A stretch of 64,000 nt of DNA from a virus: the IMG/VR virus record IMGVR_UViG_3300025646_008465, positions 12,265 through 76,264 of that record. One strand, 5' to 3'. Within the stretch, counting starts at the first letter, position 1; every line of letters begins with the position of its first letter. The notes under the pieces are model-generated. The model saw nothing but the letters and a program-made list of their open reading frames with translations, ran no database searches and was not told the origin of the DNA. Position numbers and translations under genes: made by a program. Below are positions 1 to 64,000 of the stretch, piece after piece.

Positions 1-481
1 CAATCATTTTTTGATCTACAACACTCCCAAGAGGTGTAGAAACACCAAGTACGGGAACACTGTTGCTAAACTTAGGGCTGAAACTAATAAGCCCAATAGG
101 ATAATCTGTTTCCAAGAAGTGAGAACCCTCAGTTTCAATAGTGATAATAATTTTTCTTTCATTTGCAAAGTGGGTTAGTTCATTTACTAAAGCAGGATGC
201 ATAGTTGGAGAACCTCCAGTAAGCATCATTTCCGTAATTTCAGGGTGGGCATCGTAAATGTCTACAATGTCCTGAAATGAGTATTTACCTTTTTCAGGGT
301 GAATACTTGTGTACCAAGAATCACACCAACCACCTTCACCAAAGTAGCAACGGTGAGTACATCCTGTTGTACGTACAGCAACAGTAGGACGTCCTGCCCT
401 ACTGCCTTCGGATTGTACGCAAGTATAAAGCTCTACAATTGGAAGCTTTTTACTATAGTCTTCAATTCTTTTTAATGCCAT
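1..481 (-). CDS. queE: 7-carboxy-7-deazaguanine synthase (radical SAM), 3' end runs off the window
   Basis: Manual translation from ATG at 481: MALKRIEDYSKKLPIVELYTCVQSEGSRAGRPTVAVRTTGCTHRCYFGEGGWCDSWY...LTGGSP...IETEG...SPK; adjacent to queD. Confidence 0.9.
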   Translation of the reverse strand, partial: MALKRIEDYSKKLPIVELYTCVQSEGSRAGRPTVAVRTTGCTHRCYFGEGGWCDSWYTSIHPEKGKYSFQDIVDIYDAHPEITEMMLTGGSPTMHPALVNELTHFANERKIIITIETEGSHFLETDYPIGLISFSPKFSNSVPVLGVSTPLGSVVDQKMI

Positions 482-483
482 AA

Positions 484-948
484 TTAATTTTTATAAATTG
501 CGCTGTTGCGTCCGTGTTCCATAAATTCAACTTGAACTATTTTTACACGACCATCAGTTTCTTCTTCAATAAACGTATTAAGTTTATCATAAACATATTT
601 AGCAAACTGCTCAGCTCCAACAGCTGGGAGTACTCTTACTTGGGCTAAGCCATGATCCCCCATAGCTTTCCAACCATTTAGGTAAGGATCATCTTCAGCA
701 ACTACTAAAGTATGGTCAAACATATAATCCATCCATTCTTTAGGATTCATACCATCAATAGTTCCTTTAGCACGTTTCATACCTCCAAAGTCCCAAACCC
801 AATTACGTTCATCGAGTTCACCTTCGAACCATACTTTAAAACTTACTCCGTAACCATGAAGAAATCTACAATGTGTTCCTTCGGCTCTCCACTGACGGAA
901 TACACAACTAAAACCGTCAAATACTTTTGTTGATTGAAATTTACTCAT
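484..948 (-). CDS. queD: 6-carboxy-5,6,7,8-tetrahydropterin synthase
   Basis: CRFLHGY, WDFGG, FDHT and AEQFA motifs of the PTPS/QueD family. Confidence 0.9.
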   Translation of the reverse strand: MSKFQSTKVFDGFSCVFRQWRAEGTHCRFLHGYGVSFKVWFEGELDERNWVWDFGGMKRAKGTIDGMNPKEWMDYMFDHTLVVAEDDPYLNGWKAMGDHGLAQVRVLPAVGAEQFAKYVYDKLNTFIEEETDGRVKIVQVEFMEHGRNSAIYKN

Positions 949-1186
949 TAATAAAACTAATTACGTCGTTATAACTTCTATTTCCACTAAATCTACGAAC
1001 TTCTTGCCCGTTTTCCACGAGTACTACTGTGGGGATATTTCGAATTCCAAATTGGGTAGTTAAACTAGGTTCATTATCGATGTTAACCTTAGTTACTGAG
1101 ATTTGTTCTGATACCCTTTTCATTGTAGGGCCTAGTGCTTTACAAGGCATACACCAATCTGCACTAAAATAGTAAATTTGTTTCAT
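941..1186 (-). CDS. thioredoxin
   Basis: FSADWCMPCK and IRNIPT motifs. Confidence 0.9.
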   Translation of the reverse strand: MKQIYYFSADWCMPCKALGPTMKRVSEQISVTKVNIDNEPSLTTQFGIRNIPTVVLVENGQEVRRFSGNRSYNDVISFINE

Positions 1187-1383
1187 AATTCTGATTCTTT
1201 AATTAATTCTGTTCCGTGTTCACGGAGCAACATTTTTGTGTTTTCCATAAATAATGGTTTAGCTTCAGACCAATCATCTGAATATTCAGGGTAACCACTT
1301 TTTAATCCAATAAATGCTCTACCATTTTTATCAACAACAACATATGTTTCAGGTTGAATTGGTTTGTGGCGTTTTCTTATCAT
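1183..1383 (-). CDS. hypothetical protein
   Basis: 66-aa ORF with ATGA overlaps at both ends. Confidence 0.7.
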   Translation of the reverse strand: MIRKRHKPIQPETYVVVDKNGRAFIGLKSGYPEYSDDWSEAKPLFMENTKMLLREHGTELIKESEL

Positions 1384-1748
1384 ACTAGTTCTTCTATAAT
1401 TCCAATAATTTCACTAAATATAAGAATAATTGTTGCGGCTACCAAATTAAATGGGATAAGTGCGTATCCTAAGATACGCACACCCGATTTAATAAAACTT
1501 ACATAACGATGCCATTTTTGGTTAGGCATATGTTTAAACTGAATGTCTTTATGAGGTTCTTGCCACATTGTAGTTTGACCATTTGTGCTTGTAGTATTCC
1601 ATGTTTTAATACTATCGTCGTGGTTATAATTTTTACGTTGTTCCATTAATTTCTGATGTAATTCCCAATTAATAATACTATTGTCGTGGTTATATTTATC
1701 ATTTTTCCAGTAAGTGCCTCTACGAGCTTCTGTAATTCCATCACTCAT
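1380..1748 (-). CDS. hypothetical protein with C-terminal hydrophobic segment
   Basis: Start moved to ATG 1748, overlapping the queC stop; internal YNHDxSI duplication. Confidence 0.6.
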   Translation of the reverse strand: MSDGITEARRGTYWKNDKYNHDNSIINWELHQKLMEQRKNYNHDDSIKTWNTTSTNGQTTMWQEPHKDIQFKHMPNQKWHRYVSFIKSGVRILGYALIPFNLVAATIILIFSEIIGIIEELV

Positions 1749-2595
1749 GGCTAGCAAGTACTTTAGATACGTGTTCAACAACTGTTTCCCAACGTACAGG
1801 ACCTGTCTCGTCTGCATAAAGTACAGGATCAGGGCGTCCTAATTTTAGAAAAGCTTCTACACGTTCAACTGATGATGCTGATTTGTAATCACTATACCAA
1901 GAATAAGCATTGGTTTCGGGGCGATGGTAAACTTTAATTGGTTTGTAAGAGGTGTTTGTACGTGAATAAACCTCATCAAAATCAATTTCTAAATAATCAC
2001 ATAACCATTCTCCATCTTGTAGGATAGTAAATTTATCACCATCTAAATAAGGAGTATAAATATGAACTCGTTCTGAACCCCAATTGCCTTCGCGGAATGC
2101 TTCAAAATCCAAATCGCGGAATTCTTGACGGCAATCTGGATAAATTGCGTGATCACCAGCATGAATTCCCATCGCAATTACTGTGTTTTCTCCTGTTTTA
2201 TCTGCGATTGAAAGTGCTACTGCCTGGATGATTGAAGCAAATATTTTGTTGCGGTTAGGGACAACAGTTGCTTTCATATTTTCTTCAGCATAGTGTCCTT
2301 CAGGTACATCATCTCCACCTTCTACCAAAGCAGAATTCAGTAGGTCTGTTAAACCATCTAATTTGATTACTCGATAGCGAACATCATAACCACTAACTTT
2401 TAAATAGTTAACTAGTTCTTGAGCGCGCTCTAATTCAACTCGGTGTTTTTGTCCGTAATCAAAAGACAAAGCCGTTACTGTTTCAAATTCCTTGATACAT
2501 TTAAGTAACAAAGTACTCGAATCCATACCACCTGAAAGTGATACTACTGCGTGTTTCGCATTTAATTTACCTAATTGGTTGTCTGTAAATAACAT
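1741..2595 (-). CDS. queC: 7-cyano-7-deazaguanine synthase
   Basis: SLSGGMDSS PP-loop, FDYGQKH, VVPNRN, YPDCR. Confidence 0.95.
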   Translation of the reverse strand: MLFTDNQLGKLNAKHAVVSLSGGMDSSTLLLKCIKEFETVTALSFDYGQKHRVELERAQELVNYLKVSGYDVRYRVIKLDGLTDLLNSALVEGGDDVPEGHYAEENMKATVVPNRNKIFASIIQAVALSIADKTGENTVIAMGIHAGDHAIYPDCRQEFRDLDFEAFREGNWGSERVHIYTPYLDGDKFTILQDGEWLCDYLEIDFDEVYSRTNTSYKPIKVYHRPETNAYSWYSDYKSASSVERVEAFLKLGRPDPVLYADETGPVRWETVVEHVSKVLASHE

Positions 2596-2614
2596 AAATT
2601 TAAAATATTAAATG

Positions 2615-2647
2615 AGCCAGGTATTTTAGAGCGTATAGGCTTACGCT
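2615..2647 (-). promoter_or_regulatory. candidate H-type pseudoknot in the queC leader
   Basis: RNA AGCGUA-AGCCUA-UACGCU-CUAAAAUACCU-GGCU: stem, A-rich linker, then GGCU complementary to loop AGCC; 20 nt before the queC ATG. Confidence 0.35.
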
Positions 2648-3141
2648 ATATTTAATTTTCTTTCTAGTCGTGCAAATTCTGGGTCAATAACATCATCCCA
2701 ATACCATTCACCTTCATAATCATCTTCTGACTCGGGTTCAGTTTCTAAAGTCAAGTATTGACCAGCATCTGTAATTTTAATAACACCAATAGGGTCATAT
2801 GCTTCATCCCAGTAACGTGCTGTAAATATAATATCAGGATCAATAGCAACCAACTGTCGGTGCATTTCTTTTAGCATATCTGAGGGAGGATACCAAGCTG
2901 ATTCTAAACTAAATTCAAATGTATTATCGTCTGATTGGTAATCTTCATATTTTTTTACCCATTTAGATCCTACTCGATCGATAAAGTTTTCAGCTTCAGC
3001 ACCAAAAACATCTATAATATGGGGAGTATCTTGGGTGTTAGGGTATTCTTGGTCATTACAGTTTTCGTAACGACTTACAAAGTAATCAATAGCAGCGGTT
3101 GTGCCACTAATCTTAACTTCTGTTCTACAAATATTTGCCAT
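2641..3141 (-). CDS. DUF1281/YubB (Api92)-like ferredoxin-fold protein
   Basis: MANIC start and FSLESAWYPP motif. Confidence 0.55.
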   Translation of the reverse strand: MANICRTEVKISGTTAAIDYFVSRYENCNDQEYPNTQDTPHIIDVFGAEAENFIDRVGSKWVKKYEDYQSDDNTFEFSLESAWYPPSDMLKEMHRQLVAIDPDIIFTARYWDEAYDPIGVIKITDAGQYLTLETEPESEDDYEGEWYWDDVIDPEFARLERKLNIA

Positions 3142-3152
3142 TGTTTTATTTA

Positions 3153-3392
3153 TTAAAAGGGTAAATCATCATCATCCCAATCTGATTGAATATTTCCTGA
3201 TTGTTTAGCTTGGAAATATTCATCTAAAAAAGGTTTTGGATACATCATTACTTTTCCTGTGTATCTAGGGTTTGAAATTTCTTTGGTTTCAAATCCAACT
3301 TTTGCGTGAGCAGCTGCTTCAGCTACTTGTTTACCTAGATTTTCACCAGCGGCATGTCCTAGGTAATCGTATAAACTTAACATTTCATTCAT
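3153..3392 (-). CDS. hypothetical protein
   Basis: 79-aa ORF ending DDDDLPF; ATGA overlap with upstream gene. Confidence 0.7.
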   Translation of the reverse strand: MNEMLSLYDYLGHAAGENLGKQVAEAAAHAKVGFETKEISNPRYTGKVMMYPKPFLDEYFQAKQSGNIQSDWDDDDLPF

Positions 3393-4177
3393 AACTCGTT
3401 AATTTCTCTAAATTTATTTAAATTGTGGGTAAGTAATTCATAATCAACTTGATCACCAAGCATATACAAATAATCATTCATATTTGCTTTTGGTTTTTCA
3501 GTTAATCCTGAGTTTGTGTATCGAATACCTTCTAAAGCCGCCATTACTGGGTTTGAAGTATCGATTGATTCAATGAATTTGTATTCTCTATACCAACCAA
3601 ATTCTTGGGGTACAGCACAACCAAGTAAATGTACTCGGTCATTATCGTGAATAACTTTAGTTTTATATAAAGCAGCAATCACTGATAAGCGACCTAATGC
3701 TTTACCTAAAGCTTTATTTGGGTGAGGAACAACATCGTTATAGTAAGATGCTCCATATGAAAAAGCAATTTTTTGATAACCTAAATCTCGATAGGTTTGA
3801 TAGCAAACTGAGGCTTCATGAATAGTTTGTGCTTGAACTACTGCTACTTTAGTAGTATTTTTAGGCATAATAACCTTTGACCAAGATCTAGCATTTACAA
3901 TAGATGATGTTTTATCTTCCCAAACATCAGGAACAATAAATTCATCAGGTTCCAATTCATTAACCCAATACATCAAACGATCTGAGTTATAAGCATGGCC
4001 TAACTCGTGAAGTGAGTTATCCATAATAATATAACGACCTGCTGCTTTAGCCCTACGAAAATATTCTAGATATTCAGGTTCTGAATCGAATAAATGGGGG
4101 AGGGCATAATCATAATCGTTGAAATGGATGCTATCATCTAGCAAACATAGGGGGGTTTCATGACTTACTTTTACCAT
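3389..4177 (-). CDS. tRNA-guanine transglycosylase-fold protein, probable DpdA-type DNA deazaguanine insertase
   Basis: IIMDNS, IVPDV, AVVQ, VHLLG, SIDTS motifs in TGT order; inside the que cluster. Confidence 0.6.
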   Translation of the reverse strand: MVKVSHETPLCLLDDSIHFNDYDYALPHLFDSEPEYLEYFRRAKAAGRYIIMDNSLHELGHAYNSDRLMYWVNELEPDEFIVPDVWEDKTSSIVNARSWSKVIMPKNTTKVAVVQAQTIHEASVCYQTYRDLGYQKIAFSYGASYYNDVVPHPNKALGKALGRLSVIAALYKTKVIHDNDRVHLLGCAVPQEFGWYREYKFIESIDTSNPVMAALEGIRYTNSGLTEKPKANMNDYLYMLGDQVDYELLTHNLNKFREINEL

Positions 4178-4307
4178 AACTTTTTACTTTGTAATAAATA
4201 TAAGAAATTGTTGGGAATACTCCAAACCCACTTGCTAGAAGTGTGAAAAGATTTGGGTGCCAATGTTCACCACAGAATCCTAAACTATGTTTAATTACTT
4301 CAATCAC
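4158..4307 (-). CDS. small membrane protein (49 aa, not in the ORF track)
   Basis: GTG start overlapping the thyX TGA (GTGA); MIEVIKHSLGFCGEHWHPNLFTLLASGFGVFPTISYIYYKVKSYGKSKS. Confidence 0.6.
   Translation of the reverse strand: MIEVIKHSLGFCGEHWHPNLFTLLASGFGVFPTISYIYYKVKSYGKSKS
4195..4226 (-). promoter_or_regulatory. Bacteroidetes-type housekeeping promoter
   Basis: TTTG-N20-TATATTTA upstream of the TGT-like gene. Confidence 0.6.
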
Positions 4308-4939
4308 AGGTTAAAGGCTTTGATTGTTTTTTCAAACGGGTTACCTTCAATATTTTTAACTAGGTCAAGCATCTCTTGAGCCAATCGTTGTACTTCTTTT
4401 TGTGCGTGATCACTATTACGCAATTGTTGGAAGTGATAAAACGAACGCCAGTTAAACATAACATCCATTGTAATCTGGGAATTAAATGTTTTAAAGAATC
4501 GAGCTGATTCCTTAGCGCGTTTACGTCCTAGAATAGGAGTAAAATATTCAAGTGATTCGTGGTACAATTTATTTCCTTGCTCAGCGTAATCACGAAGTTT
4601 ATTTACCCAACTATTGCTCCAATCATAAGGAATGTACATTTTATCTTCCTTAAGTTCTTTGTAACGCGCACTTTCACCGTTTATACTAACGCCAATTCGG
4701 TGTTTGAGCAAATGTATGTGAGTTGCTTGGTCTACCGTTACAAGGAAGTGTAGACCGGATTTTTCAAATGGGGTGTGGTGCCCCTCACTCGCTAACATTG
4801 TAAGTAGTTTATCTACTCGTCCTAGTTTTTCCTCAGTTAGATCTCGTGAGGTTGAAGTCCAAGCTGATTGAGCATGAACCAAATCGCTACCATAATATCC
4901 AAGTAGCTCTACTTTATTATCTTCGTGTGATGGGAACAT
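4304..4939 (-). CDS. thyX: flavin-dependent thymidylate synthase
   Basis: HHTPFE, KHRIGVSINGESARY, ESARF, NWRSFYHFQQLR, HAQKE. Confidence 0.93.
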   Translation of the reverse strand: MFPSHEDNKVELLGYYGSDLVHAQSAWTSTSRDLTEEKLGRVDKLLTMLASEGHHTPFEKSGLHFLVTVDQATHIHLLKHRIGVSINGESARYKELKEDKMYIPYDWSNSWVNKLRDYAEQGNKLYHESLEYFTPILGRKRAKESARFFKTFNSQITMDVMFNWRSFYHFQQLRNSDHAQKEVQRLAQEMLDLVKNIEGNPFEKTIKAFNL

Positions 4940-4942
4940 AAT

Positions 4943-5536
4943 TTAAAATATTTCATTTTTACGAGGGCGTCCTCGTTTACGTTTTGGTTGTTGTAATTCA
5001 GGGGGTAAAGTTACTTTTTTAGGACGACCACGCATTTTTTTTCTGTTTTCAGCGGGGGTTGTATAGAGAAAACTTTCAGCATAATTATAAAAATCAAGAA
5101 TAGTACCATTAAACCTAAGAAATTTTTCCTCTAATTCCTCACGAGTGATTTTATACGCTGAGGTAAAAGCATCATATAGAGCTTCCATACGAGAGGTTTC
5201 TTCTTTCTCATAATCCTCCATTAAACGTTTGTGGCGAGCAAAATCTACAGCACAAATTTCCATTTGGTATTTCATATCGTGCTTTTCTAGATCTAATTTA
5301 TCTTTAGCAGTATACAAGGATAGTTGAGCTTGCCAAAAATAAGATGAAGGATTAAATTCACCATTCAAAATACGATCTTTGAGCATGGCACGTTTGCCTA
5401 GTGGTACAACTTTGTCAGTGTGTGTACGCCACCACATAAATTTGTTGTAGTTGAGGGGTTGGAGTTTGTTGACATGTTCCATGACAACCTCTCGACTATG
5501 TCTAATTGAACTTTCTTTTGCGAATCTCCAAGCCAT
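4943..5536 (-). CDS. hypothetical protein with two C-terminal AT-hook motifs
   Basis: MRGRPKK and KRGRPRK. Confidence 0.65.
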   Translation of the reverse strand: MAWRFAKESSIRHSREVVMEHVNKLQPLNYNKFMWWRTHTDKVVPLGKRAMLKDRILNGEFNPSSYFWQAQLSLYTAKDKLDLEKHDMKYQMEICAVDFARHKRLMEDYEKEETSRMEALYDAFTSAYKITREELEEKFLRFNGTILDFYNYAESFLYTTPAENRKKMRGRPKKVTLPPELQQPKRKRGRPRKNEIF

Positions 5537-5538
5537 AC

Positions 5539-5730
5539 TTACAATGTATCACCTTTTTTAGAGTTCTCCAAATCTTCTTCAGCATATTTTAAAGCTTCTT
5601 CAAGAATCTTTTTAACTGAAGGGCTGATTTCGTTTTCACTGTAATTTAAAATACCTTTAATAACGCCCATTAATCGACCTGATACTGAGGCGTAAGCTAG
5701 TGCTGTTTTTTCTAAACTCATATTACTCAA
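5539..5730 (-). CDS. hypothetical protein
   Basis: 63-aa ORF tightly packed in the operon. Confidence 0.6.
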   Translation of the reverse strand: MSNMSLEKTALAYASVSGRLMGVIKGILNYSENEISPSVKKILEEALKYAEEDLENSKKGDTL

Positions 5731-5734
5731 AAAT

Positions 5735-6001
5735 TTAAAAACGACCTAAATGTGAATTAAATTCATCCATTTCAATCTGTTGTTCTCGATTTTTACGAAT
5801 TTTATTTAATTCCTCCATTCGAAGAACTGTTTTATAATCAAAAATATAATTTTTTAATGCGTTCATTTTTTCAACCATTTCTTTATTATCTGAAAGGTAC
5901 ATTTGCATGTCTGAGAGATTAGATGCAATTCGCATTAATACGTCCTGTGTGTCAAAAAGTGAAATTTCACCGTACGTTGTTTGGAATTCTTGTTTTGTCA
6001 T
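5735..6001 (-). CDS. hypothetical protein
   Basis: 88-aa ORF directly downstream of the host-type promoter at 6025-6056. Confidence 0.7.
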   Translation of the reverse strand: MTKQEFQTTYGEISLFDTQDVLMRIASNLSDMQMYLSDNKEMVEKMNALKNYIFDYKTVLRMEELNKIRKNREQQIEMDEFNSHLGRF

Positions 6002-6024
6002 AACTCTTATTTTTTTCTATGATG

Positions 6025-6056
6025 TAAATATACAAACGAAATTTCAGGAAGCCAAA
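6025..6056 (-). promoter_or_regulatory. Bacteroidetes-type housekeeping promoter
   Basis: TTTG-N20-TATATTTA. Confidence 0.75.
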
Positions 6057-6062
6057 TTTTTA

Positions 6063-6103
6063 ATATGACGTTTTTAAAGAATTTTATATGACGTTAAAAT
6101 GAC
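6063..6103. repeat. direct repeats ATATGACGTT x2 plus ATGAC (possible operator)
   Basis: Copies at 6063-6072, 6086-6095 and 6099-6103 in the divergent intergenic gap. Confidence 0.55.
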
Positions 6104-6106
6104 TAG

Positions 6107-6114
6107 TATTTATA
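6107..6114 (+). promoter_or_regulatory. putative late promoter TATTTATA
   Basis: Same motif precedes the structural genes; here on the + strand before the only + gene. Confidence 0.55.
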
Positions 6115-6150
6115 CACGTAATATTAGTTTAACCCTAAAACCAAAAAACA

Positions 6151-6366
6151 ATGAAAAAATTATTATTAATTGGGGTTGCGTTAGTTATGACTGCTTGTTC
6201 ATCTACTAATTTTGTAACTCATGATGTGCATGAGAGCCCAAAAACAACACGACAAGCATTGATTTATGAGGACCACGTTGTTATAGTTACTAGAACTAAA
6301 TTAACGTTGGATGAGTATAATAGGATGGTTGCGTCAACAGTACAAAATAGAGAGGAGCGCCGTTAA
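6151..6366 (+). CDS. small lipoprotein
   Basis: MKKLLLIGVALVMTA-C lipobox signal peptide; own promoter and terminator. Confidence 0.8.
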   Translation: MKKLLLIGVALVMTACSSTNFVTHDVHESPKTTRQALIYEDHVVIVTRTKLTLDEYNRMVASTVQNREERR

Positions 6367-6379
6367 GCGCTCCTTTTTT
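6353..6379 (+). terminator. intrinsic terminator
   Basis: AGGAGCGC-CGTTAA-GCGCTCCT followed by a T run, between convergent genes. Confidence 0.8.
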
Positions 6380-6401
6380 CTCTATTGACAGGGCAGGGGA
6401 T

Positions 6402-6965
6402 TTAAAATGGATTTCCCATTAATGTTTTAGTATGTTTTTCTCCACCAATATAACGTGAGTAAGTTCCATCGCCATTCATCTCGATAGCTTTACCTTTCAT
6501 TACTTTTTCAATAGTTTCTTTATCTGTAACTACAGGCACACCTTTTGCTATTAAAATATCTTTTAACTTACCTGATACTTCAACATAATGTCCTGGTTCT
6601 TTAAGCATGATTGCTGTAATATTGATAGCAGCGGATTTAGCAGGTGAGGAACCATCATGACCCATAGCAACTGCTTTACTCCCACCTCCACGATTTTTAT
6701 CTACTTTAACAGCATCAAAATCATCGTCATCATCTAAATCAATAACAGTATAAGTAGCATCTCCTTCAGCACCTACAACATCATCTGGGGATTTATAGTT
6801 AGGGTGACCACCTAAAGGAGCATAGGCATTGTTAATGAGATTGAAAATCTCCTCAGCAAATTCATCTTGTTCCTCAGGAGTAAGATCAAACCATACATTT
6901 TTTTCAAATCCAGTTTCCTTAAGGAGAGGATTATTTTTTAAATATGCTCTGTAATCGAATGACAT
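6402..6965 (-). CDS. hypothetical protein, possible internal head protein
   Basis: Start at MSFDYRAYLKNNPLLKE; N-terminus resembles that of the neighbouring gene. Confidence 0.6.
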   Translation of the reverse strand: MSFDYRAYLKNNPLLKETGFEKNVWFDLTPEEQDEFAEEIFNLINNAYAPLGGHPNYKSPDDVVGAEGDATYTVIDLDDDDDFDAVKVDKNRGGGSKAVAMGHDGSSPAKSAAINITAIMLKEPGHYVEVSGKLKDILIAKGVPVVTDKETIEKVMKGKAIEMNGDGTYSRYIGGEKHTKTLMGNPF

Positions 6966-6967
6966 AA

Positions 6968-7450
6968 TTAATCGGGATTTGACCAACCTTTATAAAAATC
7001 GGCTTCTCTTTTAGATTCGTCTTTTAAACCTTGTTGCATGTAGTTAACTATCATTTTAACCGTAGCTAAATTAATAGGTCTTTTCTTTAAACTCATATCA
7101 ATGTTACTTCTTCCTACTACACCAACATTATAATTCGGTTCAACTCCAAATAATTGAGCAATAGGTTCAATAGATCTACGATACCCACCAGCACTACTGA
7201 ATAGGTATTTACCATCTTCAACAGCAATTGAAAATCCTTGAGCACTTCTACTATTATAGAAACGATCACCTGGTTTACTATCTGGGTATACTCTTAATCT
7301 TATTTGATCACCATAGTTGTTAGGATCAGGTTCTACCATTACTCCTAAAACATCTATTAGTTTTTGAGCTTCTACTTCTGCCTCTGTTGGATCAACAGCT
7401 TCATGAAGTTTACCTTCAGCTAAATATTTTTTTAAATCAAAATTGCTCAT
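6968..7450 (-). CDS. hypothetical protein, possible internal head protein
   Basis: MSNFDLKKYLAEGKLHE leader; late motif at 7467-7474. Confidence 0.65.
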   Translation of the reverse strand: MSNFDLKKYLAEGKLHEAVDPTEAEVEAQKLIDVLGVMVEPDPNNYGDQIRLRVYPDSKPGDRFYNSRSAQGFSIAVEDGKYLFSSAGGYRRSIEPIAQLFGVEPNYNVGVVGRSNIDMSLKKRPINLATVKMIVNYMQQGLKDESKREADFYKGWSNPD

Positions 7451-7935
7451 TACGCTATATATTTGTTATAAATATGCTCAAAATCAATAAGAGGTATCCT
7501 ATGTCCCATTCCTTCGATTTCCTCAATATCACAATAAAATAAGGCATCATCAAGAATTTCTTTAGTAATTAAAGGATTAATAACATCATCTTCAAGACCT
7601 AAAATAACAACTGGTTGGAAATTAAAATTAGGTTCTCTAGCTTCTAATCTATCCAATTTAGGTTCTATTGAACGTGAGTGAATAGCAGGGTTAAAAGCAA
7701 CAACTGGGATATTGAAATAATTACCTAAAAGCAAAGCGGCATGACCACCCATACTAGAACCAATAATAACATCAGGTTTAAATGCTTGAACCATCTTCAT
7801 CAAATGTTTTTCAACATTAATATCTCGATAATCCATAGCAGGAGCAAAACAATCAGATACCTCGTGGAGGAAATCTACTTTACTGCTAGTATTAGAACTT
7901 TCTAAACCGTGTAAATATAAAACTCTTTTTCTCAT
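7450..7935 (-). CDS. YqiA/UPF0227-like alpha/beta hydrolase (esterase)
   Basis: YLHGLESS, GSSMGG nucleophile elbow, FNPA, DDVI, GH. Confidence 0.85.
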   Translation of the reverse strand: MRKRVLYLHGLESSNTSSKVDFLHEVSDCFAPAMDYRDINVEKHLMKMVQAFKPDVIIGSSMGGHAALLLGNYFNIPVVAFNPAIHSRSIEPKLDRLEAREPNFNFQPVVILGLEDDVINPLITKEILDDALFYCDIEEIEGMGHRIPLIDFEHIYNKYIA

Positions 7936-7951
7936 AACTCTTATTGCGGGG

Positions 7952-7983
7952 TAAATATACGAAGGGGATCTAGCATAGCCAAA
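7952..7983 (-). promoter_or_regulatory. Bacteroidetes-type housekeeping promoter overlapping a hairpin
   Basis: TTTG-N20-TATATTTA inside the GGGGAT...ATCCCC inverted repeat (7964-7988). Confidence 0.75.
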
Positions 7984-8010
7984 TCCCCTCGCAAATTTCT
8001 TTAAGAAAGA

Positions 8011-8277
8011 TTACTGTTGTACTCCCTCTAAGAATACTAAACCACCAGCAGCTTGAATAGCAGCTTTACCAGCAGCAAAATCAGCTTGTTCAGCTTGTAA
8101 TACTAAACCCATTACTTCAACACAATGTGTTTCATCTTCAGCTCCAAAAAAAGCAACACCAAAGTCACTATCTTCAGGAAAAGCAATAATGTATTTAGAG
8201 TCTACTACAGCTACTGATCCTTCAGTTTCAGGGGCTACTACAGAAATAGCTCCATTTTCTTTAATTACGTGTACCAT
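8011..8277 (-). CDS. hypothetical protein
   Basis: 88-aa ORF, last gene of the lysis/sensor run. Confidence 0.7.
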   Translation of the reverse strand: MVHVIKENGAISVVAPETEGSVAVVDSKYIIAFPEDSDFGVAFFGAEDETHCVEVMGLVLQAEQADFAAGKAAIQAAGGLVFLEGVQQ

Positions 8278-8278
8278 G

Positions 8279-9493
8279 TTAATAAGTTATTTGTTTATCG
8301 TTATTGTCTTTATTTTTTTTATCTTGTAACATTTTCCAGTAATTAAATCTAGCCATTTCTTCTTGATCTAATACACCGTTATTATTTGTATCAAATTGTT
8401 TCTTATAAATATCAAAAGGATCTTGTTCTTCTAATTCTTTTATTTGTTTTCGTTTTCTCCAACCTGAAATTGATGCTTCTTTGGTTTCTTGGATTTTTTC
8501 TTGTTTAAATTGATTTTCAATATCTGTTAAATCTTCATCTTCTAATTCTTCATCATCCCATTCTTCATCTTCTAAACCATCCATTAAAGTTGAATCCCAC
8601 TCTTTTAACTCATCTTCGGTGTAGATATCAGAACCCTCATTGTCAGATATAATTACCTTTTCACCATAGATATTTTCTTTGGTTTTAGAACGTAATTGTG
8701 CAAAAGCAAAGTTAGCAGCAATTACTAAAGCAATAGCTAAAGGATCAAATACAAAAATAATAATTAAAAGAAGTACATTGATAATTTTATCCATAGACAC
8801 CCCAGTTAATCCTGAAAGGTATTTAAGTGGGCCTAATTCTCCTGCTAAATTATTACCTGTTTTAATTTCTACAATTTCGGATTCGTAATCAAATAATTGA
8901 GTATTTAATTCATCTACTTTGCCATTCAATTCAGTTTGGCGAACAATAGCTTGATCTAATTGTTTTTCAAGTGCTTTACGGGTTGCAGAAGAAGTTGATT
9001 GAATTAATTGACCTTGTGCGTTTGTGTACGATATAACGTTGTTAGATAAACCTTTTCTTAAATCAGCAATGGCTTTATCGGTATTTTCTTTTTCAACGTT
9101 ATAAACGCTTAACTGTTTTTGGACATTATCTCTTTTAGTTTCAACTAATGCTACTTGAGCATCAATTGTTCCTGCTTTATTGGCTGTTTCTTGATAAGCA
9201 GCAGATAAAAAGCCATAAATACCCATTGAGGTAATTAAAATTAATACACCACAAGCAATTGTGAGGTATATTTTTAATACTTTAGGTAAGGTTTTACGAT
9301 ATTGGTATAACAAAGAAGCAATTACTAATTTAGCTACTTCTAATGAAGAAGCCATTATAATAACTGCAAAGGCAGCACCCGCAAAGAGTTTGCTAAGACC
9401 ACTAACTGAATAGAAAGCAGCCGAAGCACTTACTGACAGAGCGGAGAGTGCTATTAAAAACGGAAATATTCTTTCTTGTATTTTCTTTAACAT
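8279..9493 (-). CDS. multi-pass membrane protein with long coiled coil and C-terminal EF-hand-like loop
   Basis: Three N-terminal TM segments, about 120-aa coiled coil, FVFDPLAIAL TM region, acidic tail with DTNNNGVLDQEE; start moved to 9493. Confidence 0.75.
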   Translation of the reverse strand: MLKKIQERIFPFLIALSALSVSASAAFYSVSGLSKLFAGAAFAVIIMASSLEVAKLVIASLLYQYRKTLPKVLKIYLTIACGVLILITSMGIYGFLSAAYQETANKAGTIDAQVALVETKRDNVQKQLSVYNVEKENTDKAIADLRKGLSNNVISYTNAQGQLIQSTSSATRKALEKQLDQAIVRQTELNGKVDELNTQLFDYESEIVEIKTGNNLAGELGPLKYLSGLTGVSMDKIINVLLLIIIFVFDPLAIALVIAANFAFAQLRSKTKENIYGEKVIISDNEGSDIYTEDELKEWDSTLMDGLEDEEWDDEELEDEDLTDIENQFKQEKIQETKEASISGWRKRKQIKELEEQDPFDIYKKQFDTNNNGVLDQEEMARFNYWKMLQDKKNKDNNDKQITY

Positions 9494-9494
9494 T

Positions 9495-10091
9495 TTACTT
9501 ATCTTTTTCAGTGGCATATTTAACACCCATAATAGTACCTATAATACTAAAAGAGTTAGTTAAAAGTATACCAAATAAATTTGACCAAGTGGATTCCAAT
9601 ATAGGATTTTCTTTTCCGGCAACCAAGGTAAAGGCAAAAAGAAGTGTAGTAATTAAACCTACTCCTAAAATTACCCATAAAGCTACTGTAACTATTTTAC
9701 CGATAAGTTCAAATTGAGTTTTCTTTTGCATTAACTCTAAATCCTCTAATGCTTTGCCCATTCCTTTTTCTGCTTCTGCTCGTAACTTTTCAGCTTCCCA
9801 AGTAGCATTTTTTGCTTCTTCTAAAGCAGATTGAAGCTCTCCCATTAAAGTATCATTTTCTTCTTGTTTAGCAACTAATTCTTTATTTTGTTGTTGAACT
9901 TGTTTAGTGACGTCTAATCGTTTTCTGCGAATAGAGATATCTTTTTCTTTACATAATTGAAGGTAGTCCTCAAACTCTTTATCACCTTTAGGGGCTTTAA
10001 GAAGTTTAAGGAAATTACCTTCTACATAGATTTTTTTAGTTTTAGCAACCTCTAGTAGAACATTCCTAGTATGTTCTGTTACTTCAATCAT
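9495..10091 (-). CDS. coiled-coil protein with two C-terminal TM helices
   Basis: Heptad-rich middle region; IVTVALWVILGVGLITTLLFAF and LFGILLTNSFSIIGTIMGV; TAATG-coupled to the receiver gene. Confidence 0.75.
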   Translation of the reverse strand: MIEVTEHTRNVLLEVAKTKKIYVEGNFLKLLKAPKGDKEFEDYLQLCKEKDISIRRKRLDVTKQVQQQNKELVAKQEENDTLMGELQSALEEAKNATWEAEKLRAEAEKGMGKALEDLELMQKKTQFELIGKIVTVALWVILGVGLITTLLFAFTLVAGKENPILESTWSNLFGILLTNSFSIIGTIMGVKYATEKDK

Positions 10092-10528
10092 TATCTATAA
10101 ATTTTAAATGAAGCTGTTTTTGCTTTATAAGCATTATAGTCTTCCATAAACTCCATTAAACGAGGTTCAATATCATCAGACTTTATAATCCAAAACTGTG
10201 CTCCTACAGCTTTAGCTTTATTAATTTCTTCTTCATCCTCTGAAGAGGAAATGATTCCAATTACTACCCCGTCTCCATATTCGTAATTGATTTTTCTAAT
10301 CATTTCGATACCGTCCATAGAAGAACCTATAATATTTAAATCTACAAACACACATTCAGGACGTTCGTGGTTTGGATCATCAGGGAACCATTCTTTAAAT
10401 TTAGCATCAGCTTCATCAGAGCTATCTAAAGCTTCAATAGATAAAGCCATATCCAGAATTGAACATGCATCTTCAAATACTAGATGAAATAAATTTTCAT
10501 CGTCTATTAACATTAATGTGTTAATCAT
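10091..10528 (-). CDS. single-domain response regulator (receiver)
   Basis: LIDDE acidic pocket, VFVDLN phosphoacceptor, MDGIEM, ISSS, IIK; no output domain. Confidence 0.92.
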   Translation of the reverse strand: MINTLMLIDDENLFHLVFEDACSILDMALSIEALDSSDEADAKFKEWFPDDPNHERPECVFVDLNIIGSSMDGIEMIRKINYEYGDGVVIGIISSSEDEEEINKAKAVGAQFWIIKSDDIEPRLMEFMEDYNAYKAKTASFKIYR

Positions 10529-11781
10529 TAGTTTAATTTAATTTTTATTTTAGTACCTTCTTTAACTCTTCCTATAACTATTTCAAAGCCATGTTCCTTA
10601 AGAATTTCAATACAGATATTAAGTCCTAATCCTGTACCTTGTTCTTTTTGGCCTTCTTTTCTTGCATAAGGTTTAGAAAACTCCCAAAATTCTTTTGGAG
10701 TTAATCCACGTCCGTTGTCTTGTATACATATAAAATCTCCTTCAGAATATATTTTAACCCATTTAGTAGGAGCATCATTGTATTTAAGACCATTACGTAT
10801 TAAATTATCAATAGCTGTACAAAATAGTGCTTCATTTACCTGTAAATCTTTAGATAAATTCTTATCTAAAATAACTTGGTTTTTATAAGCTGTAAGGCGT
10901 AAATAATCCTCAAGAATGTTTTTTATATTACACTTAGTTACAGACATTTGAGCATTATTTTTTACTAAATTAGTAAATTCATAAACTCCAGAATATACTT
11001 TTTGGGTATGACTTAATCCATCCTCTATTAATTGTAGTGGAGATTGGATTCTTAATTCATTAATTTGTTCCTCTGTTAATCTTCTTTTTAACGATTTAAT
11101 ACCTCTAGGAATATAAGTATTAATCCCAGAATGCATATCATGTCTAATGATTTTAGCTGCGTGTTCTAAGTAAATACTTTTTTGTTTAACTTCTTCTTCA
11201 GCTTTATGTTGTGTTGTAACATCAACAGCTATTTTAAGTACTTTATGATATTCTCCTTTATCATTTTGTAAAGGAGTATACGTACCAAATAACCATACTG
11301 AGTGTCCATTTTTACCTATACGTTCAAATTCCCCAGAAACAAATTCTCCTTTACGTAATTTTTCCCAGAAAATTTTATATTCTTTACTTGATTTAAAATC
11401 AGCAGTACATAAATTAGAATGTTTGCCATTTAGTATTTCATTTTCTGAGTATCCTACTACATTAAGAAAATTTTGATTAGCTGATAATATAGTACCATCT
11501 ATTCCTAGAGTTACTATTAAATTAGAGTTATTAATTGCTTTTAGTTGGGTATCAATTTTAGCCTCTTTAATTTTAGTTTTATTGAAAAACTCTCTAACTA
11601 CTACAAAGAAAGGAGGCATAAATGATATAACAGATAGCCACTCAAAATAATGTGTAAATGTAGAATGATGAATGTACCTAAATACTACTAGTGTTTTAAA
11701 TACAAAAAACACTAGCATAATTAAAGTTGCTACAAGTAGACAGATTCTACTTCTTATAGATATACCTTCTAAAGCTGACAT
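10528..11781 (-). CDS. membrane PAS-domain sensor histidine kinase
   Basis: Two TM helices, PAS/PAC (ANQNFLNVVGYS...FWEKLRKGE...DVT), H-box IRHDMHS, N-box NLIRNGLKY, G1 DNGRGL, G2 GTGLGL. Confidence 0.93.
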   Translation of the reverse strand: MSALEGISIRSRICLLVATLIMLVFFVFKTLVVFRYIHHSTFTHYFEWLSVISFMPPFFVVVREFFNKTKIKEAKIDTQLKAINNSNLIVTLGIDGTILSANQNFLNVVGYSENEILNGKHSNLCTADFKSSKEYKIFWEKLRKGEFVSGEFERIGKNGHSVWLFGTYTPLQNDKGEYHKVLKIAVDVTTQHKAEEEVKQKSIYLEHAAKIIRHDMHSGINTYIPRGIKSLKRRLTEEQINELRIQSPLQLIEDGLSHTQKVYSGVYEFTNLVKNNAQMSVTKCNIKNILEDYLRLTAYKNQVILDKNLSKDLQVNEALFCTAIDNLIRNGLKYNDAPTKWVKIYSEGDFICIQDNGRGLTPKEFWEFSKPYARKEGQKEQGTGLGLNICIEILKEHGFEIVIGRVKEGTKIKIKLN

Positions 11782-11957
11782 TTCTTGAGACCAAGTTTTT
11801 CGAAGACCCATTTAGAGGGACAAAACTTGGTCCAAACACCAACATTAAGCATAACAATTACAAATAATATAACCCACCAATTTTGGAAAAGTGCCCCAGC
11901 AAATAATACTAAAGACATTAAAAGATAAACCGCTCTAATAGAAGTCCAATTTTTCAT
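11769..11957 (-). CDS. DUF2892/YgaP-like small membrane protein
   Basis: Two TM helices followed by FCP...KLG. Confidence 0.65.
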   Translation of the reverse strand: MKNWTSIRAVYLLMSLVLFAGALFQNWWVILFVIVMLNVGVWTKFCPSKWVFEKLGLKKCQL

Positions 11958-11959
11958 AA

Positions 11960-12073
11960 TTAATTCATTGAAATAGTTTGTATAAAAGCAACTTTAAGAC
12001 GAATCCAAACTCTATTCCAAAATGGAAGTGCTTTAAATTCATCAGTATTAAAAATATCTTCTAATTCTTTCAT
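11960..12073 (-). CDS. 37-aa protein (not in the ORF track)
   Basis: MKELEDIFNTDEFKALPFWNRVWIRLKVAFIQTISMN; TAATG-coupled to the amidase and fills the gap exactly. Confidence 0.6.
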   Translation of the reverse strand: MKELEDIFNTDEFKALPFWNRVWIRLKVAFIQTISMN

Positions 12074-12993
12074 TATAAACTTGTTAACATATCCATCAAT
12101 TCTTGTTGAGGGAACATATCAACTTTATCTTTACGAGTATTAGTATGAGTCCACAAACCTTTTACTTTTCCGTAATATGCATTTTCATTAAATTCAAAAG
12201 CATCAGCACCTTTTTCTTTAATTAAAGCAGGTAAACCAGCTCTTACATCAATACCATCTCTTTCAGCAATCCAAAGAATCCAATCTTTTAATACTTCAAT
12301 CTGTTTATCAGAATAACGATGCCATAATGAATGACCTCTGAATGGTTTAGCTAGTTTAACTATTTCAGAATCAGCTACTTTAGCACCAGCATAAGTTTTA
12401 CCATCTACAACATACCCAAAATTACATACTTCAATTCCTACTGAATTTTTATGCATTGTTTGGGATCCGTTTTTGCCTAAATGATATCCCCAATTTCCTT
12501 CTGGGAATGCTTGTACTAAAACACCATCATATTGGTTATCATCTCCTTTACATGAAGGGCCACCTAATACAAATTCAGTTGCAATTTTACCAATTTTATC
12601 AGCATCCCATGCTTTAATTGTATTGAATGGATTATGCCAACCTGCTGTGTGGTGTAAAAATAACCATTCTGCTTTAATAGGACCTGCTAAATACTCATCA
12701 GTAGGCATAAAATATTCAATTACTTCTAAACCATTTTTAGTAACATACTTATTTTTAGTATAAACCCCTGATTTTTTAGCTTCAGTAATTATTCGGGATA
12801 CATCGGTGTCTAATAAACCCATTTTTGATAATGTGCTAGGGCCTACGATACCATCAGCAGTTAATCCGTGAGCTGCTTGCCATTTTTTAACAGCAGCTTC
12901 AGTGCCGGGGCCGAAATCACCATCTGCTTTTACTCCAATTACTTCTTGGATATCTTTTACTAATTCTCCTTTAGAGCCAATTTTAATCAACAT
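12073..12993 (-). CDS. endolysin: PG-binding domain plus N-acetylmuramoyl-L-alanine amidase
   Basis: ADGDFGPGT/ADGIVGPST PG_binding_1 repeats; LHHTAG, SVGIEV, HTNTRKDKVD amidase_2 motifs; start moved to 12993. Confidence 0.9.
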   Translation of the reverse strand: MLIKIGSKGELVKDIQEVIGVKADGDFGPGTEAAVKKWQAAHGLTADGIVGPSTLSKMGLLDTDVSRIITEAKKSGVYTKNKYVTKNGLEVIEYFMPTDEYLAGPIKAEWLFLHHTAGWHNPFNTIKAWDADKIGKIATEFVLGGPSCKGDDNQYDGVLVQAFPEGNWGYHLGKNGSQTMHKNSVGIEVCNFGYVVDGKTYAGAKVADSEIVKLAKPFRGHSLWHRYSDKQIEVLKDWILWIAERDGIDVRAGLPALIKEKGADAFEFNENAYYGKVKGLWTHTNTRKDKVDMFPQQELMDMLTSL

Positions 12994-13207
12994 TTTCTTC
13001 TTTTTTAGATTTGGGAACAAATTTTTCAACAACAGTACCAAATACAGTTGCTATTGTTAAATATTCTACTGCTGCTACTGCTTCTTCTTTATGTACTTCA
13101 CTACAAGTAAATAAAAATACTACTAGTGAAAGAAAGCCAATGGTACCAAGCACACGTTTGTGCGAGGTACCTTCGTTATTGGCAAACATATTTTTAAAAA
13201 AATTCAT
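12983..13207 (-). CDS. small two-TM membrane protein, holin candidate
   Basis: SHKRV then two hydrophobic helices and a charged tail; directly upstream of the endolysin. Confidence 0.6.
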   Translation of the reverse strand: MNFFKNMFANNEGTSHKRVLGTIGFLSLVVFLFTCSEVHKEEAVAAVEYLTIATVFGTVVEKFVPKSKKEENVD

Positions 13208-13210
13208 GGT

Positions 13211-13372
13211 TTATTTTTTAATTAAAACAGACCACAAACCACCTACTAAAGTGATTAAAGCACCACTTAATTCAACAAAAGTGCTTTCATCTACTAAACC
13301 TTTGGCCACTAAAATACCACCTAAAAAGGTTAACGAGTGACGCAATACACCTAATACTTGTTCTTTATTCAT
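13211..13372 (-). CDS. small two-TM holin-like protein (53 aa, not in the ORF track)
   Basis: MNKEQVLGVLRHSLTFLGGILVAKGLVDESTFVELSGALITLVGGLWSVLIKK. Confidence 0.75.
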   Translation of the reverse strand: MNKEQVLGVLRHSLTFLGGILVAKGLVDESTFVELSGALITLVGGLWSVLIKK

Positions 13373-13395
13373 AATGTAAAAATTTAAATTGTGAT

Positions 13396-13403
13396 TATAA
13401 ATA
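13396..13403 (-). promoter_or_regulatory. putative late promoter TATTTATA of the lysis/sensor operon
   Basis: Recurrent motif, 24 nt upstream of the ATG and just downstream of a terminator. Confidence 0.7.
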
Positions 13404-13405
13404 TT

Positions 13406-13429
13406 AAAAAAGGGCGCACATGCGCCCTT
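13406..13429 (-). terminator. intrinsic terminator
   Basis: AGGGCGC/GCGCCCT stem with U run on the minus strand. Confidence 0.8.
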
Positions 13430-13462
13430 CTTAATCTAAAATGGAAATTTTGTATAAATTAT

Positions 13463-13672
13463 TTATTTTAATAAACCTTTTACCCAAGATTTTACAATAT
13501 CCCAGTTACGAGTTGCAAATACACCAAACGCAAATCCAGCGTAAACTTTGTAACCAAAGGCCCATAAAAATAAACCTGCGATGAGGCCTAATACGCCTTC
13601 AATTCCATTTGCTACAATCCAATTTTTTACAATAGTAAAAATAGATTTGATAAAATTTAATACACTTTTCAT
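13463..13672 (-). CDS. small membrane protein
   Basis: Hydrophobic core with amphipathic ends; late motif at 13696-13703. Confidence 0.7.
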   Translation of the reverse strand: MKSVLNFIKSIFTIVKNWIVANGIEGVLGLIAGLFLWAFGYKVYAGFAFGVFATRNWDIVKSWVKGLLK

Positions 13673-13706
13673 AATAATTTAGTTTTGTTGTACGTTATAA
13701 ATATTA

Positions 13707-15416
13707 TTAACCATCACAAGACACACAATCTACAGTTCTTGAACCAAGATCTCCTTTAATTACTGAATCAGTGCGCAAATAATAAAGTGTTTTTATTCCT
13801 AACTTCCATGCTTCTAAGTGAACCTGATTAATCCATCTTGGTGAGTCTGTAGGATCAAAACTTAAATTTAATGATTGGGTTTGATCAATATACTGTTGAC
13901 GAATAGCTGCCTGTTGAACTAAGGCTAATTGATTAATTTCGGGGAATGTTAAGAAAATTTCTTTTTCATCCTCTGTTAAAATATCATTAGATAAATTTTG
14001 CACTGAGCCATTGTCGGCTAAGATTTGGTCCCATACTTTACTATTGTTTTTACCTTTAGCTTCTAATACGGTTTCTAATTCAGGATTTTTAACAATAAAT
14101 GTTCCTTTAGCACCATTAAACACATAAACGTTTGCTGGTTGGGGTTCAATACCGGCTGAACATGAATTGATGCGTGAGTTAGATACAGTAGGAGCAATAG
14201 CTAACAGGTGTGTATTACGCATACCCGTTCCTTTACACCAAAGTGGCTCACCATATTCAATTGCTAGTTTACGTGAAGCAGCATCAGCTTGTACTTTAAT
14301 TTGGCTAAAAATAGTATGTGTCCAAGCTGTTGAAGCAATTGAGTTAAATGGTAAGTTTTTCTGTTGTAGAAAAGTATGCCAACCCATTACACCCAAACCA
14401 AGTGCACGACCTTTTTTAGCATGGCGATGCGAGCGAATCATTGAATCTTTACCATTAGTTTTTTCAATAAATTCTTCCATAATACCATCAAGGAAGTAAA
14501 CAGCAGTTTCAACTAAATCAGTGTTCTTCCACTCATCATACTTAGCTAGGTTAAGTGAAGATAAACAACAAATAAATGAATGTTCCTCATCTGTATGAAG
14601 AGTAATTTCAGTACAGATGTTAGTCATAGAAACATTTAGGTTATTCATTCTATAACCAAGAGGGTTATCTTTATTTACATTATCTTTAAACATAATGTAA
14701 GGTTCACCTGTTTCAACACGTGATTTAAGAATCTCTAACCACAAAGACATAGCTTCGCTATCTCGGTCTTGAAGGCGATTCATAAACTTATCATCAACAA
14801 CTACACATTGGTGTAGATTCAAACATTGTCTATTTGGATCACCTTTAGGACGACGAATTTGCAAAAATTCATGTATATCAGGATGATTAATGTCTAGGTT
14901 TACAGATGCTGCTCCTCTACGTACTGAACCTTGGTTGGTTGCAATAATTGTAGAATCATAAATTTTAGCCCAAGGTACTACGCCTTCTGATTTGCCGTTT
15001 CCTCTAATAGGTTCTCCTCTACCTCTAATTTTAGAAAGTGAGATGCCAACACCACCACCATAGGACGTAAGTCGCATAAGTTCAGCATTGGTAAGACCAA
15101 TTCCCCTAATCGAATCAGGAGTATCGATGCCAAAACAAGAGATGGGAAGGCCCCTATCAGTACCAGTGTTAGATAAAACAGGACTTGCCAAACCGATCCA
15201 CCCATTCCAAATGTATTTAAAAAATTTATTTTCTAAATCAGGACGATTTAAACGCATTGCTACTGCATGAGCAACTCGTCTATATGCCTTACGAGGAGTT
15301 TCCCCGGGCAATAAATACCCTTTAGAAATAGTAGACAAAGCTACTTCATCCATGTACTCTGGGAAGTCTTTACCACGTTCCCAAGTTGTGTAATCTGCTA
15401 TTAAATTATTGTCCAT
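13707..15416 (-). CDS. nrdA: ribonucleotide reductase class I alpha subunit (no ATP cone)
   Basis: ISCF, GGGVG, TNICTEI, LGLGVMG, IAPT, DQTQSLN, KTLYY, C-terminal CVSC. Confidence 0.96.
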   Translation of the reverse strand: MDNNLIADYTTWERGKDFPEYMDEVALSTISKGYLLPGETPRKAYRRVAHAVAMRLNRPDLENKFFKYIWNGWIGLASPVLSNTGTDRGLPISCFGIDTPDSIRGIGLTNAELMRLTSYGGGVGISLSKIRGRGEPIRGNGKSEGVVPWAKIYDSTIIATNQGSVRRGAASVNLDINHPDIHEFLQIRRPKGDPNRQCLNLHQCVVVDDKFMNRLQDRDSEAMSLWLEILKSRVETGEPYIMFKDNVNKDNPLGYRMNNLNVSMTNICTEITLHTDEEHSFICCLSSLNLAKYDEWKNTDLVETAVYFLDGIMEEFIEKTNGKDSMIRSHRHAKKGRALGLGVMGWHTFLQQKNLPFNSIASTAWTHTIFSQIKVQADAASRKLAIEYGEPLWCKGTGMRNTHLLAIAPTVSNSRINSCSAGIEPQPANVYVFNGAKGTFIVKNPELETVLEAKGKNNSKVWDQILADNGSVQNLSNDILTEDEKEIFLTFPEINQLALVQQAAIRQQYIDQTQSLNLSFDPTDSPRWINQVHLEAWKLGIKTLYYLRTDSVIKGDLGSRTVDCVSCDG

Positions 15417-15419
15417 AAA

Positions 15420-16409
15420 TTAAAAAATTGCGGCGGCGTCCCATTCCATGTGACCCTTTGAATAGTTAGTAACACGATTTGCAAAAAAGTCGGTATGTTG
15501 TTTACCTGCTGATAAAGCATCAAACCACTTCATTCTATCAACTGCTGTTAAATCAACATCAGTAATAATTGGTCTATAACCTAAGTCACCCAATTTTGTA
15601 TTTACTCGGTTTTTAATAAAGTTTTGCAAGTCGTACTTATTACATTGTTCTAAATCACCAAGTTCATAAACTTTGTTAATAAAATCAAGTTCAAGTTTAA
15701 GAGATAGTAAAGCTGCTTCATTAATTGCTGCTTCTAATTCTGGGGTTTTTACTTCGGGGTGCTCATTAATTAAAGTTCTAAATAACCAACAACCTGCTTC
15801 GGAGTGCATTGATTCGTCTCTAATAGACCATTCAACAATTTGACCTACACCCTTAAGTTTATTTTGCATCTTGAATGATAATAATACGGCAAATGAACTA
15901 AACAAATTTACACCTTCAGTAAATGCTGAAAAGATGGCAAGTGATTTAGCGATTTCATGAATATTTTTTTCACCATTAAAACTGTCTCTAACTGTAGTAA
16001 GAGCTTCAATTTTTGCCATTGTAGCTTCATCTTCAAGAAACTCATCAAAGTTTTCAAGTCCTAAGGTTTCATTTAATAAAGAATATGCTTCAGCGTGGAT
16101 TGTTTCAAATGCGCCGAAAGTAGTAGCCATCATTATCACCTCAGGTTTACGAAACCATTTAGTTACCAACCCAGACCAGTAATCATTAACAATTGTTTCA
16201 GTTTGAGCAAATCCTTTTAGGATTGAACCCACAATATTTTTTTCAGTTTCATTTAAATTTTGTTTCCAATCATTTAAATCACTCATCATTGGTACTTCTG
16301 TATGTAACCAGTGTGCTTGTTGTTGTTTTAGCCAATACTCATATGCTTCTTGATATTCAAATGGTTTGTAAACAATGCGTTCTTGCAATAAAGATTTCTT
16401 TTTTGCCAT
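15420..16409 (-). CDS. nrdB: ribonucleotide reductase class I beta subunit
   Basis: ETIHAEAY, FTEG, RDESMH, DFF...Y. Confidence 0.96.
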   Translation of the reverse strand: MAKKKSLLQERIVYKPFEYQEAYEYWLKQQQAHWLHTEVPMMSDLNDWKQNLNETEKNIVGSILKGFAQTETIVNDYWSGLVTKWFRKPEVIMMATTFGAFETIHAEAYSLLNETLGLENFDEFLEDEATMAKIEALTTVRDSFNGEKNIHEIAKSLAIFSAFTEGVNLFSSFAVLLSFKMQNKLKGVGQIVEWSIRDESMHSEAGCWLFRTLINEHPEVKTPELEAAINEAALLSLKLELDFINKVYELGDLEQCNKYDLQNFIKNRVNTKLGDLGYRPIITDVDLTAVDRMKWFDALSAGKQHTDFFANRVTNYSKGHMEWDAAAIF

Positions 16410-16430
16410 TTTTAGTTTAATGTTAATAAG

Positions 16431-17792
16431 TTATGAATTTAATTCAAAAAATTTGTTAGCCAACAACTTCTTATCAAAGTTATCAAAAGAGTCGTAACTA
16501 TTTGAGTTAGAACTAGGAGTTGATTCTTCATCATTATCAGGTGCGTCTGTAATTTCGAAATGCCCGGTAGAAGTGTCTGCATTTAAATAGAACGTTAAGC
16601 CGTCCATACCATACCTGTTTTTCATAATGTGGAATCTACCTGTGTTCTTCACTTTATCTTCTTTTTTACGTGAAAGAGATATAGCCACATCGGTAATCAT
16701 GATTTTATCATAAGAACCGGCCGCTTTATCACCTTCAATTACGTCATCTTTTGCACCAGCTCGATTTACCTGTGAAACACTCCAAATAGGAACATTTAAC
16801 TCACGTGCTAAACCTTTAGTGCTAATATAAATATCATCCAGTTCTCCCTTACGGTCTATAGTTCTTTTTCTTGTTGAAAGAAGGTCAACATAGTCAATAA
16901 TTACTAGGTCAGGTTTAATACCTAAGTCAATTAATTTATTAATATGAGATTCAATCGTTGAAATTGTTGCTTTACCTGTAGGGAATTCTTTAATTACAAG
17001 TTCACCAGGTAGTTGGGGAATAACTTCGTCAACTTTACTTCGGTTTTCTGTAATTTTATTTACTGGTGTTTTAGTGAAGAAAGCATCATAGCGACGACCT
17101 ACATAATCTTCACCTAACTCGAGTGTATAATGCACTACGTTAAATCCTAAACGCACAGCATAACCACCCAATGCAACTAGTGACCAAGACTTACCACCTC
17201 CTGGATTACCAAATATGAGACCAAAATCTCCATTTCCCAATCCGCCTTGGAGTAAGTCATTAATAGTTTCCCAAGGTGTTGGGATAACGATTCGGTGATC
17301 TTCTCTATAACGAGATTCAATGTCTTTATTATATTCATGTCCTACATTTTTATCTTGACCTGCTTTCATTGCTGACTCAATCATGAATTTGATAGAATCA
17401 TAATCTCCAGCTTTAAGTAAATCTACACTACTAAGTAATGCTTTTTTTAATTGTTGATTTTTGCAAAATGTAGAAAATTCTTCTTGCACATAAGCCAAAT
17501 CATCTTCAGATGCTTGATATGCCTCACGTAGTTGTTCTTTAACAGCTACTTTAAGTACTTCATTTTCTACTTTCTTTAATTCTACCTTCAAAATATCCAT
17601 TGAAGGTGTTGTATGGTATTTTTCGTAATACTTAAGAATTTCCTTAATAATCCATTTATGAGCTTGATTGTCCCAATACTCATCACTGATAATATCATGG
17701 ATATTAACAAGGAATTCTTTGTGTGTAAGCAATGATGAAATTACCTTAATTTGAAAGGCAGGCCCATATTGCTGGAGATTTACTAATGTCAT
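16431..17792 (-). CDS. replicative DnaB/gp41-like helicase
   Basis: GNPGGGKS Walker A, TLEL, IIDYVD, SQVNR, KNRYG. Confidence 0.93.
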   Translation of the reverse strand: MTLVNLQQYGPAFQIKVISSLLTHKEFLVNIHDIISDEYWDNQAHKWIIKEILKYYEKYHTTPSMDILKVELKKVENEVLKVAVKEQLREAYQASEDDLAYVQEEFSTFCKNQQLKKALLSSVDLLKAGDYDSIKFMIESAMKAGQDKNVGHEYNKDIESRYREDHRIVIPTPWETINDLLQGGLGNGDFGLIFGNPGGGKSWSLVALGGYAVRLGFNVVHYTLELGEDYVGRRYDAFFTKTPVNKITENRSKVDEVIPQLPGELVIKEFPTGKATISTIESHINKLIDLGIKPDLVIIDYVDLLSTRKRTIDRKGELDDIYISTKGLARELNVPIWSVSQVNRAGAKDDVIEGDKAAGSYDKIMITDVAISLSRKKEDKVKNTGRFHIMKNRYGMDGLTFYLNADTSTGHFEITDAPDNDEESTPSSNSNSYDSFDNFDKKLLANKFFELNS

Positions 17793-17797
17793 ATAAC

Positions 17798-18832
17798 TTA
17801 TTTATTATAACTGGTTAATGGTTCAAATATATCTTTTACCCAAAATTCTACGTTGCGAATCATACCTCCGAGTTTATCTTCGTTATAAAACGCTACGAAC
17901 TGGTCGGGAAGATAATTTAAACTTTTGGATTGGACAACCTGATTGATGTATTTTTTATCATTTTCATCAATCATAGGATTTGACAAATCCATAATCTTGT
18001 AATTTTTTTCTAACGCATCAATGTCTTGAATAATGCGAGCATACACTACGTGTTCTTTAAATTTAGATTCACAAATATTGTAAATGTCATCTAAAGTAAC
18101 ATCTTGTTGAGTTAATTCAGGGAATAATTTGGTAAGCTTTTTCTCACCTAATCCTTTAATACCTTTTACTTTATCAGAATTATCACCTAAAAGTGTTTTA
18201 TAAATAATAAAGTTTTTAGGGGACATACCAAATTTTTCCTTTACAGTTTCTTCAGTATAGAATTCACGCTCCATAGGACGATAAACAATTACGTTTTTGT
18301 TTATTAATTGGAGGAAATCCTTATCGGAAGAAACAATAAATACTTTATCTTCTTCTCGTTGTGGTAAAACTTCACTCAAACGAGCAATAATATCATCTGC
18401 TTCTACCTTATCGATTGAAATAGTTTTAACTGGTAGAGTTTTGAGATATTGAATTACACGAACAATTTGATCTATTTTAGCATCATCTTCATCATCATGA
18501 CTTTCAAATACCTCCCAGTTAGTAATACGTTGAGTATTTCTACCTGATTTATACTCGGGAAGAAGGTTCTTCCTATTATTGGAAGAACCCGCTCCATCGA
18601 ATACAACATAAACACTAGTTGGTTGGATTTGACGAATCAAAGCACCTAATGAACGCATGAATCCACCTAAACCCCCAACGTGAACCCCATCGGGATTCAC
18701 CGCATTAAGCATGGCAAAGTTTCTGAAGAATAAGTTTAATCCATCTATCAATAATACTCTTTGTGATTCTACAGTCTCTTGGCCCTGCTCGTCAAGGTTG
18801 TTGAGGAGCTTAAGTAATTCTTTTTTGTTCAT
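17798..18832 (-). CDS. 5'-3' exonuclease/flap endonuclease (T4 RNase H, PolA N-domain type)
   Basis: IDGLN, VFDG, YKSGR, EADD, SSDKDF, GDNSD, GIKGLGEK. Confidence 0.92.
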   Translation of the reverse strand: MNKKELLKLLNNLDEQGQETVESQRVLLIDGLNLFFRNFAMLNAVNPDGVHVGGLGGFMRSLGALIRQIQPTSVYVVFDGAGSSNNRKNLLPEYKSGRNTQRITNWEVFESHDDEDDAKIDQIVRVIQYLKTLPVKTISIDKVEADDIIARLSEVLPQREEDKVFIVSSDKDFLQLINKNVIVYRPMEREFYTEETVKEKFGMSPKNFIIYKTLLGDNSDKVKGIKGLGEKKLTKLFPELTQQDVTLDDIYNICESKFKEHVVYARIIQDIDALEKNYKIMDLSNPMIDENDKKYINQVVQSKSLNYLPDQFVAFYNEDKLGGMIRNVEFWVKDIFEPLTSYNK

Positions 18833-18833
18833 C

Positions 18834-19916
18834 TTATTCTGGTTCGTTTTCGTATGAGGTAATATCTGTGTATTCTTGATCCTCTTCAACAATGTTGAAA
18901 TCTACACCTCCTAGAATGCTTTTCCAAGCATCTGCATGAGAGTCTTTGTAATTTTTCAATGCTTTATCTGTATCTTCAATAAAGCCATGAGGAGTCATGA
19001 TGATTTTACCTCGAGTAGTAACGCCATTAATGTGGTTTTTGTCGATTTGAATATTTGTACGTTTTGCAAATTCGACTTGTTTACCATCTTTAATAGCTTT
19101 AATTTTTGATGTTCCTGCTGACATCACATTACCAAATGTAACAACAAATGTTGCATCAAACCACATAGCATAACCTCCTTTATTCATCAACTTGGGTTGA
19201 CCCATTGGAGATTCCGGTTTTAGAGTCCATACCTTATTAATACACACAAGGGTATTGGTGTATGGGCTACTTTCCTTACGAGACATTACTATGCGCTGAT
19301 TAACGTTGTTACCAAATTGGGTTGACATAGCACCTGCGTTCCATTCATTGTTATTTTTGTTTGAACGAACGGATAATTCACAAGGAACCGAACCAATTGA
19401 ATCCCACAAGAATAGCAAGTTATAAGGCAAATTACCTTTTTTCTGCTCATCAAGCAAATCAAGGATAAATGCGGCTACGTCTTCAATAGTATTAATAGTT
19501 TCACGGTCAACGTAAATAAAGCTACCATTGTAATCTATAATTTCACCTGTAGATTCATCTACAACTTCATTTACTTCTAACCCCATTTGGACGGCATGCT
19601 CCCAGTTCCATTTCATCTCAGTGATAATGAATACAGGAAGAATACCTCGCTTCTGGGCTGATACGGCTGCTTCAATCAAAGCAGTTGTTTTACCCGTATC
19701 AGAATGCCCACGAAGCAATACAATGTGACCTTGAGGAATACCTGGAACCGAAGTAGTTTCTTGGTATGCTTCCGAAAGTGGAATCCAGGTTTGTTCTTTA
19801 AACTTAGCTTTTGATGTAAGTCCTTTCTTATTCTTAAAGCTATCTAAGTTAAAATTCGCTTTAATTTCAGAGGAGACTGCCTCCGATAAGGACTTGGATG
19901 TTTTTCCTCTTGCCAT
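18834..19916 (-). CDS. RecA/UvsX-like recombinase
   Basis: GHSDTGKT Walker A, LWDSIG Walker B, KGG. Confidence 0.85.
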   Translation of the reverse strand: MARGKTSKSLSEAVSSEIKANFNLDSFKNKKGLTSKAKFKEQTWIPLSEAYQETTSVPGIPQGHIVLLRGHSDTGKTTALIEAAVSAQKRGILPVFIITEMKWNWEHAVQMGLEVNEVVDESTGEIIDYNGSFIYVDRETINTIEDVAAFILDLLDEQKKGNLPYNLLFLWDSIGSVPCELSVRSNKNNNEWNAGAMSTQFGNNVNQRIVMSRKESSPYTNTLVCINKVWTLKPESPMGQPKLMNKGGYAMWFDATFVVTFGNVMSAGTSKIKAIKDGKQVEFAKRTNIQIDKNHINGVTTRGKIIMTPHGFIEDTDKALKNYKDSHADAWKSILGGVDFNIVEEDQEYTDITSYENEPE

Positions 19917-19926
19917 GTGTTGTTAA

Positions 19927-20766
19927 TTAAAATGGTAAATCGTCGTCTTCTTCTCCAAACAAATCATCAAATTGATCTGTCTTTGATTTTTTAACAACAG
20001 GTTTAGCACTAAGTGAATAATTTGATTTAGGTGCTTCTTTAATATCTGAATCAAAATCTTCAGCAGGTTCAGAAACGATATCACCTTCTTCAGAATCTTC
20101 AGGCGACAACCACTCTTGAAGTGCACTCTTCATCTCATCATAAGACAAGGGCTTAAATACTTTTTTAGGATCAGGTTGATCATTCAACAATTTTTCAACC
20201 AATGCTTCATCATCCGAAAGTTGAGAAGTTTTCATTGAGGGAGCAATAGTAGTTTTGTTGTAAGGAGTACCAGTAGATTCAGGACCTACAGTATTCAACT
20301 TAATATCACGACCATTCAAGATATCAGTAAAATCACCTACTTCTTCATCAGCAGCCATCTGCAAAAATGCTTCGTAAATTTCTTTACCAAACTGCCACAA
20401 TTTAACACCTTCAGATTCTTCACCACGCACTACTATAGGTGCGAATACACGGGTTTTAGCATCCAATTTTTTAGCCAAACGCCAGTTGTCTTTATCATCT
20501 GATTGACGCAATTGTTTAGCAAATTCTTTAATTGGATCTTTTTCACCCCAGTTTGTAGGTGAAGACATTACCTTTTTAGAACCAATTCCATAATAGAATT
20601 GCATTTCGGTAAAGGGGTTTGCGGAGTTGTACTTGAAAGGTACAATGCGGATGGTTTGTTTACCAACCGAGGGTTTCCAGAACAATTGTTTTCCATCGCC
20701 TTTGCTCTGTCCGTTAGATGCGTTTTGCATCTGATTAAGGCGCGCTTTGATTTCGTTCAAATCCAT
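19927..20766 (-). CDS. gp32-like single-stranded DNA-binding protein
   Basis: FWKP, IRIVP, VKLWQFGK, DFTD..GRDI, acidic tail DDDLPF. Confidence 0.85.
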   Translation of the reverse strand: MDLNEIKARLNQMQNASNGQSKGDGKQLFWKPSVGKQTIRIVPFKYNSANPFTEMQFYYGIGSKKVMSSPTNWGEKDPIKEFAKQLRQSDDKDNWRLAKKLDAKTRVFAPIVVRGEESEGVKLWQFGKEIYEAFLQMAADEEVGDFTDILNGRDIKLNTVGPESTGTPYNKTTIAPSMKTSQLSDDEALVEKLLNDQPDPKKVFKPLSYDEMKSALQEWLSPEDSEEGDIVSEPAEDFDSDIKEAPKSNYSLSAKPVVKKSKTDQFDDLFGEEDDDLPF

Positions 20767-20788
20767 AATAACTAATTTTTAATGTAAC

Positions 20789-20820
20789 TAAATATAATAA
20801 CCTTTGGTATAATCACCAAA
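20789..20820 (-). promoter_or_regulatory. Bacteroidetes-type housekeeping promoter
   Basis: TTTG-N20-TATATTTA; the -33 element lies in a TTTGGT/ACCAAA inverted repeat. Confidence 0.75.
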
Positions 20821-21291
20821 TTAAAGTTCAATAATCTTGAAAATCTTTGTATTCAATTGCTTTAATTCGTTGTGCTGAGTGAGTAGAATACAATTTTTGT
20901 AGTGTTGCCAGTCAATTTTATAACGTGTGTCAACTACACCACCATTCAATCCCTTAATTAATTCATTTAAGGCATTAATAGTATAAAGAGTATTTGTGTC
21001 TTTTTTACGATGTACTAAAATTGTGTTTTCAGGGATATTATTCACATTACCTTGATCAACATTATATGTAACAACATACTCGTTATTGCTCTTAACGTGC
21101 AAAACAAACATTTTGTTATACATGATGCTATAACGTGAAGATAAATCATTAACCAATGCATCCATGTCCTCCAAAGACGTAAAGGTGCAAAATAACTTGT
21201 TGTTCAAATCTATAATATTTTCGGGTTGTTCAAAATCGTATTGTCCCGAATACATATAATTAACTTCTTGTAAAGTCATAAGTGTCTCCAT
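20821..21291 (-). CDS. hypothetical protein in the replication module
   Basis: 156-aa ORF overlapping the end of the polA-like gene. Confidence 0.7.
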   Translation of the reverse strand: METLMTLQEVNYMYSGQYDFEQPENIIDLNNKLFCTFTSLEDMDALVNDLSSRYSIMYNKMFVLHVKSNNEYVVTYNVDQGNVNNIPENTILVHRKKDTNTLYTINALNELIKGLNGGVVDTRYKIDWQHYKNCILLTQHNELKQLNTKIFKIIEL

Positions 21292-22534
21292 AACTAATTT
21301 TTGTGCTCAATTCAAAGCTTTCTATAATTTTTTTAATTTCTTTTAATAAATGTTTTTCTTCCTCAGCATAATCAAACAAAAAAGCATCGTAAGTATACAA
21401 CACGAGTTTTGTTTTTTTACCTCGTAAAAATTTAAGTATTTCCCACAATATAAGAACGTTTGTGGACGTTTCCAAGTTTTGTAGTACGTAGTTAAATAAC
21501 TTTTGCGGCTTCATATCTTCGGTGTTTTCTTTCCTAAGTATATACTTTGATTGAGGCATTTCAATCCAACCTTGGTATTGAAAAGTGTCCCACAAATCAT
21601 CAGTATACGCTTGTACTTTCCTAAAAAATTCCAGGTTTTTATACTGTTCGAAAACTCCTCCGTATAGTTGTTTAAATGTTAATTCTTTAGCTTTTTTGTA
21701 ATCCACCCCGTACATTGTTGCGAAGTCCATATGAATATCTTTATTGCCAAACGAATAACCAACAAGACGAGCAGCCAAGGTAGGGTGGTAAGCAGAAACA
21801 TCAAACTCGATAAGTCCATCATTACGCGCAATAAACGATCCCCTACATCCATTTTCTTTGTTGAGGGCAGCAAAATTGACTCCTCCAAAGCTGTTTGAGG
21901 GTCTAGTGGTAAGGGTTTTGAGATTATATTGGGTGTAAACATACTCCCCCTCAACCTTGTGAAAAAACGTTTCATATACTTCTTTATTTATTTTAAGTCC
22001 ATTGGCTTCAATAGCGGAAAACACAATTGAACTTTTTTTGTTAAACCATTGACAATAATCGTCTTGGCATTTTATATTAAATACATTTAGATCTTGAAAA
22101 ATCGACTCACAATATTCATAGTGTTTTACAATAGGCACTAATCGGTTTGGAGCCGCATGATCTAAATTGTTTTTATAGATCCATTTATGGGCGAACGTTA
22201 GTTCTGGTATATATGTATTATATGTGGGTTGAATGTCAAAGAGAGCTTTAAGCGGTAAGTATTGTAATACCGATTTTTTATCCCTCACATATATTTTTTC
22301 AATTTTGCTTAATGTCTCTGTTACTTGTTGTATATCAAGCGATAGCGCCTCACTATGATCGAGGCACATCATGTATCCCTTACTCGCGTTTATAGGGCGT
22401 ACATACAACGTAGAAACGCTATCGAGGATTGGGTGGGTGTTGAAATTATGAGGTATAACCTCTAAAAACACTTCTTTAAAACCTCGACAGTCGAATTCCC
22501 TCAGTTGTTCACTATCTTCTATTAACCAAAACAT
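21260..22534 (-). CDS. minimal family-A DNA polymerase-like protein
   Basis: TTRPSN, motif A EFDVSAYHP, motif B KAKELTFKQLYG, NYVLQ, motif C YTYDAFLFD. Confidence 0.8.
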   Translation of the reverse strand: MFWLIEDSEQLREFDCRGFKEVFLEVIPHNFNTHPILDSVSTLYVRPINASKGYMMCLDHSEALSLDIQQVTETLSKIEKIYVRDKKSVLQYLPLKALFDIQPTYNTYIPELTFAHKWIYKNNLDHAAPNRLVPIVKHYEYCESIFQDLNVFNIKCQDDYCQWFNKKSSIVFSAIEANGLKINKEVYETFFHKVEGEYVYTQYNLKTLTTRPSNSFGGVNFAALNKENGCRGSFIARNDGLIEFDVSAYHPTLAARLVGYSFGNKDIHMDFATMYGVDYKKAKELTFKQLYGGVFEQYKNLEFFRKVQAYTDDLWDTFQYQGWIEMPQSKYILRKENTEDMKPQKLFNYVLQNLETSTNVLILWEILKFLRGKKTKLVLYTYDAFLFDYAEEEKHLLKEIKKIIESFELSTKISYGDTYDFTRS

Positions 22535-22563
22535 TTACTTAAATATACAAAACCTTTTTTGGA

Positions 22564-23175
22564 TTACCCCGCTCTATAGAACTCTGTGTAATTTGAGAAG
22601 TATTCAGTAAAAGCAGTGTAACCTATTTTTTTCTCGTAATATTCTACTAGATTGTAATTTTGTTCAGAAACGTAAGTTTCATCACCCCCGCTAATAACCC
22701 AATCTAATTTAAAAATTTTATATAAATTAAACTCGTAATCAGGATTATATGATTTTAAATCATTAAAAGTATCTTTACTAATTTCAATATAGATGTTTCT
22801 ATTTGATTGTTTAGCAAAATATCTTGTATAGAATCCATCTAAATAATCTTCACTAGTAGGAATATTTAAATAATATTGAGGTGTTTTAAATGTTGGGGGG
22901 TTATTAACATCAATGTTTTTGGCTTGAAAATATCCTAAAACTTCAGGTGATAAATCTTCAGTACTAGTTTTAATATTAAAATTTGAATCAGCAGTTTTAG
23001 AAGAAGTAATAGGAGATAAAATTATAGAAGTTCTATCTTGGGGTCCTACACCACTGTGAATTTTACCATCTGAACTTTTCCAGTATTGTCCTACATAAGG
23101 AATACCCTTTGGAGTTTCATATTCATCTCCATTAGTGTATAAATTAGTTTTTATTTGGGACTTAGGATAATACAT
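22564..23175 (-). CDS. hypothetical baseplate-region protein
   Basis: Last gene of the tail/baseplate run. Confidence 0.6.
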   Translation of the reverse strand: MYYPKSQIKTNLYTNGDEYETPKGIPYVGQYWKSSDGKIHSGVGPQDRTSIILSPITSSKTADSNFNIKTSTEDLSPEVLGYFQAKNIDVNNPPTFKTPQYYLNIPTSEDYLDGFYTRYFAKQSNRNIYIEISKDTFNDLKSYNPDYEFNLYKIFKLDWVISGGDETYVSEQNYNLVEYYEKKIGYTAFTEYFSNYTEFYRAG

Positions 23176-23181
23176 AATTTA

Positions 23182-26100
23182 TTATTCGTCTTCTGATGGG
23201 TTTGTAGAAGGTTCAATTTCGTTTTTAGGTAAACTTAGATTTGAATTATTTTGAGTGGTAGCATTGTTTACAGCAGCTAAACTTGTAATAGTAGTTTCCC
23301 ACCCTTTGCTTGATACTTTATGATCTACTCCTTTAATAATAAAAGATAAATTTCTATTATAACTTGAAGGTAAGATGTTTTGATCTATGTAAAATCGTTC
23401 ATACATACGAACCCCAGATAATCCTAACATTGTTAAATTTAAATCAAAAGGAATAAATCCACTAGCAGGGGGAGCATCACCTTCATCATTTAAAAGTGAA
23501 ACTACATATTTTGAAACATTACCACTTATGTTTCTGTTTATATCTAAAATTTCACTATCAACTACTAAACCTCTTTGATAGAATTTTTCAATAAGACCTT
23601 CTTTAGCTCTTAATATTTTAATATTATCTTTAAATATTTCTAAAGCATCTGTAAAGTTACCATAAATTCTTTTATACTTATCAAGTAACTCAGCATATCG
23701 TTTTTGGTCATTTGCTGTGGCCGAAGATCTTAAAAATTTAAGTTCTTTGAGTTCTGCTTCAGACATTGTTTCTCCTCCTTGAGGAAGATTTTCTGCTACA
23801 GCTTTACTTAGTTTATCAGGGATGATTCTATCTTTTAACCCTTCATGGAATTTATTAAAAGCCGTAGCATTGGTAATATCTGATGTTCCACGGGATTGGG
23901 CTCCAATAGCTAGCATAGTAGCAAATTGGGGGGTTAAACCAGAATCTAAATTTACACTATAAACAAAACTTCCATTTTGAACATTACCATATCCTGGGAG
24001 GGAGTTTCCTGTAACATCTAAATAACTAGTAGAATCAAATTTTTTAGATCTTCCAGGTCTCCACCCATAAACATTGAATAGTGTTTTATATCTGTCATCA
24101 AAATTAGTAGGGTCTACTAGTTTTAAAAAATTAGGATCTAGAGGAATATCGTCCATAAACTTAATAGTATTAATATCATGGTCATAAGTAACATTTAACT
24201 TATTAACATTACCTAAAGCTTCTTGGATTCCAGATAATAATTGTTCTAAAAATCTTAATAAGATAACTCCATTTTCATTAGTAGATGCTTCTAAACAATC
24301 AACAACAAAGTGTAAATTAACATGAATAAACATTAACCTGGCAGTGTAAGGTTGACCAGGAATTCTAAAATTAGTATCTTCACTTTTGTTTTCAAGAACA
24401 TCTTTAAAACATTCAAACATTTGGTTTTCTACCAAATACCCTAATTGAGGATCTCCTTTTTCTTCATCTTTATTATAATCTGATACTCTAAAAGGGATAA
24501 TACAAACTGAAGGATCTGTTGAAAATTGAGTAGGATAAGTAAAACAATAAGTCTCTTTATAATTTTGATCAAATTTTATAAGAGGAGTTTTATTTCCTTC
24601 TTTATCCTTTGAGTAAATTAATAAATTTTCTTCAATATACCTTAAAATATGATATAATTTTACATATTGGTAAGGTGAATTTTTAGACTCAACGGTTACA
24701 GTACTTGCATAACTTGAACCATTACTTCCACTTTTAGTCCTTCTAGCTCTTCTTTGGGGTTTAATTACTAATTGTTCTTTAGGGTCAAAAGGAGTTTCAT
24801 CTTCATTTTTATAAGTAGAATCTCCATAAACTTGAATTTGGGGTAATTTTTTTGGATTGTATTGGGGATCAATACAATTATAAGTGTTAACTTTAGCTCC
24901 TTTAGACTCATTCTTTTTTAGTTTATCATAAACCTCATAAAGATATTTATGTAACTGAGATTTATCTTTGTTGGCTATTAAACTTGTACTTAAAGCTTCT
25001 TCAGCTTCAGTTTCTACAGTGTAAGTGGTTTTTGGTGCATTATCAAATCCACTTTCACCTGCTACAAGTCCTGCACTTGCTAATGCTTTAACATCGGCAC
25101 TACTTAAGGATTGAACAAAATTTGAATAAGCAGTTCTATCAGCTGTACCTCCATTGTTATCCTTTGTTCCCGTAATATTAGCCCCACTAGATACTGTAGC
25201 TAAAAAATTACCGGCATTTCTACTAAGTTTATCACCTATTCTTTTTGCGCGGGTTAGAAAATTAGCTTGTTCTTTATTTTCTCGGGTAGTTCTAGCAGCC
25301 TCTGTTTCTGGTTGTCTCTCTGGGGTTCCTGGGGTAGATTCTGGTGGGGGTTCTGTTCCGAAGGGAGATGAACCTATTGCTGTAGATCTATTAATAGTTA
25401 GGGATTCAATTACATCTCCTATAGAGATAATATCTACGGTAATGCTATAGCTATTATCTTCTTCGAAAGACCATTTAAAATTAACTATCTTTCCAAAAAA
25501 ACCATCATAGTTCCCACAAGTAGTAGCAGTATGAGAATTAATAAGAGCTAGAATATTGTTTTGGTTAACATCATCTTTAAAAAAATTACTAAAAGCTGGG
25601 GTATTAAATGTAGCTTGTTCGTATTTTTTAGATGATACATCAATATCATTGTGGGTATAATATAGAGTATGACCCCACTCAACTAATACAGTAAACCCAG
25701 GGTGCATGTAAAGAGCTTCAATAATATCAAACTGCTTTTTACTATTTGCCTTAAGTTTTAAAGTTGCTTTTCTAAAAGAACCCCTGTTATAAGTTTTAAT
25801 ATCTAAAGATTCAATGCCTGGAGGAGGAACTAATCCAACTTGTTGGTTGTCACCAGCAAAACCATAAACATTTTTAAAAATATTATCGGGATTTCCATCA
25901 TATAGTCCTGAGGGTTGGATTAATTTTCCTTCATTGTCTAATCGAGATACACCGTTATAAAGAATAAAATTTTTAGCTAATAAATCCCCCTGAAAGTTTT
26001 TACTTCCTGTTAGTGCTTCACTTTTTTCGGGTGTAGAAATATTGACTGATGATACTGCTCGTATCCAAGCTGTATTGTTATTAGACCATGTTAAAACTTC

Positions 26101-26193
26101 AGGTTCTCTAATTTCTAGCCCTAATAATTGCTGCCTTAGATCAACTTGGGTTTTAACAAATTTTCTTGGATTACTTCCTATAAGATTTCCCAT
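23182..26193 (-). CDS. putative baseplate hub protein
   Basis: 1003 aa following the LysM gene; LVEWG, YDGFFGKIVNF and terminal GVDHKV..WETTI hub-like motifs. Confidence 0.6.
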   Translation of the reverse strand: MGNLIGSNPRKFVKTQVDLRQQLLGLEIREPEVLTWSNNNTAWIRAVSSVNISTPEKSEALTGSKNFQGDLLAKNFILYNGVSRLDNEGKLIQPSGLYDGNPDNIFKNVYGFAGDNQQVGLVPPPGIESLDIKTYNRGSFRKATLKLKANSKKQFDIIEALYMHPGFTVLVEWGHTLYYTHNDIDVSSKKYEQATFNTPAFSNFFKDDVNQNNILALINSHTATTCGNYDGFFGKIVNFKWSFEEDNSYSITVDIISIGDVIESLTINRSTAIGSSPFGTEPPPESTPGTPERQPETEAARTTRENKEQANFLTRAKRIGDKLSRNAGNFLATVSSGANITGTKDNNGGTADRTAYSNFVQSLSSADVKALASAGLVAGESGFDNAPKTTYTVETEAEEALSTSLIANKDKSQLHKYLYEVYDKLKKNESKGAKVNTYNCIDPQYNPKKLPQIQVYGDSTYKNEDETPFDPKEQLVIKPQRRARRTKSGSNGSSYASTVTVESKNSPYQYVKLYHILRYIEENLLIYSKDKEGNKTPLIKFDQNYKETYCFTYPTQFSTDPSVCIIPFRVSDYNKDEEKGDPQLGYLVENQMFECFKDVLENKSEDTNFRIPGQPYTARLMFIHVNLHFVVDCLEASTNENGVILLRFLEQLLSGIQEALGNVNKLNVTYDHDINTIKFMDDIPLDPNFLKLVDPTNFDDRYKTLFNVYGWRPGRSKKFDSTSYLDVTGNSLPGYGNVQNGSFVYSVNLDSGLTPQFATMLAIGAQSRGTSDITNATAFNKFHEGLKDRIIPDKLSKAVAENLPQGGETMSEAELKELKFLRSSATANDQKRYAELLDKYKRIYGNFTDALEIFKDNIKILRAKEGLIEKFYQRGLVVDSEILDINRNISGNVSKYVVSLLNDEGDAPPASGFIPFDLNLTMLGLSGVRMYERFYIDQNILPSSYNRNLSFIIKGVDHKVSSKGWETTITSLAAVNNATTQNNSNLSLPKNEIEPSTNPSEDE

Positions 26194-26498
26194 TATACAA
26201 CTCCATTTATTTGATCAAATTTAAGAAGGATATTTGTGACATCCAAGGGTACTCTAATTTGAGTTCCAATGGGGACGTAAAAAGAATTTTGAGGTAAATT
26301 AGGATTAGCACAAGATATAATCCACCATAAAGAAGGATCTCCATATATTTGGTTAGCTAATAAATCTAATCTATCCCCTTCTTGCATTATAAAATATAAA
26401 TCAGTTGAAGAAAAGGGAATTGAAGGATATTTAGGGGAATAATAATAAGAATTCCCTTGACCTATTGAATTTTGTGGTATTTTTGAATATCTGTTCAT
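26193..26498 (-). CDS. LysM-domain baseplate wedge protein (gp53/P2 gpX-like)
   Basis: GDRLDLLANQIYGDPSLWWII..AN...GTQIRVP. Confidence 0.85.
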   Translation of the reverse strand: MNRYSKIPQNSIGQGNSYYYSPKYPSIPFSSTDLYFIMQEGDRLDLLANQIYGDPSLWWIISCANPNLPQNSFYVPIGTQIRVPLDVTNILLKFDQINGVV

Positions 26499-26504
26499 AA
26501 CTTA

Positions 26505-27959
26505 TTATGCGAATGGGGGAGTTGGATAATTAGTTCCTTGAGATGCTTGGGATTGAGCTAAAGTAGGTACTGTAACAATAGATGATGAAGAAGATTTTGG
26601 TGCTCTTATAGTACCATCTTTAATTAAATCACTTTGTTTAGTATCAGAGTCCCAATTATCATATCCAATAAATTTAGATCCTTTTTGTGGTACAAAGTTA
26701 TGGATTGGTTTAAATTCAAAACTATCAACTGTAATCACATGCGGCAATTGAGCAATATTTTTATCTTCTTTACCATTATTTAATTTAGCAATTTCCCAAG
26801 GAGAGTTTGGATCAATAGTAAGACTTAATCCTCCTAATACACCAGGAACATCTACTAAATAGTCTCCTACAGTTAAATAAATTAAACTTCCTCTCATAAA
26901 ACCATTAGAACTATAATCTGGGGCTGTTAGTGAAGCTAAATAAGTAAGTTTTTCATATAGTGTTCTTTGTTCTTGGCGAGATTGAACAGCTACTTTAAAA
27001 CTTAAACTATTAGAACGACTAAAACCACCATATCTATAAAATGCTTCTCCTCTACCAACAAATTTTTGGTCAGACCACTCTGCGCTGAATGAGTCAGAGA
27101 AACTTTCTAAAAATGCTCTAAAGTGAATATGAGTAAATTGTGAAGGATTATCGTTATCTACTACTTTAATTTTAAACTTTATAAAATCTGAAGGGATGTC
27201 GCCTGATATTTCTTTTGATTTTGCTACAGAATCAGGGGCCGTATACAAATTAACCAAAGCCATTTTATCGGCTGTGGAAGATAAGGGAGCAATGTTTTGT
27301 ATAGGAGTTGTATCATTAACATTTAAGTTAATCGCATCTTTTTTATCGTAAACTACATTATAATGTTTTCTACTCCTTACAATAGAAGTTCCTAATTTAT
27401 TATCAGTTCCAGGAACTTTACCTCTAAGAAGAGGATTAGTACCATCCCCGGGACTACCTAATTGATAAACATCAGTTTGACCAGCTTTTAGTCTATTAGC
27501 TGCTCTAAAATCAGTAGGACCAGGTTCAGGGTAAGTGAAAATTTCCCTGATGTTGGGGTTAAGAAATGAAGGAATGTGTCCTATTCCAGGAATATTAAGT
27601 AATTCTTGGGCACCAACTGCTAGAGGATTCCACACCGCTGTAGGTTCAGATAATAATCCTAAAGCTACTTGTTTAGCTTCAAATACTAATCCTGTACTAG
27701 TTTGGGTATACAGTTTATATAAACGTTCTACATCATCTAAAGCTGTTCCTGGGTTTAATAGGGCATTTCTAAAACCGAAGGTGTTACCAACGGTCATACC
27801 ATAGTCTCCTGTACTTTCGTCTCCGATTTGATCTAAAAAGGTTTTATCCTTACCCGGAATATCTTTTACGATAAACGGTTGTTTACTAGAACCCCCGTTG
27901 GGTCTATCCATACCAAAAGGAACGGATGTTAAATCAGTTTTTAGATCTAATAAAGGCAT
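26505..27959 (-). CDS. baseplate/tail tube initiator-like protein
   Basis: FRAFL..FSD...W....VGRGE.FYRY.GFSR; located between TMP and LysM genes. Confidence 0.6.
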   Translation of the reverse strand: MPLLDLKTDLTSVPFGMDRPNGGSSKQPFIVKDIPGKDKTFLDQIGDESTGDYGMTVGNTFGFRNALLNPGTALDDVERLYKLYTQTSTGLVFEAKQVALGLLSEPTAVWNPLAVGAQELLNIPGIGHIPSFLNPNIREIFTYPEPGPTDFRAANRLKAGQTDVYQLGSPGDGTNPLLRGKVPGTDNKLGTSIVRSRKHYNVVYDKKDAINLNVNDTTPIQNIAPLSSTADKMALVNLYTAPDSVAKSKEISGDIPSDFIKFKIKVVDNDNPSQFTHIHFRAFLESFSDSFSAEWSDQKFVGRGEAFYRYGGFSRSNSLSFKVAVQSRQEQRTLYEKLTYLASLTAPDYSSNGFMRGSLIYLTVGDYLVDVPGVLGGLSLTIDPNSPWEIAKLNNGKEDKNIAQLPHVITVDSFEFKPIHNFVPQKGSKFIGYDNWDSDTKQSDLIKDGTIRAPKSSSSSIVTVPTLAQSQASQGTNYPTPPFA

Positions 27960-27965
27960 TCTTTA

Positions 27966-28277
27966 TTATTGAGGAAGATTACTTAAATATCCTGCAGGAG
28001 TTACTCCATTATTGAGGTCTAATTGAGTAGAATTCAAGGAATTAACTAAGTTAGCAGGAGTGTATCCAGCAGGAGTTACTCCGTTATTAACGTCTAATTG
28101 AGTTGAACCTAAAGAATTAACTAAGTTAGCAGGAGTGTATCCTGAAGGTGTTGCTCCATTGTTAATGTCTAACTGAGTAGAATTCAAGGAATTAACCAAG
28201 TTAGCAGGAGTATATCCAGAAGGGGTAGCACCATTCAATCCTAAGTTTGTTTGGTTTAATGAATTAATTAAGGCCAT
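27966..28277 (-). CDS. small protein made of four ~25-aa repeats
   Basis: LVNSLNSTQLDINNGATPSGYTPAN units; 75-bp DNA period (TTAGCAGGAG at 28051, 28126, 28201); late motif at 28302-28309. Confidence 0.8.
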   Translation of the reverse strand: MALINSLNQTNLGLNGATPSGYTPANLVNSLNSTQLDINNGATPSGYTPANLVNSLGSTQLDVNNGVTPAGYTPANLVNSLNSTQLDLNNGVTPAGYLSNLPQ

Positions 28278-28314
28278 AGTTTTTTATATTAAATGTTTTG
28301 TTATAAATATTAAA

Positions 28315-31300
28315 TTATTGCATTCTGTATGCTGAAATTCCTAATGCTGTACCTACTTTATTACCATCTAAAGTTACTGTGCCTTCTTTAGCTGCTAATC
28401 GTTCCATAACCATACGTAATGCTCTAAGTTCATTTAATACATCGGCACTACCTAAACTTACTGCACCCTTAGGAGCACTTACAACATCGTCTCCAAATAA
28501 ATTAGTACCAGCAATTACTGTATCTTTGTCATTTAATTGAACAGCACCCTCAGGACCAAATAATGTACGTTTACCATATCCTGGACGAGAAACCATATCA
28601 TCCCCAAAGGTATTTAATACTAATTTACCTAATGAAGGGCCCCCTACGTAATCTGAAATAGCACTTCCAAGCATTCTGCCTAAAGCATCACCTCCTGTAT
28701 AAGCTAATGTTGAAAGCAACCAACCGGGAATACCTACAGCTTGCAAACTTGAAACACCAGCGGCTGCTAATGATCCTCCTAATAAACCTAAACCACTACT
28801 AATAATAGTTCTACCAATTTCAGATTCAGTTTCACCACGAGTTAATCCTCCTTCTTTCATGATAGCATTAACATCTTGACCCGCAAATAAAGCTTCCATA
28901 AGAACTCCTAAAACTGGGATTTTGCCAAAAAGTTTTTTCATAAAAGTACCTACAGGACCTTTAGCAGCTTTAAACATAGGTTTAATTTTACTTCCTATAT
29001 TTTTAGCAAACCAATCTTTTACTTTTTTCATACCCCAATCACTGGCATTGCTTATAGCTTTACCAGCATTTCCTACTAAGTTTTTAGCACCTTTATAAGC
29101 TTTAGAAGCTGTAGATTTGATACCACTCCACATTTTTCCAAAAAATCCTTGTTGGGCTTTTGGTTTTGGTTTTGGTTTTGGTTTTGTTTTTGGTCCTTGA
29201 GATCCTTTTGATCCTTTTGATCCTTTTGATCCTTGAGCTTCTGCTTCTGGTCCTTTGTTTCCAAGTCCCATTAAAGCCATGGGGGTCATTGATAAAGCCA
29301 TATTACCGGCACCTGCCGCTACGCTTTTTATTGAATCCCACCAACTTGTTTTTTTCTCTGTTGTTTTCTTAAGGTCTTTAGCAACTTTATCAGCGGCTGA
29401 TTTAGCATCTTTATCGTTTCCTAATTCTCTTTTAACTTCACCAGCTAAAGCATAGGCCTTAGCTTGAGCTAAATTATCACCTGTATATTTTGTTCCTCTA
29501 TATTCTAAAGTAACTTTTTTAGATGTATCATCTTGAGATACTTTACTATAGGTTTCAATAGAGGCTTCTATAGCTTTTTTCTTGGCATCTTTATCTTTTT
29601 TAGCTTGGGCTGCTGCCGCGGCTACAGCCGCACCTGCATCTACACCACCACCTTGTTGTTCTTCTTCACCTCCTGAAAATGCTCCGGACAGTGCTTGCAT
29701 TCCAAATCCTAATCCTAGATTTAAAAGCATTGCCCCAGCATTCCCTCGTAGTCTTGGTTTAAATCTACTACGAGTAGTAGGTTTAGGGGTTTTATTAGAT
29801 TTATAACGTCTATCAAGTGTACCATCTTTTTTTCGAGGACCGCTAGTGTTGGAAGGACCGGATGAAGTCGAAGGACCATACATCATATCGGATGCTGACT
29901 GATTCATACCAGGTACTCCTCCTGCAGGCATATTAGTTACTCTTACAAATGAAGGATTAAAGGATGTTGCTCCTCTTTCAAACATTTTACCTAAACCTGG
30001 GAATATGAATTCTAATGTTTTTTTAGCAGCAGCTCCTGCAATAAATGAAGTTAACAATGTTTTAAACATTGGATTTTGGAGCAACTTATCAAACATTTTG
30101 ACAATTACAAGCACAGCTTTTCTACCGGCTTCCATTCCTTCTTTTAAAGCTCTAAATGTTTCAGAATTTTTAAGTTCTTTAAAGAAATTATATGCTTTTC
30201 CTATAAATGATTCGGGATTAGTTAAGTCACCTCCTGTCAATATAGCTCTTACATCACGTAAACCTTTATTAATAAAACCTGATTGAGGGTCAAAAACTGC
30301 TTTGAACACTCCATGTATTTTACCTCCCTCTTGGGTCATCATCTGAAGCATACCCACAATATTTTCTTTTATATCTTCAAATATTTTCTTGGTTTCATCA
30401 TTCATCCACCAAGCTTCAAATTGACCCCCAAACAATTCCATTATTGGTTCCTTGATAGAAATCATGAAACTGTCAACCCAATCTCCAAAGCTTTTGAAAG
30501 CAGCACCAAATTTTCCTAATCTTGCTGCTAAACCTCTTTGTCTCATTTCTTCGGATTCAGCCATAGTTGCCGCTCCTTTTCGAATATCTGCTCCTTTTTG
30601 TAAACTATTATTTAAGTCTCCTTGAACAGTAGTCATTGTTCGGTTAGCATCCAAAATAGATGATACTTTGTCTTCACTAATACCTAAAGTTTTAGTGATA
30701 GCATCCATAATAAATTGGTTGTTTGAAGCATCACCTCCAATTTGCTTGGTAATACGAGCAATTTCTTTATTTAATCCAGCAAAGTCACGTGTTGCTGCTA
30801 ATTCTCTTGCTTTGGTAAGATCAATATCTTTACCAGTTAATAATCTTAATTCTTGTTCAGATGAAATACTTTCTTCTAAGTTTAAGAATCCTTTAGCAGA
30901 ATCTAAAGCATCTTCTAATTCTAAACCTAATTTTTTAGATGAAAGAACGGCAGCTATAATTGCATCTTTTGAACCTCCTAATGCTCTTTGAATATTACGA
31001 GAAGTTTTATTCACAGCTTCAAATGCTACTTTTTGACTAACTGCTATATTTTGTGATTTAATTTGAGCTGCAATTTGGTTATTCATCTCGTCAACAACCG
31101 TACCGGCATCTTCACCTAAAATTTTAGCATATTTTTGTGCTGCCGCTAAAGATTCAGCAGAATAACCAGCATAAATGTTTAATTTAACAAATCTATCTAA
31201 GGTTTTACCTGATAGTTGTTCTGTGGAGTTCATAGCATTGTAAATACCTTCTATAGCAGATGCGGCTTGACCCGATGTAGGACCTAATCCTGCTACTTGA

Positions 31301-32169
31301 CTATATAATTTACCGGCTGCTTCTTGGCTTAAACCAATGTTTCGAGCTAAACCTTGCATTTCCCCAGAAGTAACTTGAGCTACCTCCATGTACTTATCTT
31401 TAGCTTCTTTACCCATATCGATAAACTTGCGAACAACTTTACCAACTAGTCCAAAAGCTCCTTTAACTAAACTAACTGCCCCTTTAATCATAACTAAAGG
31501 ATCAAATAAATGTTTAATTAAAGATTTACCTAAAAATGCAAAAGTAGAACCTAAAATTTTAAATTTAGAACCAAGCCCTCCAGCATTTCCCTTAGCGTCA
31601 ACTATTTTTTTAGCCATAGCTGCAGCTCTATCTTGAGCTTCTTGAAGGGTATCAGCTATTCCATCAAAACCTAATTTTCCAGCTAACTTTCCAATACCTT
31701 TAATAGCAGAACCTGTGAGTCCCATGGTTTGGCTAATATCCTTAGAATATTTTAACTGGGCTTGCATTGAATCTTCAACTTCTTTGTTGTATGATTCAAT
31801 TTTAGCTAATTCATTTTTTAATTGTTTAGCGTTTCCAACACCACTTCTTTCAGCTATTTCAATTTGATTTTTTAATGCTTGGATTTTAGCTGTGCGGTTT
31901 TGGATTTCAGCTGTAATATCTTTATAGGTTAGAATACCTTTATTAGCTTTTTCTTGGTTTCTAACCAATACGTCTGTAGACTTAGCTAAGCTATTAATTG
32001 TACCTGTAACGTCTTTGGCTAAGGTTTTGGCAGAGTTTTGTCCTGCTGTTAAAGCTTGGGCAAAAATATCACCAATGTTGGATGCAATACTTCTAAGAGC
32101 ATCTTCAACCACTACTTGGGTTTCATCTGCAATCTTTTTTATTCTTTCTCCTTCGTTTTGCTTTGCCAT
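28315..32169 (-). CDS. tail tape measure protein
   Basis: 1284-aa helical Ala/Gly/Lys-rich protein after the tail chaperones; terminal VTLDGNKVG. Confidence 0.85.
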   Translation of the reverse strand: MAKQNEGERIKKIADETQVVVEDALRSIASNIGDIFAQALTAGQNSAKTLAKDVTGTINSLAKSTDVLVRNQEKANKGILTYKDITAEIQNRTAKIQALKNQIEIAERSGVGNAKQLKNELAKIESYNKEVEDSMQAQLKYSKDISQTMGLTGSAIKGIGKLAGKLGFDGIADTLQEAQDRAAAMAKKIVDAKGNAGGLGSKFKILGSTFAFLGKSLIKHLFDPLVMIKGAVSLVKGAFGLVGKVVRKFIDMGKEAKDKYMEVAQVTSGEMQGLARNIGLSQEAAGKLYSQVAGLGPTSGQAASAIEGIYNAMNSTEQLSGKTLDRFVKLNIYAGYSAESLAAAQKYAKILGEDAGTVVDEMNNQIAAQIKSQNIAVSQKVAFEAVNKTSRNIQRALGGSKDAIIAAVLSSKKLGLELEDALDSAKGFLNLEESISSEQELRLLTGKDIDLTKARELAATRDFAGLNKEIARITKQIGGDASNNQFIMDAITKTLGISEDKVSSILDANRTMTTVQGDLNNSLQKGADIRKGAATMAESEEMRQRGLAARLGKFGAAFKSFGDWVDSFMISIKEPIMELFGGQFEAWWMNDETKKIFEDIKENIVGMLQMMTQEGGKIHGVFKAVFDPQSGFINKGLRDVRAILTGGDLTNPESFIGKAYNFFKELKNSETFRALKEGMEAGRKAVLVIVKMFDKLLQNPMFKTLLTSFIAGAAAKKTLEFIFPGLGKMFERGATSFNPSFVRVTNMPAGGVPGMNQSASDMMYGPSTSSGPSNTSGPRKKDGTLDRRYKSNKTPKPTTRSRFKPRLRGNAGAMLLNLGLGFGMQALSGAFSGGEEEQQGGGVDAGAAVAAAAAQAKKDKDAKKKAIEASIETYSKVSQDDTSKKVTLEYRGTKYTGDNLAQAKAYALAGEVKRELGNDKDAKSAADKVAKDLKKTTEKKTSWWDSIKSVAAGAGNMALSMTPMALMGLGNKGPEAEAQGSKGSKGSKGSQGPKTKPKPKPKPKAQQGFFGKMWSGIKSTASKAYKGAKNLVGNAGKAISNASDWGMKKVKDWFAKNIGSKIKPMFKAAKGPVGTFMKKLFGKIPVLGVLMEALFAGQDVNAIMKEGGLTRGETESEIGRTIISSGLGLLGGSLAAAGVSSLQAVGIPGWLLSTLAYTGGDALGRMLGSAISDYVGGPSLGKLVLNTFGDDMVSRPGYGKRTLFGPEGAVQLNDKDTVIAGTNLFGDDVVSAPKGAVSLGSADVLNELRALRMVMERLAAKEGTVTLDGNKVGTALGISAYRMQ

Positions 32170-32194
32170 GTTTTAATCAGGTCAATGTATATGG

Positions 32195-32202
32195 TATAAA
32201 TA
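32195..32202 (-). promoter_or_regulatory. putative late promoter TATTTATA
   Basis: 26 nt upstream of the TMP ATG. Confidence 0.65.
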
Positions 32203-32205
32203 TTG

Positions 32206-32231
32206 GAAGGCGTCATTTTCTTGACGCCTTC
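32206..32231. other. perfect 10-bp hairpin over the chaperone stop codon
   Basis: GAAGGCGTCA-TTTTCT-TGACGCCTTC; no clear U tract. Confidence 0.6.
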
Positions 32232-32510
32232 GCAATGTAATCAGGAACAGTTTGTTGTGGTTTTGATACTGCACCTGCAGCTTTCATATTTGCAATGGAT
32301 TGTTCAGCTACGTTTTGGGATGAATTTTGATTATTTTCTTTTTCATACCACTCAACAAGCTTATGCCACGTAAATTTTCTAAGCCATAAAGGCATATTAT
32401 ACACGCTCACCCAATCATAGCCGCCTTTACCATGAAATACTATCTCGTGAATTTGTGTAAATACGTCTCCTCTATAAACTAGAGCTTCCTCAGGCGTCAG
32501 GGAAAAAAAA
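32213..32510 (-). CDS. tail assembly chaperone C-terminal extension (probably expressed by frameshift)
   Basis: QIHEIVFHG.GGY.W..VYNMPLWLR; no convincing start of its own; overlaps the upstream ORF at a U8 run. Confidence 0.65.
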
Positions 32511-33284
32511 GTTGGCTCCCAGGGGTAATGTAATAATTTGATCTTCCCCACCTACATTGATACTAATATCCATATCAATATCTGGTTGGATATCTCTAAC
32601 ATATTCTCTTAAAGCTTTTGAATCTCTAGCTAACATATAGTTATCAATGAAATCACGAACACTTTTAGGACTATTATCCCCATTTACAGAAGTAATAATA
32701 TACTTTAAACGGGTAGTAAGTTCAGGAACATCATTTTTATTGATTTTCTTTAAACCTTTAAGTTCTTGTTCAATTTTCTTTTCAAGACCTCCATTAATTA
32801 ACTGGAAAGTTACTTCTACTTTAGAAGCAGGAAGTACATAGGTAAATTCATTTTTACCTTTAGTAAACAATTCTAAATTAAGTTGTTTATTTTCAATTGT
32901 AGTTAAATCAATTGTATGTTCTTCACCATCATACTCGAAAGTATAATCTTTACCATATCCTAAAATACGAGAAGCAATTAAGATAGCGTTTTTATCACCA
33001 ATAAAAATATCATCATAATTAACCTTAGTTACAATTAGGGACTGCAATAGTTTATCTAATACAATACCTTGAGAAATGTAATTTTGGTTAGTTAAAATGT
33101 CTTCTTCTTTGGCAGTCATGTACTTCATTTCAATAGTACCTCCTGACAATGGGTGACCTTCGGGATAGAGTAAACCTTTAGAGGGCAACTCTACAGTTTC
33201 GGTAGGAAACTGGAATGAGTGAACTGTTGGGTCCTTAACTAGTGAAGGAGTTGGTTCAACAACTTGTGGATTTTCTTGTTCCAT
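32490..33284 (-). CDS. tail assembly chaperone / gp26-like baseplate assembly protein
   Basis: VELPSKG..YP, MTAKEEDIL, GDKNAILIASR..GYG; lies between tube and TMP genes. Confidence 0.8.
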   Translation of the reverse strand: MEQENPQVVEPTPSLVKDPTVHSFQFPTETVELPSKGLLYPEGHPLSGGTIEMKYMTAKEEDILTNQNYISQGIVLDKLLQSLIVTKVNYDDIFIGDKNAILIASRILGYGKDYTFEYDGEEHTIDLTTIENKQLNLELFTKGKNEFTYVLPASKVEVTFQLINGGLEKKIEQELKGLKKINKNDVPELTTRLKYIITSVNGDNSPKSVRDFIDNYMLARDSKALREYVRDIQPDIDMDISINVGGEDQIITLPLGANFFFPDA

Positions 33285-33323
33285 AGATTTTATTAATTAA
33301 TAACTATTATCGATAATACATAT

Positions 33324-33355
33324 ACAATATAAAAAAGAGCTTGACATAAGCCAAG
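33324..33355 (-). promoter_or_regulatory. host-type promoter variant overlapping a terminator
   Basis: CTTG-N20-TATATTGT. Confidence 0.45.
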
Positions 33356-33360
33356 CTCTC
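33331..33360 (-). terminator. intrinsic terminator after the tail tube gene
   Basis: GAGCTTG/CAAGCTC stem plus U6. Confidence 0.8.
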
Positions 33361-33383
33361 TTTAAAAAAATCGCAAAATTTTC

Positions 33384-33872
33384 TTAGTAATTCAATACGC
33401 AGTAATCCATACCTAACACTACTGTTAAGTTTTGGGCAGCTGCTTCGTTATCCCAGTTGTATTCACCGAATTCAGCTGATTTAATGAAGGAACCTTTAAT
33501 AACCCATTCTGATACTTTGTCACCTACAGGACCTAATACGTTAATAGTTACATCTTTCTTATAGAAATCTGAATAACCATCACGGCCAGTTACTGATTCG
33601 TGGTGTAAACGTACCCATTCCATTACTGCTTGAGCACCTGAAGGAGTGATAGGATCGAATAAAGTTAATGTTAAGTCATTCCACTTCAACTTACCTTTAA
33701 TTTTTCTATAGGTGTTGATATGATTGAGTACAATTTCTTCCTGCGAGAAGCCGACAGATGAGATTGCTTTGATAGTATACGATGGAATACCGTCTACATA
33801 CATGATAAATCTATTCTGTACTTTCGGTTCGAAAGCTGTAAAGAAAATTTCGTTGGGATCTAATACTGCCAT
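33384..33872 (-). CDS. tail tube protein (T4 gp19-like)
   Basis: FEPK..NRF, GK..W, YKKD, W...G; follows the sheath gene; late motif at 33899-33906. Confidence 0.88.
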   Translation of the reverse strand: MAVLDPNEIFFTAFEPKVQNRFIMYVDGIPSYTIKAISSVGFSQEEIVLNHINTYRKIKGKLKWNDLTLTLFDPITPSGAQAVMEWVRLHHESVTGRDGYSDFYKKDVTINVLGPVGDKVSEWVIKGSFIKSAEFGEYNWDNEAAAQNLTVVLGMDYCVLNY

Positions 33873-33922
33873 TTTGCGTTATAATTAATGTGTTTTATTA
33901 TAAATATTCAATTTTTAAACTT

Positions 33923-35629
33923 TTATGATGGGAAGCTAACTCCAGTTGGCAACACGTTGAAATCTAACAAAATGTATTCAGCTGTTTTAGTAGGTTGTAA
34001 GTAAATTTGACCTACTAACTGATTTCTGTCGATTACGTCTGCTGTGTTATTGCTATCATCCATAATTACTTTAAATGCATACAAACCTTGACGTTGTTGT
34101 ACTGATTGTAAGTAAGGATTAACTTGGCTTAAGAATGCATTTCTAGTAGATGCGGTATTTTGTTCAAATACTAAATTATCAGATACTTGAGAAATGTAAG
34201 ATTTAAGTTCAATTAACAATCTTCTAACATTGATACGGTCAAGTGCAGTTGCTTTAGTCTGTAATGTTTTCTGACCAAATACTACTGTTCCAGCTCCAGG
34301 GAATGAAGCGATCGGGTTTACTTTTCCTTGATATAATGTATCTCTATCAGATTGAGATAATTTTCTTTCAGGACGTACTACTGTAGCTAATCCACCTCTA
34401 TTCAAACCAGCAGGTGCGAACCAAGCTTCACCTACTTTATCGTTGTAAGCATATACTCCAGGGATCATTGTTGAGGCAGGAACCCATACTAAGTTGCCTG
34501 ATTCAGGATCTGTGGTTTGTAACCAAGGAGCGTAAGTAGCAGCGTAGCTAGAATTATAAGCTCCGGCATTGGAAGTCATTGTGTTTAATGTAGCACCGTA
34601 AACTGCAGGATCTACAACAGCAATTGCATCACCTCTTTCTTGAACCATATTGATCAATGAAGTAACAACTGAAGAAGCTTGACCGATAATCAAACCAGGA
34701 GCTGTGATTGAATTAAATTGATATTCATCAGCATTGCTCAATAAGTTAATTGATTGAGTATAGTCAGCTGCTCTAACACCTTGTAAGTTATTAGCACCTG
34801 TAATGTTTTGGTAGTACAAATCACTTCCATGAGTAATAGTACCAGTAGCTCCTGCAAATGAGCCACTTGCTACTTTAGGTAATGAACCAGTAAATGCAGC
34901 TTTAGCATTTCCGTTATTATCAAAATAGTTAGGAGTATTACTTACTTGAGAAACGTATACGTAATTTGATTTAGCAGGATATGAACCAGAAACTTTAACA
35001 TAAGGAACTGCGTCTGAAGTATCAACTACTGAATAAGAATCACCAATTACTTTAGAGATATAGTTATCAGCATAAGGGTCAAGTGATAAGTTAGCCCAAG
35101 TTTCTAATACAGTTTTTTCGTTTGTAGTGTCATCACCTCTTCTAATCAACAAGTTGAATGTGCCTGAAGATGTGTTGTTAGAAACAATTTCCCATCTTAA
35201 GTTATCGGATGAACCACTTACTAAAGCTCCGTTAGTTTCAGAACCAGAACTGTTCATGATAACACCCTGACCAAATGTTTTTAAAGTAAATGAAGTTACG
35301 TCAGCGTCGCTACCAGTAATTACAGTTGAAGTTGCTGATGTGAATGAGCCACTTGCTACTCTTGTTACTAACAATGTAGTACCACCATTTGAGAAATAGT
35401 TGTAAGCTGAAATTGAGGTTAAAAATGATTTAACTTCACTCCCGCTTGTAAAAGTAGTACCGAATTTGTTTACGTATTGACTATAAGAGGTAACCAATGT
35501 AGGAATGCCAACTGGTCCTTTTACTGTAGGACCAAGAATAGCGGCACCAGCTTGAATCGGTTGTGATGTGATAGCCGACATGTCGTTCTCTCTAGCTAAT
35601 ACACCCGGTGATAATAATGTTTCTGCCAT
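33923..35629 (-). CDS. contractile tail sheath protein (T4 gp18-like)
   Basis: LSPGV..RE.D, WFAPAGLNRG, LY..KVNPI, GQKT, RINVRRL, FEQN; late motif at 35652-35659. Confidence 0.95.
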   Translation of the reverse strand: MAETLLSPGVLARENDMSAITSQPIQAGAAILGPTVKGPVGIPTLVTSYSQYVNKFGTTFTSGSEVKSFLTSISAYNYFSNGGTTLLVTRVASGSFTSATSTVITGSDADVTSFTLKTFGQGVIMNSSGSETNGALVSGSSDNLRWEIVSNNTSSGTFNLLIRRGDDTTNEKTVLETWANLSLDPYADNYISKVIGDSYSVVDTSDAVPYVKVSGSYPAKSNYVYVSQVSNTPNYFDNNGNAKAAFTGSLPKVASGSFAGATGTITHGSDLYYQNITGANNLQGVRAADYTQSINLLSNADEYQFNSITAPGLIIGQASSVVTSLINMVQERGDAIAVVDPAVYGATLNTMTSNAGAYNSSYAATYAPWLQTTDPESGNLVWVPASTMIPGVYAYNDKVGEAWFAPAGLNRGGLATVVRPERKLSQSDRDTLYQGKVNPIASFPGAGTVVFGQKTLQTKATALDRINVRRLLIELKSYISQVSDNLVFEQNTASTRNAFLSQVNPYLQSVQQRQGLYAFKVIMDDSNNTADVIDRNQLVGQIYLQPTKTAEYILLDFNVLPTGVSFPS

Positions 35630-35748
35630 TTTGATTTAGGTTATGTTTTGTTATAAATATTATATTTTTTTTTAAAAGTCAATTTAAGCTAAAATTGTTT
35701 TTTTAACTAAATTGTATTTTTCCCTATAAATAAATATTATAACTTTTA

Positions 35749-36945
35749 TCAAAAATGTAAAACTTTTTTTACAGAACTAATTACTTTTGCAGGAGTAATA
35801 GATTTAGTACATTCAAATTGGCGGGGTGTGTCTTTATGATCAGGACACCATTCCCAATCACCAGGATTTAACCATTCACGATTAAAACATCCGCTGCAAA
35901 ATCCTTTAGGGGCACCAATACGCTCACAGTCTTCAAATTCAGTATGTTCTTCACTAAATCCTGAAATTAAAACAACAGGAGTTCCAATAGCCCATGCTAA
36001 CCAAGATAAACCACTACCAACACCAATAAAAGCTTCGGCATGTTTAATTTGGTTCATTCTTACTTCAATAGGTTTATCACCGGTTTCATCAATTACATTT
36101 TGTAAAGTACCTCCTAATTTAGAATCGTGCCAATCATCATTTAAGGGTTCATGTGTAATCATCATTACCTTATAACCCTCTTCATTCAATTCATCAATTA
36201 CTTTTTGCCAACCACCGGGGTAATTCCAATACTTAGCGTGAGCTGAAGCATGAGGTGCAATTACAACATATTTTTCTTCAATAGGACGTCCTGTATCTTT
36301 AAAATTAACTCTGGGTTTGATTTCTTTATAGTTTAGTCCTAAAATATCAGTTGCGGTAGCTTGTAAAGGAATTGGTTTAAAATCACGAGGTACTCTATCT
36401 TTATTAAAGGTTCTATCATCATTATAAAACCAACCAATTCCATACATTGCATATAAATCAAATACTTCTTTTCCGGGTTCTATAAATTCAAGTTCAGGAT
36501 ATAAATCTTGAAACCATTCATTTTTAAAAGTTGATACTATAACATGGCAACCCCAAACTTTTTTAAATTCTTCAATATAAGGAAACCAAGCTAAAGTATC
36601 TCCAATAGCTGATGAATCTAGATGAATATAAACTCGTTTACCTTTAGCATCATAATTATGTTCAAATACTAATTCATTAGTTTCTTTATCATAAACTTTA
36701 ATACCCCAATTTGTAAAATATTTACGATTAGTTCGAGTCCACATATTGTTTGTAATCACAGTATCATGGATAATTTCATTATTAGAATTATCTGTAATTA
36801 TAACTCTATAATTTTTTTTCTGACTACCTGAAACTTCAACAAATGCTCCTTCAATAAAATTAATGTTAAAAGTATTACCTAAAGTTTTAATAGGCAATCT
36901 AAGGTTTACTAAGGTGTTGTATTCTTGTATTAATTCTTTTTTCAT
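35749..36945 (-). CDS. TibC/Aah-like (autotransporter heptosyltransferase family) protein O-glycosyltransferase
   Basis: N-terminal beta domain (KYFTNW..VFEHNYD), IGDTLAWFPY, AKYWN..GW, FIGVGSGLSWLAWA..TPVVLISGFS, and four-Cys cluster CSGC..WCP..RQFECTK. Confidence 0.85.
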   Translation of the reverse strand: MKKELIQEYNTLVNLRLPIKTLGNTFNINFIEGAFVEVSGSQKKNYRVIITDNSNNEIIHDTVITNNMWTRTNRKYFTNWGIKVYDKETNELVFEHNYDAKGKRVYIHLDSSAIGDTLAWFPYIEEFKKVWGCHVIVSTFKNEWFQDLYPELEFIEPGKEVFDLYAMYGIGWFYNDDRTFNKDRVPRDFKPIPLQATATDILGLNYKEIKPRVNFKDTGRPIEEKYVVIAPHASAHAKYWNYPGGWQKVIDELNEEGYKVMMITHEPLNDDWHDSKLGGTLQNVIDETGDKPIEVRMNQIKHAEAFIGVGSGLSWLAWAIGTPVVLISGFSEEHTEFEDCERIGAPKGFCSGCFNREWLNPGDWEWCPDHKDTPRQFECTKSITPAKVISSVKKVLHF

Positions 36946-37895
36946 AACACTTGATTATAAATGTTTATTAAATCTTTTGTTCTATTTTCCCAACTAAAAT
37001 CTTTACCAGTTTGAATTGCTGATTTGGTGTAGTGATCCCATTGGTTTAAAATATCATTTAAACCTTCTTCCATACGGAATATATTGCGAGGAGCTCTCCA
37101 CATTCCAAAAAAATCAGTTTCCATTTCAATCCATCCTATAATAGGCAAACCACAAGCTGCTGCTTCTAATAATGTAAGGTTAGGATGACCCGCTTCTAAT
37201 TCTGAAGGATGTAAGAAAATATCATGGTTCCAGTAAATTTGTCTTAATTCTAAATTTGAGGGTTCCCAAATAAATTTAAGTTTGGGGTAATTTAAAACCC
37301 ATAAATTTTCATTTATCCAATTTTCATTGTTTTTAGGACCTACAATTGTAATAGGCAAATTACGTTTCATAGCTAAACCTACACCATAAGCAAATCCTTT
37401 TCTATCATGTCCATTTTTACCACCCATACCATTATTAGCTAACATAAGTAGTTTTGGTTCAATAGGTCTAGGTTTAGATATAGTTTTAGGATAAAAATCA
37501 TTAGTATTTACTCCATGTGGAAAATAAACACATTTAGGGTGTTTAAAATAATCTACTAACCATTTAGCAGGCATAAGTGAAATTAAAGAACCTTCAATAG
37601 CTTCTAAATTTTCTTTATAAACATGAGAATCTTCACCATAATACATTACATGGTGATCATGTAATTGATAGATATAGGGTATGCCACGATGTTTAAGATC
37701 AATTGCTAAATTAGCTACATGACAATGGACAATATCAAACTCACCAAGGTTTATATACCCCCCAAGACGATGAGTAGATTCATGGCCTAATTTTCTTTGG
37801 TTTACTTCAAATTCCCAAATAATTTTTTCAATAGCCCCCCAGTTTTTAGGAGGAATATCTAAACCACAAGCGGGATCTACATGGCAAATTTTCAT
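36942..37895 (-). CDS. GT4-family glycosyltransferase
   Basis: IPPKNWGAIEK, PHGV, HPSELEAGHPNLTLLEAAACGLPII. Confidence 0.88.
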   Translation of the reverse strand: MKICHVDPACGLDIPPKNWGAIEKIIWEFEVNQRKLGHESTHRLGGYINLGEFDIVHCHVANLAIDLKHRGIPYIYQLHDHHVMYYGEDSHVYKENLEAIEGSLISLMPAKWLVDYFKHPKCVYFPHGVNTNDFYPKTISKPRPIEPKLLMLANNGMGGKNGHDRKGFAYGVGLAMKRNLPITIVGPKNNENWINENLWVLNYPKLKFIWEPSNLELRQIYWNHDIFLHPSELEAGHPNLTLLEAAACGLPIIGWIEMETDFFGMWRAPRNIFRMEEGLNDILNQWDHYTKSAIQTGKDFSWENRTKDLINIYNQVL

Positions 37896-38494
37896 AGGTT
37901 TTTATTTTTAGCGTAAATCATACCTAAGTTATAATCTTTATGAATATGTTCAAAATTAGTTGCAAAGTTATTTTTACTAAACATTTCTAAGATTTCAAAT
38001 ATTTTATAATAATTTTCATATATGTCATGAACTTCAATAGCAAATTGATTTATTCGAGAAATTTCTTGGGGTGTAGCGTTTAATAATAAAGGATATTCCC
38101 AATATTCGATATCAATCTTACAAAAATCAACTTTACTTAATTTAAACTGATTGAAAATAGTTGTAAAATTATAATGGTTTGGTTCTATTCTATCACTAAC
38201 AAATCCTTTTATAGTTGTTACTTTAGGATTATTACAAAAATTTAAATCTAAACAATTATAATAATTTTCAGAACATTCAAAAGAATAAACATGATGTGCT
38301 CCTTTATTTAAGGCATATTTTGTAAAACTTCCAACATTAGCTCCTAAATCTAAAACAATATCATAAGGACGAATTTGCAACCCATGACGATCGTATTCAT
38401 GTTCTTCCCAAATTTCTTTTTTTACATTGATAAGCCAATTTTCATCCACATCTTGTGGAAAATAAAACCCTTCGATTACTTTAAAACTGTTCAT
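37892..38494 (-). CDS. FkbM-family SAM-dependent methyltransferase
   Basis: VLDLGANVGSF, YSFE, KIDIE..E, IEVH. Confidence 0.88.
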   Translation of the reverse strand: MNSFKVIEGFYFPQDVDENWLINVKKEIWEEHEYDRHGLQIRPYDIVLDLGANVGSFTKYALNKGAHHVYSFECSENYYNCLDLNFCNNPKVTTIKGFVSDRIEPNHYNFTTIFNQFKLSKVDFCKIDIEYWEYPLLLNATPQEISRINQFAIEVHDIYENYYKIFEILEMFSKNNFATNFEHIHKDYNLGMIYAKNKNL

Positions 38495-41208
38495 TCTGCT
38501 GCGTAAATTTCAGGGCTATTTTCATCCATTCCTTTAAATTCTTGTTCAATAATACTAAATCCTGGGAGGTGTTTAGTATAAATTTTTTCGGCTGTGCCTA
38601 CTTTAAGTTGAGCAACATTACAAACCCACATATCAAAAGCATCCCAAGGAGTATTTTTAACCATATATTGAAGATAACTAATTTTATCTTTATTAATTAA
38701 ATATGATTGAGCTGGGATGAATGGTGTTACATTTGTATAAATGTCTTCAACTTTAGGTCCATTTAAGTTACGGTTGTTAGATGGATTTCCAAATCCAATA
38801 ATATCTTGGTCTTGTTCTCTTGCAATTCTAGAAAAACGAATTAATGAATTATATAATTCTTGATAATCTGAATCAATAATAACATCACCTTCAAAAATCA
38901 AAACATAATCATAATCTTTATTATCTTCAGCTAAAATAGCATTAGTATGAGCTAAATAACAACCATAATGACCCGGGGCTAATTTATAATAACCAGGAAC
39001 ATCTTGAACATCATCTGGGCGATTACAAGTATCTGTTGGTGGGATATCTTTATAAATTTCATTTATACGTTGTTCGTATTTAATACCGGTTTTCTCACAA
39101 AAGTCAAATACACTTTCTATTGAACGAATTTCTTTAGGATTAGAATTAGGTTCAGTAACTAGATGCATCAATTTAATTTTTGGTTTATTATTAAATTGAA
39201 GTTTATATTCAAATGTACCATTTTTTTCTAATTCATTATTATAGTAGTTATTATCTACAATAACTTCTTTAGATTCAATAAATTCCTTAGTATCTAAATC
39301 ATATAAATCCCACTTAACAATATAAGTACTTTCAAAATCAAATTGAACTAAATCATAGGTATAGAATTTACTTTTAACCTCAAATTTAGCTTCATTAATA
39401 ATAACACCATTTTTAATTAAAGTATAATTAATAAAACGACTATCATTATTGTTTGAAATTTGAACAAATGGGGCAAAATGTCCTGGGATATTAGAGATAG
39501 GTAATACTGTAAAATATTCTACTCGCGAATAGTCTTGGTGAAAGAAGGTTTTAGTACATTCTTCTTGAAATTTATCTCTATCTTCCCAATGAACATTTGT
39601 ACTATTTTTAAATCCATGATACATTAAGTTTTCTAAACCATTAGATTCAGAACCCCACTCATGCATTAAAGCATCATACTGTTCGGCAGTATCAATTTTA
39701 GGTTTTTGTAAGAAAAATTCAGGACGAATACCTAAAAACCAAGTTGTAATTTGATCTCCTTCTGATGCTTGATCTTTACCAAAAAAAGCATCTTTATAGT
39801 TTAATACAGAACTAATTTTGTTTACATAAGATACATCTTGTAAAATATAATCATAGTTAAGAAAATATACTTTTTTAATTCCTAACCCTTGTGCTAAAGC
39901 AGCACCATTATAATAATTTGTATAACAAGTAGGACCATGATAAACATCATTATCTTCACCTCTTAAATTGATATGAGCATTACAATCATGTTGATTAGTC
40001 CACGAATTAGTATAAAATGTATGCTTTGTTAAAATGTTATGATTATCATTAATTGAATAATCTACAATATCATCTAATTCTTTAGGAATAGGAATATGCG
40101 AGGTTAAAATAACTTTACGACCTGTTGCTTTAATAGCTTGAATACACTCTTTAGTAGTATTAATAACTGCTTGGGTAACAGGGTATGTAGAAATAATAAA
40201 TGCTTCTTCTTCAGGATTAACATCTAATGCTTTATAAACAATCTCATCATTTAAACCTAAAAGTGATTCAATAGTTTTAGCATTTTTTTCTTTATTGTTA
40301 AAATCAAGATAATTTACATTATCGAATTGATCCCAATAATTCATATACACTGGGAGGTTGTAAATAAGTAGTTCCATGTTCCATGAAATAGATTCACGGA
40401 TTACCAAAGGCATGGTTTCTTTATCTGTGTTTGTGCCTCGAGAGGTAAACAAAAATAAATCCATTGCCTTGTAAAAATTATCTACATCTTTACGTTCATT
40501 CCACCAAGTTACGTTTGGTGGAACATCTTTCATTAAAGGTTCCCAATACCATTTGAAGTTATCTGCCTGATTGCCTACACTATGAAATTGAATATCAGGG
40601 AGCATTCGAGCATATTCAAAAAATTCTGCTTGATTTTTACGAGGTGTAAATAAACCAACATGTAAAACATGTTTTTTATTTGGATCTAACCCTAAAGCAC
40701 GTAATGCTTCTTCACGATTAGGACGTTCTTTATACTCGATAGGATAATAAACTACTTTTTTAGGGACATCAATATCTTTATATTGTTGTACTTGCCATTC
40801 TGAGACAAATAAGAATTTATCAGGGAAGAATGATTTTTTAGTAGTATCATATGATGAATCGTGGGATGTTTCTACAAGAAAATAAGGTCGATCTTGCCTG
40901 TATAGTGTTGACGCAATTTCATGGTCCATAAAATATTCAGGAATTTCCTCTAAATGTATAATATCGGGTTTAATGCGATTAACAATGTTAAGAAATTCCG
41001 ATTTATTTTCACCTAATACAAAAAAACGTTCAGCAGGAATCATATTCTGTAAACGTTCTCTTTGAACAATTAAAACTCCCCCTGTTAAATTATCCCATTC
41101 AACAAGATAGATTTCAAAATCATCTTTAATTAATTCAATTTTTTTAGTAAGATATTGTGGAAGTCCGCCTGTCGACAAATGGGGTGCAACACACAGTAAT
41201 TTTTTCAT
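38491..41208 (-). CDS. multidomain glycosyltransferase (GT4-like N-domain, central domain, GT25-like C-domain)
   Basis: HLSTGG, RKNQ, DLFLFTS...ETMPLVIRE; central LNYD; C-terminal GHYGCYLAH and LIFEGD. Confidence 0.82.
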   Translation of the reverse strand: MKKLLCVAPHLSTGGLPQYLTKKIELIKDDFEIYLVEWDNLTGGVLIVQRERLQNMIPAERFFVLGENKSEFLNIVNRIKPDIIHLEEIPEYFMDHEIASTLYRQDRPYFLVETSHDSSYDTTKKSFFPDKFLFVSEWQVQQYKDIDVPKKVVYYPIEYKERPNREEALRALGLDPNKKHVLHVGLFTPRKNQAEFFEYARMLPDIQFHSVGNQADNFKWYWEPLMKDVPPNVTWWNERKDVDNFYKAMDLFLFTSRGTNTDKETMPLVIRESISWNMELLIYNLPVYMNYWDQFDNVNYLDFNNKEKNAKTIESLLGLNDEIVYKALDVNPEEEAFIISTYPVTQAVINTTKECIQAIKATGRKVILTSHIPIPKELDDIVDYSINDNHNILTKHTFYTNSWTNQHDCNAHINLRGEDNDVYHGPTCYTNYYNGAALAQGLGIKKVYFLNYDYILQDVSYVNKISSVLNYKDAFFGKDQASEGDQITTWFLGIRPEFFLQKPKIDTAEQYDALMHEWGSESNGLENLMYHGFKNSTNVHWEDRDKFQEECTKTFFHQDYSRVEYFTVLPISNIPGHFAPFVQISNNNDSRFINYTLIKNGVIINEAKFEVKSKFYTYDLVQFDFESTYIVKWDLYDLDTKEFIESKEVIVDNNYYNNELEKNGTFEYKLQFNNKPKIKLMHLVTEPNSNPKEIRSIESVFDFCEKTGIKYEQRINEIYKDIPPTDTCNRPDDVQDVPGYYKLAPGHYGCYLAHTNAILAEDNKDYDYVLIFEGDVIIDSDYQELYNSLIRFSRIAREQDQDIIGFGNPSNNRNLNGPKVEDIYTNVTPFIPAQSYLINKDKISYLQYMVKNTPWDAFDMWVCNVAQLKVGTAEKIYTKHLPGFSIIEQEFKGMDENSPEIYAAE

Positions 41209-41231
41209 AGACTATTTTTAAAATATAACAA

Positions 41232-41263
41232 TAATATAATAACTTATTTATAAATATCCAAGC
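41232..41263 (-). promoter_or_regulatory. overlapping host-type and late promoters of the glycosylation cassette
   Basis: CTTG-N20-TATATTAT with TATTTATA (41249-41256) inside the spacer. Confidence 0.45.
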
Positions 41264-41267
41264 TTTA

Positions 41268-44200
41268 TTATAAGTTCCAAGCAGGAACCCAATAATCAGT
41301 ACCTCCGATATTAAACACTAACCAACCATATGCTGTTAAACCTGTATTATCAGGAACTTGTGCATCTCTAAACCCGTTAATTGAAGGGATATTTGAGGCT
41401 GGAGTTGGGGTTGCAGAAGCTCCACCACCACCACTAGTACCAGATGTACCAGCTTTACCTGAAGTACCTGCAGTACCTGTTTTACCTGAAGTTCCACTTG
41501 TGCCTGAAGAACCTATAAATGAAGTACCATTTGTTCCTGATGCTCCTGAAGTACCTGCTGTACCATTTGAACCAGATGTACTTGAACCACCTGAATTACC
41601 ACCATTACCATTTGTACCGGAAGATCCAGCAGTTCCTGAAGTTGCACTTAATCCTGAGATACCGCTAGCTCCTGCGGCTCCAGTTGAGCCTGAAGTACCA
41701 CTTGTACCTGCTGTACCACTTCCTCCTCCTTTACCTGAAGTTCCGGTTGAACCACTTGTACCTGAAAGACCTGAAGTGCCGTTTGTTCCTCCTTTACCAC
41801 TTGTTCCTGAAGAACCTGAAGTAGCAGATTGACCTGAAAGACCATTAATACCTGAAGTACCTGTTGAGCCCGAAGTACCTGAAGTACCACTAGTTCCTGA
41901 GTTTCCTGAAGAACCTGATGTTCCGGATTTTCCTGAGGTGCCGTTTGCTCCATCTTTACCTGAAGTGCCACTTGAACCTGAAGTACCGCTTAGGCCTGAG
42001 GTGCCATTTGCTCCGTCTTTACCTGCAGTACCACTTGAACCTGAAGTACCGCTTAGGCCTGAGGTGCCGTTTGCTCCGTTTTTACCTGCGGTTCCACTTG
42101 AACCTGAAGTACCGCTTAGACCTGAAGTACCATCAGCTCCTACTTTACCGGAGGTTCCTGATGAACCAGAAGTTGCACTTAAAGCTGCTAAACCAGCAAT
42201 ACCACTTGTACCTGTAGAACCTGAAGTACCTGAGGTGCCTGAAGTGCCACTGCCTCCTCCTTTACCAGCAGTTCCAGTTGAACCGCTTGTACCTGAAAGA
42301 CCTGAAGTGCCACTTGCTCCATCTTTACCGCTGGTACCTGATGAACCACTAGTTCCTGAAGTGCCTGAAGTACCACTTCCTCCTCCTTTACCTGCGGTTC
42401 CACTTGAACCTGAGGTACCTGATAAACCTGAAGTACCGTTTGCTCCATCTTTACCCGAAGTACCGCTAGAACCTGAGGTACCTGAAAGACCTGAAGTGCC
42501 GTTTGTGCCGGATGTACCTGCAGTTCCTGAAGTTGCACTTAATCCTGAGATACCGCTAGCTCCTGCAGCTCCAGTTGAACCTGAAGTACCTGCAGTACCT
42601 GAAGTACCTGTTTTACCTGCGGTTCCTGTTGAACCACTAGTTCCAGATAAACCTGAAGTACCATTTGTTCCTCCTTTACCTGAGGTGCCTGAAGAACCAG
42701 AAGTTGCACTTTGGCCTGATAATCCAGCTATGCCACTAGTTCCAGTAGAACCTGCGGTACCTGAGGTTCCACTTGTTCCACTATTTCCTGAAGAACCTGA
42801 TGTTCCTGATTTTCCTGAGGTACCATTTGTCCCATCTTTACCTGAAGTACCGCTAGAACCCGAGGTACCTGAAAGACCTGAAGTACCACTAGTTCCGTCT
42901 TTACCTGAGGTTCCAGTTGAACCGCTTGTACCTGATAAACCTGAAGTACCATTTGTTCCTCCTTTACCTGCAGTTCCTGTTGAACCACTAGTTCCAGATA
43001 AACCTGAAGTACCATTAGCTCCATTTGAACCTGAAGAACCTGTAGTTCCTGATGTAGATGATTGACCTGATAAACCAGCAATACCTGAAGTACCTGTAGA
43101 TCCAGCTGTGCCCGAAGTACCGCTTGTTCCACTATTTCCTGATGAACCTGATGTTCCTGATTTTCCTGAGGTACCGCTAGTTCCGTCTTTACCTGAGGTT
43201 CCGGCTGAACCTGAAGTGCCTGATAAACCTGAAGTACCACTAGTTCCATCTTTACCGCTAGTACCAGTTGAACCACTTGTTCCTGAAAGACCTGAGGTGC
43301 CACTAGTTCCAGAATTTCCTGAAGAACCACTTGTACCTGAAAGGCCTGAAGTACCGTTTGTTCCTCCTTTACCACTTGTTCCTGAAGAACCTGAAGTAGC
43401 TGATTGGCCTGATAGTCCTGCTATACCACTGGTTCCAGTAGAACCTGCGGTACCTGAAGTTCCTGAAGTACCGGATTGTCCTGTAGAACCTGAAGAGCCT
43501 GTAGTTCCTGAAGTGCCTGATTTGCCACTAGTTCCTCCAGCTCCATTTGAACCTGATGAACCTGTAGTTCCTGATGTAGAAGATTGACCTCCTAAACCTG
43601 CAATACCACTTGTACCTGTAGATCCAGCTGTGCCACTAGTACCACTAGTTCCAGATTGTCCTGAAGAACCTGATGTACCTGCTTTACCACTAGTTCCATT
43701 AGCTCCGTTTGAACCTGAGGAACCAGTACTACCTGAAGTGCCACTTGTAGCACTTTGACCTGATAGTCCTGCTATACCACTAGTTCCAGTTGAACCTGCA
43801 GTGCCTGAAGTACCCGAAGTATTTCCTTGTCCTGAAGAGCCTACAGAACCTGAAGTACCTGATGTACCTGCTTTACCACTAGTTCCATTAGCTCCATTTG
43901 AACCTGAAGAACCTGTAGTTCCTGATGTAGATGATTGGCCTGATAATCCTGCAATACCACTTGTGCCTGTAGATCCAGCTGTACCTGAAGTACCTGAAGT
44001 ACCAGATTGTCCTGAAGAACCTGATGTACCTGCTTTACCACTAGTTCCATTAGCTCCATTTGAACCTGAGGATCCAGTAGAACCACTAGTTCCTGAAGTT
44101 CGTGATTGGCCTGAAAGACCATCGATACCTGAAGTACCTGTTGAACCTGCTGTGCCTGAAGTGCCACTTGTTCCACTATTTCCTGAAGAACCTGAAGTAC

Positions 44201-45671
44201 CTGATTTACCGCTTGTACCATTAGCCCCATTTGAACCTGAAGAACCTGTAGTACCTGAAGTACCACTTGTAGCACTTTGACCTGATAGTCCTGCTATACC
44301 ACTAGTTCCAGTTGAACCCGCAGTACCTGAAGTGCCTGAAGTGCCTGATTGACCTGAAGAACCTGATGTTCCGGATTTTCCTGAAGTTCCATTGGCTCCG
44401 TTTGAACCAGAAGAACCAGTACTACCGGAAGTACCTGAAGTTCTAGATTGACCTGATAAACCATCTATGCCACTTGTTCCTGTAGAACCACTTGTTCCAC
44501 TAGTACCACTTGTTCCGCTATTTCCTGAAGAACCTGAAGTGCCGGCTTTACCACTAGTTCCATTAGCTCCATTTGAACCTGATGAACCTGTAGAACCACT
44601 AGTACCTGAAGTTTTTGAAGCTCCACTTAAACCATCAATACCAGAGGTACCTGTTGAACCCGCAGTACCTGAAGTGCCCGAAGTATTAGAACTTCCGGAT
44701 GAACCTGAAGTACCTGATTTTCCTGAAGTACCATCAGCTCCATTTGTACCTGAAGAGCCAGTTGAACCACTAGTACCTGAAGTTCTAGATTGACCTGAAA
44801 GACCATCAATACCGCTAGTACCTGTAGATCCGGAAGTACCTGAAGTACCTGAGGTATGAGATGAACCTGAAGAACCAGATGAGCCAGATTTTCCTGAAGT
44901 ACCAGTTGAACCTGAAGAACCTGAAGAACCTGAAGTTTTTGAAGCTCCACTTAAACCATCTATACCTGAGGTACCTGTAGATCCAGCTGTGCCTGAAGTA
45001 CCTGAAGTGTTTGATGAACCCGAAGAACCGGCAGTACCTGATTTACCACTTGTTCCATTAGCTCCATTTGAACCTGAAGAACCTGTAGAACCACTAGTTC
45101 CTGAAGTAGCACTTTGACCTGATAAACCTGCTATACCTCCAGTACCTGTAGAACCTGATGTACCACTTGTACCTGAAGTACCATGTGAACCTCCAGATGT
45201 ACCTGAAGTGCCTGATTTGCCTGAGGTACCACTAGCTCCCACAGTTCCTGAAGTACCTGTAGAACCTGATGTTCCTGCAGTACCTGAAGTACCTGTTGTA
45301 CCACTAGTACCTGAAGTGTTAGATTGACCACCAGCTCCTGTAGAACCTGATGAACCTGATGTAGTTGAAGCACCTTGTGAACCTGAAGTACCTGATTTTC
45401 CTCCTGTACCTGAGGTACCTGATTTTCCATTTGTACCTGAAGTGCCTGATGTTCCTGAGGTTACAGCACCTCCTGAAGAACCTGAAGTACCGTTAGAACC
45501 AGCTCCACCACCACCTGAATAGATAACAGATATTACACGTCCGTCATCATCTACAGCTAAAACTCTGTCAGCAGTAGACCCTGAGGGTACGCTCAATAAA
45601 AACAGGTCTTGTTTGAAAACCGATTGACCTGGGCTATCTCGTCTACTGGAGAATTTTCTGTTTTCAGCCAT
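41268..45671 (-). CDS. Gly/Ser/Thr tripeptide-repeat virion fibre protein (1467 aa)
   Basis: About 1360 aa of G-X-S triplets between short unique ends; C-terminus YGWLVFNIGGTDYWVPAW; late-like motif at 45697-45704. Confidence 0.85.
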   Translation of the reverse strand: MAENRKFSSRRDSPGQSVFKQDLFLLSVPSGSTADRVLAVDDDGRVISVIYSGGGGAGSNGTSGSSGGAVTSGTSGTSGTNGKSGTSGTGGKSGTSGSQGASTTSGSSGSTGAGGQSNTSGTSGTTGTSGTAGTSGSTGTSGTVGASGTSGKSGTSGTSGGSHGTSGTSGTSGSTGTGGIAGLSGQSATSGTSGSTGSSGSNGANGTSGKSGTAGSSGSSNTSGTSGTAGSTGTSGIDGLSGASKTSGSSGSSGSTGTSGKSGSSGSSGSSHTSGTSGTSGSTGTSGIDGLSGQSRTSGTSGSTGSSGTNGADGTSGKSGTSGSSGSSNTSGTSGTAGSTGTSGIDGLSGASKTSGTSGSTGSSGSNGANGTSGKAGTSGSSGNSGTSGTSGTSGSTGTSGIDGLSGQSRTSGTSGSTGSSGSNGANGTSGKSGTSGSSGQSGTSGTSGTAGSTGTSGIAGLSGQSATSGTSGTTGSSGSNGANGTSGKSGTSGSSGNSGTSGTSGTAGSTGTSGIDGLSGQSRTSGTSGSTGSSGSNGANGTSGKAGTSGSSGQSGTSGTSGTAGSTGTSGIAGLSGQSSTSGTTGSSGSNGANGTSGKAGTSGTSGSVGSSGQGNTSGTSGTAGSTGTSGIAGLSGQSATSGTSGSTGSSGSNGANGTSGKAGTSGSSGQSGTSGTSGTAGSTGTSGIAGLGGQSSTSGTTGSSGSNGAGGTSGKSGTSGTTGSSGSTGQSGTSGTSGTAGSTGTSGIAGLSGQSATSGSSGTSGKGGTNGTSGLSGTSGSSGNSGTSGTSGLSGTSGSTGTSGKDGTSGTSGLSGTSGSAGTSGKDGTSGTSGKSGTSGSSGNSGTSGTSGTAGSTGTSGIAGLSGQSSTSGTTGSSGSNGANGTSGLSGTSGSTGTAGKGGTNGTSGLSGTSGSTGTSGKDGTSGTSGLSGTSGSSGTSGKDGTNGTSGKSGTSGSSGNSGTSGTSGTAGSTGTSGIAGLSGQSATSGSSGTSGKGGTNGTSGLSGTSGSTGTAGKTGTSGTAGTSGSTGAAGASGISGLSATSGTAGTSGTNGTSGLSGTSGSSGTSGKDGANGTSGLSGTSGSSGTAGKGGGSGTSGTSGTSGSSGTSGKDGASGTSGLSGTSGSTGTAGKGGGSGTSGTSGTSGSTGTSGIAGLAALSATSGSSGTSGKVGADGTSGLSGTSGSSGTAGKNGANGTSGLSGTSGSSGTAGKDGANGTSGLSGTSGSSGTSGKDGANGTSGKSGTSGSSGNSGTSGTSGTSGSTGTSGINGLSGQSATSGSSGTSGKGGTNGTSGLSGTSGSTGTSGKGGGSGTAGTSGTSGSTGAAGASGISGLSATSGTAGSSGTNGNGGNSGGSSTSGSNGTAGTSGASGTNGTSFIGSSGTSGTSGKTGTAGTSGKAGTSGTSGGGGASATPTPASNIPSINGFRDAQVPDNTGLTAYGWLVFNIGGTDYWVPAWNL
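41420..45515 (-). repeat. coding 9-bp-period repeat (GGT ACT TCA)n
   Basis: Degenerate tandem CCTGAAGTA units on the + strand. Confidence 0.95.
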
Positions 45672-45731
45672 TTAGATGGTTAAGTTTGTTATCTATGATA
45701 AATATTAAAAAAATATTAGATTATTGGAATT

Positions 45732-45754
45732 AAAGAAGGGGTTTTAGCCCCTCC
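45732..45754 (-). terminator. possible weak terminator
   Basis: AGGGG/CCCCT stem followed by UCUUU. Confidence 0.45.
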
Positions 45755-45773
45755 AAATTTAAATATAAAAATA

Positions 45774-46133
45774 CTAACCTGGGGGAGGGTCTCCACATAC
45801 ATAAGGACCTGAAAGTTCAGTCCCATCCCAAAAGTAATAAATTCCCTCGGGGTGGGCATAAAATCCAGGATCAGCTACCTCTGCACCACAACCCCCAGGT
45901 CTATATAAAATACCTAAATCATTACTAAAATCCCAAGGTTGGATATCTAATAACTCACATGCTATACCTGGGTCTCCAGGATCATATGAAAGAGTAAGTG
46001 GCTTACAACTTACAGAACTAGGCCATCCAGGTATGTTTGAGGTTGAAAATCCTGAAACTTTACTTAAAGAAGTAATTTCTTTTCCACCTACAAATTGTAT
46101 ACTATTTACATCAATATTAGATATTTTAGCCAT
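45774..46133 (-). CDS. hypothetical fibre-associated protein
   Basis: 119 aa, four Cys, between the two fibre genes. Confidence 0.65.
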   Translation of the reverse strand: MAKISNIDVNSIQFVGGKEITSLSKVSGFSTSNIPGWPSSVSCKPLTLSYDPGDPGIACELLDIQPWDFSNDLGILYRPGGCGAEVADPGFYAHPEGIYYFWDGTELSGPYVCGDPPPG

Positions 46134-46138
46134 AGTTT

Positions 46139-46474
46139 TTAACTAAAAAATGGTGGATTTAAAATCACAGTAGTTGGATTAGCTTTAGAAGTATTTTCAG
46201 CTGATAATTCTGATGTTAGGTATGATAAACCTGTTTCTCCTAAACTAGCAGTAATCCATCCTACAACTTGTTCTTTAGTTAAATCTTCAAATTCTGTAAA
46301 ATTTGTAGGGTCTGGAGATGAAACTTGAACAAATAATCTTTTACCTGAAGAATAAGGTTTTTCATTAATTATATCTGTTACTCTAAGTACATATTGGATT
46401 TTAAAAACTACATTGTTTAATCCATTTTCAGATATTTTACATTCTAAATTTTCTATATTCCAGTTTATTGTCAT
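46139..46474 (-). CDS. small fibre-associated protein
   Basis: WNIENLE...FTEFEDLTKEQVVGW...PPF pattern typical of small proteins next to phage fibre genes. Confidence 0.65.
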   Translation of the reverse strand: MTINWNIENLECKISENGLNNVVFKIQYVLRVTDIINEKPYSSGKRLFVQVSSPDPTNFTEFEDLTKEQVVGWITASLGETGLSYLTSELSAENTSKANPTTVILNPPFFS

Positions 46475-46484
46475 AATCTATTTA

Positions 46485-49400
46485 TTATAAGGTTATCCAA
46501 GTTACATCTGGTTGGAACCATATACATTTTACTGCTGATGTATTATCAACTACCCATCCTACACCTCTAACTCTATCTCCTGTAGTAAATCCACTAGTAT
46601 CGTCTGTTACTTGTCCATCAATATCACTTACCCATAAAGAATCACCTATATTAGTAGCACTAGTTACTTCCTCTGTAGTTATCATACCTTGAATAAATAC
46701 ATCAACTTCTTCATCAGCTCCACCTGTACCATTTAATACAATTCCTAGTAACTTTTCAGCACTTACACCACCAGCATTTGCGGGTCTCCATCTACCTGTA
46801 GAGAAATTATACCACACTAATTGTCCTTTAGAAAGAGAGGTATCACTAACCGCTCCTGTTAATACATGACCTTGATAAAGGAAATCACCTATACCTTGTA
46901 TATTACCCCATTGTTGATAAGTTGTATGTCCAGGGAATGGAGCAGTATATGAAGAAACAATACTATTAATATCAGTATCACCTACTAAAAGGAAACCTTT
47001 GCTTTGGTCAAAATTAAAGTTAGGACTGCTAGTACTTCCTAAACCAGAACCTCTAATATCTCCTTCAACATAAAGTATTCTATTAGGTTTATCTATACTT
47101 AAGAATTCTGCACTTTGAGCTAAAGTACTAGAAGAACCTGTAGAATATAATAGATGGTCTGGTGAATATGACCAAGTACCTCCACTAATACCACTAGTAC
47201 CATTAAATGATACTCCTGAAGTTGCTGCGGTACCATTTGTACCTGAAGTACCATTTTTACCTGAAGTACCACTTGTCCGTGTTAAACCGCTTGTACCGGC
47301 AGTACCACTTGTTCCTGAAGTGAATGAAGATGATCCACTAGTACCGTTTGTACCATTTTTACCTGAAGTACCACTGGTTCCATTAGTTGCACTTTGTCCT
47401 GAGGTACCAGCTGTGCCGCTTGTTCCCGAAGTGAATGAAGATGATCCACTAGTACCATTAGTACCATTCCGTCCTGAAGTACCTGAAGTGCCTGAAGTAC
47501 CTGATTTGCCACTTGTTCCACTAGTACCTGAAGTACCTGAGGTAAATGAAGATGATCCACTAGTACCGTTAGTACCATTCCGTCCTGAAGTACCTGCTGT
47601 ACCACTTGTACCTGAAGTACCGGCTTTACCACTTGTTCCACTTGTACCTGAAGTACCTGAGGTAAATGAAGATAAACCGCTTGTACCATTAGTACCATTC
47701 CGTCCTGAAGTACCACTTGTACCGCTAGTTCCACTTAATCCTGAAGTACCTGAAGTGCCTGAAGTGCCTGAAGTAAATGAAGATAAACCACTTGTAGCGC
47801 TTGTACCATTTTTACCTGAAGTACCACTTGTACCGCTAGTTCCACTTAATCCTGAAGTACCTGAAGTACCGTTTGTTCCTGAAGTAAATGAAGATAAACC
47901 GCTTGTACCGTTTGTACCGTTCCGTCCTGAAGTGCCTGAAGTGCCTGAAGTGCCTGAAGTGCCTGAAACACCACTTGTACCTGAAGTACCAGTTGTACCT
48001 GAAGTAGTACTTAAACCTGATAAACCAGCAGCTCCATCTAAACCTGCTGTACCTGAAGTACCTGATGATCCGGCTGTTCCTGAAGTCCGGCTTAACCCGC
48101 TTTGTCCGTGGGTTCCTGAAGCACCTGTAGTACCTGAAGTACCATTTGTACCTGAAGTCCGGCTAGCACCACTTTGTCCGTTAGTTCCTGAAGCACCTGT
48201 AGTACCACTTGTTCCTGTAGTACCACTTGTTCCTGAAGCTCCTGAAGTACGTGAAGCTCCATTTGCTCCGTTTGTACCTGAAGTACCTGTTGAACCGCTA
48301 GTGCTTGAAACTCCTGAAGTCCGTGAAGCACCGTTTGCTCCGTTTGTACCTGAAGTACCACTTGATCCTGAAGTTCCAGATACATTTGAAGCGCCACTAT
48401 TTCCTGCAGTACCTGAAGCACCTGTAGTACCTGATGTGCCTGTTGTTCCTGAAGTCCGGCTTAAACCTGATCCTCCGGCATTACCATTAGCACCTGAAGT
48501 ACCATTTGTACCTGAAGTACCTGAAGTACCTGAAGTCCGGCTTAAACCTGATCCCCCAGCATTACCACTAGTACCTGTATTTCCTGAAGTACCTGAGGTA
48601 CCTGTTGTACCTGATGTACCTGATGTTCTACTTAATCCTGAAGCTCCAGCATTACCACTAGTACCAGTAGCACCTGTAGTACCTGAAGTACCTGCTGTTC
48701 CTGAAGTCCGGCTTAAACCTGATTGACCTGCAACACCTGCAGCTCCTGTTGTACCATTTGAACCATTAGTACCTGAAGTCTGGCTAATACCTGATTGACC
48801 CGCAACTCCTGCGGCTCCAGTAGTACCTGAAGAACCTTGAGTTCCTGAGGTTTGGCTTAAACCACTTTGTCCATTAGTTCCTGAAGCACCTGTAGTACCT
48901 GAAGTACCTGTTGTACCTGAAGTGCCACTAGCTCCTGAGGTTCTTGAAGCACCATTAGCTCCATTTGTACCTGATGTACCTGAGCTACCACTTGTACCTG
49001 AGGTCCGGCTTAAAGCTGAAGCTCCTGTAGTACCATTTGCTCCTGAAGTACCTGAAGTACCTGAACTACCTGAAGTAGCACTTAATGCTGAAGCACCTAC
49101 AGTTCCGGCATTACCACTTGTACCTGAGGTACCAGTTGTACCTGAGGTCCGGCTTAAACCACTTTGACCTGCAACTCCTGAAGCACCTGTAGTACCATTT
49201 GAACCATTAGTACCTGAAGTCTGGCTTAGACCTGATTGACCTGCTGTTCCGTTTGCACCTGTAGTACCATTAGATCCTGTAGTTCCTGAAGTTCCACTAA
49301 CACCACTTGTACGTGAAGCACCGTTTGCTCCGTTTGTACCTGAAGTACCTGAGCTACCGCTTGTACCTGAAGTTTGGCTGAGAGCAGAAGCACCTACAGT

Positions 49401-52400
49401 TCCATTATTTCCTGAAGTACCTGAAGTACCTGTTGTTCCTGAAGTTCCTGATACTCCTGAAGTCCGTGAAGCGCCATTTGCACCTACAGTACCATTTGTA
49501 CCAGTTGAACCGCTTGTTCCTGAAGTTTTAGAAGCACCTGAATCACCTGAAGCACCATCAACACCAGCTGTACCTGAGGTACCTGATGATCCGGCTGTTC
49601 CTGAAGTAGCACTTAATGCTGAAGCTCCTGTAGTACCAGCAGCACCTGTAGTACCACTTGTACCAGTAGTTCCTGAGGTTTTACTTAAACCTGATTGGCC
49701 TGCGTTTCCAGCATTACCTGTAGTACCGCTTGAACCTTGAGTTCCTGAAGTTGCGCTTAAACCACTTTGACCTGCAGTTCCATTAGCACCTGTAGTACCG
49801 TTTGTACCAGTTGAACCTGAAGTTCCTGATACTCCTGAAGTCCGTGAAGCGCCATTGGCTCCGTTTGTACCACTTGTACCTGAAGAACCTGATGTTCCTG
49901 AAGTCCGGCTTAAAGCAGAAGCGCCTACAGTTCCATTTGCTCCTGATGTACCTGAAGTTCCTGTTGAACCTGAAGTACCACTTAAAGCAGAAGCACCTAC
50001 AGTTCCGGCATTACCACTTGTACCTGAGGTACCAGTTGTTCCCGAGGTTTTACTTAAACCTGATTGACCAGCATTACCTGCGTTTCCTGTAGTACCGCTT
50101 GAACCTTGAGTTCCTGAGGTAGCACTTAAACCTGATTGACCTGCTGTTCCGTTTGCTCCAGTTGTACCATTTGTACCTGCTGAGCCACTTGTACCTGAAG
50201 TGCTACTAGCACCTGAAGTTCTTGAAGCGCCGTTTGCACCTGAAGTACCTGAAGTACCTGTTGAACCTGAAGTACCACTCAATGCAGAAGCACCTACTGT
50301 TCCATTATTACCACTTGTACCAGAAGTACCAGTAGAACCACTAGTTCCACTTAATGCAGAAGCACCTACTGTACCTGCATTTCCTGAAGTACCTGAAGTA
50401 CCTGTTGTTCCTGAAGTCCGGCTTAAACCTGATTGGCCTGCGTTTCCAGCATTACCCGTAGTACCTGAAGAACCTTGAGTTCCTGAGGTAGCACTTAAAC
50501 CTGAATTTCCAGCTGTTCCATTAGCACCTGTAGTACCTGCTGAACCTGTAGTTCCTGAGGTTCCTGATACTCCTGAAGTCCGTGAAGCGCCATTTGCACC
50601 TGAAGTACCTGAAGTACCTGTACTACCTGATGTACCACTTAACGCAGAAGCACCGTTTGTACCCGTATTACCTGATGTACCGCTTGTTCCTGTAGAACCG
50701 CTCGTACCTGATTGGCCTGATGTTCTAGACGCACCACTAGCGCCTACAGTACCTGAAGTACCTGATGAACCGCTAGTACCTGATGTTGCACTATCTGCAG
50801 ATTGACCTGTAGTTCCATTGTTACCAGATGTACCTGAAGTACCTGTGGTACCTGAAGTCCGGCTTAGACCTGATTGGCCTGCTACACCATTTGCACCTGT
50901 AGTACCGTTTGAACCGTTAGTACCTGAAGTAGTACTTAAACCACTTTTTCCGGCAGTTCCATTTACACCTGTAGTACCTGAAGATCCTGTAGTACCGCTT
51001 GTACCACTTTCAGCTGATAATCCAGAAGTACCATTAGCACCTGTAGTGCCATTTGTACCAGTTGAACCTGAAGTTCCTGAAACACCTGAAGTTCTTGAAG
51101 CACCATTAGCTCCAACTGTACCATTTGTACCGGTTGAACCACTAGTACCTGAAGTTGCACTTAAGTTAGATTGGCCTGCTACTCCAGCTGAACCTGTAGT
51201 ACCTGAAGTACCGGCTGTTCCTGAAGTAGAGCTTAAATTAGATTGACCTGCTATTCCAGCTGAACCTGTAGTACCTGAAGTACCAGCTGTTCCTGAAGTT
51301 TGGCTTAAACCACTTTGACCTGCGGTTCCATTAGCACCTGTTGTACCTGCTGAACCTGTAGTACCTGAAGTTGAGGATACACCACTAGTACCTGCAATAC
51401 CATTCTTTCCAGAAGTACCGTTTGTGCCAGTTGAACCTGAAGTTCCTGAAACACCACTTGTGCGTGAAGCTCCATCAGCACCTACTGTACCTGAGGTACC
51501 TGATGAACCACTTGTTCCTGAAGTTGCACTATTATTTGATAAACCAGCTGTACCTGCATTACCACTTGTACCTGAAGAACCTGTAGTACCACTTGTAGTA
51601 CTTAAACCTGATTTACCAGCAGTACCATTTGCACCCGTAGTACCAGATGAACCTGTAGTACCTGAAGTACCACTTAATGCTGAAGCACCTACAGTTCCAT
51701 TTTCTCCTGAAGTACCTGAGGTTCCTGTTGAACCTGAAGTACCACTTAGGGCAGAAGCACCTACAGTTCCATTATTTCCTGAAGTACCGCTTGTACCAGT
51801 TGAACCACTAGTTCCACTAACACCACTTGTACGTGAAGCACCATTAGCTCCAACTGTACCGTTTGTACCTGAAGAACCTGAAGTTCCTGAAGTTGCACTA
51901 TTATTTGATTGACCTGCTACTCCTACAGAACCTGTTGTACCTGAAGTACCTGAAGTACCTGAAGTAGCTGATTGATTTGATTGACCTGCGTTTCCGGTTG
52001 AACCTGTAGTACCTGAAGTACCGGCTGTTCCTGAAGTTGCACTTAAACCTGAGTTTCCAGCAGTTCCATTGGCACCAGTTGTACCCGCAGATCCAGTTGT
52101 TCCTGAGGTTGAAGATACACCACTAGTACCTGCAATTCCATCTTTACCGCTTGTACCATTTGTACCAGTTGAACCTGAAGTTCCTGAAACTCCCGAAGTT
52201 CTTGAAGCTCCGTTTGCACCCACAGTACCATTTGTACCAGTTGAACCTGAAGTACCTGAAGTAGCTGATTGGTTAGATTGGCCTGCTACTCCAGCTGAAC
52301 CTGTTGTACCAGTAGTACCTGAAGTACCAGAAGTTCCACTCGTTCCTGAACCTGGGTCTTCACCATTTCCAGTTATACCTGATGAACCCTGAGTTCCTGA

Positions 52401-55400
52401 AGTACCACTTGTACCACTTGTACCTGAAGTAGATGATAAATTACTTTGTCCTGCTGCACCTTGAGAACCAGTAGTTCCTGAAGATCCACTTGTACCTGAG
52501 GTAGCACTTAGATTAGATTGACCAGCTGTTCCAGCTGCTCCAGTAGTACCAGATGAACCTGTTGTACCTGAGGTAGCACTTTCAGCTGATTTTCCAGTTG
52601 TACCTGCATTTCCTGAGGTGCCTGAAGTACCTGTTGAACCTGAGGTACCACTTAAAGCAGAAGCGCCTACTGTCCCATTTGCTCCTGATGTACCTGAAGT
52701 TCCTGTAGAACCTGAAGTACCAGATTTACCACTTGTACGAGAAGCACCATCGGCTCCAACTGTACCAGTTGTACCAGATGAACCTGAAGTTCCTGATGTT
52801 GCACTATCATTTGATTGACCAGCATCTCCTGCTGAACCCGTTGTTCCTGAAGTACCACTTGTACCTGAAGTTCTACTATCACCTGAAAGTCCAGCAGCTC
52901 CATTTGAACCTGCTGTACCTGAAGTACCACTAGTTCCACTTACAGCTGAGGTTCTATTAGCTCCATCTGCTCCGTTTGTACCTGAGGTACCAGTTGAACC
53001 TGATGTGCCAGCTTTACCACTAGTTCCGTTAGCTCCATCTTTTCCTGAGGTACCAGTTGAACCTTGAGTACCACTTGTAGCACTTTCACCTGAAGTACCT
53101 GCTACTCCATCTTTTCCTGAAGTACCAGCTGAACCTGTAGTTCCTGAAGTACTAGATACTCCTGAGGTACCTGCTACTCCATCTTTTCCTGAAGTACCTG
53201 CTGTACCTGTAGAACCTGAAGTGCCACTTTGTGCAGAGGCTCCTACAGTACCATTTTCTCCGCTAGTACCACTTGTACCAGTTGAACCTGAAGTTCCGCT
53301 AATACCTGAAGTGCGTGAAGCACCATCAGCACCTACAGTACCTGTAGTACCTGATGAACCTGAGGTTCCTGAAGTTGCACTTAAAGCTGAGTTACCAGCA
53401 GTACCTGCATTTCCTGAGGTACCTGAAGAACCAGTTGTACCTGAAGTAGCACTTAATGCAGATAAACCTGCAGTTCCGTTTTCACCTGAGGTACCTGCAG
53501 TACCAGTTGAACCACTAGTTCCACTAACGCCTGAAGTTCTTGAAGCTCCATTAGCTCCATTTGTACCTGAAGTACCAGTTGAACCTGAAGTACCTGAAAC
53601 TCCGGAAGTGCCTGAAATTCCATCAGCACCTACAGTACCATTTGAACCTGTAGTTCCTGAAGTGCCTGATACTCCTGAAGTACCTGCAACTCCGTTTTGT
53701 CCTGAACTACCGTTAGATCCTGTAGTACCTGATGTTGAAGATACACCACTGGTACCTGCGGCACCATCGGCACCTGATGAGCCATTAGATCCTGTAGTAC
53801 CGCTTGTAGCACTTAAACCTGAAGTACCATCAATTCCAGCATTTCCTTTAGTACCACTTGAACCAGTTGTTCCTGAAGTTCCTGAAACTCCTGAAACTTT
53901 TGAATCTCCTGCTGAACCCTGAGTACCTGAAGTACCAGTTGAACCTGAAGTACCTGAGGTAGCACTATTATTTGATTGTCCTGCTACTCCTGTAGAACCT
54001 GTAGTTCCTGATGAACCTGAAGTTCCTGAAGTAGAGCTTAAATTACTTTCTCCGGCAACCCCAGCTGAACCTGTTGTTCCTGAAGAACCACTTGTTCCTG
54101 AAGTAGCACTTAAATTACTTTCACCCGCAGCTCCTACAGTACCTGTAGAACCACTAGTACCTGAAGTACCAGAAGTTTGTGAAGCTCCATCAGCACCTAC
54201 TGTACCTGATGAACCTGTTGAACCTGAAGTTCCTGAAACACCTGAAGTACGAGATGCTCCATCAGCTCCTACAGTACCTGAAGTACCAGTTGAACCTGAA
54301 GTACCGCTAGTACCTGAAGTCGCACTATCATTTGATTGACCTGCTACTCCTGCAGAACCCGTTGTTCCTGATGAACCTGAAGTTCCTGAAGTAGAAGATA
54401 AGTTACTTTCGCCTGCAATTCCGGCTGAACCTGTAGTACCACTTGAACCACTAGTTCCTGAAGTTGCACTTAAATTTGATTCACCTGCATCTCCTGCAGA
54501 GCCCGTTGTTCCTGAAGTACCAGATGTACCTGAAGTTTGTGAAGAACCATCAGCTCCTACTGAACCTGAAGTACCAGTTGAACCTGAAGTTCCTGAAACA
54601 CCTGAAGTTCTTGAAGTACCATCGGCACCTACAGTACCTGATGAACCTGTAGAACCACTAGTACCTGAGGTACCAGAAGTTACTGATAAACCTGATTCAC
54701 CTGCAATTCCTGTAGAACCTGAAGTACCAGTTGAACCTGAAGTACCGCTAGTACCTGAATCTGCACTAGTACCTGAAGTACCAGATTCACCACTTGTACC
54801 AGCTCCTGCTCCAGTACCACTTGAACCTTGTGTACCTGAAGTACCTGCGGTTCCTGATGTATTGCTTAATCCACTTTCACCTGCTACCCCAGCTGAACCT
54901 GTAGTTCCTGAAGTACCACTAGTACCTGAAGTGAATGATAAATTACTTTCACCTGCAACCCCTGCTGAACCGGTTGTTCCTGATGAACCTGAAGTTCCTG
55001 AAGTTGCACTTAAATTTGAAGCACCTGCGTCTCCGGCTGAACCTGAAGTACCAGATGAACCTGAAGTTCCTGAGGTTGCGCTTAATGCTGAGGCACCTAC
55101 AGTACCATTTTCACCACTTGTACCTGCTGAACCTGTAGAACCACTAGTTCCACTAACTCCACTTGTGCGTGAAGCACCATCGGCTCCTGTAGTACCTGAA
55201 GTACCAGTTGAACCTGAAGTTCCGCTAACACCACTTGTGAAAGATTCACCATCAGCTCCAGCTGAGCCTGAAGTGCCAGTTGAACCTGAAGTACCAGAAG
55301 TACCAGAAGTTTGTGAAGCTCCATCGGCACCTACAGTACCTGATGAACCTGTAGAACCACTAGTACCTGAAGTACCAGAAGTTGCACTATTGTTTGATTG

Positions 55401-57614
55401 TCCTGCTACTCCAGCTGAACCTGTTGTTCCTGAAGAACCACTTGTTCCTGAAGTAAATGACAAATTACTTTCTCCGGCTACACCCGCACTACCTGTAGTA
55501 CCTGATGAACCTGATGTTCCTGAAGTTGATGATAAGTTAGATTCACCGGCAGCTCCTGCTGAACCAGTTGAACCTGAAGTACCGCTAGTACCTGAGGTTT
55601 GTGAAGAACCATCAGCTCCTACTGAACCTGAAGTACCTGTAGAACCTGAGGTTCCACTAACTCCACTTGTACGTGAAGCACCATCAGCACCTACAGTACC
55701 TGATGAACCTGTAGAACCACTAGTACCTGAAGTTGCACTTAAATTGCTTTCACCCGCAGCTCCTACTGAACCTGTAGTACCTGAAGTACCACTAGTACCT
55801 GAAGTTGCGCTATTATTTGATTCACCAGCTGAACCTGTAGTACCTGTAGTACCTGAAGTTCCACTAGTTCCTGAAGTTCTTGATAAACCATCAGCTCCTA
55901 CAGTACCACTAGTACCTGTAGAACCTGAAGTACCACTAACACCTGAGGTATCACTAGCTCCATTTGAACCTGCTGTACCTGAAGTTCCTGTTGAACCCGA
56001 GGTGCCTGAAACACCACTTGTGCGTGAAGCTCCATCAGCTCCTACGGTACCTGAAGTACCAGTAGAACCACTAGTACCTGAGGTAGAACTTAAATTACTT
56101 TCTCCTGCGATTCCGGCAGAACCTGTAGTACCACTAGTACCACTAGTACCTGAAGTAGAAGATAAGTTACTTTCACCTGCATCTCCTGCGGAACCTGTAG
56201 TACCTGAAGTACCACTTGTGCCTGAGGTTGATGATAAATTTGATTCACCTGCAGCTCCTGCTGAACCAGTTGAACCTGAAGTACCACTAGTACCTGAGGT
56301 TTGTGAAGAACCATCTGCTCCTACACTACCACTTGTACCAGTAGAACCACTAGTACCTGAAACCCCACTTGTACGTGAAGCTCCGTCAGCTCCTACAGTA
56401 CCACTTGTACCTGTAGATCCTGAGGTACCACTTGTACCTGAGGTAGCTGATAAATTTGATTCACCTGCATCTCCAGCACTACCTGTAGTACCTGAAGATC
56501 CAGATGTTCCTGATGTATTACTTAAAGCAGATTGACCTGCTGTTCCATTTTCACCTGTTGTACCTGCTGAACCAGTTGAACCTGAAGTTCCTGATTGACC
56601 TGAAGTTCTTGAAGCTCCTGTGGCACCTACTGTACCTGAAGTACCTGTTGAACCTGAGGTTCCAGATTCGCCTGATGTAAAACTAGCACCATTAGTACCA
56701 GCTGTACCACTTGAACCTGTAGTACCTGAAGTTCCGGATTCGCCACTAGTGCGTGAAGCTCCTGTGGCACCTACTGTACCTGAAGTACCAGTTGAACCTG
56801 AAGATCCTGAAATGCCACTAGTTCTATTTAAACCATCAGCACCTGTAGTACCTGAGGTACCAGTTGAACCTGATGAACCTGAGGTACCTGAAGTATTTGA
56901 AGTACCATCAGCTCCAGCATCTCCATTAGAACCTGTAGTACCTGAAGTACCTGAAACCCCACTTGTACGTGAAGCTCCGTCAGCACCTACTGTACCTGAT
57001 GAACCTGAACTACCTGAAGATCCTGAAACACCTGAAGTTCCATTTTCTCCTGATGAACCTGCTGAACCTGTTGAACCTGATGAGCCGCTAAAACCACTAA
57101 AACCGTCATCACCCGCTGAACCTATTGAACCTGAAGTTCCGCTAGTTCCTGAAGAACCGGATTCACCTGAAGTACCAGCTTCACCAGAACTACCTGATGA
57201 ACCTGAAGAACCTGATGAGCCTGAGCTGCTAGCTACAGCAGAAGCACCTGATGAACCTCCTGTACCACTTGAACCCGAGGCACCACCACTAGTACCAGAT
57301 GTACCTTGTGTTCCTGAAAGACCACTACTACCTGAAGTACCGTTTGAACCTGAATCTCCAGAAGATCCATTAGCTCCTGAACTACCTGATAAACCTGAGG
57401 AACCTTGTGAACCACTTGAACCTGAAGAACCTGCACTTCCTGAAGAACTAGAAAAACCTGAAGTACCAGATGTCCCTGAGCTTCCAGAAGTACCAGAACT
57501 GCCGGCACTTCCTGAAGAACCTGAAGAACCTGATTGTCCAGATTCTCCACTTATTCCATCTGCTCCTTGGAATGATGTAATTGATACTTGGTCTAAAAAT
57601 CTTACGTTGGCCAT
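46485..57614 (-). CDS. giant Gly/Ser/Thr tripeptide-repeat fibre protein (3709 aa) with C-terminal capsid-decoration-like domain
   Basis: About 3460 aa of G-X-S triplets; C-terminal KGQLVWY..WRPANA..LLGIV..QGMI..GDSLWVS..GQVT..RGVG; late motif at 57632-57639. Confidence 0.85.
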   Translation of the reverse strand: MANVRFLDQVSITSFQGADGISGESGQSGSSGSSGSAGSSGTSGSSGTSGTSGFSSSSGSAGSSGSSGSQGSSGLSGSSGANGSSGDSGSNGTSGSSGLSGTQGTSGTSGGASGSSGTGGSSGASAVASSSGSSGSSGSSGSSGEAGTSGESGSSGTSGTSGSIGSAGDDGFSGFSGSSGSTGSAGSSGENGTSGVSGSSGSSGSSGTVGADGASRTSGVSGTSGTTGSNGDAGADGTSNTSGTSGSSGSTGTSGTTGADGLNRTSGISGSSGSTGTSGTVGATGASRTSGESGTSGTTGSSGTAGTNGASFTSGESGTSGSTGTSGTVGATGASRTSGQSGTSGSTGSAGTTGENGTAGQSALSNTSGTSGSSGTTGSAGDAGESNLSATSGTSGTSGSTGTSGTVGADGASRTSGVSGTSGSTGTSGSVGADGSSQTSGTSGTSGSTGSAGAAGESNLSSTSGTSGTSGTTGSAGDAGESNLSSTSGTSGTSGTTGSAGIAGESNLSSTSGTSGSTGTSGTVGADGASRTSGVSGTSGSTGTSGTAGSNGASDTSGVSGTSGSTGTSGTVGADGLSRTSGTSGTSGTTGTTGSAGESNNSATSGTSGTSGTTGSVGAAGESNLSATSGTSGSTGSSGTVGADGASRTSGVSGTSGSTGTSGSVGADGSSQTSGTSGTSGSTGSAGAAGESNLSSTSGTSGSSGTTGSAGVAGESNLSFTSGTSGSSGTTGSAGVAGQSNNSATSGTSGTSGSTGSSGTVGADGASQTSGTSGTSGSTGTSGSAGADGESFTSGVSGTSGSTGTSGTTGADGASRTSGVSGTSGSTGSAGTSGENGTVGASALSATSGTSGSSGTSGSAGDAGASNLSATSGTSGSSGTTGSAGVAGESNLSFTSGTSGTSGTTGSAGVAGESGLSNTSGTAGTSGTQGSSGTGAGAGTSGESGTSGTSADSGTSGTSGSTGTSGSTGIAGESGLSVTSGTSGTSGSTGSSGTVGADGTSRTSGVSGTSGSTGTSGSVGADGSSQTSGTSGTSGTTGSAGDAGESNLSATSGTSGSSGTTGSAGIAGESNLSSTSGTSGSSGTTGSAGVAGQSNDSATSGTSGTSGSTGTSGTVGADGASRTSGVSGTSGSTGSSGTVGADGASQTSGTSGTSGSTGTVGAAGESNLSATSGTSGSSGTTGSAGVAGESNLSSTSGTSGSSGTTGSTGVAGQSNNSATSGTSGSTGTSGTQGSAGDSKVSGVSGTSGTTGSSGTKGNAGIDGTSGLSATSGTTGSNGSSGADGAAGTSGVSSTSGTTGSNGSSGQNGVAGTSGVSGTSGTTGSNGTVGADGISGTSGVSGTSGSTGTSGTNGANGASRTSGVSGTSGSTGTAGTSGENGTAGLSALSATSGTTGSSGTSGNAGTAGNSALSATSGTSGSSGTTGTVGADGASRTSGISGTSGSTGTSGTSGENGTVGASAQSGTSGSTGTAGTSGKDGVAGTSGVSSTSGTTGSAGTSGKDGVAGTSGESATSGTQGSTGTSGKDGANGTSGKAGTSGSTGTSGTNGADGANRTSAVSGTSGTSGTAGSNGAAGLSGDSRTSGTSGTSGTTGSAGDAGQSNDSATSGTSGSSGTTGTVGADGASRTSGKSGTSGSTGTSGTSGANGTVGASALSGTSGSTGTSGTSGNAGTTGKSAESATSGTTGSSGTTGAAGTAGQSNLSATSGTSGSSGTTGSQGAAGQSNLSSTSGTSGTSGTSGTQGSSGITGNGEDPGSGTSGTSGTSGTTGTTGSAGVAGQSNQSATSGTSGSTGTNGTVGANGASRTSGVSGTSGSTGTNGTSGKDGIAGTSGVSSTSGTTGSAGTTGANGTAGNSGLSATSGTAGTSGTTGSTGNAGQSNQSATSGTSGTSGTTGSVGVAGQSNNSATSGTSGSSGTNGTVGANGASRTSGVSGTSGSTGTSGTSGNNGTVGASALSGTSGSTGTSGTSGENGTVGASALSGTSGTTGSSGTTGANGTAGKSGLSTTSGTTGSSGTSGNAGTAGLSNNSATSGTSGSSGTSGTVGADGASRTSGVSGTSGSTGTNGTSGKNGIAGTSGVSSTSGTTGSAGTTGANGTAGQSGLSQTSGTAGTSGTTGSAGIAGQSNLSSTSGTAGTSGTTGSAGVAGQSNLSATSGTSGSTGTNGTVGANGASRTSGVSGTSGSTGTNGTTGANGTSGLSAESGTSGTTGSSGTTGVNGTAGKSGLSTTSGTNGSNGTTGANGVAGQSGLSRTSGTTGTSGTSGNNGTTGQSADSATSGTSGSSGTSGTVGASGASRTSGQSGTSGSTGTSGTSGNTGTNGASALSGTSGSTGTSGTSGANGASRTSGVSGTSGTTGSAGTTGANGTAGNSGLSATSGTQGSSGTTGNAGNAGQSGLSRTSGTTGTSGTSGNAGTVGASALSGTSGSTGTSGTSGNNGTVGASALSGTSGSTGTSGTSGANGASRTSGASSTSGTSGSAGTNGTTGANGTAGQSGLSATSGTQGSSGTTGNAGNAGQSGLSKTSGTTGTSGTSGNAGTVGASALSGTSGSTGTSGTSGANGTVGASALSRTSGTSGSSGTSGTNGANGASRTSGVSGTSGSTGTNGTTGANGTAGQSGLSATSGTQGSSGTTGNAGNAGQSGLSKTSGTTGTSGTTGAAGTTGASALSATSGTAGSSGTSGTAGVDGASGDSGASKTSGTSGSTGTNGTVGANGASRTSGVSGTSGTTGTSGTSGNNGTVGASALSQTSGTSGSSGTSGTNGANGASRTSGVSGTSGTTGSNGTTGANGTAGQSGLSQTSGTNGSNGTTGASGVAGQSGLSRTSGTTGTSGTSGNAGTVGASALSATSGSSGTSGTSGANGTTGASALSRTSGTSGSSGTSGTNGANGASRTSGASGTSGTTGTSGTTGASGTNGQSGLSQTSGTQGSSGTTGAAGVAGQSGISQTSGTNGSNGTTGAAGVAGQSGLSRTSGTAGTSGTTGATGTSGNAGASGLSRTSGTSGTTGTSGTSGNTGTSGNAGGSGLSRTSGTSGTSGTNGTSGANGNAGGSGLSRTSGTTGTSGTTGASGTAGNSGASNVSGTSGSSGTSGTNGANGASRTSGVSSTSGSTGTSGTNGANGASRTSGASGTSGTTGTSGTTGASGTNGQSGASRTSGTNGTSGTTGASGTHGQSGLSRTSGTAGSSGTSGTAGLDGAAGLSGLSTTSGTTGTSGTSGVSGTSGTSGTSGTSGRNGTNGTSGLSSFTSGTNGTSGTSGLSGTSGTSGTSGKNGTSATSGLSSFTSGTSGTSGTSGLSGTSGTSGTSGRNGTNGTSGLSSFTSGTSGTSGTSGKAGTSGTSGTAGTSGRNGTNGTSGSSSFTSGTSGTSGTSGKSGTSGTSGTSGRNGTNGTSGSSSFTSGTSGTAGTSGQSATNGTSGTSGKNGTNGTSGSSSFTSGTSGTAGTSGLTRTSGTSGKNGTSGTNGTAATSGVSFNGTSGISGGTWSYSPDHLLYSTGSSSTLAQSAEFLSIDKPNRILYVEGDIRGSGLGSTSSPNFNFDQSKGFLLVGDTDINSIVSSYTAPFPGHTTYQQWGNIQGIGDFLYQGHVLTGAVSDTSLSKGQLVWYNFSTGRWRPANAGGVSAEKLLGIVLNGTGGADEEVDVFIQGMITTEEVTSATNIGDSLWVSDIDGQVTDDTSGFTTGDRVRGVGWVVDNTSAVKCIWFQPDVTWITL
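47178..57566 (-). repeat. coding 9-bp-period repeat (GGT ACT TCA)n, about 10.4 kb
   Basis: Degenerate tandem CCTGAAGTA units with higher-order blocks. Confidence 0.95.
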
Positions 57615-57644
57615 TTATACGTGTGGTTTGATATAAATATAAAA

Positions 57645-58580
57645 TTAAGAAATAATATTCGTTCTTTTGGTTGCTTCTCTTTCAGAAACTTCCGGAGTAA
57701 CAATTCTACCGTCTTCAACATTACCATTAAAGAAGGCATCATCAGTTACTACTTCCATAGAGAAAACAATTTTACTTTTTTCATTAAATTTATTAAAACT
57801 ATCTAATGATTTTTGAACGATATCAGGTATAATATAGCCATTTAATTTTATATTAAAAGTTGTTCTAACATTTCTTTCTTCACCCTGAGTTGATTCAACA
57901 ATGTTAGCAAAGTTATCAATCATTGCTCTAAATTTAAATCGTTCAGGATCACCCCAATATGAATCTGAGGCATAGTTGATTGCTTCAATAATTTTGTTCA
58001 TCTGCTCAACGTAATATGTGGCTATAGTGCAACTATATGTGATAGTAACGTAGTCAGGGTAAACTACGGCCACAAATTCCTTTTCAGGAATTCTGTTGTT
58101 TAATACAGTAAAATTATCGTATGCATTTCTTTTAGAATATCCTTTTTGAAAGATACCAAAGTTTTGAGGGTTATTAGCATCCATTTTGTTGCCAATTCCT
58201 CTATTTTTTTCTAACGAGTCACGCTTAAACATGATAATAGGCATCATAATAGCACCTTTTTTATCACGTACAAATCCGTCTTTTTGAACTTGTTTCCATC
58301 TTTCAGCAGAACCATACATAATAGGAACTTCAACACGTTGACCATTTTGTATTACTGAAGGACGAATTATATTTTGAAAATAATATAAAATGGACTCATC
58401 AATATCTTTAATACCAACTGTAAAAGGTTTTGTAGTATCTCCTCTCCAAGATAATTTAGTACCACGATTAATACCTGTGGATAAATTAGGATTGCCCATA
58501 GTTTTATCATAGGGCTGAACAAATTCATTTGAAATTTGTCTTTGAGATTTAGGGGTTGGTTTGTTTTGTCTTTGAGCCAT
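57645..58580 (-). CDS. tail terminator/sheath stabiliser (T4 gp15-like)
   Basis: VPIMYG..ERW, PDYV.ITY, QMNKIIE; follows the neck genes. Confidence 0.65.
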   Translation of the reverse strand: MAQRQNKPTPKSQRQISNEFVQPYDKTMGNPNLSTGINRGTKLSWRGDTTKPFTVGIKDIDESILYYFQNIIRPSVIQNGQRVEVPIMYGSAERWKQVQKDGFVRDKKGAIMMPIIMFKRDSLEKNRGIGNKMDANNPQNFGIFQKGYSKRNAYDNFTVLNNRIPEKEFVAVVYPDYVTITYSCTIATYYVEQMNKIIEAINYASDSYWGDPERFKFRAMIDNFANIVESTQGEERNVRTTFNIKLNGYIIPDIVQKSLDSFNKFNEKSKIVFSMEVVTDDAFFNGNVEDGRIVTPEVSEREATKRTNIIS

Positions 58581-59101
58581 TACATTCTTTCTTTAGTAAT
58601 TCCTACTTTATCAGCAGGAATATAGTGAGTAAGACATAGTATAGATACATTATATCCAAAATTAGCTAAATCCGTTTCTAGTGGATTATTGCCATTATCA
58701 TCATTAAAAGGATAATCAGGATCTTTACCTACAAATAGTTGAGACATATCTGTATTATCAATTTGGAAATAATTTTCCATCCACATTATAATATCACCTA
58801 CTTCTAATACTAGATTTGCTTGAGTTAAATCATCAATTAAAAATCTAAAAGTAGGGGTCCATTTTAAATCTGGGCCTATTTCTTGTATTGGAAAATCTTG
58901 ATTTGATCTGTCAATTAAACAATACAATAACACTGGGGCTTGGTAAACCTTAGATGTTGAAGATTCACCATAAATATTTACTTTACTTTCTTCAAGGTTG
59001 TATTTGTACACGACACATTGTTGAGAAATGATATCGTGCATCAATTCCCTATTCATATGTCTAAATAGACTTATATCTCTTGAACCACCGTATAAAGCCA
59101 T
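58580..59101 (-). CDS. neck/head-completion protein (T4 gp14-like)
   Basis: NIYGES, LEVGDII.W...YFQI; synteny. Confidence 0.65.
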   Translation of the reverse strand: MALYGGSRDISLFRHMNRELMHDIISQQCVVYKYNLEESKVNIYGESSTSKVYQAPVLLYCLIDRSNQDFPIQEIGPDLKWTPTFRFLIDDLTQANLVLEVGDIIMWMENYFQIDNTDMSQLFVGKDPDYPFNDDNGNNPLETDLANFGYNVSILCLTHYIPADKVGITKERM

Positions 59102-59102
59102 C

Positions 59103-60254
59103 TTATCCTACGTAAATTGTAAATGGTACCTGATTTAATTCCTTTGCTCTAAAATCTGTTTCCATAGAACGAGACTCTAATAATGATTTACGAGAAGTTT
59201 CGTCAAAATAGGCTCTTAATCTTTCAATTAAAGCATTTTTTTCAGATGTTGCAGCTGAAATTAAATCACTTTGGTTTAAAGTTACCTCAGCACCGGGAAT
59301 AGGTACATTAGAGTATTTACCTCTCACATATCCTAACATTTCTTTAGCTAAAGCTAATGTGTATTCAAAAATCCAACTTCTTCCCACTGAATTAATTTGG
59401 CTATAATTAGGATTAGTATAAGGAACATTACTTACATTACTAATAGCTCCATCACTAGATCCAATAGCAGCATCTGCTCTTTCTTCTTTAATAAGATATT
59501 GAATTTTTAATTGTAAATCATTGTGATCCGGGATAGGGAATACTTTAAGTTGATTATTGTGAATTTCAAATGAATAATTAGATTTTCTAATTTGGTCATT
59601 AAATTCAATCGCTTGCATCTTTTGAATATCAAAGTTGATAGGCATCATCATAAAGTTGATACCAGGAGAATAATTACCAAATCCAAAAGATTCTAATAAA
59701 CCTGCTAAGTCAGTACCGGTACCCGCATAAGGATCAAAATATCTTACAATCGCAGGGGGTGCTTCATAAAACACTCTTTTAATTTCAATACTACCTGTAA
59801 TACCTTCATCGGTGGCCCAAGCATCTAAATCATAATCTTGTTGGCTAGCGGATAAAGGAATTAAACCGTCATACCAGTTTACATTACCACCTGAACCTGC
59901 TTCAACTCCATATTGTTCAGAAAGGGCAATAATACGAGCCATTGTGGGAGTAATTACTTTTGTATTTAAATCTTGAGCAGATCCTGTTTGAATTCCTTCT
60001 AATGAAAGATAATTTTCTCTAATTTTATAGGCATAAAGTTCATTCCCGTATGTTGTTATAGCTTCTTCGAACGCTGTAAAGAATGATCCTGATTGTAGTT
60101 CAATGTCTACAATAGGATATCCTAAGCGACTTGCACAGAATTTAGCAACTTTTACAGCATCTGCTTGGAATTCTGCATCTGAACTGTAGAAACCAAATGG
60201 AACTGCTGCTGAGTTCCAAACAGGGGCGCCATCGTATATAGGAATATTAGCCAT
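59103..60254 (-). CDS. neck protein (T4 gp13-like)
   Basis: RLGYPIVDIEL, WIFEYTLALAKEMLG.VRGKY, VTLN; late motif at 60271-60278. Confidence 0.8.
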   Translation of the reverse strand: MANIPIYDGAPVWNSAAVPFGFYSSDAEFQADAVKVAKFCASRLGYPIVDIELQSGSFFTAFEEAITTYGNELYAYKIRENYLSLEGIQTGSAQDLNTKVITPTMARIIALSEQYGVEAGSGGNVNWYDGLIPLSASQQDYDLDAWATDEGITGSIEIKRVFYEAPPAIVRYFDPYAGTGTDLAGLLESFGFGNYSPGINFMMMPINFDIQKMQAIEFNDQIRKSNYSFEIHNNQLKVFPIPDHNDLQLKIQYLIKEERADAAIGSSDGAISNVSNVPYTNPNYSQINSVGRSWIFEYTLALAKEMLGYVRGKYSNVPIPGAEVTLNQSDLISAATSEKNALIERLRAYFDETSRKSLLESRSMETDFRAKELNQVPFTIYVG

Positions 60255-60280
60255 GAAATTTCATTTTGGTTATAAATATT

Positions 60281-60311
60281 AAAAAAGAGGGCTCCAATTA
60301 ATGGAACCCTC
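60281..60311 (-). terminator. intrinsic terminator after phoH
   Basis: GAGGGTTCCA/TGGAGCCCTC stem plus U6. Confidence 0.75.
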
Positions 60312-60331
60312 AAAATAAACATGTATTTTTA

Positions 60332-61066
60332 TTAATTTCTAGATCTACCTGAGGTACCTGATGAACCTGTTATAATTCCTCTTTCGGTAGCTTCTTCATA
60401 AATCTCTAGAAGATCGTCTACAATAGGATCTCTATGATTTTCTTTAAGAGTAATACCTACCATATTTTTTACTCGTTTAGCAGCAGTATACAAAAATCTA
60501 AACCCTGATTCGCGTTTTGATTTTAAGTCTACCTGGTAGTCATCTCCACAAATAATCATTTTGGAGCGTAAACCGATACGAGTAGCAATCATTTCCATTT
60601 GCTCGTGAGTAACGTTTTGTGCTTCGTCAACAATAATACATGAATCTAAGAATGTTCTACCTCGCATAAATGCTAAAGGTACAATTTCAATTTTACCATC
60701 ATTAATTAATGCTTCTACTTTTTCTTTATCGTATAAAGCATACATGTTTTGGTAAATTGGTTGAATCCAAGGATCCATTTTTTCTCTTAAATCACCAGGT
60801 AAAAAACCTATTTCTTCTTTTGAAACTGTTGGTCGAGTAATGATAATTTTTTCAAAATGTCTTCTCAATAAACCATCTAATGCAATCTGACAAGCAAGTA
60901 ATGTTTTACCTGAACCTGCTCTACCAGCTAAAATTGTTAAAGTATTTTTTAATATTTCGTCTTTAGCGTTTTTCTGTTCTTCGTTTAAAGGAATTTTAAA
61001 TTTAATAGGGTTTTTCACTATTCTTTTTTCTCTAAATACCTCATCGGTATGATGATTTGATGCCAT
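60332..61066 (-). CDS. phoH: PhoH-family ATPase
   Basis: GRAGSGKT, ITRP, GFLPGD, FMRGRTF, DEAQN, GD..Q.D, HRDP. Confidence 0.95.
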   Translation of the reverse strand: MASNHHTDEVFREKRIVKNPIKFKIPLNEEQKNAKDEILKNTLTILAGRAGSGKTLLACQIALDGLLRRHFEKIIITRPTVSKEEIGFLPGDLREKMDPWIQPIYQNMYALYDKEKVEALINDGKIEIVPLAFMRGRTFLDSCIIVDEAQNVTHEQMEMIATRIGLRSKMIICGDDYQVDLKSKRESGFRFLYTAAKRVKNMVGITLKENHRDPIVDDLLEIYEEATERGIITGSSGTSGRSRN

Positions 61067-61781
61067 TGTCTTGATAGTTGATTTTTACTAGTTTATCGAG
61101 ACCTGCGTTAACATGCATAGTATCATCTAACACAAGTTCGAAGTTAAATCTGTCGTCCAGAGGTAGAACTAAATCTACTTGGGAACCCCATCGTATCAAG
61201 CTAAATCTTTCGTTTTGGGCGCAAAGATCCCCTTGATGTTTGAAGGGGGCAATTACGTTTACGTCCTCATCGGCAATTTGAATTAAGTAGTATGTGTAAT
61301 CTAGAGAAGGAACATACACTTTGTTAAACATTCGTTCATTGTACTTTAAGTACTCCATGTTGTTAGGATTGATTACCTTATTTAAGATATCCTTCTCAAC
61401 CGCTAACATGGGTTTATTTGTCGATTCAATAGGTTCTAAGTGTTCGTATGTGAGTACGCCACCATAGGGAATCCTGTTGATATGGACGTCATAAAACGAC
61501 ATAAAAATGCCAATTACTAGCGATGGTTGGTTATACTCATCATCACCCATAACATCTTGTAAGGTATAATTTATCCCTTTAATTTCCACAACCGCTTCAG
61601 TAGGTTGTACAACTTTTTGATATATAATCGTTCCGTCAGCTGGGCTATAGAAGTGTTCCCAATCAATATAATTTGGACGGAGTGGATCTCTAAAAAAGAA
61701 AGTGTTGCTGAGATCACCAACGGGGAGTTTTTGTAATTCTTTTACTTCACCGCCTAACCATTCTTTTAATGTCTGTGCCAT
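61041..61781 (-). CDS. phosphatidylserine decarboxylase-family pyruvoyl enzyme, no TM anchor
   Basis: FFRDP, SPADG, IFMS..DVHINR.P, WGSQVD self-cleavage site. Confidence 0.85.
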   Translation of the reverse strand: MAQTLKEWLGGEVKELQKLPVGDLSNTFFFRDPLRPNYIDWEHFYSPADGTIIYQKVVQPTEAVVEIKGINYTLQDVMGDDEYNQPSLVIGIFMSFYDVHINRIPYGGVLTYEHLEPIESTNKPMLAVEKDILNKVINPNNMEYLKYNERMFNKVYVPSLDYTYYLIQIADEDVNVIAPFKHQGDLCAQNERFSLIRWGSQVDLVLPLDDRFNFELVLDDTMHVNAGLDKLVKINYQDNGIKSSYR

Positions 61782-62695
61782 TATAATAAAGTTTTACTGT
61801 GATCTACTCTATTTAAATGCATTACCATGCAAGATAACATAGCACCTGATTTCATGTATTCTGATAGATTGAAGATTACAGGTTCCATACCTGCATCAGA
61901 ACAAATTTTCTCTAATGATTCAATTTTGTGTTTCTCACCCTCGTAATATTCGTGAGATTTTTTAAGTTCTGAAATGTTAGAGGCACATAGAATCATATTA
62001 CCCATCCTAACTGAATTGGTCATTCCACCTAAAGCGTCTTCTACATTAACATCAATAATTTCAGTGTGTTGTTCTATAGCGCGTAACTCTTCTTGATCGA
62101 ATAACTCCGTGCAAACCAACGTTTGGTCGTTATTTAACGCAAAAATACTGCAATCTAAATGGTAAAGGTATTCATCGGTCATTGCAACTTTGATAATATT
62201 CATATCAAAATTTTCTTCCATCCACTCGTAAGTTTTGATGTTAGAACGAATACCATAACCCCCGATATAAACATTATCGTAAAGGTATTTAATGTCGGCT
62301 TCACCCTCCCACTTGTAAGGAGAAATATGAGTTTTATAACCCATTTGATTAAAAAACTTTTGACCAACTAATTCTTCACCTTTTCTAGGGTCTGAAGTAA
62401 AATTAGATAATAAAATATGGTTTTCGTCTTTAATATGAGGCAATTGTAAACCTAAATTAGCTACATAAACCTGATCTTGAAAATTGCCTTCAGCAGGCAA
62501 CAAATATACTAAAGATTGACCAGCCATAAAGTTATACAAGTCCATAAATTGCTTGTATGCTTTAGGTCTGTTAATTTGGAGTTCTTCATCGCTTAATTCC
62601 TGCATCCAGATATTATTTGGATCTGAGGTGGATAGCGAAAACGGAAAATTCATTACATAACTTTGTAAGTGTAACTGAGATGGAGTTTCTTTCAT
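61781..62695 (-). CDS. pentein-family amidinotransferase / dimethylarginine-hydrolase-like enzyme
   Basis: NIWM, DQVYVAN, R.GE, EGEAD, YHLDC, KSGAMLSCM; late-like motif TATGTATA at 62723-62730. Confidence 0.85.
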   Translation of the reverse strand: MKETPSQLHLQSYVMNFPFSLSTSDPNNIWMQELSDEELQINRPKAYKQFMDLYNFMAGQSLVYLLPAEGNFQDQVYVANLGLQLPHIKDENHILLSNFTSDPRKGEELVGQKFFNQMGYKTHISPYKWEGEADIKYLYDNVYIGGYGIRSNIKTYEWMEENFDMNIIKVAMTDEYLYHLDCSIFALNNDQTLVCTELFDQEELRAIEQHTEIIDVNVEDALGGMTNSVRMGNMILCASNISELKKSHEYYEGEKHKIESLEKICSDAGMEPVIFNLSEYMKSGAMLSCMVMHLNRVDHSKTLL

Positions 62696-62757
62696 TTGTA
62701 TAACGTTTAATTTAATTACACGTATACATATACTAGATACCTAGGTAAGTAATAGAA

Positions 62758-63405
62758 CTAGTAAGTTTTTAGTAAAGTAAATAACTTAGAATAAATAGAA
62801 CTTAAATCACTTGGACCACTACCCCATTCTGCTTCAACTGTTAAAGTATTATCTATTGTAGTATCAAAAGTTGTATTATTAACATCACTAAAAATTTCAG
62901 TTACAACATCGCCTGATGAATCTGTTCTAAATTGTATTGTACCTGCTGTTGCAATTTCAGCGGTTCCAGTCCCACCAACTTCTCTAATAGAGAAATCAAT
63001 ATCCATTCTCCATCTTTTATTGCTAGTAATCCCAGGCATAGATATTATTCCAGTATCTGCTAAAACTACACTATCAGTCTTAATTGTAATTTGGAGTGTT
63101 TTATTATTTTCAGCATTTACTACTCCTGAAAAAGTAGCTTGGTATGCATCTCCTTTTGTAAACCCGTTTGCAGGTACGGATAATGTTCCAACCCCTCCTC
63201 CAATTAAACTACCTGAAACATGGGTGCTACCTGATACAGGTGATGATGAGCCTGTTTGATTGAATAACCCATAATTGGAAGTGGTACTAGTGTTAATTGC
63301 GTTTAAGGTAGTGTATTTGGTTACACCATCCTGCACAATAGCAAATAATTCGGTTCCATCTAAAGTTGAACCTGCTGGTAATCCTGATATAGGTAAATTA
63401 GGCAT
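62758..63405 (-). CDS. putative virion fibre/decoration protein
   Basis: N-terminal PISGLP...FAIVQDGVTK motif typical of fibre proteins; Thr/Ser-rich beta domain; follows the capsid gene. Confidence 0.6.
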   Translation of the reverse strand: MPNLPISGLPAGSTLDGTELFAIVQDGVTKYTTLNAINTSTTSNYGLFNQTGSSSPVSGSTHVSGSLIGGGVGTLSVPANGFTKGDAYQATFSGVVNAENNKTLQITIKTDSVVLADTGIISMPGITSNKRWRMDIDFSIREVGGTGTAEIATAGTIQFRTDSSGDVVTEIFSDVNNTTFDTTIDNTLTVEAEWGSGPSDLSSIYSKLFTLLKTY

Positions 63406-63406
63406 A

Positions 63407-63670
63407 TTATGTGATTAAAATTTTACTTCCGTCTTCTTGTTCTAAATCGAATAAATCTTCTTGTAATAGCACACCTATAACTTGAAGTTTAGGTGGTAAA
63501 GGTCCTTTCTTATGTCCTTCAAGCCAAGCTAAATAAGCATTTCTTTGGTAAGTCCACTCGTCTATATAAAGATTATATTTTCTTTTTTGTTCATGAAGTG
63601 GTAGTCCTTGAACTTCCTTTAATTTAGAAAATTCTAACCAATTCATAAAGTAAAAAACATTATTCTTCAT
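63407..63670 (-). CDS. hypothetical structural-region protein
   Basis: Ends LLQEDLFDLEQEDGSKILI; start uncertain; late-like motif at 63676-63683. Confidence 0.6.
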   Translation of the reverse strand: MKNNVFYFMNWLEFSKLKEVQGLPLHEQKRKYNLYIDEWTYQRNAYLAWLEGHKKGPLPPKLQVIGVLLQEDLFDLEQEDGSKILIT

Positions 63671-63684
63671 ATGGTTATACATAT

Positions 63685-63712
63685 AAAAAAGAGCCCCGCT
63701 TTCGCGGGGCTC
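63685..63712 (-). terminator. intrinsic terminator after the major capsid gene
   Basis: GAGCCCCGC-GAAA-GCGGGGCTC plus U6. Confidence 0.9.
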
Positions 63713-63740
63713 AAATTTTAGTCTAAATTCTTAGTTCAGA

Positions 63741-64000
63741 TTAAAGAGTGTTCAAACCAGCAACTTTAACTGCACCGTAGAATTCAGGACGGATCATCTT
63801 CTTAGCGTAACGAGTCAAGAGACCTTTACGTGGAGTAAATGTATCAGGATCGTACACAAGAGGAGTCATGATTAACGGAATGTATGGGCTAAATACAGCA
63901 CCAGTTTCCAAGAATTGTGAACCTCTGTAACCCATCAAGATTACGTTTTCAGTCATGTAAGGGTTCTTGTAAACGTCGTACTGAGAATTGATAGCACCTA
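63741..64000 (-). CDS. major capsid protein (T4 gp23-like), C-terminal part; 5' end outside the window
   Basis: VYKNPY..ILMGYRG..GAVFSPYIPL..DPDTFTPRKGLLTRYA. Confidence 0.9.
   Translation of the reverse strand, partial: GAINSQYDVYKNPYMTENVILMGYRGSQFLETGAVFSPYIPLIMTPLVYDPDTFTPRKGLLTRYAKKMIRPEFYGAVKVAGLNTL

Follow-up and report, generated by a model that had tools for sequence, protein, structure and literature searches.

A conserved phage-encoded two-component module with a putative membrane-hairpin output adjoins lysis genes in uncultured phages

The window analysed here, a 64,000-nucleotide stretch of viral DNA (IMGVR_UViG_3300025646_008465:12265-76264), derives from an uncultured myophage whose host is probably among the Bacteroidota. 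All features described below lie on its minus strand. The cassette of interest encodes, in order, a Phage_holin_10 holin, a 74-aa membrane protein (TM74), an endolysin, a 37-aa ORF (o37), a 62-aa membrane protein (TM62), a sensor histidine kinase, a receiver, a coiled-coil hairpin protein (cc198), a 415-aa membrane protein (mem415) and an 88-aa ORF. All eleven minus-strand ORFs of a preliminary description of this DNA were recovered, and the uninterrupted, coupled gene run that it proposed was borne out, with no gap between cassette genes exceeding ~7 nt. The cassette is headed by an exact match to a late-type motif, AATATTTATAA (13395..13405), 23 nt upstream of the holin ATG. The motif, which had been placed at 13396, is real: allowing up to one mismatch, 17 matches were found against 8.6 expected, a count reached by no shuffle, and 14 of the 17 were on the coding strand. 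The tail sheath, tail tube, fibre and adaptor genes are preceded by exact or near-exact copies at a distance of ~34 nt. Another exact copy of this late-type promoter motif (13695..13705) lies upstream of a 69-aa small membrane protein, TM69 (13463..13672), which forms a separate short unit ending at an intrinsic terminator (13407..13432; 11-bp stem with 6 GC pairs, T run). TM69 had no family match in Pfam or PHROG, and its homologues head the cassette in 6 related loci. The cassette itself is closed by an intrinsic terminator with a 13-bp stem (7962..7990). These two were the only minus-strand terminator-like hairpins in this stretch, in agreement with the earlier view that no terminator precedes ~7990.

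The first gene of the cassette (13211..13372) encodes a 53-aa protein that matches a curated holin family (PF23987 Phage_holin_10, E 8.3e-16, 58 bits vs a cut-off of 27), is small, contains TM segments and lies beside the endolysin gene, all of which identify it as a holin. It is the first of two ORFs that had been called holin-like; the second, TM74 (12983..13207), had no family match in Pfam or PHROG and is holin-like only by its size, membrane segments and position. In 33 related loci TM74 immediately precedes the lysin gene, whatever the type of lysin, and in 17 loci the late motif comes directly before TM74; the positions of this motif in relatives are before TM74, o37 or the kinase, which is consistent with late expression. 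The endolysin (12073..12993) was correctly recognised as an amidase, combining PG_binding_1 (E 2.6e-13) with a borderline match to Amidase_2 (27.7 bits vs a cut-off of 26), and it also matches 9 PHROG endolysin families and one amidase family. The longest ORF would begin with a TTG at 13041; alignments to relatives begin at residue 17, and the start is probably the ATG at 12993. The conserved o37 (11960..12073), which has an amphipathic W/R-rich C-terminal half, was found in 48 related loci, each time upstream of TM62 or of an inserted holin. TM62 (11769..11957) has two TM helices and a conserved FCPSKW motif, and its reported likeness to DUF2892 is weak, being limited to a below-threshold match to YgaP-like_TM (E 0.015). 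It was present in 66 loci, immediately before the kinase in 62 of them, with junctions mostly of -1 to +3 nt. TM62 is a candidate co-sensor and may act as a partner of the kinase.

The sensor histidine kinase (10528..11811, with its start probably at M11, 11781) carries PAS_3/PAS_9 and HATPase_c domains, the latter at E 1.5e-12. It is composed of two TM helices joined by a ~14-residue outer loop, a PAS domain (residues ~90-200), a DHp helix bearing H224 and a CA domain with the boxes N336/N340, D365xGxG and G392xGxG. Pfam HisKA did not match the kinase. H224, which lies in IIRHDMHSGINTY, aligns with position 29 of PDB 2c2a, the phospho-acceptor His260 of HK853 (2c2a/3dge), and the H-box DHp helix together with a GHKL domain containing N, G1 and G2 boxes supports placing the protein among the class I (HisKA-type) kinases. 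H224, N336, N340, D365-N-G-R-G and G392-T-G-L-G-L were invariant in 20 relatives, confirming that the H, N, G1 and G2 boxes are intact, as had been reported. The adjacent single-domain response regulator (10091..10528) is 145 aa long and has no second domain, comprising a receiver (Response_reg, 34.5 bits vs a cut-off of 30.2) and a ~25-residue C-terminal extension. Its AF2 model (pLDDT 90, pTM 0.84) has five beta-alpha units, and a Foldseek search with this model returned CheY4, RcpA, Rcp1 and bacteriophytochrome response regulators at a probability of 1.0. The DD, D, S and K residues described as intact (D9, D10, D63, S94-96 and K116) were all invariant in 24 sequences, and taken together the kinase and receiver residues were unchanged in 20-26 diverse relatives; dN/dS for the receiver was ~0.08, with dS saturated. 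Gene junctions mostly overlap by 1-4 nt, and natural kinase-receiver fusions were found. Sequence evidence supports the kinase and the receiver as a cognate pair, with phosphotransfer itself being predicted.

The preliminary description treated the PAS domain as the sensor of the module, and this part did not hold as stated. Since 45 of the 79 related kinases have no PAS, and some of the remainder have a PAS unrelated to this one or a GAF+PAS combination, the PAS cannot be the defining sensor. A cytoplasmic sensor between TM2 and the DHp helix is optional in these kinases and exchangeable where it occurs, being PAS type A, PAS type B or GAF+PAS. PAS-less kinases are ~300 aa long and their TM2 runs straight into the DHp helix, so that these 45 relatives have an input of the intramembrane-sensing type (two TM helices, an outer linker shorter than ~25 residues and no cytoplasmic sensor); the window's kinase has the same TM pair plus the PAS. 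In sequence, the PAS of the window's kinase resembles flavin-binding PAS domains (MmoS 3ewk, E 2.9e-10; Aer 8dik, 4.8e-6; LOV, 1.7e-5), and inspection by eye revealed no Cys at the LOV position. From this sequence similarity the domain may be a redox sensor of the suggested Aer/BdlA-like kind.

The receiver gene is followed by cc198 (9495..10091), whose product has a small N-terminal domain and a long coiled coil that leads into TM1 and then TM2, the latter with the invariant motif STWSN..GILLTN.FSI.GTIMG.K. The family is virus-only, and cc198 had no match in Pfam, in PHROG (including holins and antiholins) or among PDB folds. Its two TM helices, short charged tail and position in a lysis cassette are combined with an atypical cytoplasmic part of ~125 residues. 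Next is mem415 (8279..9517, with 9517 the probable start), a protein with multiple TM helices, a coiled coil, a further TM helix and an acidic tail containing an EF-hand-like loop. It is conserved in large phages, and it follows cc198 or a lysin/holin in 14 related loci. Its homologues in Flavobacterium phage immuto and Pelagibacter phage Mosig are close to lysis genes. The 88-aa ORF (8011..8277), the last gene before the terminator, had no relatives among the loci examined.

As far as the contigs extend, the kinase, receiver and cc198 trio was present in 79 of 79 IMG/VR relatives, as well as in 4 MAG contigs and 9 further loci, and in metagenomes the module is represented by thousands of clusters at 90% identity. 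It usually adjoins lysins, and these belong to at least five different families; the neighbours include Amidase_2, a PHROG endolysin family, GH19 and M15, with DUF5675, M23 and weak CHAP/NlpC matches as putative lysins only. A recognised lysis gene was present within 2.5 kb in 51 of the 69 assessable loci (before extra Pfam calls), although such locus counts overstate independent events because many loci are close relatives. No recognised lysin was found nearby in about eight loci with full flanks. A Phage_holin_4_1 gene is placed between o37 and TM62 in 34 loci. The module varies in position (after RNR, after giant structural genes or after glycosyltransferases), and its adjacency to a lysin is kept through lysin swaps, changes of side or strand and new genome contexts. 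The module had been described as wired into the lysis operon; adjacency is indeed conserved, but a single operon with the lysin is not, because the nearest relatives (L005, L006 and L018) have their lysin block downstream of the module, headed by a late motif of its own. The adjacency could reflect inherited synteny rather than selection.

No cultured phage with the module was found, and the relay is absent from the nearest cultured phage, Flavobacterium phage immuto, indicating that it is accessory to lysis rather than required. This absence, the variable genome position and the mosaic kinase would fit a mobile accessory cassette (moron) residing in a variable region by the lysis genes without a role in the lytic programme. 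We consider this highly improbable in view of the strong purifying selection, the thousands of metagenome clusters, the late-type motifs directly upstream of the module and the lysis genes that still adjoin it after it moves. The kinase core, the receiver and the hairpin are intact, evolve under purifying selection and invariably occur together. The data support the view that the two-component set belongs stably to the lysis cassette in a very large group of uncultured phages.

The likely output of the relay was indicated by 80 other viral loci in which PAS, PAS-PAS or GAF is fused directly to a cc198-type coiled coil and hairpin. The fused sensors (GAF, PAS-PAS, PAS type A and PAS type B) are of the same types as those in the kinases, and neither a receiver nor a kinase core was present in any of the 80 loci. 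A lysin lies within 1 kb in 76 of the 80 (median distance 37.5 nt), and the start or end of the fused hairpin gene is usually ~11-40 nt from the lysin gene. The loci L153-L160 have the order RNRb, RNRa (90% identical to the window's), PAS-PAS-hairpin, GH19, holin_4_1 and mem415, with the fusion occupying the genomic slot held by the relay in the window. Because natural PAS/GAF-hairpin fusions adjoin lysins, the hairpin appears to be the effector of the relay, acting in the lysis cassette. We therefore infer that the relay output is the cc198 membrane hairpin and not DNA binding. The preliminary description envisaged post-translational gating through membrane partners; the sensor-hairpin fusions beside lysins support its membrane-protein output, and the module may, as it also proposed, control lysis timing.

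The same fusions bear on whether the hairpin and relay instead serve another late membrane task, such as superinfection exclusion, membrane energisation or an envelope process, with their proximity to lysis genes due to the clustering of membrane genes. The cassette is crowded with membrane proteins that have no assigned role (TM69, TM74, TM62, mem415, c16tm and c53), mem415 homologues are sometimes found away from lysins (that of Xoo-sp13 sits beside a clamp loader), and cc198 matches no holin or antiholin family. However, the short spacing between fused PAS-hairpin genes and lysins, the holin gene inserted within the module in so many loci and the persistence of adjacency after replacement by an unrelated lysin or a change of side, strand or context make such a task unlikely.

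Gene order and the pattern of presence and absence suggest that the receiver binds cc198. No fusion of the receiver to cc198 was found; wherever cc198 has its own N-terminal domain, the receiver gene is always present too, as far as the contig reaches. Single-domain receivers, such as CheY and DivK, commonly act through protein contact, and the receiver might act mainly on host proteins as a decoy, phosphate sink or CheY-like binder, leaving cc198 as a neighbour or anchor. Consistent with a conserved, possibly host, binding surface, its mean column identity is 87% vs 54% for cc198, and it remains 79-88% identical even between phages whose RNR is only 30-39% identical. Against this, close relatives swap kinase, receiver and cc198 together for one sensor-hairpin protein in the same slot, which argues that the hairpin, and not a host target, is the common end point; with cc198 carrying its own N-terminal domain never seen without a receiver, a mainly host-directed receiver seems very unlikely.

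Collectively, these results suggest that a phage-encoded phosphorelay with a virus-only membrane hairpin as its output works inside the lysis cassette, a reading to which we assign a probability of about 0.5, and that lysis in this phage is probably linked to a signal that it senses. The kinase would read the state of the membrane or cytoplasm through its TM helices, perhaps TM62, and the PAS where present, and would autophosphorylate on H224. The phosphate would then pass to D63 of the receiver, and the phosphorylated receiver would dock on the small N-terminal domain of cc198, from which the signal could run along the coiled coil to the TM hairpin. The hairpin, as a regulated antiholin, a holin partner or a gated pore itself, could alter the manner or timing of holin-dependent permeabilisation of the inner membrane. 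Overall, the time of lysis would be tuned to the state of the host, by either delay or triggering. A more specific and doubtful version is that the hairpin is a signal-gated holin or pinholin, its pore assembly switched by the phospho-receiver here and by a PAS/GAF ligand in relatives; if so, very abundant aquatic phages would time lysis by host redox, energy or membrane state via a dedicated signalling pathway. In line with the earlier remark that no such lysis control had been described, we found no published description of a phage lysis relay of this kind.

The proposed system can be compared with T4 lysis inhibition, in which the holin T is controlled by the antiholins RI (periplasmic) and RIII (cytoplasmic) (PMC8385771, PMC11413866). 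In both, phage proteins belonging to the lysis programme would respond to a sensed condition by restraining or freeing the holin post-translationally, with an effect on lysis timing. T4 relies on direct binding without a kinase, receiver or phosphotransfer, and RI senses in the periplasm, whereas here a TM/PAS/GAF signalling module does the sensing and a coiled-coil 2-TM hairpin is the effector. No cassette protein showed homology to RI, RIII or holin T in Pfam or PHROG. The LytSR system controls the holin/antiholin-like CidAB/LrgAB of staphylococci (PMC4830213), and likewise couples a membrane-embedded kinase, linked in LytSR to membrane potential, to holin-like proteins controlling lysis and the access of murein hydrolases. 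LytSR, however, is a cellular system that works through transcription: its LytR carries a LytTR DNA-binding domain, and its LytS combines a multi-TM 5TM-Lyt sensor with His_kinase (PF06580). The phage system is viral, its receiver has no output domain and its kinase core is HisKA/HK853-like, and a Pfam scan of the kinase and receiver detected no 5TM-Lyt, His_kinase or LytTR domain.

Intramembrane-sensing kinases provide a parallel on the input side. LiaS and BceS work with a sensing partner, LiaF or BceAB, and DesK-type kinases have a direct TM-to-DHp connection. The phage kinases similarly have two TM helices and a ~14-residue outer loop, TM2 leads almost directly into the DHp helix in the PAS-less majority, and the true sensor could be the small membrane protein whose gene lies immediately upstream, in the manner of LiaF or BceAB. 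They differ in that the DHp is HisKA-like rather than HisKA_3, HAMP is absent, and the window's kinase has a cytoplasmic PAS inserted. The PAS- and GAF-hairpin relatives recall one-component sensors with membrane output, since a cytoplasmic ligand-binding domain is joined straight to the effector; in these phage proteins an uncharacterised TM hairpin from the lysis cassette stands in place of an enzyme or DNA-binding domain as the effector. The closest structural match is to CheY, Rcp1/RcpA and DivK, which are also stand-alone receivers with the full set of phosphorylation residues and act via protein contact. In contrast to these, the residue after K116 of the phage receiver is Ser, where Pro is usual, the C-terminal extension ends in an extra strand, and the partner would be a virus-only membrane protein.

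The window is the final 64 kb of one 76,264-bp contig, has a G+C content of ~33% and carries all its sizeable genes on the minus strand. The phage is a myophage, with genes for a tail sheath, a tail tube, an adaptor-like protein and collagen-like fibres. Among cultured phages, Flavobacterium phage vB_FspM_immuto is nearest, with 53% identity between the two tail sheaths. In one relative, a CHU_C type IX secretion signal is present in a neighbouring gene, consistent with a Bacteroidota host, and the phage group as a whole probably infects Bacteroidota. Two giant minus-strand ORFs (41268-45671, 1467 aa; 46485-57614, 3709 aa) have a G+C content of 44-48% compared to ~33% for the genome, and the 1467-aa ORF has many matches to collagen-like tail fibre families.

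Between 13403 and 8011, the ORFs listed in the preliminary description were all recovered at their positions on the minus strand. They encode a 53-aa holin (13211-13372; Phage_holin_10, E 8e-16), a 74-aa membrane protein, TM74 (12983-13207), an endolysin with PG_binding_1 and Amidase_2 domains (12073-13041), a 37-aa ORF, o37 (11960-12073), a 62-aa protein with two transmembrane (TM) segments, TM62 (11769-11957; weak YgaP-like_TM match), a 427-aa kinase with PAS and HATPase_c domains (10528-11811), a 145-aa receiver (10091-10528; Response_reg), a 198-aa coiled-coil protein with a two-TM hairpin, cc198 (9495-10091), a 415-aa membrane protein, mem415 (8279-9526), and an 88-aa ORF (8011-8277). TM74, o37, cc198, mem415 and the 88-aa ORF match no family. 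The kinase, receiver and cc198 are referred to below as the relay.

The only terminator-like hairpins near the cassette on the minus strand lie at 13432-13407 and 7990-7962, and the genes between them overlap or are separated by a few bases. The motif AATATTTATAA is found at 13395-13405, immediately past the first terminator. Seventeen matches with at most one mismatch were detected compared to 8.6 expected, a number never reached in shuffles, and 14 of these lie on the coding strand. Copies precede the genes for the sheath, tube, fibre and adaptor proteins by ~34 nt; on the minus strand, exact copies are at 13395, 13695, 28301, 33898, 35651 and 60270, and one-mismatch copies at 32194, 41248 and 45696. 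The same type of motif precedes genes of lysis cassettes in relatives. AATATTTATAA is a candidate late promoter element for phages of this group; the late-type label is reasonable. Together, the terminators, the late-type motif and the tight gene packing confirm the single gene run that had been described, with a late motif in front and no terminator before ~7990. Its organisation as one operon with the lysin is predicted here but is not conserved, since in the closest relatives (L005, L006, L018 and L040) the TM74-lysin block follows cc198 behind a late motif of its own. Just beyond the closing terminator lies a gene for a 161-aa UPF0227 (YqiA-like alpha/beta hydrolase) protein (7450-7935, minus strand), homologues of which come after mem415 in several relatives.

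The relay belongs to a very large viral family. Among 90%-identity clusters, >5,000 are related to the kinase and ~3,800 to the receiver. Contigs of the family, some of 140-190 kb, come from marine, estuarine and freshwater viromes, and when the kinase was used as a tblastn query, 50,697 phage records yielded only weak PAS matches in unrelated records. The kinase, receiver and hairpin protein co-occur in the same order in 79/79 IMG/VR loci wherever the contig reaches, and the trio recurs in 4 MAG contigs and 9 further viral loci; because many loci are near-duplicates, these and the following locus counts do not represent independent events. TM62 is the gene directly before the kinase in 62 loci, o37 is present in 48, and the gene junctions of the module are mostly overlaps of 1-4 nt. 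When one genome from each of 185,579 species was scanned for cc198, only the 4 MAG contigs were found, spread over four unrelated phyla and each with the full trio. These were read as likely mis-binned phage DNA, and a cellular origin of cc198 was rejected.

Alignment of the kinase with 20 diverse relatives revealed invariant residues at H224 in the DHp helix, N336/N340 (N box), D365xGxG (G1) and G392xGxG (G2). Pfam reported no HisKA domain in the window kinase; a phmmer search against the PDB aligned residues 224-420 with HK853 and placed H224 on the phospho-acceptor His260. In the receiver, D9, D10, D63, S94-96 and K116 are invariant across 24 sequences, so that the kinase and receiver residues reported as intact are conserved in both alignments. 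The AlphaFold2 model of the receiver (pLDDT 90) has a five-unit beta-alpha receiver fold with an additional C-terminal helix and strand, and Foldseek matched it best to single-domain regulators, among them CheY4, Rcp1/RcpA and bacteriophytochrome response regulators. Of 45 receiver pairs, 36 show saturation at synonymous sites; the remaining pairs give a dN/dS of ~0.08. Kinase-receiver fusions also occur naturally. Neither the kinase nor the receiver is unusual within its superfamily. In one MAG contig (L085:2502-5534), a single receiver and hairpin gene follow two tandem kinases, of which only one has a PAS domain.

The sensor part of the kinase is much less constant. PAS-less kinases, in which TM2 continues almost directly into the DHp helix, account for 45/79, single-PAS kinases with two unrelated PAS types for 28/79, and GAF+PAS kinases for 6/79; in one lineage the kinase has no TM helices. 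On identity values, the kinase segments reassort independently: the L006 kinase is 87% identical to that of the window in the TM part, 20% in the PAS and 95% in the kinase core, and the corresponding values for L008 are 53%, 78% and 75%. By sequence similarity, the window PAS is closest to the flavin-binding PAS domains of MmoS and Aer, and in this phage it may sense redox or oxygen. An Aer/BdlA-like PAS had been proposed as the sensor, and the resemblance to MmoS and Aer agrees with this for the window; with 45/79 kinases PAS-less, it is not common to the family, and the PAS was rejected as the conserved sensor. Since most relatives are missing it, the family-wide input is not PAS/redox and must lie in the membrane part. 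LOV-type photosensing was also rejected, the LOV position having no Cys by eye. The kinase TM pair (residues 11-80 of the window kinase) occurs as two sequence types, whose reassortment is independent of the PAS. In the short outer loop or close to it, three cysteines are conserved in one type (QTCIVFGLCEPS...GWGCV), and the type in the window has histidines in their place (RYIHHSTFTHYFEW).

The relay is predicted to end in cc198, a family found in viruses only. The model of cc198 (pLDDT 80) has a small N-terminal domain, a helix (38-158) running into TM1, a tight turn, and TM2, in which the polar and glycine-rich motif STWSN..GILLTN.FSI.GTIMG.K is invariant. Among relatives, the coiled-coil length varies by up to ~45 residues. 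A Foldseek search with the model gave nothing below E 3 and no match to a solved fold, no holin or antiholin family of Pfam or PHROG matched, and in the protein atlas both cc198 and mem415 fell into unnamed virus clusters only. A spanin identity was rejected because the long soluble part lacks a signal peptide and is Arg/Lys-rich; for the same reasons the soluble part should be cytoplasmic.

Searching with a profile of the cc198 alignment, we found proteins in which the cc198 coiled coil and hairpin form the C-terminal half. Their N-terminal sensors are a GAF (P0273), two PAS (P0296), a window-type PAS (P0299) or a second-type PAS (P0284), the same three sensor types that are found in the kinases. 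At least 80 IMG/VR loci encode this fused version, and a receiver or kinase core was detected in 0/80. Conversely, wherever the contig reaches, cc198 with its own N-terminal domain is always accompanied by the receiver gene. This is the pattern expected if the receiver docks on the N-terminal domain of cc198 and a PAS or GAF domain can replace that domain. The fusions found included kinase-receiver but no receiver-cc198 proteins. In three further proteins (P0368, P0389 and P0391), the cc198 N-terminal domain and first coiled-coil stretch head HisKA/HATPase_c kinases of 337-349 aa with a different, ordinary H-box (SHNLRxPL). No counterparts were found in IMG/VR, and these proteins may therefore be cellular; their architecture suggests a general role for the domain as a signalling input module.

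We surveyed the synteny of the module with lysis genes. The lysins adjoining the relay include the Amidase_2, GH19 and Peptidase_M15 types and a PHROG endolysin family; genes with DUF5675, M23 or a weak CHAP/NlpC match also adjoin it and are counted as putative lysins only. They are located upstream, downstream or on the opposite strand, and in 34 loci a Phage_holin_4_1 gene lies within the module, between o37 and TM62. By cluster labels alone, a lysin or holin was present within 2.5 kb in 51/69 assessable loci, and later Pfam calls placed peptidoglycan-hydrolase-type genes beside 10 of the 18 remaining loci. About eight loci with full flanks have no recognised lysin, and four of these encode a 194-aa single-TM protein known from other lysis cassettes too. 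The wider context varies by lineage (after RNR, giant structural genes or glycosyltransferases), with lysis genes still adjacent. For the fused version the link to lysins is tighter: in 76/80 loci a lysin of the M15, GH19 or a related type lies no more than 1 kb away, at a median distance of 37.5 nt. Linkage to lysis genes was seen in most loci of both versions.

Two further families were noted beside these genes. The c53 family (~195 aa, one N-terminal TM segment; L016:10281-10865, L093:4780-5373, L142:4383-4994) has no Pfam or PHROG match, recurs beside lysins and, in loci where no lysin was recognised, directly follows cc198. An overlooked role in lysis could explain this, e.g. as a spanin-like protein or a signal-anchored lysin. 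The mem415 family is restricted to viruses, and occurs in large phages whose hosts differ widely (Flavobacterium immuto, Pelagibacter Mosig, Microcystis Mel-JY01, Xanthomonas Xoo-sp13/XacN1 and Ralstonia RsoM2USA); the homologue adjoins lysins in immuto and Mosig and lies beside the clamp loader in Xoo-sp13. The acidic tail of the window mem415 contains a canonical-looking EF-hand loop, DTNNNGVLDQEE (residues ~376-394, about 8345-8401), for which Pfam EF-hand matches are below threshold.

The gene order in L153-L160 is RNRb, RNRa, PAS-PAS-hairpin, small 2-TM protein, GH19, holin_4_1 and mem415, and RNRa is 90% identical to that of the window. The PAS-PAS-hairpin gene occupies the slot held in the window lineage by o37, TM62, the kinase, the receiver and cc198. 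Since either version fills the same slot, close relatives have exchanged the three-protein relay for a one-protein form. Together with the sensor-hairpin fusions, this replacement favours the earlier proposal that receiver output is post-translational, through a membrane partner. The adjacency of relay and lysin may partly be inherited gene order. Collectively, these comparisons support well the view that the relay belongs to the lysis cassette and has a protein-level membrane output; of the original reading, these two parts stand, and the PAS/redox input would be specific to this phage at best.

The best-supported model for the cassette is a phosphorelay ending in the cc198 hairpin. Phosphate would pass from kinase H224 to receiver D63, and the signal would travel from the receiver to the N-terminal domain of cc198 and along its coiled coil into the TM hairpin, which would modulate holin-dependent permeabilisation. 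Lysis timing sets phage fitness, and its known means are holin clocks, antiholin isoforms, and T4 and N4 lysis inhibition via direct protein binding. If true, a phage-borne two-component relay, or its one-component equivalent, that acts on a dedicated membrane effector among the lysis genes would give viruses a new means of linking host-cell lysis to a condition they sense. As the family is very abundant in aquatic viromes, it could influence the timing of carbon release by infected hosts. With a constant output and swappable sensors (none, either of two PAS types, or GAF), the family offers a natural series from which to learn what such phages sense, and the parts are small enough for heterologous hosts, despite no cultured phage being known with the module.

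A full-text literature search on phage-encoded two-component systems and histidine-kinase lysis control returned nothing relevant, which is no proof of absence but agrees with the earlier statement that no lysis control of this kind is known; we found no description of the arrangement, the effector or the viral setting. In T4 lysis inhibition, the antiholins RI and RIII hold the holin T (PMC8385771, PMC11413866). The proposed relay would work in a similar way, but without homology to RI, RIII or T. In the cellular LytSR-LrgAB/CidAB system, a kinase linked to membrane potential governs holin-like proteins (PMC4830213). The relay would again work alike, but here without LytS or LytTR domains and without a DNA-binding output. 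Judged by its protein content, the relay belongs to neither T4-type lysis inhibition nor the LytSR circuit.

Follow-up and report, generated by a model that had tools for sequence, protein, structure and literature searches.

Giant Gly-X-Y fibres and a candidate protein O-glycosylation cassette among the structural genes of an uncultured aquatic phage

Two genes for giant Ser/Thr-rich fibres (A and B) and a cluster of genes for sugar-transferring enzymes lie side by side in the genome of an uncultured aquatic phage, which raises the question whether the phage glycosylates its own fibres. The DNA analysed here (the window) is a stretch of 64,000 nt in which every gene of this module is on the minus strand. 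The answer we favour, with a probability of roughly 0.65, is that the locus is a virion-fibre module equipped with a post-translational modification cassette of its own, by which the fibres would be glycosylated; the support for it is genomic association throughout.

The module and its giant fibres

The module sits among structural genes (Table 1), as a preliminary description of this DNA had proposed: neck-like genes identified by weak matches are found upstream, and a strongly matching tail sheath gene is found downstream. The gp15-like gene is 55% identical to its counterpart in Flavobacterium phage immuto, and a megablast search with 16 kb of sequence against 50,697 phage records returned no match. 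Because the DUF7936 gene and a 119-aa ORF separate A from B, B does not directly follow A. DUF7936 homologues are encoded near fibre genes in immuto and in contig L098, and the protein may serve the fibres as an accessory or in their assembly. The ATGA coupling reported earlier for the enzyme operon is indeed present, with overlaps at all three cassette junctions. A promoter-like motif, ATATTTAT, is common to enzyme, fibre, sheath, tube, and adaptor genes; its core occurs at 19 sites compared with 8.3 expected, 17 of them on the coding strand.

Table 1. Features of the module and its flanks, in window coordinates
Feature	Position	Strand	Size	Basis or remark
Adaptor-like gene	59103-60254	-		Weak match
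gp15-like tail terminator or neck gene, upstream flank	57645-58580	-		PF16724, E 4.5e-5, below family cut-off (weak)
ATATTTAT core copy	57633-57640			Before A
Fibre A	46485-57614	-	3709 aa	Translation
DUF7936 protein, between fibre genes	46139-46474	-	111 aa	PF25590, 67 bits; phrog_7802
ORF without family match	45774-46133	-	119 aa	Pfam and PHROGs
Terminator-like hairpin	45754-45735			3' of 119-aa ORF
Promoter-like motif TTTAATATTTAT	45698-45709	-		27 nt ahead of fibre B start
Fibre B	41268-45671	-	1467 aa	Translation
ATATTTAT core copy	41250-41257			Before GT905
GT905, multidomain transferase	38491-41208	-	905 aa	Pfam; AF2 fold
FkbM-family SAM methyltransferase	37892-38494	-	200 aa	PF05050, 44 bits; TIGR01444, 52 bits
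Stand-alone GT4 glycosyltransferase	36942-37895	-	317 aa	PF00534; phrog_2170
BAHT-family (TibC/Aah-like) predicted protein O-glycosyltransferase	35749-36945	-	398 aa	TIGR04414; phmmer
ATATTTAT core copies	35730/35653			Before sheath
Tail sheath, downstream flank	33923-35629	-		phrog_23, E 3e-78; PF04984; PF17482 (strong)

Together, A and B comprise 5176 aa, and runs of four or more Gly-X-Y triplets take up 4197 of them (A, 79%; B, 88%). Ser and Thr account for 45-46% of both proteins, X being Thr more often than Ser and Y mostly Ser, so the original characterisation of the repeats as (G-T/S-S)n with about half hydroxyl residues was right. Calling the fibres mucin-like, as was also done, suits their composition only; a strict collagen-type repeat with Gly at every third position had been overlooked. 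Both proteins combine long Gly-X-Y runs with scores above the family threshold, since 400-aa pieces match Pfam Collagen (PF01391) with 139 bits for A and 163 bits for B (cut-off 27.2). Just 8 Pro occur among the 3709 residues of A and 7 among the 1467 of B (∼0.2%) and, as judged by composition, neither protein has the helix-stabilising Pro, Hyp, or charged residues at X and Y. On the evidence of their sequences, A and B are proline-free collagen-model Gly-X-Y proteins.

Fibre A starts with a conserved 16-aa N-terminal motif (MANVRFLDQV...), continues with ∼3440 aa of repeats that carry a 24-aa super-repeat, and finishes with ∼250 aa that are not repetitive. In fibre B, ∼1330 aa of Gly-X-Y (Thr/Ser) separate a conserved N-terminal domain of ∼55 aa from a C-terminal piece of ∼45 aa that is likewise conserved; relatives L010-L013, L040, and L042 keep both of these ends. 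With the fibre termini as queries, PHROGs returned nothing. The DNA repeats have diverged (65-93% matches, with periods of 63, 72, and 351-369 nt), which makes assembly collapse unlikely. The giant size and the N-terminal motif of A (MAxVRFLDQV) are kept in relative G002, and an independent relative has a single fibre gene of ∼4660 aa in the same place. We therefore rejected an assembly artefact as the origin of the giant ORF, considering that the repeats are diverged and that an independent contig encodes a longer homologue with the same N terminus.

The AF2 model of the C terminus of A is beta-tulip-like and of moderate confidence (pLDDT 60-87 over ∼135 residues, 56 overall). As assessed by VIA, its best matches are capsid decoration proteins at Z 8-12, among them 8qsy_JI (12.0; rmsd 3.1, 120 residues aligned), 8hdt_G (10.7), and 9kmh_ak (10.1). 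The base of phi29 gp8.5 (6qyy_A) matches with Z 7.2 and lambda gpD with Z 4.4, and the model also resembles the phi29 gp12 autochaperone (Z 8.0); the beta-tulip decoration proteins have been described as a set (PMC7602432). The top Foldseek matches in the PDB belong to the same class at E 2e-3 to 4e-2, none of them passing E 0.001. The C-terminal 149 aa had no match by tblastn or by a word-indexed protein search among annotated phages and small proteins. The domain is thus assigned a predicted beta-tulip-like fold. Because A appears to end in a beta-tulip and its gene follows neck genes, a head/neck (whisker-type) position seems the most likely, so that A is perhaps a fibre of the head or neck, not of the tail.

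Alternatively, the beta-tulip domain could form a trimerising tip. A and B would then be ordinary tail fibres that attach through their N termini and end, in the case of A, in a receptor-binding or trimerising tip and not in a capsid anchor, a reading that we give an appreciable but less than even chance. Immuto, the nearest cultured relative, has annotated tail fibres in the same slot and one of these genes ends in a similar C-terminal sequence motif, but the labels are unverified annotations. Placement on the tail would also fit the conservation of both ends of A, N-terminal motif included, and nothing else recognisable as a fibre gene was seen beyond the tape measure gene. In addition, a 3709-aa protein on all capsid threefold sites would amount to an estimated ∼10 times the capsid protein mass. 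On the other hand, just 16 residues precede the repeats in A, and every one of the best fold matches is a capsid decoration protein.

The TibC-like enzyme and the rest of the cassette

The last enzyme of the cassette, initially described as TibC/Aah-like, proves to be a true BAHT: it scores 333.7 bits against TIGR04414 (cut-off 200), matches TibC over its length (PDB 4rb4/4rap; phmmer E 3e-56, residues 43-394 of 398), and keeps the key residues. The roles of the catalytic, ligand, and iron-finger residues of BAHTs have been established (PMC4358343). Asp116, Lys238, Arg296, and Trp315 correspond to TibC Asp110, Lys230, Arg286, and Trp305, Thr226 is conservatively replaced by Ser, and the same pattern of catalytic and ligand residues is found in 79-80 of 80 related phage copies. 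Cys350, Cys353, Cys367, and Cys379 align with the iron-finger residues Cys339, Cys342, Cys358, and Cys370 of TibC, all four being invariant in 80/80 phage and 62/62 classical copies. The N-terminal beta-barrel (PF21129, TibC_1st) scored 21.4 bits, under its cut-off of 27, and the phmmer alignment spans TibC residues 40-97. There is no autotransporter partner in the window, where the BAHT neighbours are the Gly-X-Y fibres. At E ≤ 1e-10, 5522 BAHT homologues were found. Fused BAHT proteins of 600-2000 aa occur among the homologues.

The adenine-contacting Arg is kept in the phage enzyme. The residue that selects heptose stereochemistry, Pro300 in TibC and Ser294 in AAH, is Gly here, so the donor sugar may differ. 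Genes for GmhA (SIS_2), RfaE domain I, and RfaE domain II were absent from searches of G000, G001, G002, and Mel-JY01, which covered the window's contig (47% complete), two relatives, and the complete genome of Microcystis phage Mel-JY01. The 735-kb phage LR756501 encodes an RfaE domain-I-like kinase (306 bits). "Cytidylyltransferase-like" ORFs near the Mel-JY01 and G001 cassettes are marginal as heptose genes (21 bits) and were not counted. Heptose is thus an unproven candidate for the transferred sugar.

GT905 is composed of a GT4 (GT-B) domain (residues 1-320), a GT-A-fold domain (∼330-590) followed by a beta-sandwich, and a weak GT25-like domain (∼670-905). An AF2 model of residues 330-660 (pLDDT 81.7) matches GT-A transferases and nucleotidyltransferases with VIA Z scores of up to 13.6. 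The N-terminal and middle domains are present in 42/42 related cassettes, as is the stand-alone GT4, and the GT25-like part is present in 21. FkbM, which varies in position or is fused, was found in just 14 of the 42 and is therefore an accessory part.

Association of the enzymes with Gly-X-Y proteins

Co-occurrence of TibC-like enzymes with genes for GTS repeats, which had been put forward as a check on the fibre-glycosylation idea, proved strong in phages and, independently of them, in bacteria. A total of 230 related viral contigs were found. Among the 36 with enough upstream DNA to be informative, 31 show the fibre in the order fibre, GT905, GT4, BAHT, sheath. Because these phage loci are akin to one another, their conserved order does not represent many independent events. 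Mel-JY01 and LR756501 are more distant, with BAHTs just 42% identical, and in both of them Ser/Thr-rich Gly-X-Y ORFs adjoin a BAHT that is fused to or clustered with GTs.

In a BAHT tree, all of the enzymes linked to Gly-X-Y proteins, including those of phages, fall within one half. Among bacterial loci with long flanks, a (GTS)n/(GSS)n protein is encoded within 5 kb of the BAHT in 17/20 loci of this half, whereas there is none in 40 loci of the classical autotransporter-linked half, in which autotransporter beta-domains (PF03797) are found downstream. The (GTS)n protein is the sole recurrent neighbour of the Gly-X-Y-linked clade in bacteria, where the (GTS)n/(GSS)n stretches are short and act as linkers within lipoproteins that have poly-Asp tails. 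It is these bacterial loci, along with the distant phages, that carry most weight for the pairing of BAHT and fibre. In the literature, we found no paper pairing TibC, BAHT, or heptosyltransferase with phage or collagen-like proteins.

The enzyme set also differs with the kind of fibre. Sister phages have classical proline-rich collagen fibres (GPQGPTGP...) in the same slot, for which a search for C1q/TNF-like end domains gave no Pfam match. A 2OG-Fe(II) oxygenase gene and GT2 genes are present in the slot in 4/4 loci with proline-containing Gly-X-Y proteins and in none of at least 25 proline-free loci, and the 2OG state occurs at three or more separate places on the BAHT tree. Because the oxygenase goes with proline-rich fibres, the enzyme set tracks fibre chemistry.

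These observations bear on what the cassette acts upon. GTs in the tail-fibre regions of marine myophages have been read as modifying host O-antigen (PMC7029224), and the GT4, GT25, and GT2 families are common in lipopolysaccharide (LPS) synthesis. The cassette might likewise modify host surface glycans such as LPS O-chains or capsule, for example to block superinfection, and lie near the fibres because the region is variable. We consider this improbable, since BAHTs are cytoplasmic protein O-glycosyltransferases (PMC4358343), their clade adjoins (GTS)n proteins in bacteria at the frequencies given above, the enzyme set changes with fibre chemistry, and the core of the cassette is conserved, not variable (42/42). 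DNA modification by the cassette GTs is also unlikely, given that BAHTs transfer sugars to proteins and that the make-up of the cassette follows fibre chemistry.

A different target within the virion has a precedent in mycobacteriophages, whose virion glycosylation reportedly affects subunits of the capsid and tail tube (Freeman et al. 2023, PMC10527164). Here too, the enzymes might glycosylate capsid, tail tube, or other virion proteins, or only some of them might act on the fibres, which would themselves be largely unmodified. Considering that bacterial members of this BAHT clade have no recurrent neighbour other than the (GTS)n protein, and that no Gly-Ser/Thr tract was noted outside A and B in the subset of the window's proteins inspected, such a division of labour has little to commend it. 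Fibres A and B would thus be the predicted acceptors of the cassette.

How the acceptors fold is a separate matter. The Gly-X-Y tracts might form polyglycine-II-type bundles or disordered, glycosylated mucin-like brushes instead of triple helices, with Gly at every third position stemming from a BAHT recognition motif or from the history of repeat duplication. The near absence of Pro from A and B, the resemblance of the bacterial partners of the same clade to linkers and not to fibres, and the fact that in-register interruptions follow automatically from 72-nt repeat units all favour such structures. They are countered by the high Pfam Collagen scores, by the proline-rich collagen and 2OG-Fe(II) oxygenase that sister phages carry at the same position, and by the predicted fold at the end of A, which normally forms trimers. 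We regard non-helical tracts as a real possibility, if somewhat doubtful, and infer that A and B would form a Gly-X-Y triple helix.

Proposed mechanism and relation to known systems

In the reading that we favour, the fibres would be made in the cytoplasm of the infected cell, where the BAHT would O-glycosylate Ser and Thr in the repeats. Further sugars would be added by the GT4 and GT-A-fold domains and the stand-alone GT4, which are always present, and by the optional GT25-like domain, and the optional FkbM would methylate the glycan. The order of action suggested at the outset, in which the TibC-like enzyme primes, the others extend, and FkbM caps, is pure conjecture. The product would be a densely glycosylated and probably trimeric filament, several hundred nm to ∼1 μm long if fully extended. 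It counts against this model that the known BAHTs act on folded beta-helix passengers and not on Gly-X-Y tracts, and we know of no proline-free G-T-S sequence that forms a stable triple helix.

A bolder version, which we think unlikely as a whole, is that the TibC-like enzymes which aquatic phages share with several bacterial phyla form a distinct clade and define an undescribed "glyco-collagen" system. Its proline-free Gly-Thr/Ser-Ser polymers would fold or stiffen only when densely O-glycosylated. In this phage, they would be micrometre-scale glycosylated filaments with a beta-tulip base on the head or neck, and the resulting glycocalyx-like corona would govern how the virion adheres to hosts or particles.

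Should the fibres prove to be glycosylated, BAHTs would no longer be just virulence-associated modifiers of autotransporters in Proteobacteria, and Gly-[Thr/Ser]-Ser repeats would be a second class of BAHT substrate, used by environmental bacteria as well as phages. Virion glycosylation in phages would gain a further, widespread kind (as gauged by the 230 contigs and 5522 homologues), and the fibres would provide a natural test of whether glycosylation replaces Pro/Hyp in a collagen helix, with a bearing on collagen-like biomaterials. GT clusters of marine and freshwater phages, now usually read as modifying host LPS, would need re-annotation. The idea is directly testable because there is a cultured carrier, Mel-JY01.

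Several known systems share part of this arrangement. Mimivirus encodes collagen-like proteins as well as enzymes for modifying or glycosylating the fibrils on its surface, as proposed here. Unlike this phage, it is a eukaryotic giant virus, and it uses a hydroxylysine route and unrelated enzymes, with no BAHT. Virus-encoded collagen modification and the glycosylated fibrils of Mimivirus have been reviewed (PMC9614988). The serine-rich repeat adhesins of Gram-positive bacteria (GspB/Fap1) are built of Ser-X dipeptides and come with an accessory locus for SecA2/SecY2 export and Gtf enzymes, whereas the phage repeats are triplets with Gly at every third position, and no Sec-type genes such as those for SecA2/SecY2 export were seen in the window. 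In mycobacteriophages, virion proteins are reportedly modified by GTs that the phage itself encodes beside its structural genes; this system differs in its targets (capsid and tail tube), transferase families, and hosts, and involves no collagen-like repeat (Freeman et al. 2023, PMC10527164).

Among phage fibres, phi29 gp8.5 is a trimeric head fibre on a beta-tulip capsid base and the capsid-binding SPP1 gp12 is a collagen-like trimer (PMC7602432). Fibre A similarly appears to join a beta-tulip-like domain to a collagen-model rod. In A, however, the predicted beta-tulip is C-terminal and the rod is 10-100 times longer, and no sequence similarity was found. Spore proteins of the BclA type in Bacillus and Clostridioides have a Thr-rich Gly-X-Y region with GTs encoded nearby (BclA3-SgtA); this collagen-like region is O-glycosylated and forms a hair-like nap on the particle surface (PMC7157674; PMC8968730). 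Unlike those of the phage fibres, BclA repeats are of the GPT type with Pro and span hundreds of residues, not thousands, their transferases belong to other families, and the particle is a bacterial spore, not a virion.

Finally, TibC-TibA and Aah-AIDA-I of E. coli (TIGR04414; PDB 4rap/4rb4; PMC4358343) share with the phage a full-length homologous enzyme, ∼40% identical, which retains the catalytic Asp, Lys, Trp, and Arg as well as all four Cys of the iron finger. The phage BAHT belongs to a separate clade with Gly, not Pro or Ser, as the selector residue, no ADP-heptose genes were found, and its cassette contains four or five further transferase domains. Its partner is a Gly-X-Y collagen-model fibre and not a beta-helical autotransporter. 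As in the TibC/Aah loci, the enzyme gene nevertheless adjoins that of a highly repetitive Ser/Thr surface protein, which is presumably hyperglycosylated in the cytoplasm.

Genomic setting and repeat structure of the two giant fibres

The window comes from an IMG/VR virus record 76,264 nt long, with an estimated completeness of 47%. Among cultured phages, this contig is closest to Flavobacterium phage immuto (53, 55 and 59% identity for the sheath, gp15-like and tube proteins, respectively) and Microcystis phage Mel-JY01 (48% for the sheath), which makes a Bacteroidota host plausible. Every gene of the region is carried by the minus strand. Two giant Gly-X-Y (GXY) repeat genes, fibre A and fibre B, precede a cassette composed of GT905 (a multidomain transferase), an FkbM methyltransferase, a stand-alone GT4 and a TibC-like enzyme, and all three enzyme-gene junctions are ATGA overlaps.

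Features of the region, listed 5' to 3' along the minus strand, followed by example motif sites and loci in other contigs
Feature	Position	Strand	Remark
Adaptor-like gene	59103-60254	-	phrog_211
173-aa ORF	between adaptor-like and gp15-like genes	-	
gp15-like tail terminator	57645-58580	-	PF16724, weak match
Fibre A	46485-57614	-	3709 aa
DUF7936 protein	46139-46474	-	
119-aa ORF, then terminator-like hairpin	between DUF7936 gene and fibre B	-	
Fibre B	41268-45671	-	1467 aa
GT905	directly after fibre B in gene order	-	905-aa multidomain transferase
FkbM methyltransferase	after GT905	-	
GT4	after FkbM	-	
TibC-like enzyme	35749-36945	-	
Tail sheath	33923-35629	-	
ATATTTAT, example sites	57633-57640, 45698-45705, 41250-41257, 35730-35737, 33900-33907, 13397-13404		
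(GTS)n/(GSS)n proteins flanking bacterial TibC-like genes	L096:11172-12065; L104:8507-8950 and 11232-11852; L118:8516-12601; also L116, L119, L102		
Fibre-to-cassette slot with 2OG oxygenase and GT2 genes	L056:4607-7092; L025:2565-5043; L060:2979-6414		

The core motif ATATTTAT occurs at 19 sites in the window (8.3 expected), 17 of which are on the coding strand. It is found 20-45 nt ahead of fibre A, fibre B, GT905, the sheath gene (two copies), the tube gene, the genes starting at 32169 and 28277, the adaptor-like gene and the lysis genes, and is likely to be a promoter element of this phage group. Its distribution shows a putative control common to the cassette and the structural genes, which is not strictly "late" because some non-structural genes are also preceded by the motif. 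The DUF7936 protein is homologous (27% identity, 116 aa) to immuto gp043 (L083:13122-13538), annotated as a "lysozyme"; either this label or the function of the family may need a second look.

The preliminary description had recognized the (G-T/S-S)n repeats of both fibres, but missed what a Gly at every third residue implies, namely that these are collagen-model proteins. Runs of at least four GXY triplets cover 79% of fibre A and 88% of fibre B, with Thr > Ser > Ala in X and Ser >> Thr, Ala in Y, and only 8 and 7 Pro residues, respectively. Approximately nine in 10 of the gaps separating these runs have a length of 3 or 6 residues, hence the triplet phase is retained. The Pfam Collagen model scores 139 and 163 bits on 400-aa pieces of the two proteins, for a cut-off of 27.2. 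We consider their giant size to be real and conserved, because copies of the repeats have diverged at the DNA level (65-93% matches; periods of 63, 72 and 351-369 nt) and because a relative's contig (G002, read with L032) has, directly after its gp15-like gene, a single open frame of ~4660 aa with a similar N terminus (MAQVRFLDQV, compared to MANVRFLDQV in fibre A). With the rise of ~0.29 nm per residue of a triple helix, fully extended fibres would measure close to 1 μm (A) and 0.4 μm (B). The repeats also create spurious long ORFs on the opposite strand, of up to 557 aa in the window (47320-48726, 54862-56535 and 56620-57636, plus strand) and Pro/Glu/Val-rich in a relative (L169, 10898-19000, minus strand), which gene callers could easily mis-annotate.

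A TibC-family cassette associated with GXY proteins

The enzyme previously described as TibC/Aah-like is a true member of the bacterial autotransporter heptosyltransferase (BAHT) family. It gives a full-length alignment with TibC (E = 3e-56), scores 333.7 bits against the NCBI equivalog model TIGR04414 (cut-off 200) and retains, in TibC numbering and with roles taken from the TibC structure (PMC4358343), the catalytic Asp110, Lys230, Arg286, Trp305 and the four iron-finger cysteines, with Thr226 replaced by Ser. The choice between D,D- and L,D-heptose is set by Pro300 in TibC and Ser294 in AAH (PMC4358343); this selector position is a Gly in the window's protein, which may indicate another heptose configuration or another sugar. 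A search for GmhA-type and RfaE-type genes in the window's contig, the complete Mel-JY01 genome and two relatives of 34 and 69% completeness yielded none. The 735-kb phage LR756501 encodes, far from its cassette, an RfaE domain-I-like heptose kinase (LR756501.1 209213-210175, L171; 306 bits, E = 5e-92, below the 345 cut-off). ADP-heptose taken from the host is a possible donor.

GT905 consists of an N-terminal GT4 domain (Pfam), a middle domain modeled with confidence (pLDDT 81.7) as a GT-A/nucleotidyltransferase-type fold followed by a β-sandwich, with structural matches (Z up to 13.6) to WrtF, B4GALNT1, mannosylglycerate synthase and GlmU, and a C-terminal domain with a weak GT25-like match. 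All 42 related phage cassettes seen whole have the GT4 and middle domains of GT905, the stand-alone GT4 and the BAHT, while the GT25-like domain (21/42) and FkbM (14/42, varying in position or fused) are optional. LR756501 has the same domain set, with a BAHT only 42% identical. Two related phages, whose cassettes come after capsid-like genes and not after a fibre, have a NodU/CmcH-type carbamoyltransferase between GT4 and BAHT (L080:8395-10017 and L081:8380-10017), which suggests that their glycans may be O-carbamoylated.

Whether TibC-like enzymes recur beside GTS-repeat genes, the comparison proposed in the preliminary description, was answered positively in phages and bacteria alike. A viral scan yielded 230 contigs with a BAHT relative, of which 80 loci were read. 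The order GXY fibre, GT905, GT4, BAHT, sheath is kept across related loci, and a same-strand GXY ORF is present in 31 of the 36 loci whose sequence extends 1.5 kb or more upstream of the cassette; three of the other five end before a fibre could appear and two are differently laid out. Because these loci are kin, we widened the comparison to more distant phages and bacteria. In LR756501, a G/S/T-rich ORF adjoins the cassette. The BAHT of Mel-JY01 forms the final domain of a 1226-aa protein that also contains GT4, and a Ser/Thr-rich GXY ORF, absent from the record's annotation, lies two genes upstream. This ORF is ~1770 aa if the ends of the linear record PP395634.1 are joined (L001:2-3049 and L170); its 3' part is unannotated there and opposite-strand "hypothetical proteins" are given instead, e.g. 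739-2298.

A survey of one genome per prokaryote species produced 80 loci. In a tree of 100 BAHTs, all GXY-linked enzymes, from phages and bacteria, fall within one half, whereas the other half (50 rows, 100% local support) contains classical enzymes from Burkholderia, Pandoraea, Acetobacter and similar. Of the loci flanked by 3 kb or more in both directions, 17/20 in the GXY-linked half have a Ser/Thr-rich (G..)n ORF within 5 kb, versus 0/40 in the classical half. Four of the 17 (L098, L101, L114 and L133) are phage-like contigs binned into metagenome-assembled genomes (MAGs), leaving 13 clearly bacterial. The selector Gly is typical of the GXY-linked half (79/80 phage and 9/10 bacterial enzymes), the classical half having mostly Ser (46/62). 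In both Paraburkholderia loci tested from the classical half (L158 and L168), the gene downstream of the BAHT ends in an autotransporter β-domain (PF03797); in the third locus tested (L166, an Acetobacteraceae MAG), the large downstream protein (15141-16340) ends in a Hint domain (PF13403) instead. On the bacterial side, the GXY partner is a small protein with a signal peptide or a lipoprotein; it carries (GTS)n/(GSS)n and often has a poly-Asp tail. Such partners are encoded in Methylococcales, other Gammaproteobacteria, Arenicellales, Bdellovibrionota and a Bradyrhizobium MAG, in some cases on contigs of megabase size. They are candidates for an undescribed class of bacterial O-glycoproteins.

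Enzyme content and fibre chemistry

Glycosyltransferases in the fibre regions of marine myophages have been assigned to host O-antigen change in the only paper we found on the subject (PMC7029224). The best indication that the genes in the fibre-to-cassette slot would serve the fibre is that the enzyme set tracks fibre chemistry. Four related loci (L025, L056, L057 and L060) have a proline-containing, classical-looking collagen (e.g. GPQGPTGP) at the fibre position, and all four carry in the slot a 2OG-Fe(II) oxygenase (PF13640, the superfamily to which prolyl hydroxylases belong) and GT2 or GT2-methyltransferase genes, with a DUF6445 protein in three (L056 and L025 among them). Such oxygenase and GT2-type genes were found in none of at least 25 proline-free loci, including the window. 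The 2OG state appears at three or more separate places on the BAHT tree, at two of which the proline-rich fibre itself is visible. The slot in these loci holds a candidate phage prolyl-hydroxylation and glycosylation set for classical collagen. In L056 (1509-2700), a carbohydrate-binding PA14 domain (Pfam E = 6e-11) lies inside the proline-type fibre.

Attachment of fibre A and comparison with known systems

The last ~135 residues of fibre A are modeled as a β-barrel domain (AF2, six homologues; pLDDT 60-87 there, 56 overall). Every one of its top structural matches is a phage capsid decoration protein, with HFTV1 (Z = 12.0), cyanophage Pam3 (10.7) and FCWL1 (10.1) followed by XM1 (9.3), TW1 (8.6) and E217, Patience and Adjutor (~8.2). 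The base of the phi29 head fibre gp8.5 (7.2), lambda gpD (4.4), herpesvirus triplex proteins and MoeA also match. Top PDB matches in Foldseek were again decoration proteins, none passing E 0.001. The modeled domain would belong to the β-tulip family listed in a review of decoration proteins (PMC7602432), which also describes the capsid-binding SPP1 gp12 as a collagen-like trimer. Many "collagen triple helix repeat" and tail-fibre-like proteins of uncultured phages in a viral model library have the domain at their C terminus as well. In fibre A, it could be a capsid or neck anchor leaving the N-terminal end free, which agrees with the N terminus of only 16 residues and the position of the gene after neck genes, or the trimerising or receptor-binding tip of a tail fibre, for which speak the conserved N-terminal motif, the immuto annotations, a match to the phi29 gp12 autochaperone (Z = 8.0) and the cost of covering a whole capsid with fibre A. 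Of the two, we slightly favour attachment to the head or neck.

Taken together, these findings confirm the repeat fibres and adjoining cassette originally observed, and partly support their interpretation: the BAHT/GXY-fibre association is strong, and chemistry, structure and location are putative. The glycosylated-fibre idea is testable in a cultured phage. Our literature search turned up no publication that connects BAHTs with phages or collagen-like proteins. The system resembles TibC-TibA and Aah-AIDA-I in that a BAHT adjoins a repetitive, here putative, acceptor, and would also be akin to the glycosylated collagen-like spore naps of the BclA type. Mycobacteriophages, chloroviruses and mimivirus fibrils offer a parallel in virus-encoded virion glycosylation, which the genes suggest here. 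Enzyme clade, acceptor type, scale and carrier all set the present system apart from each of these examples.
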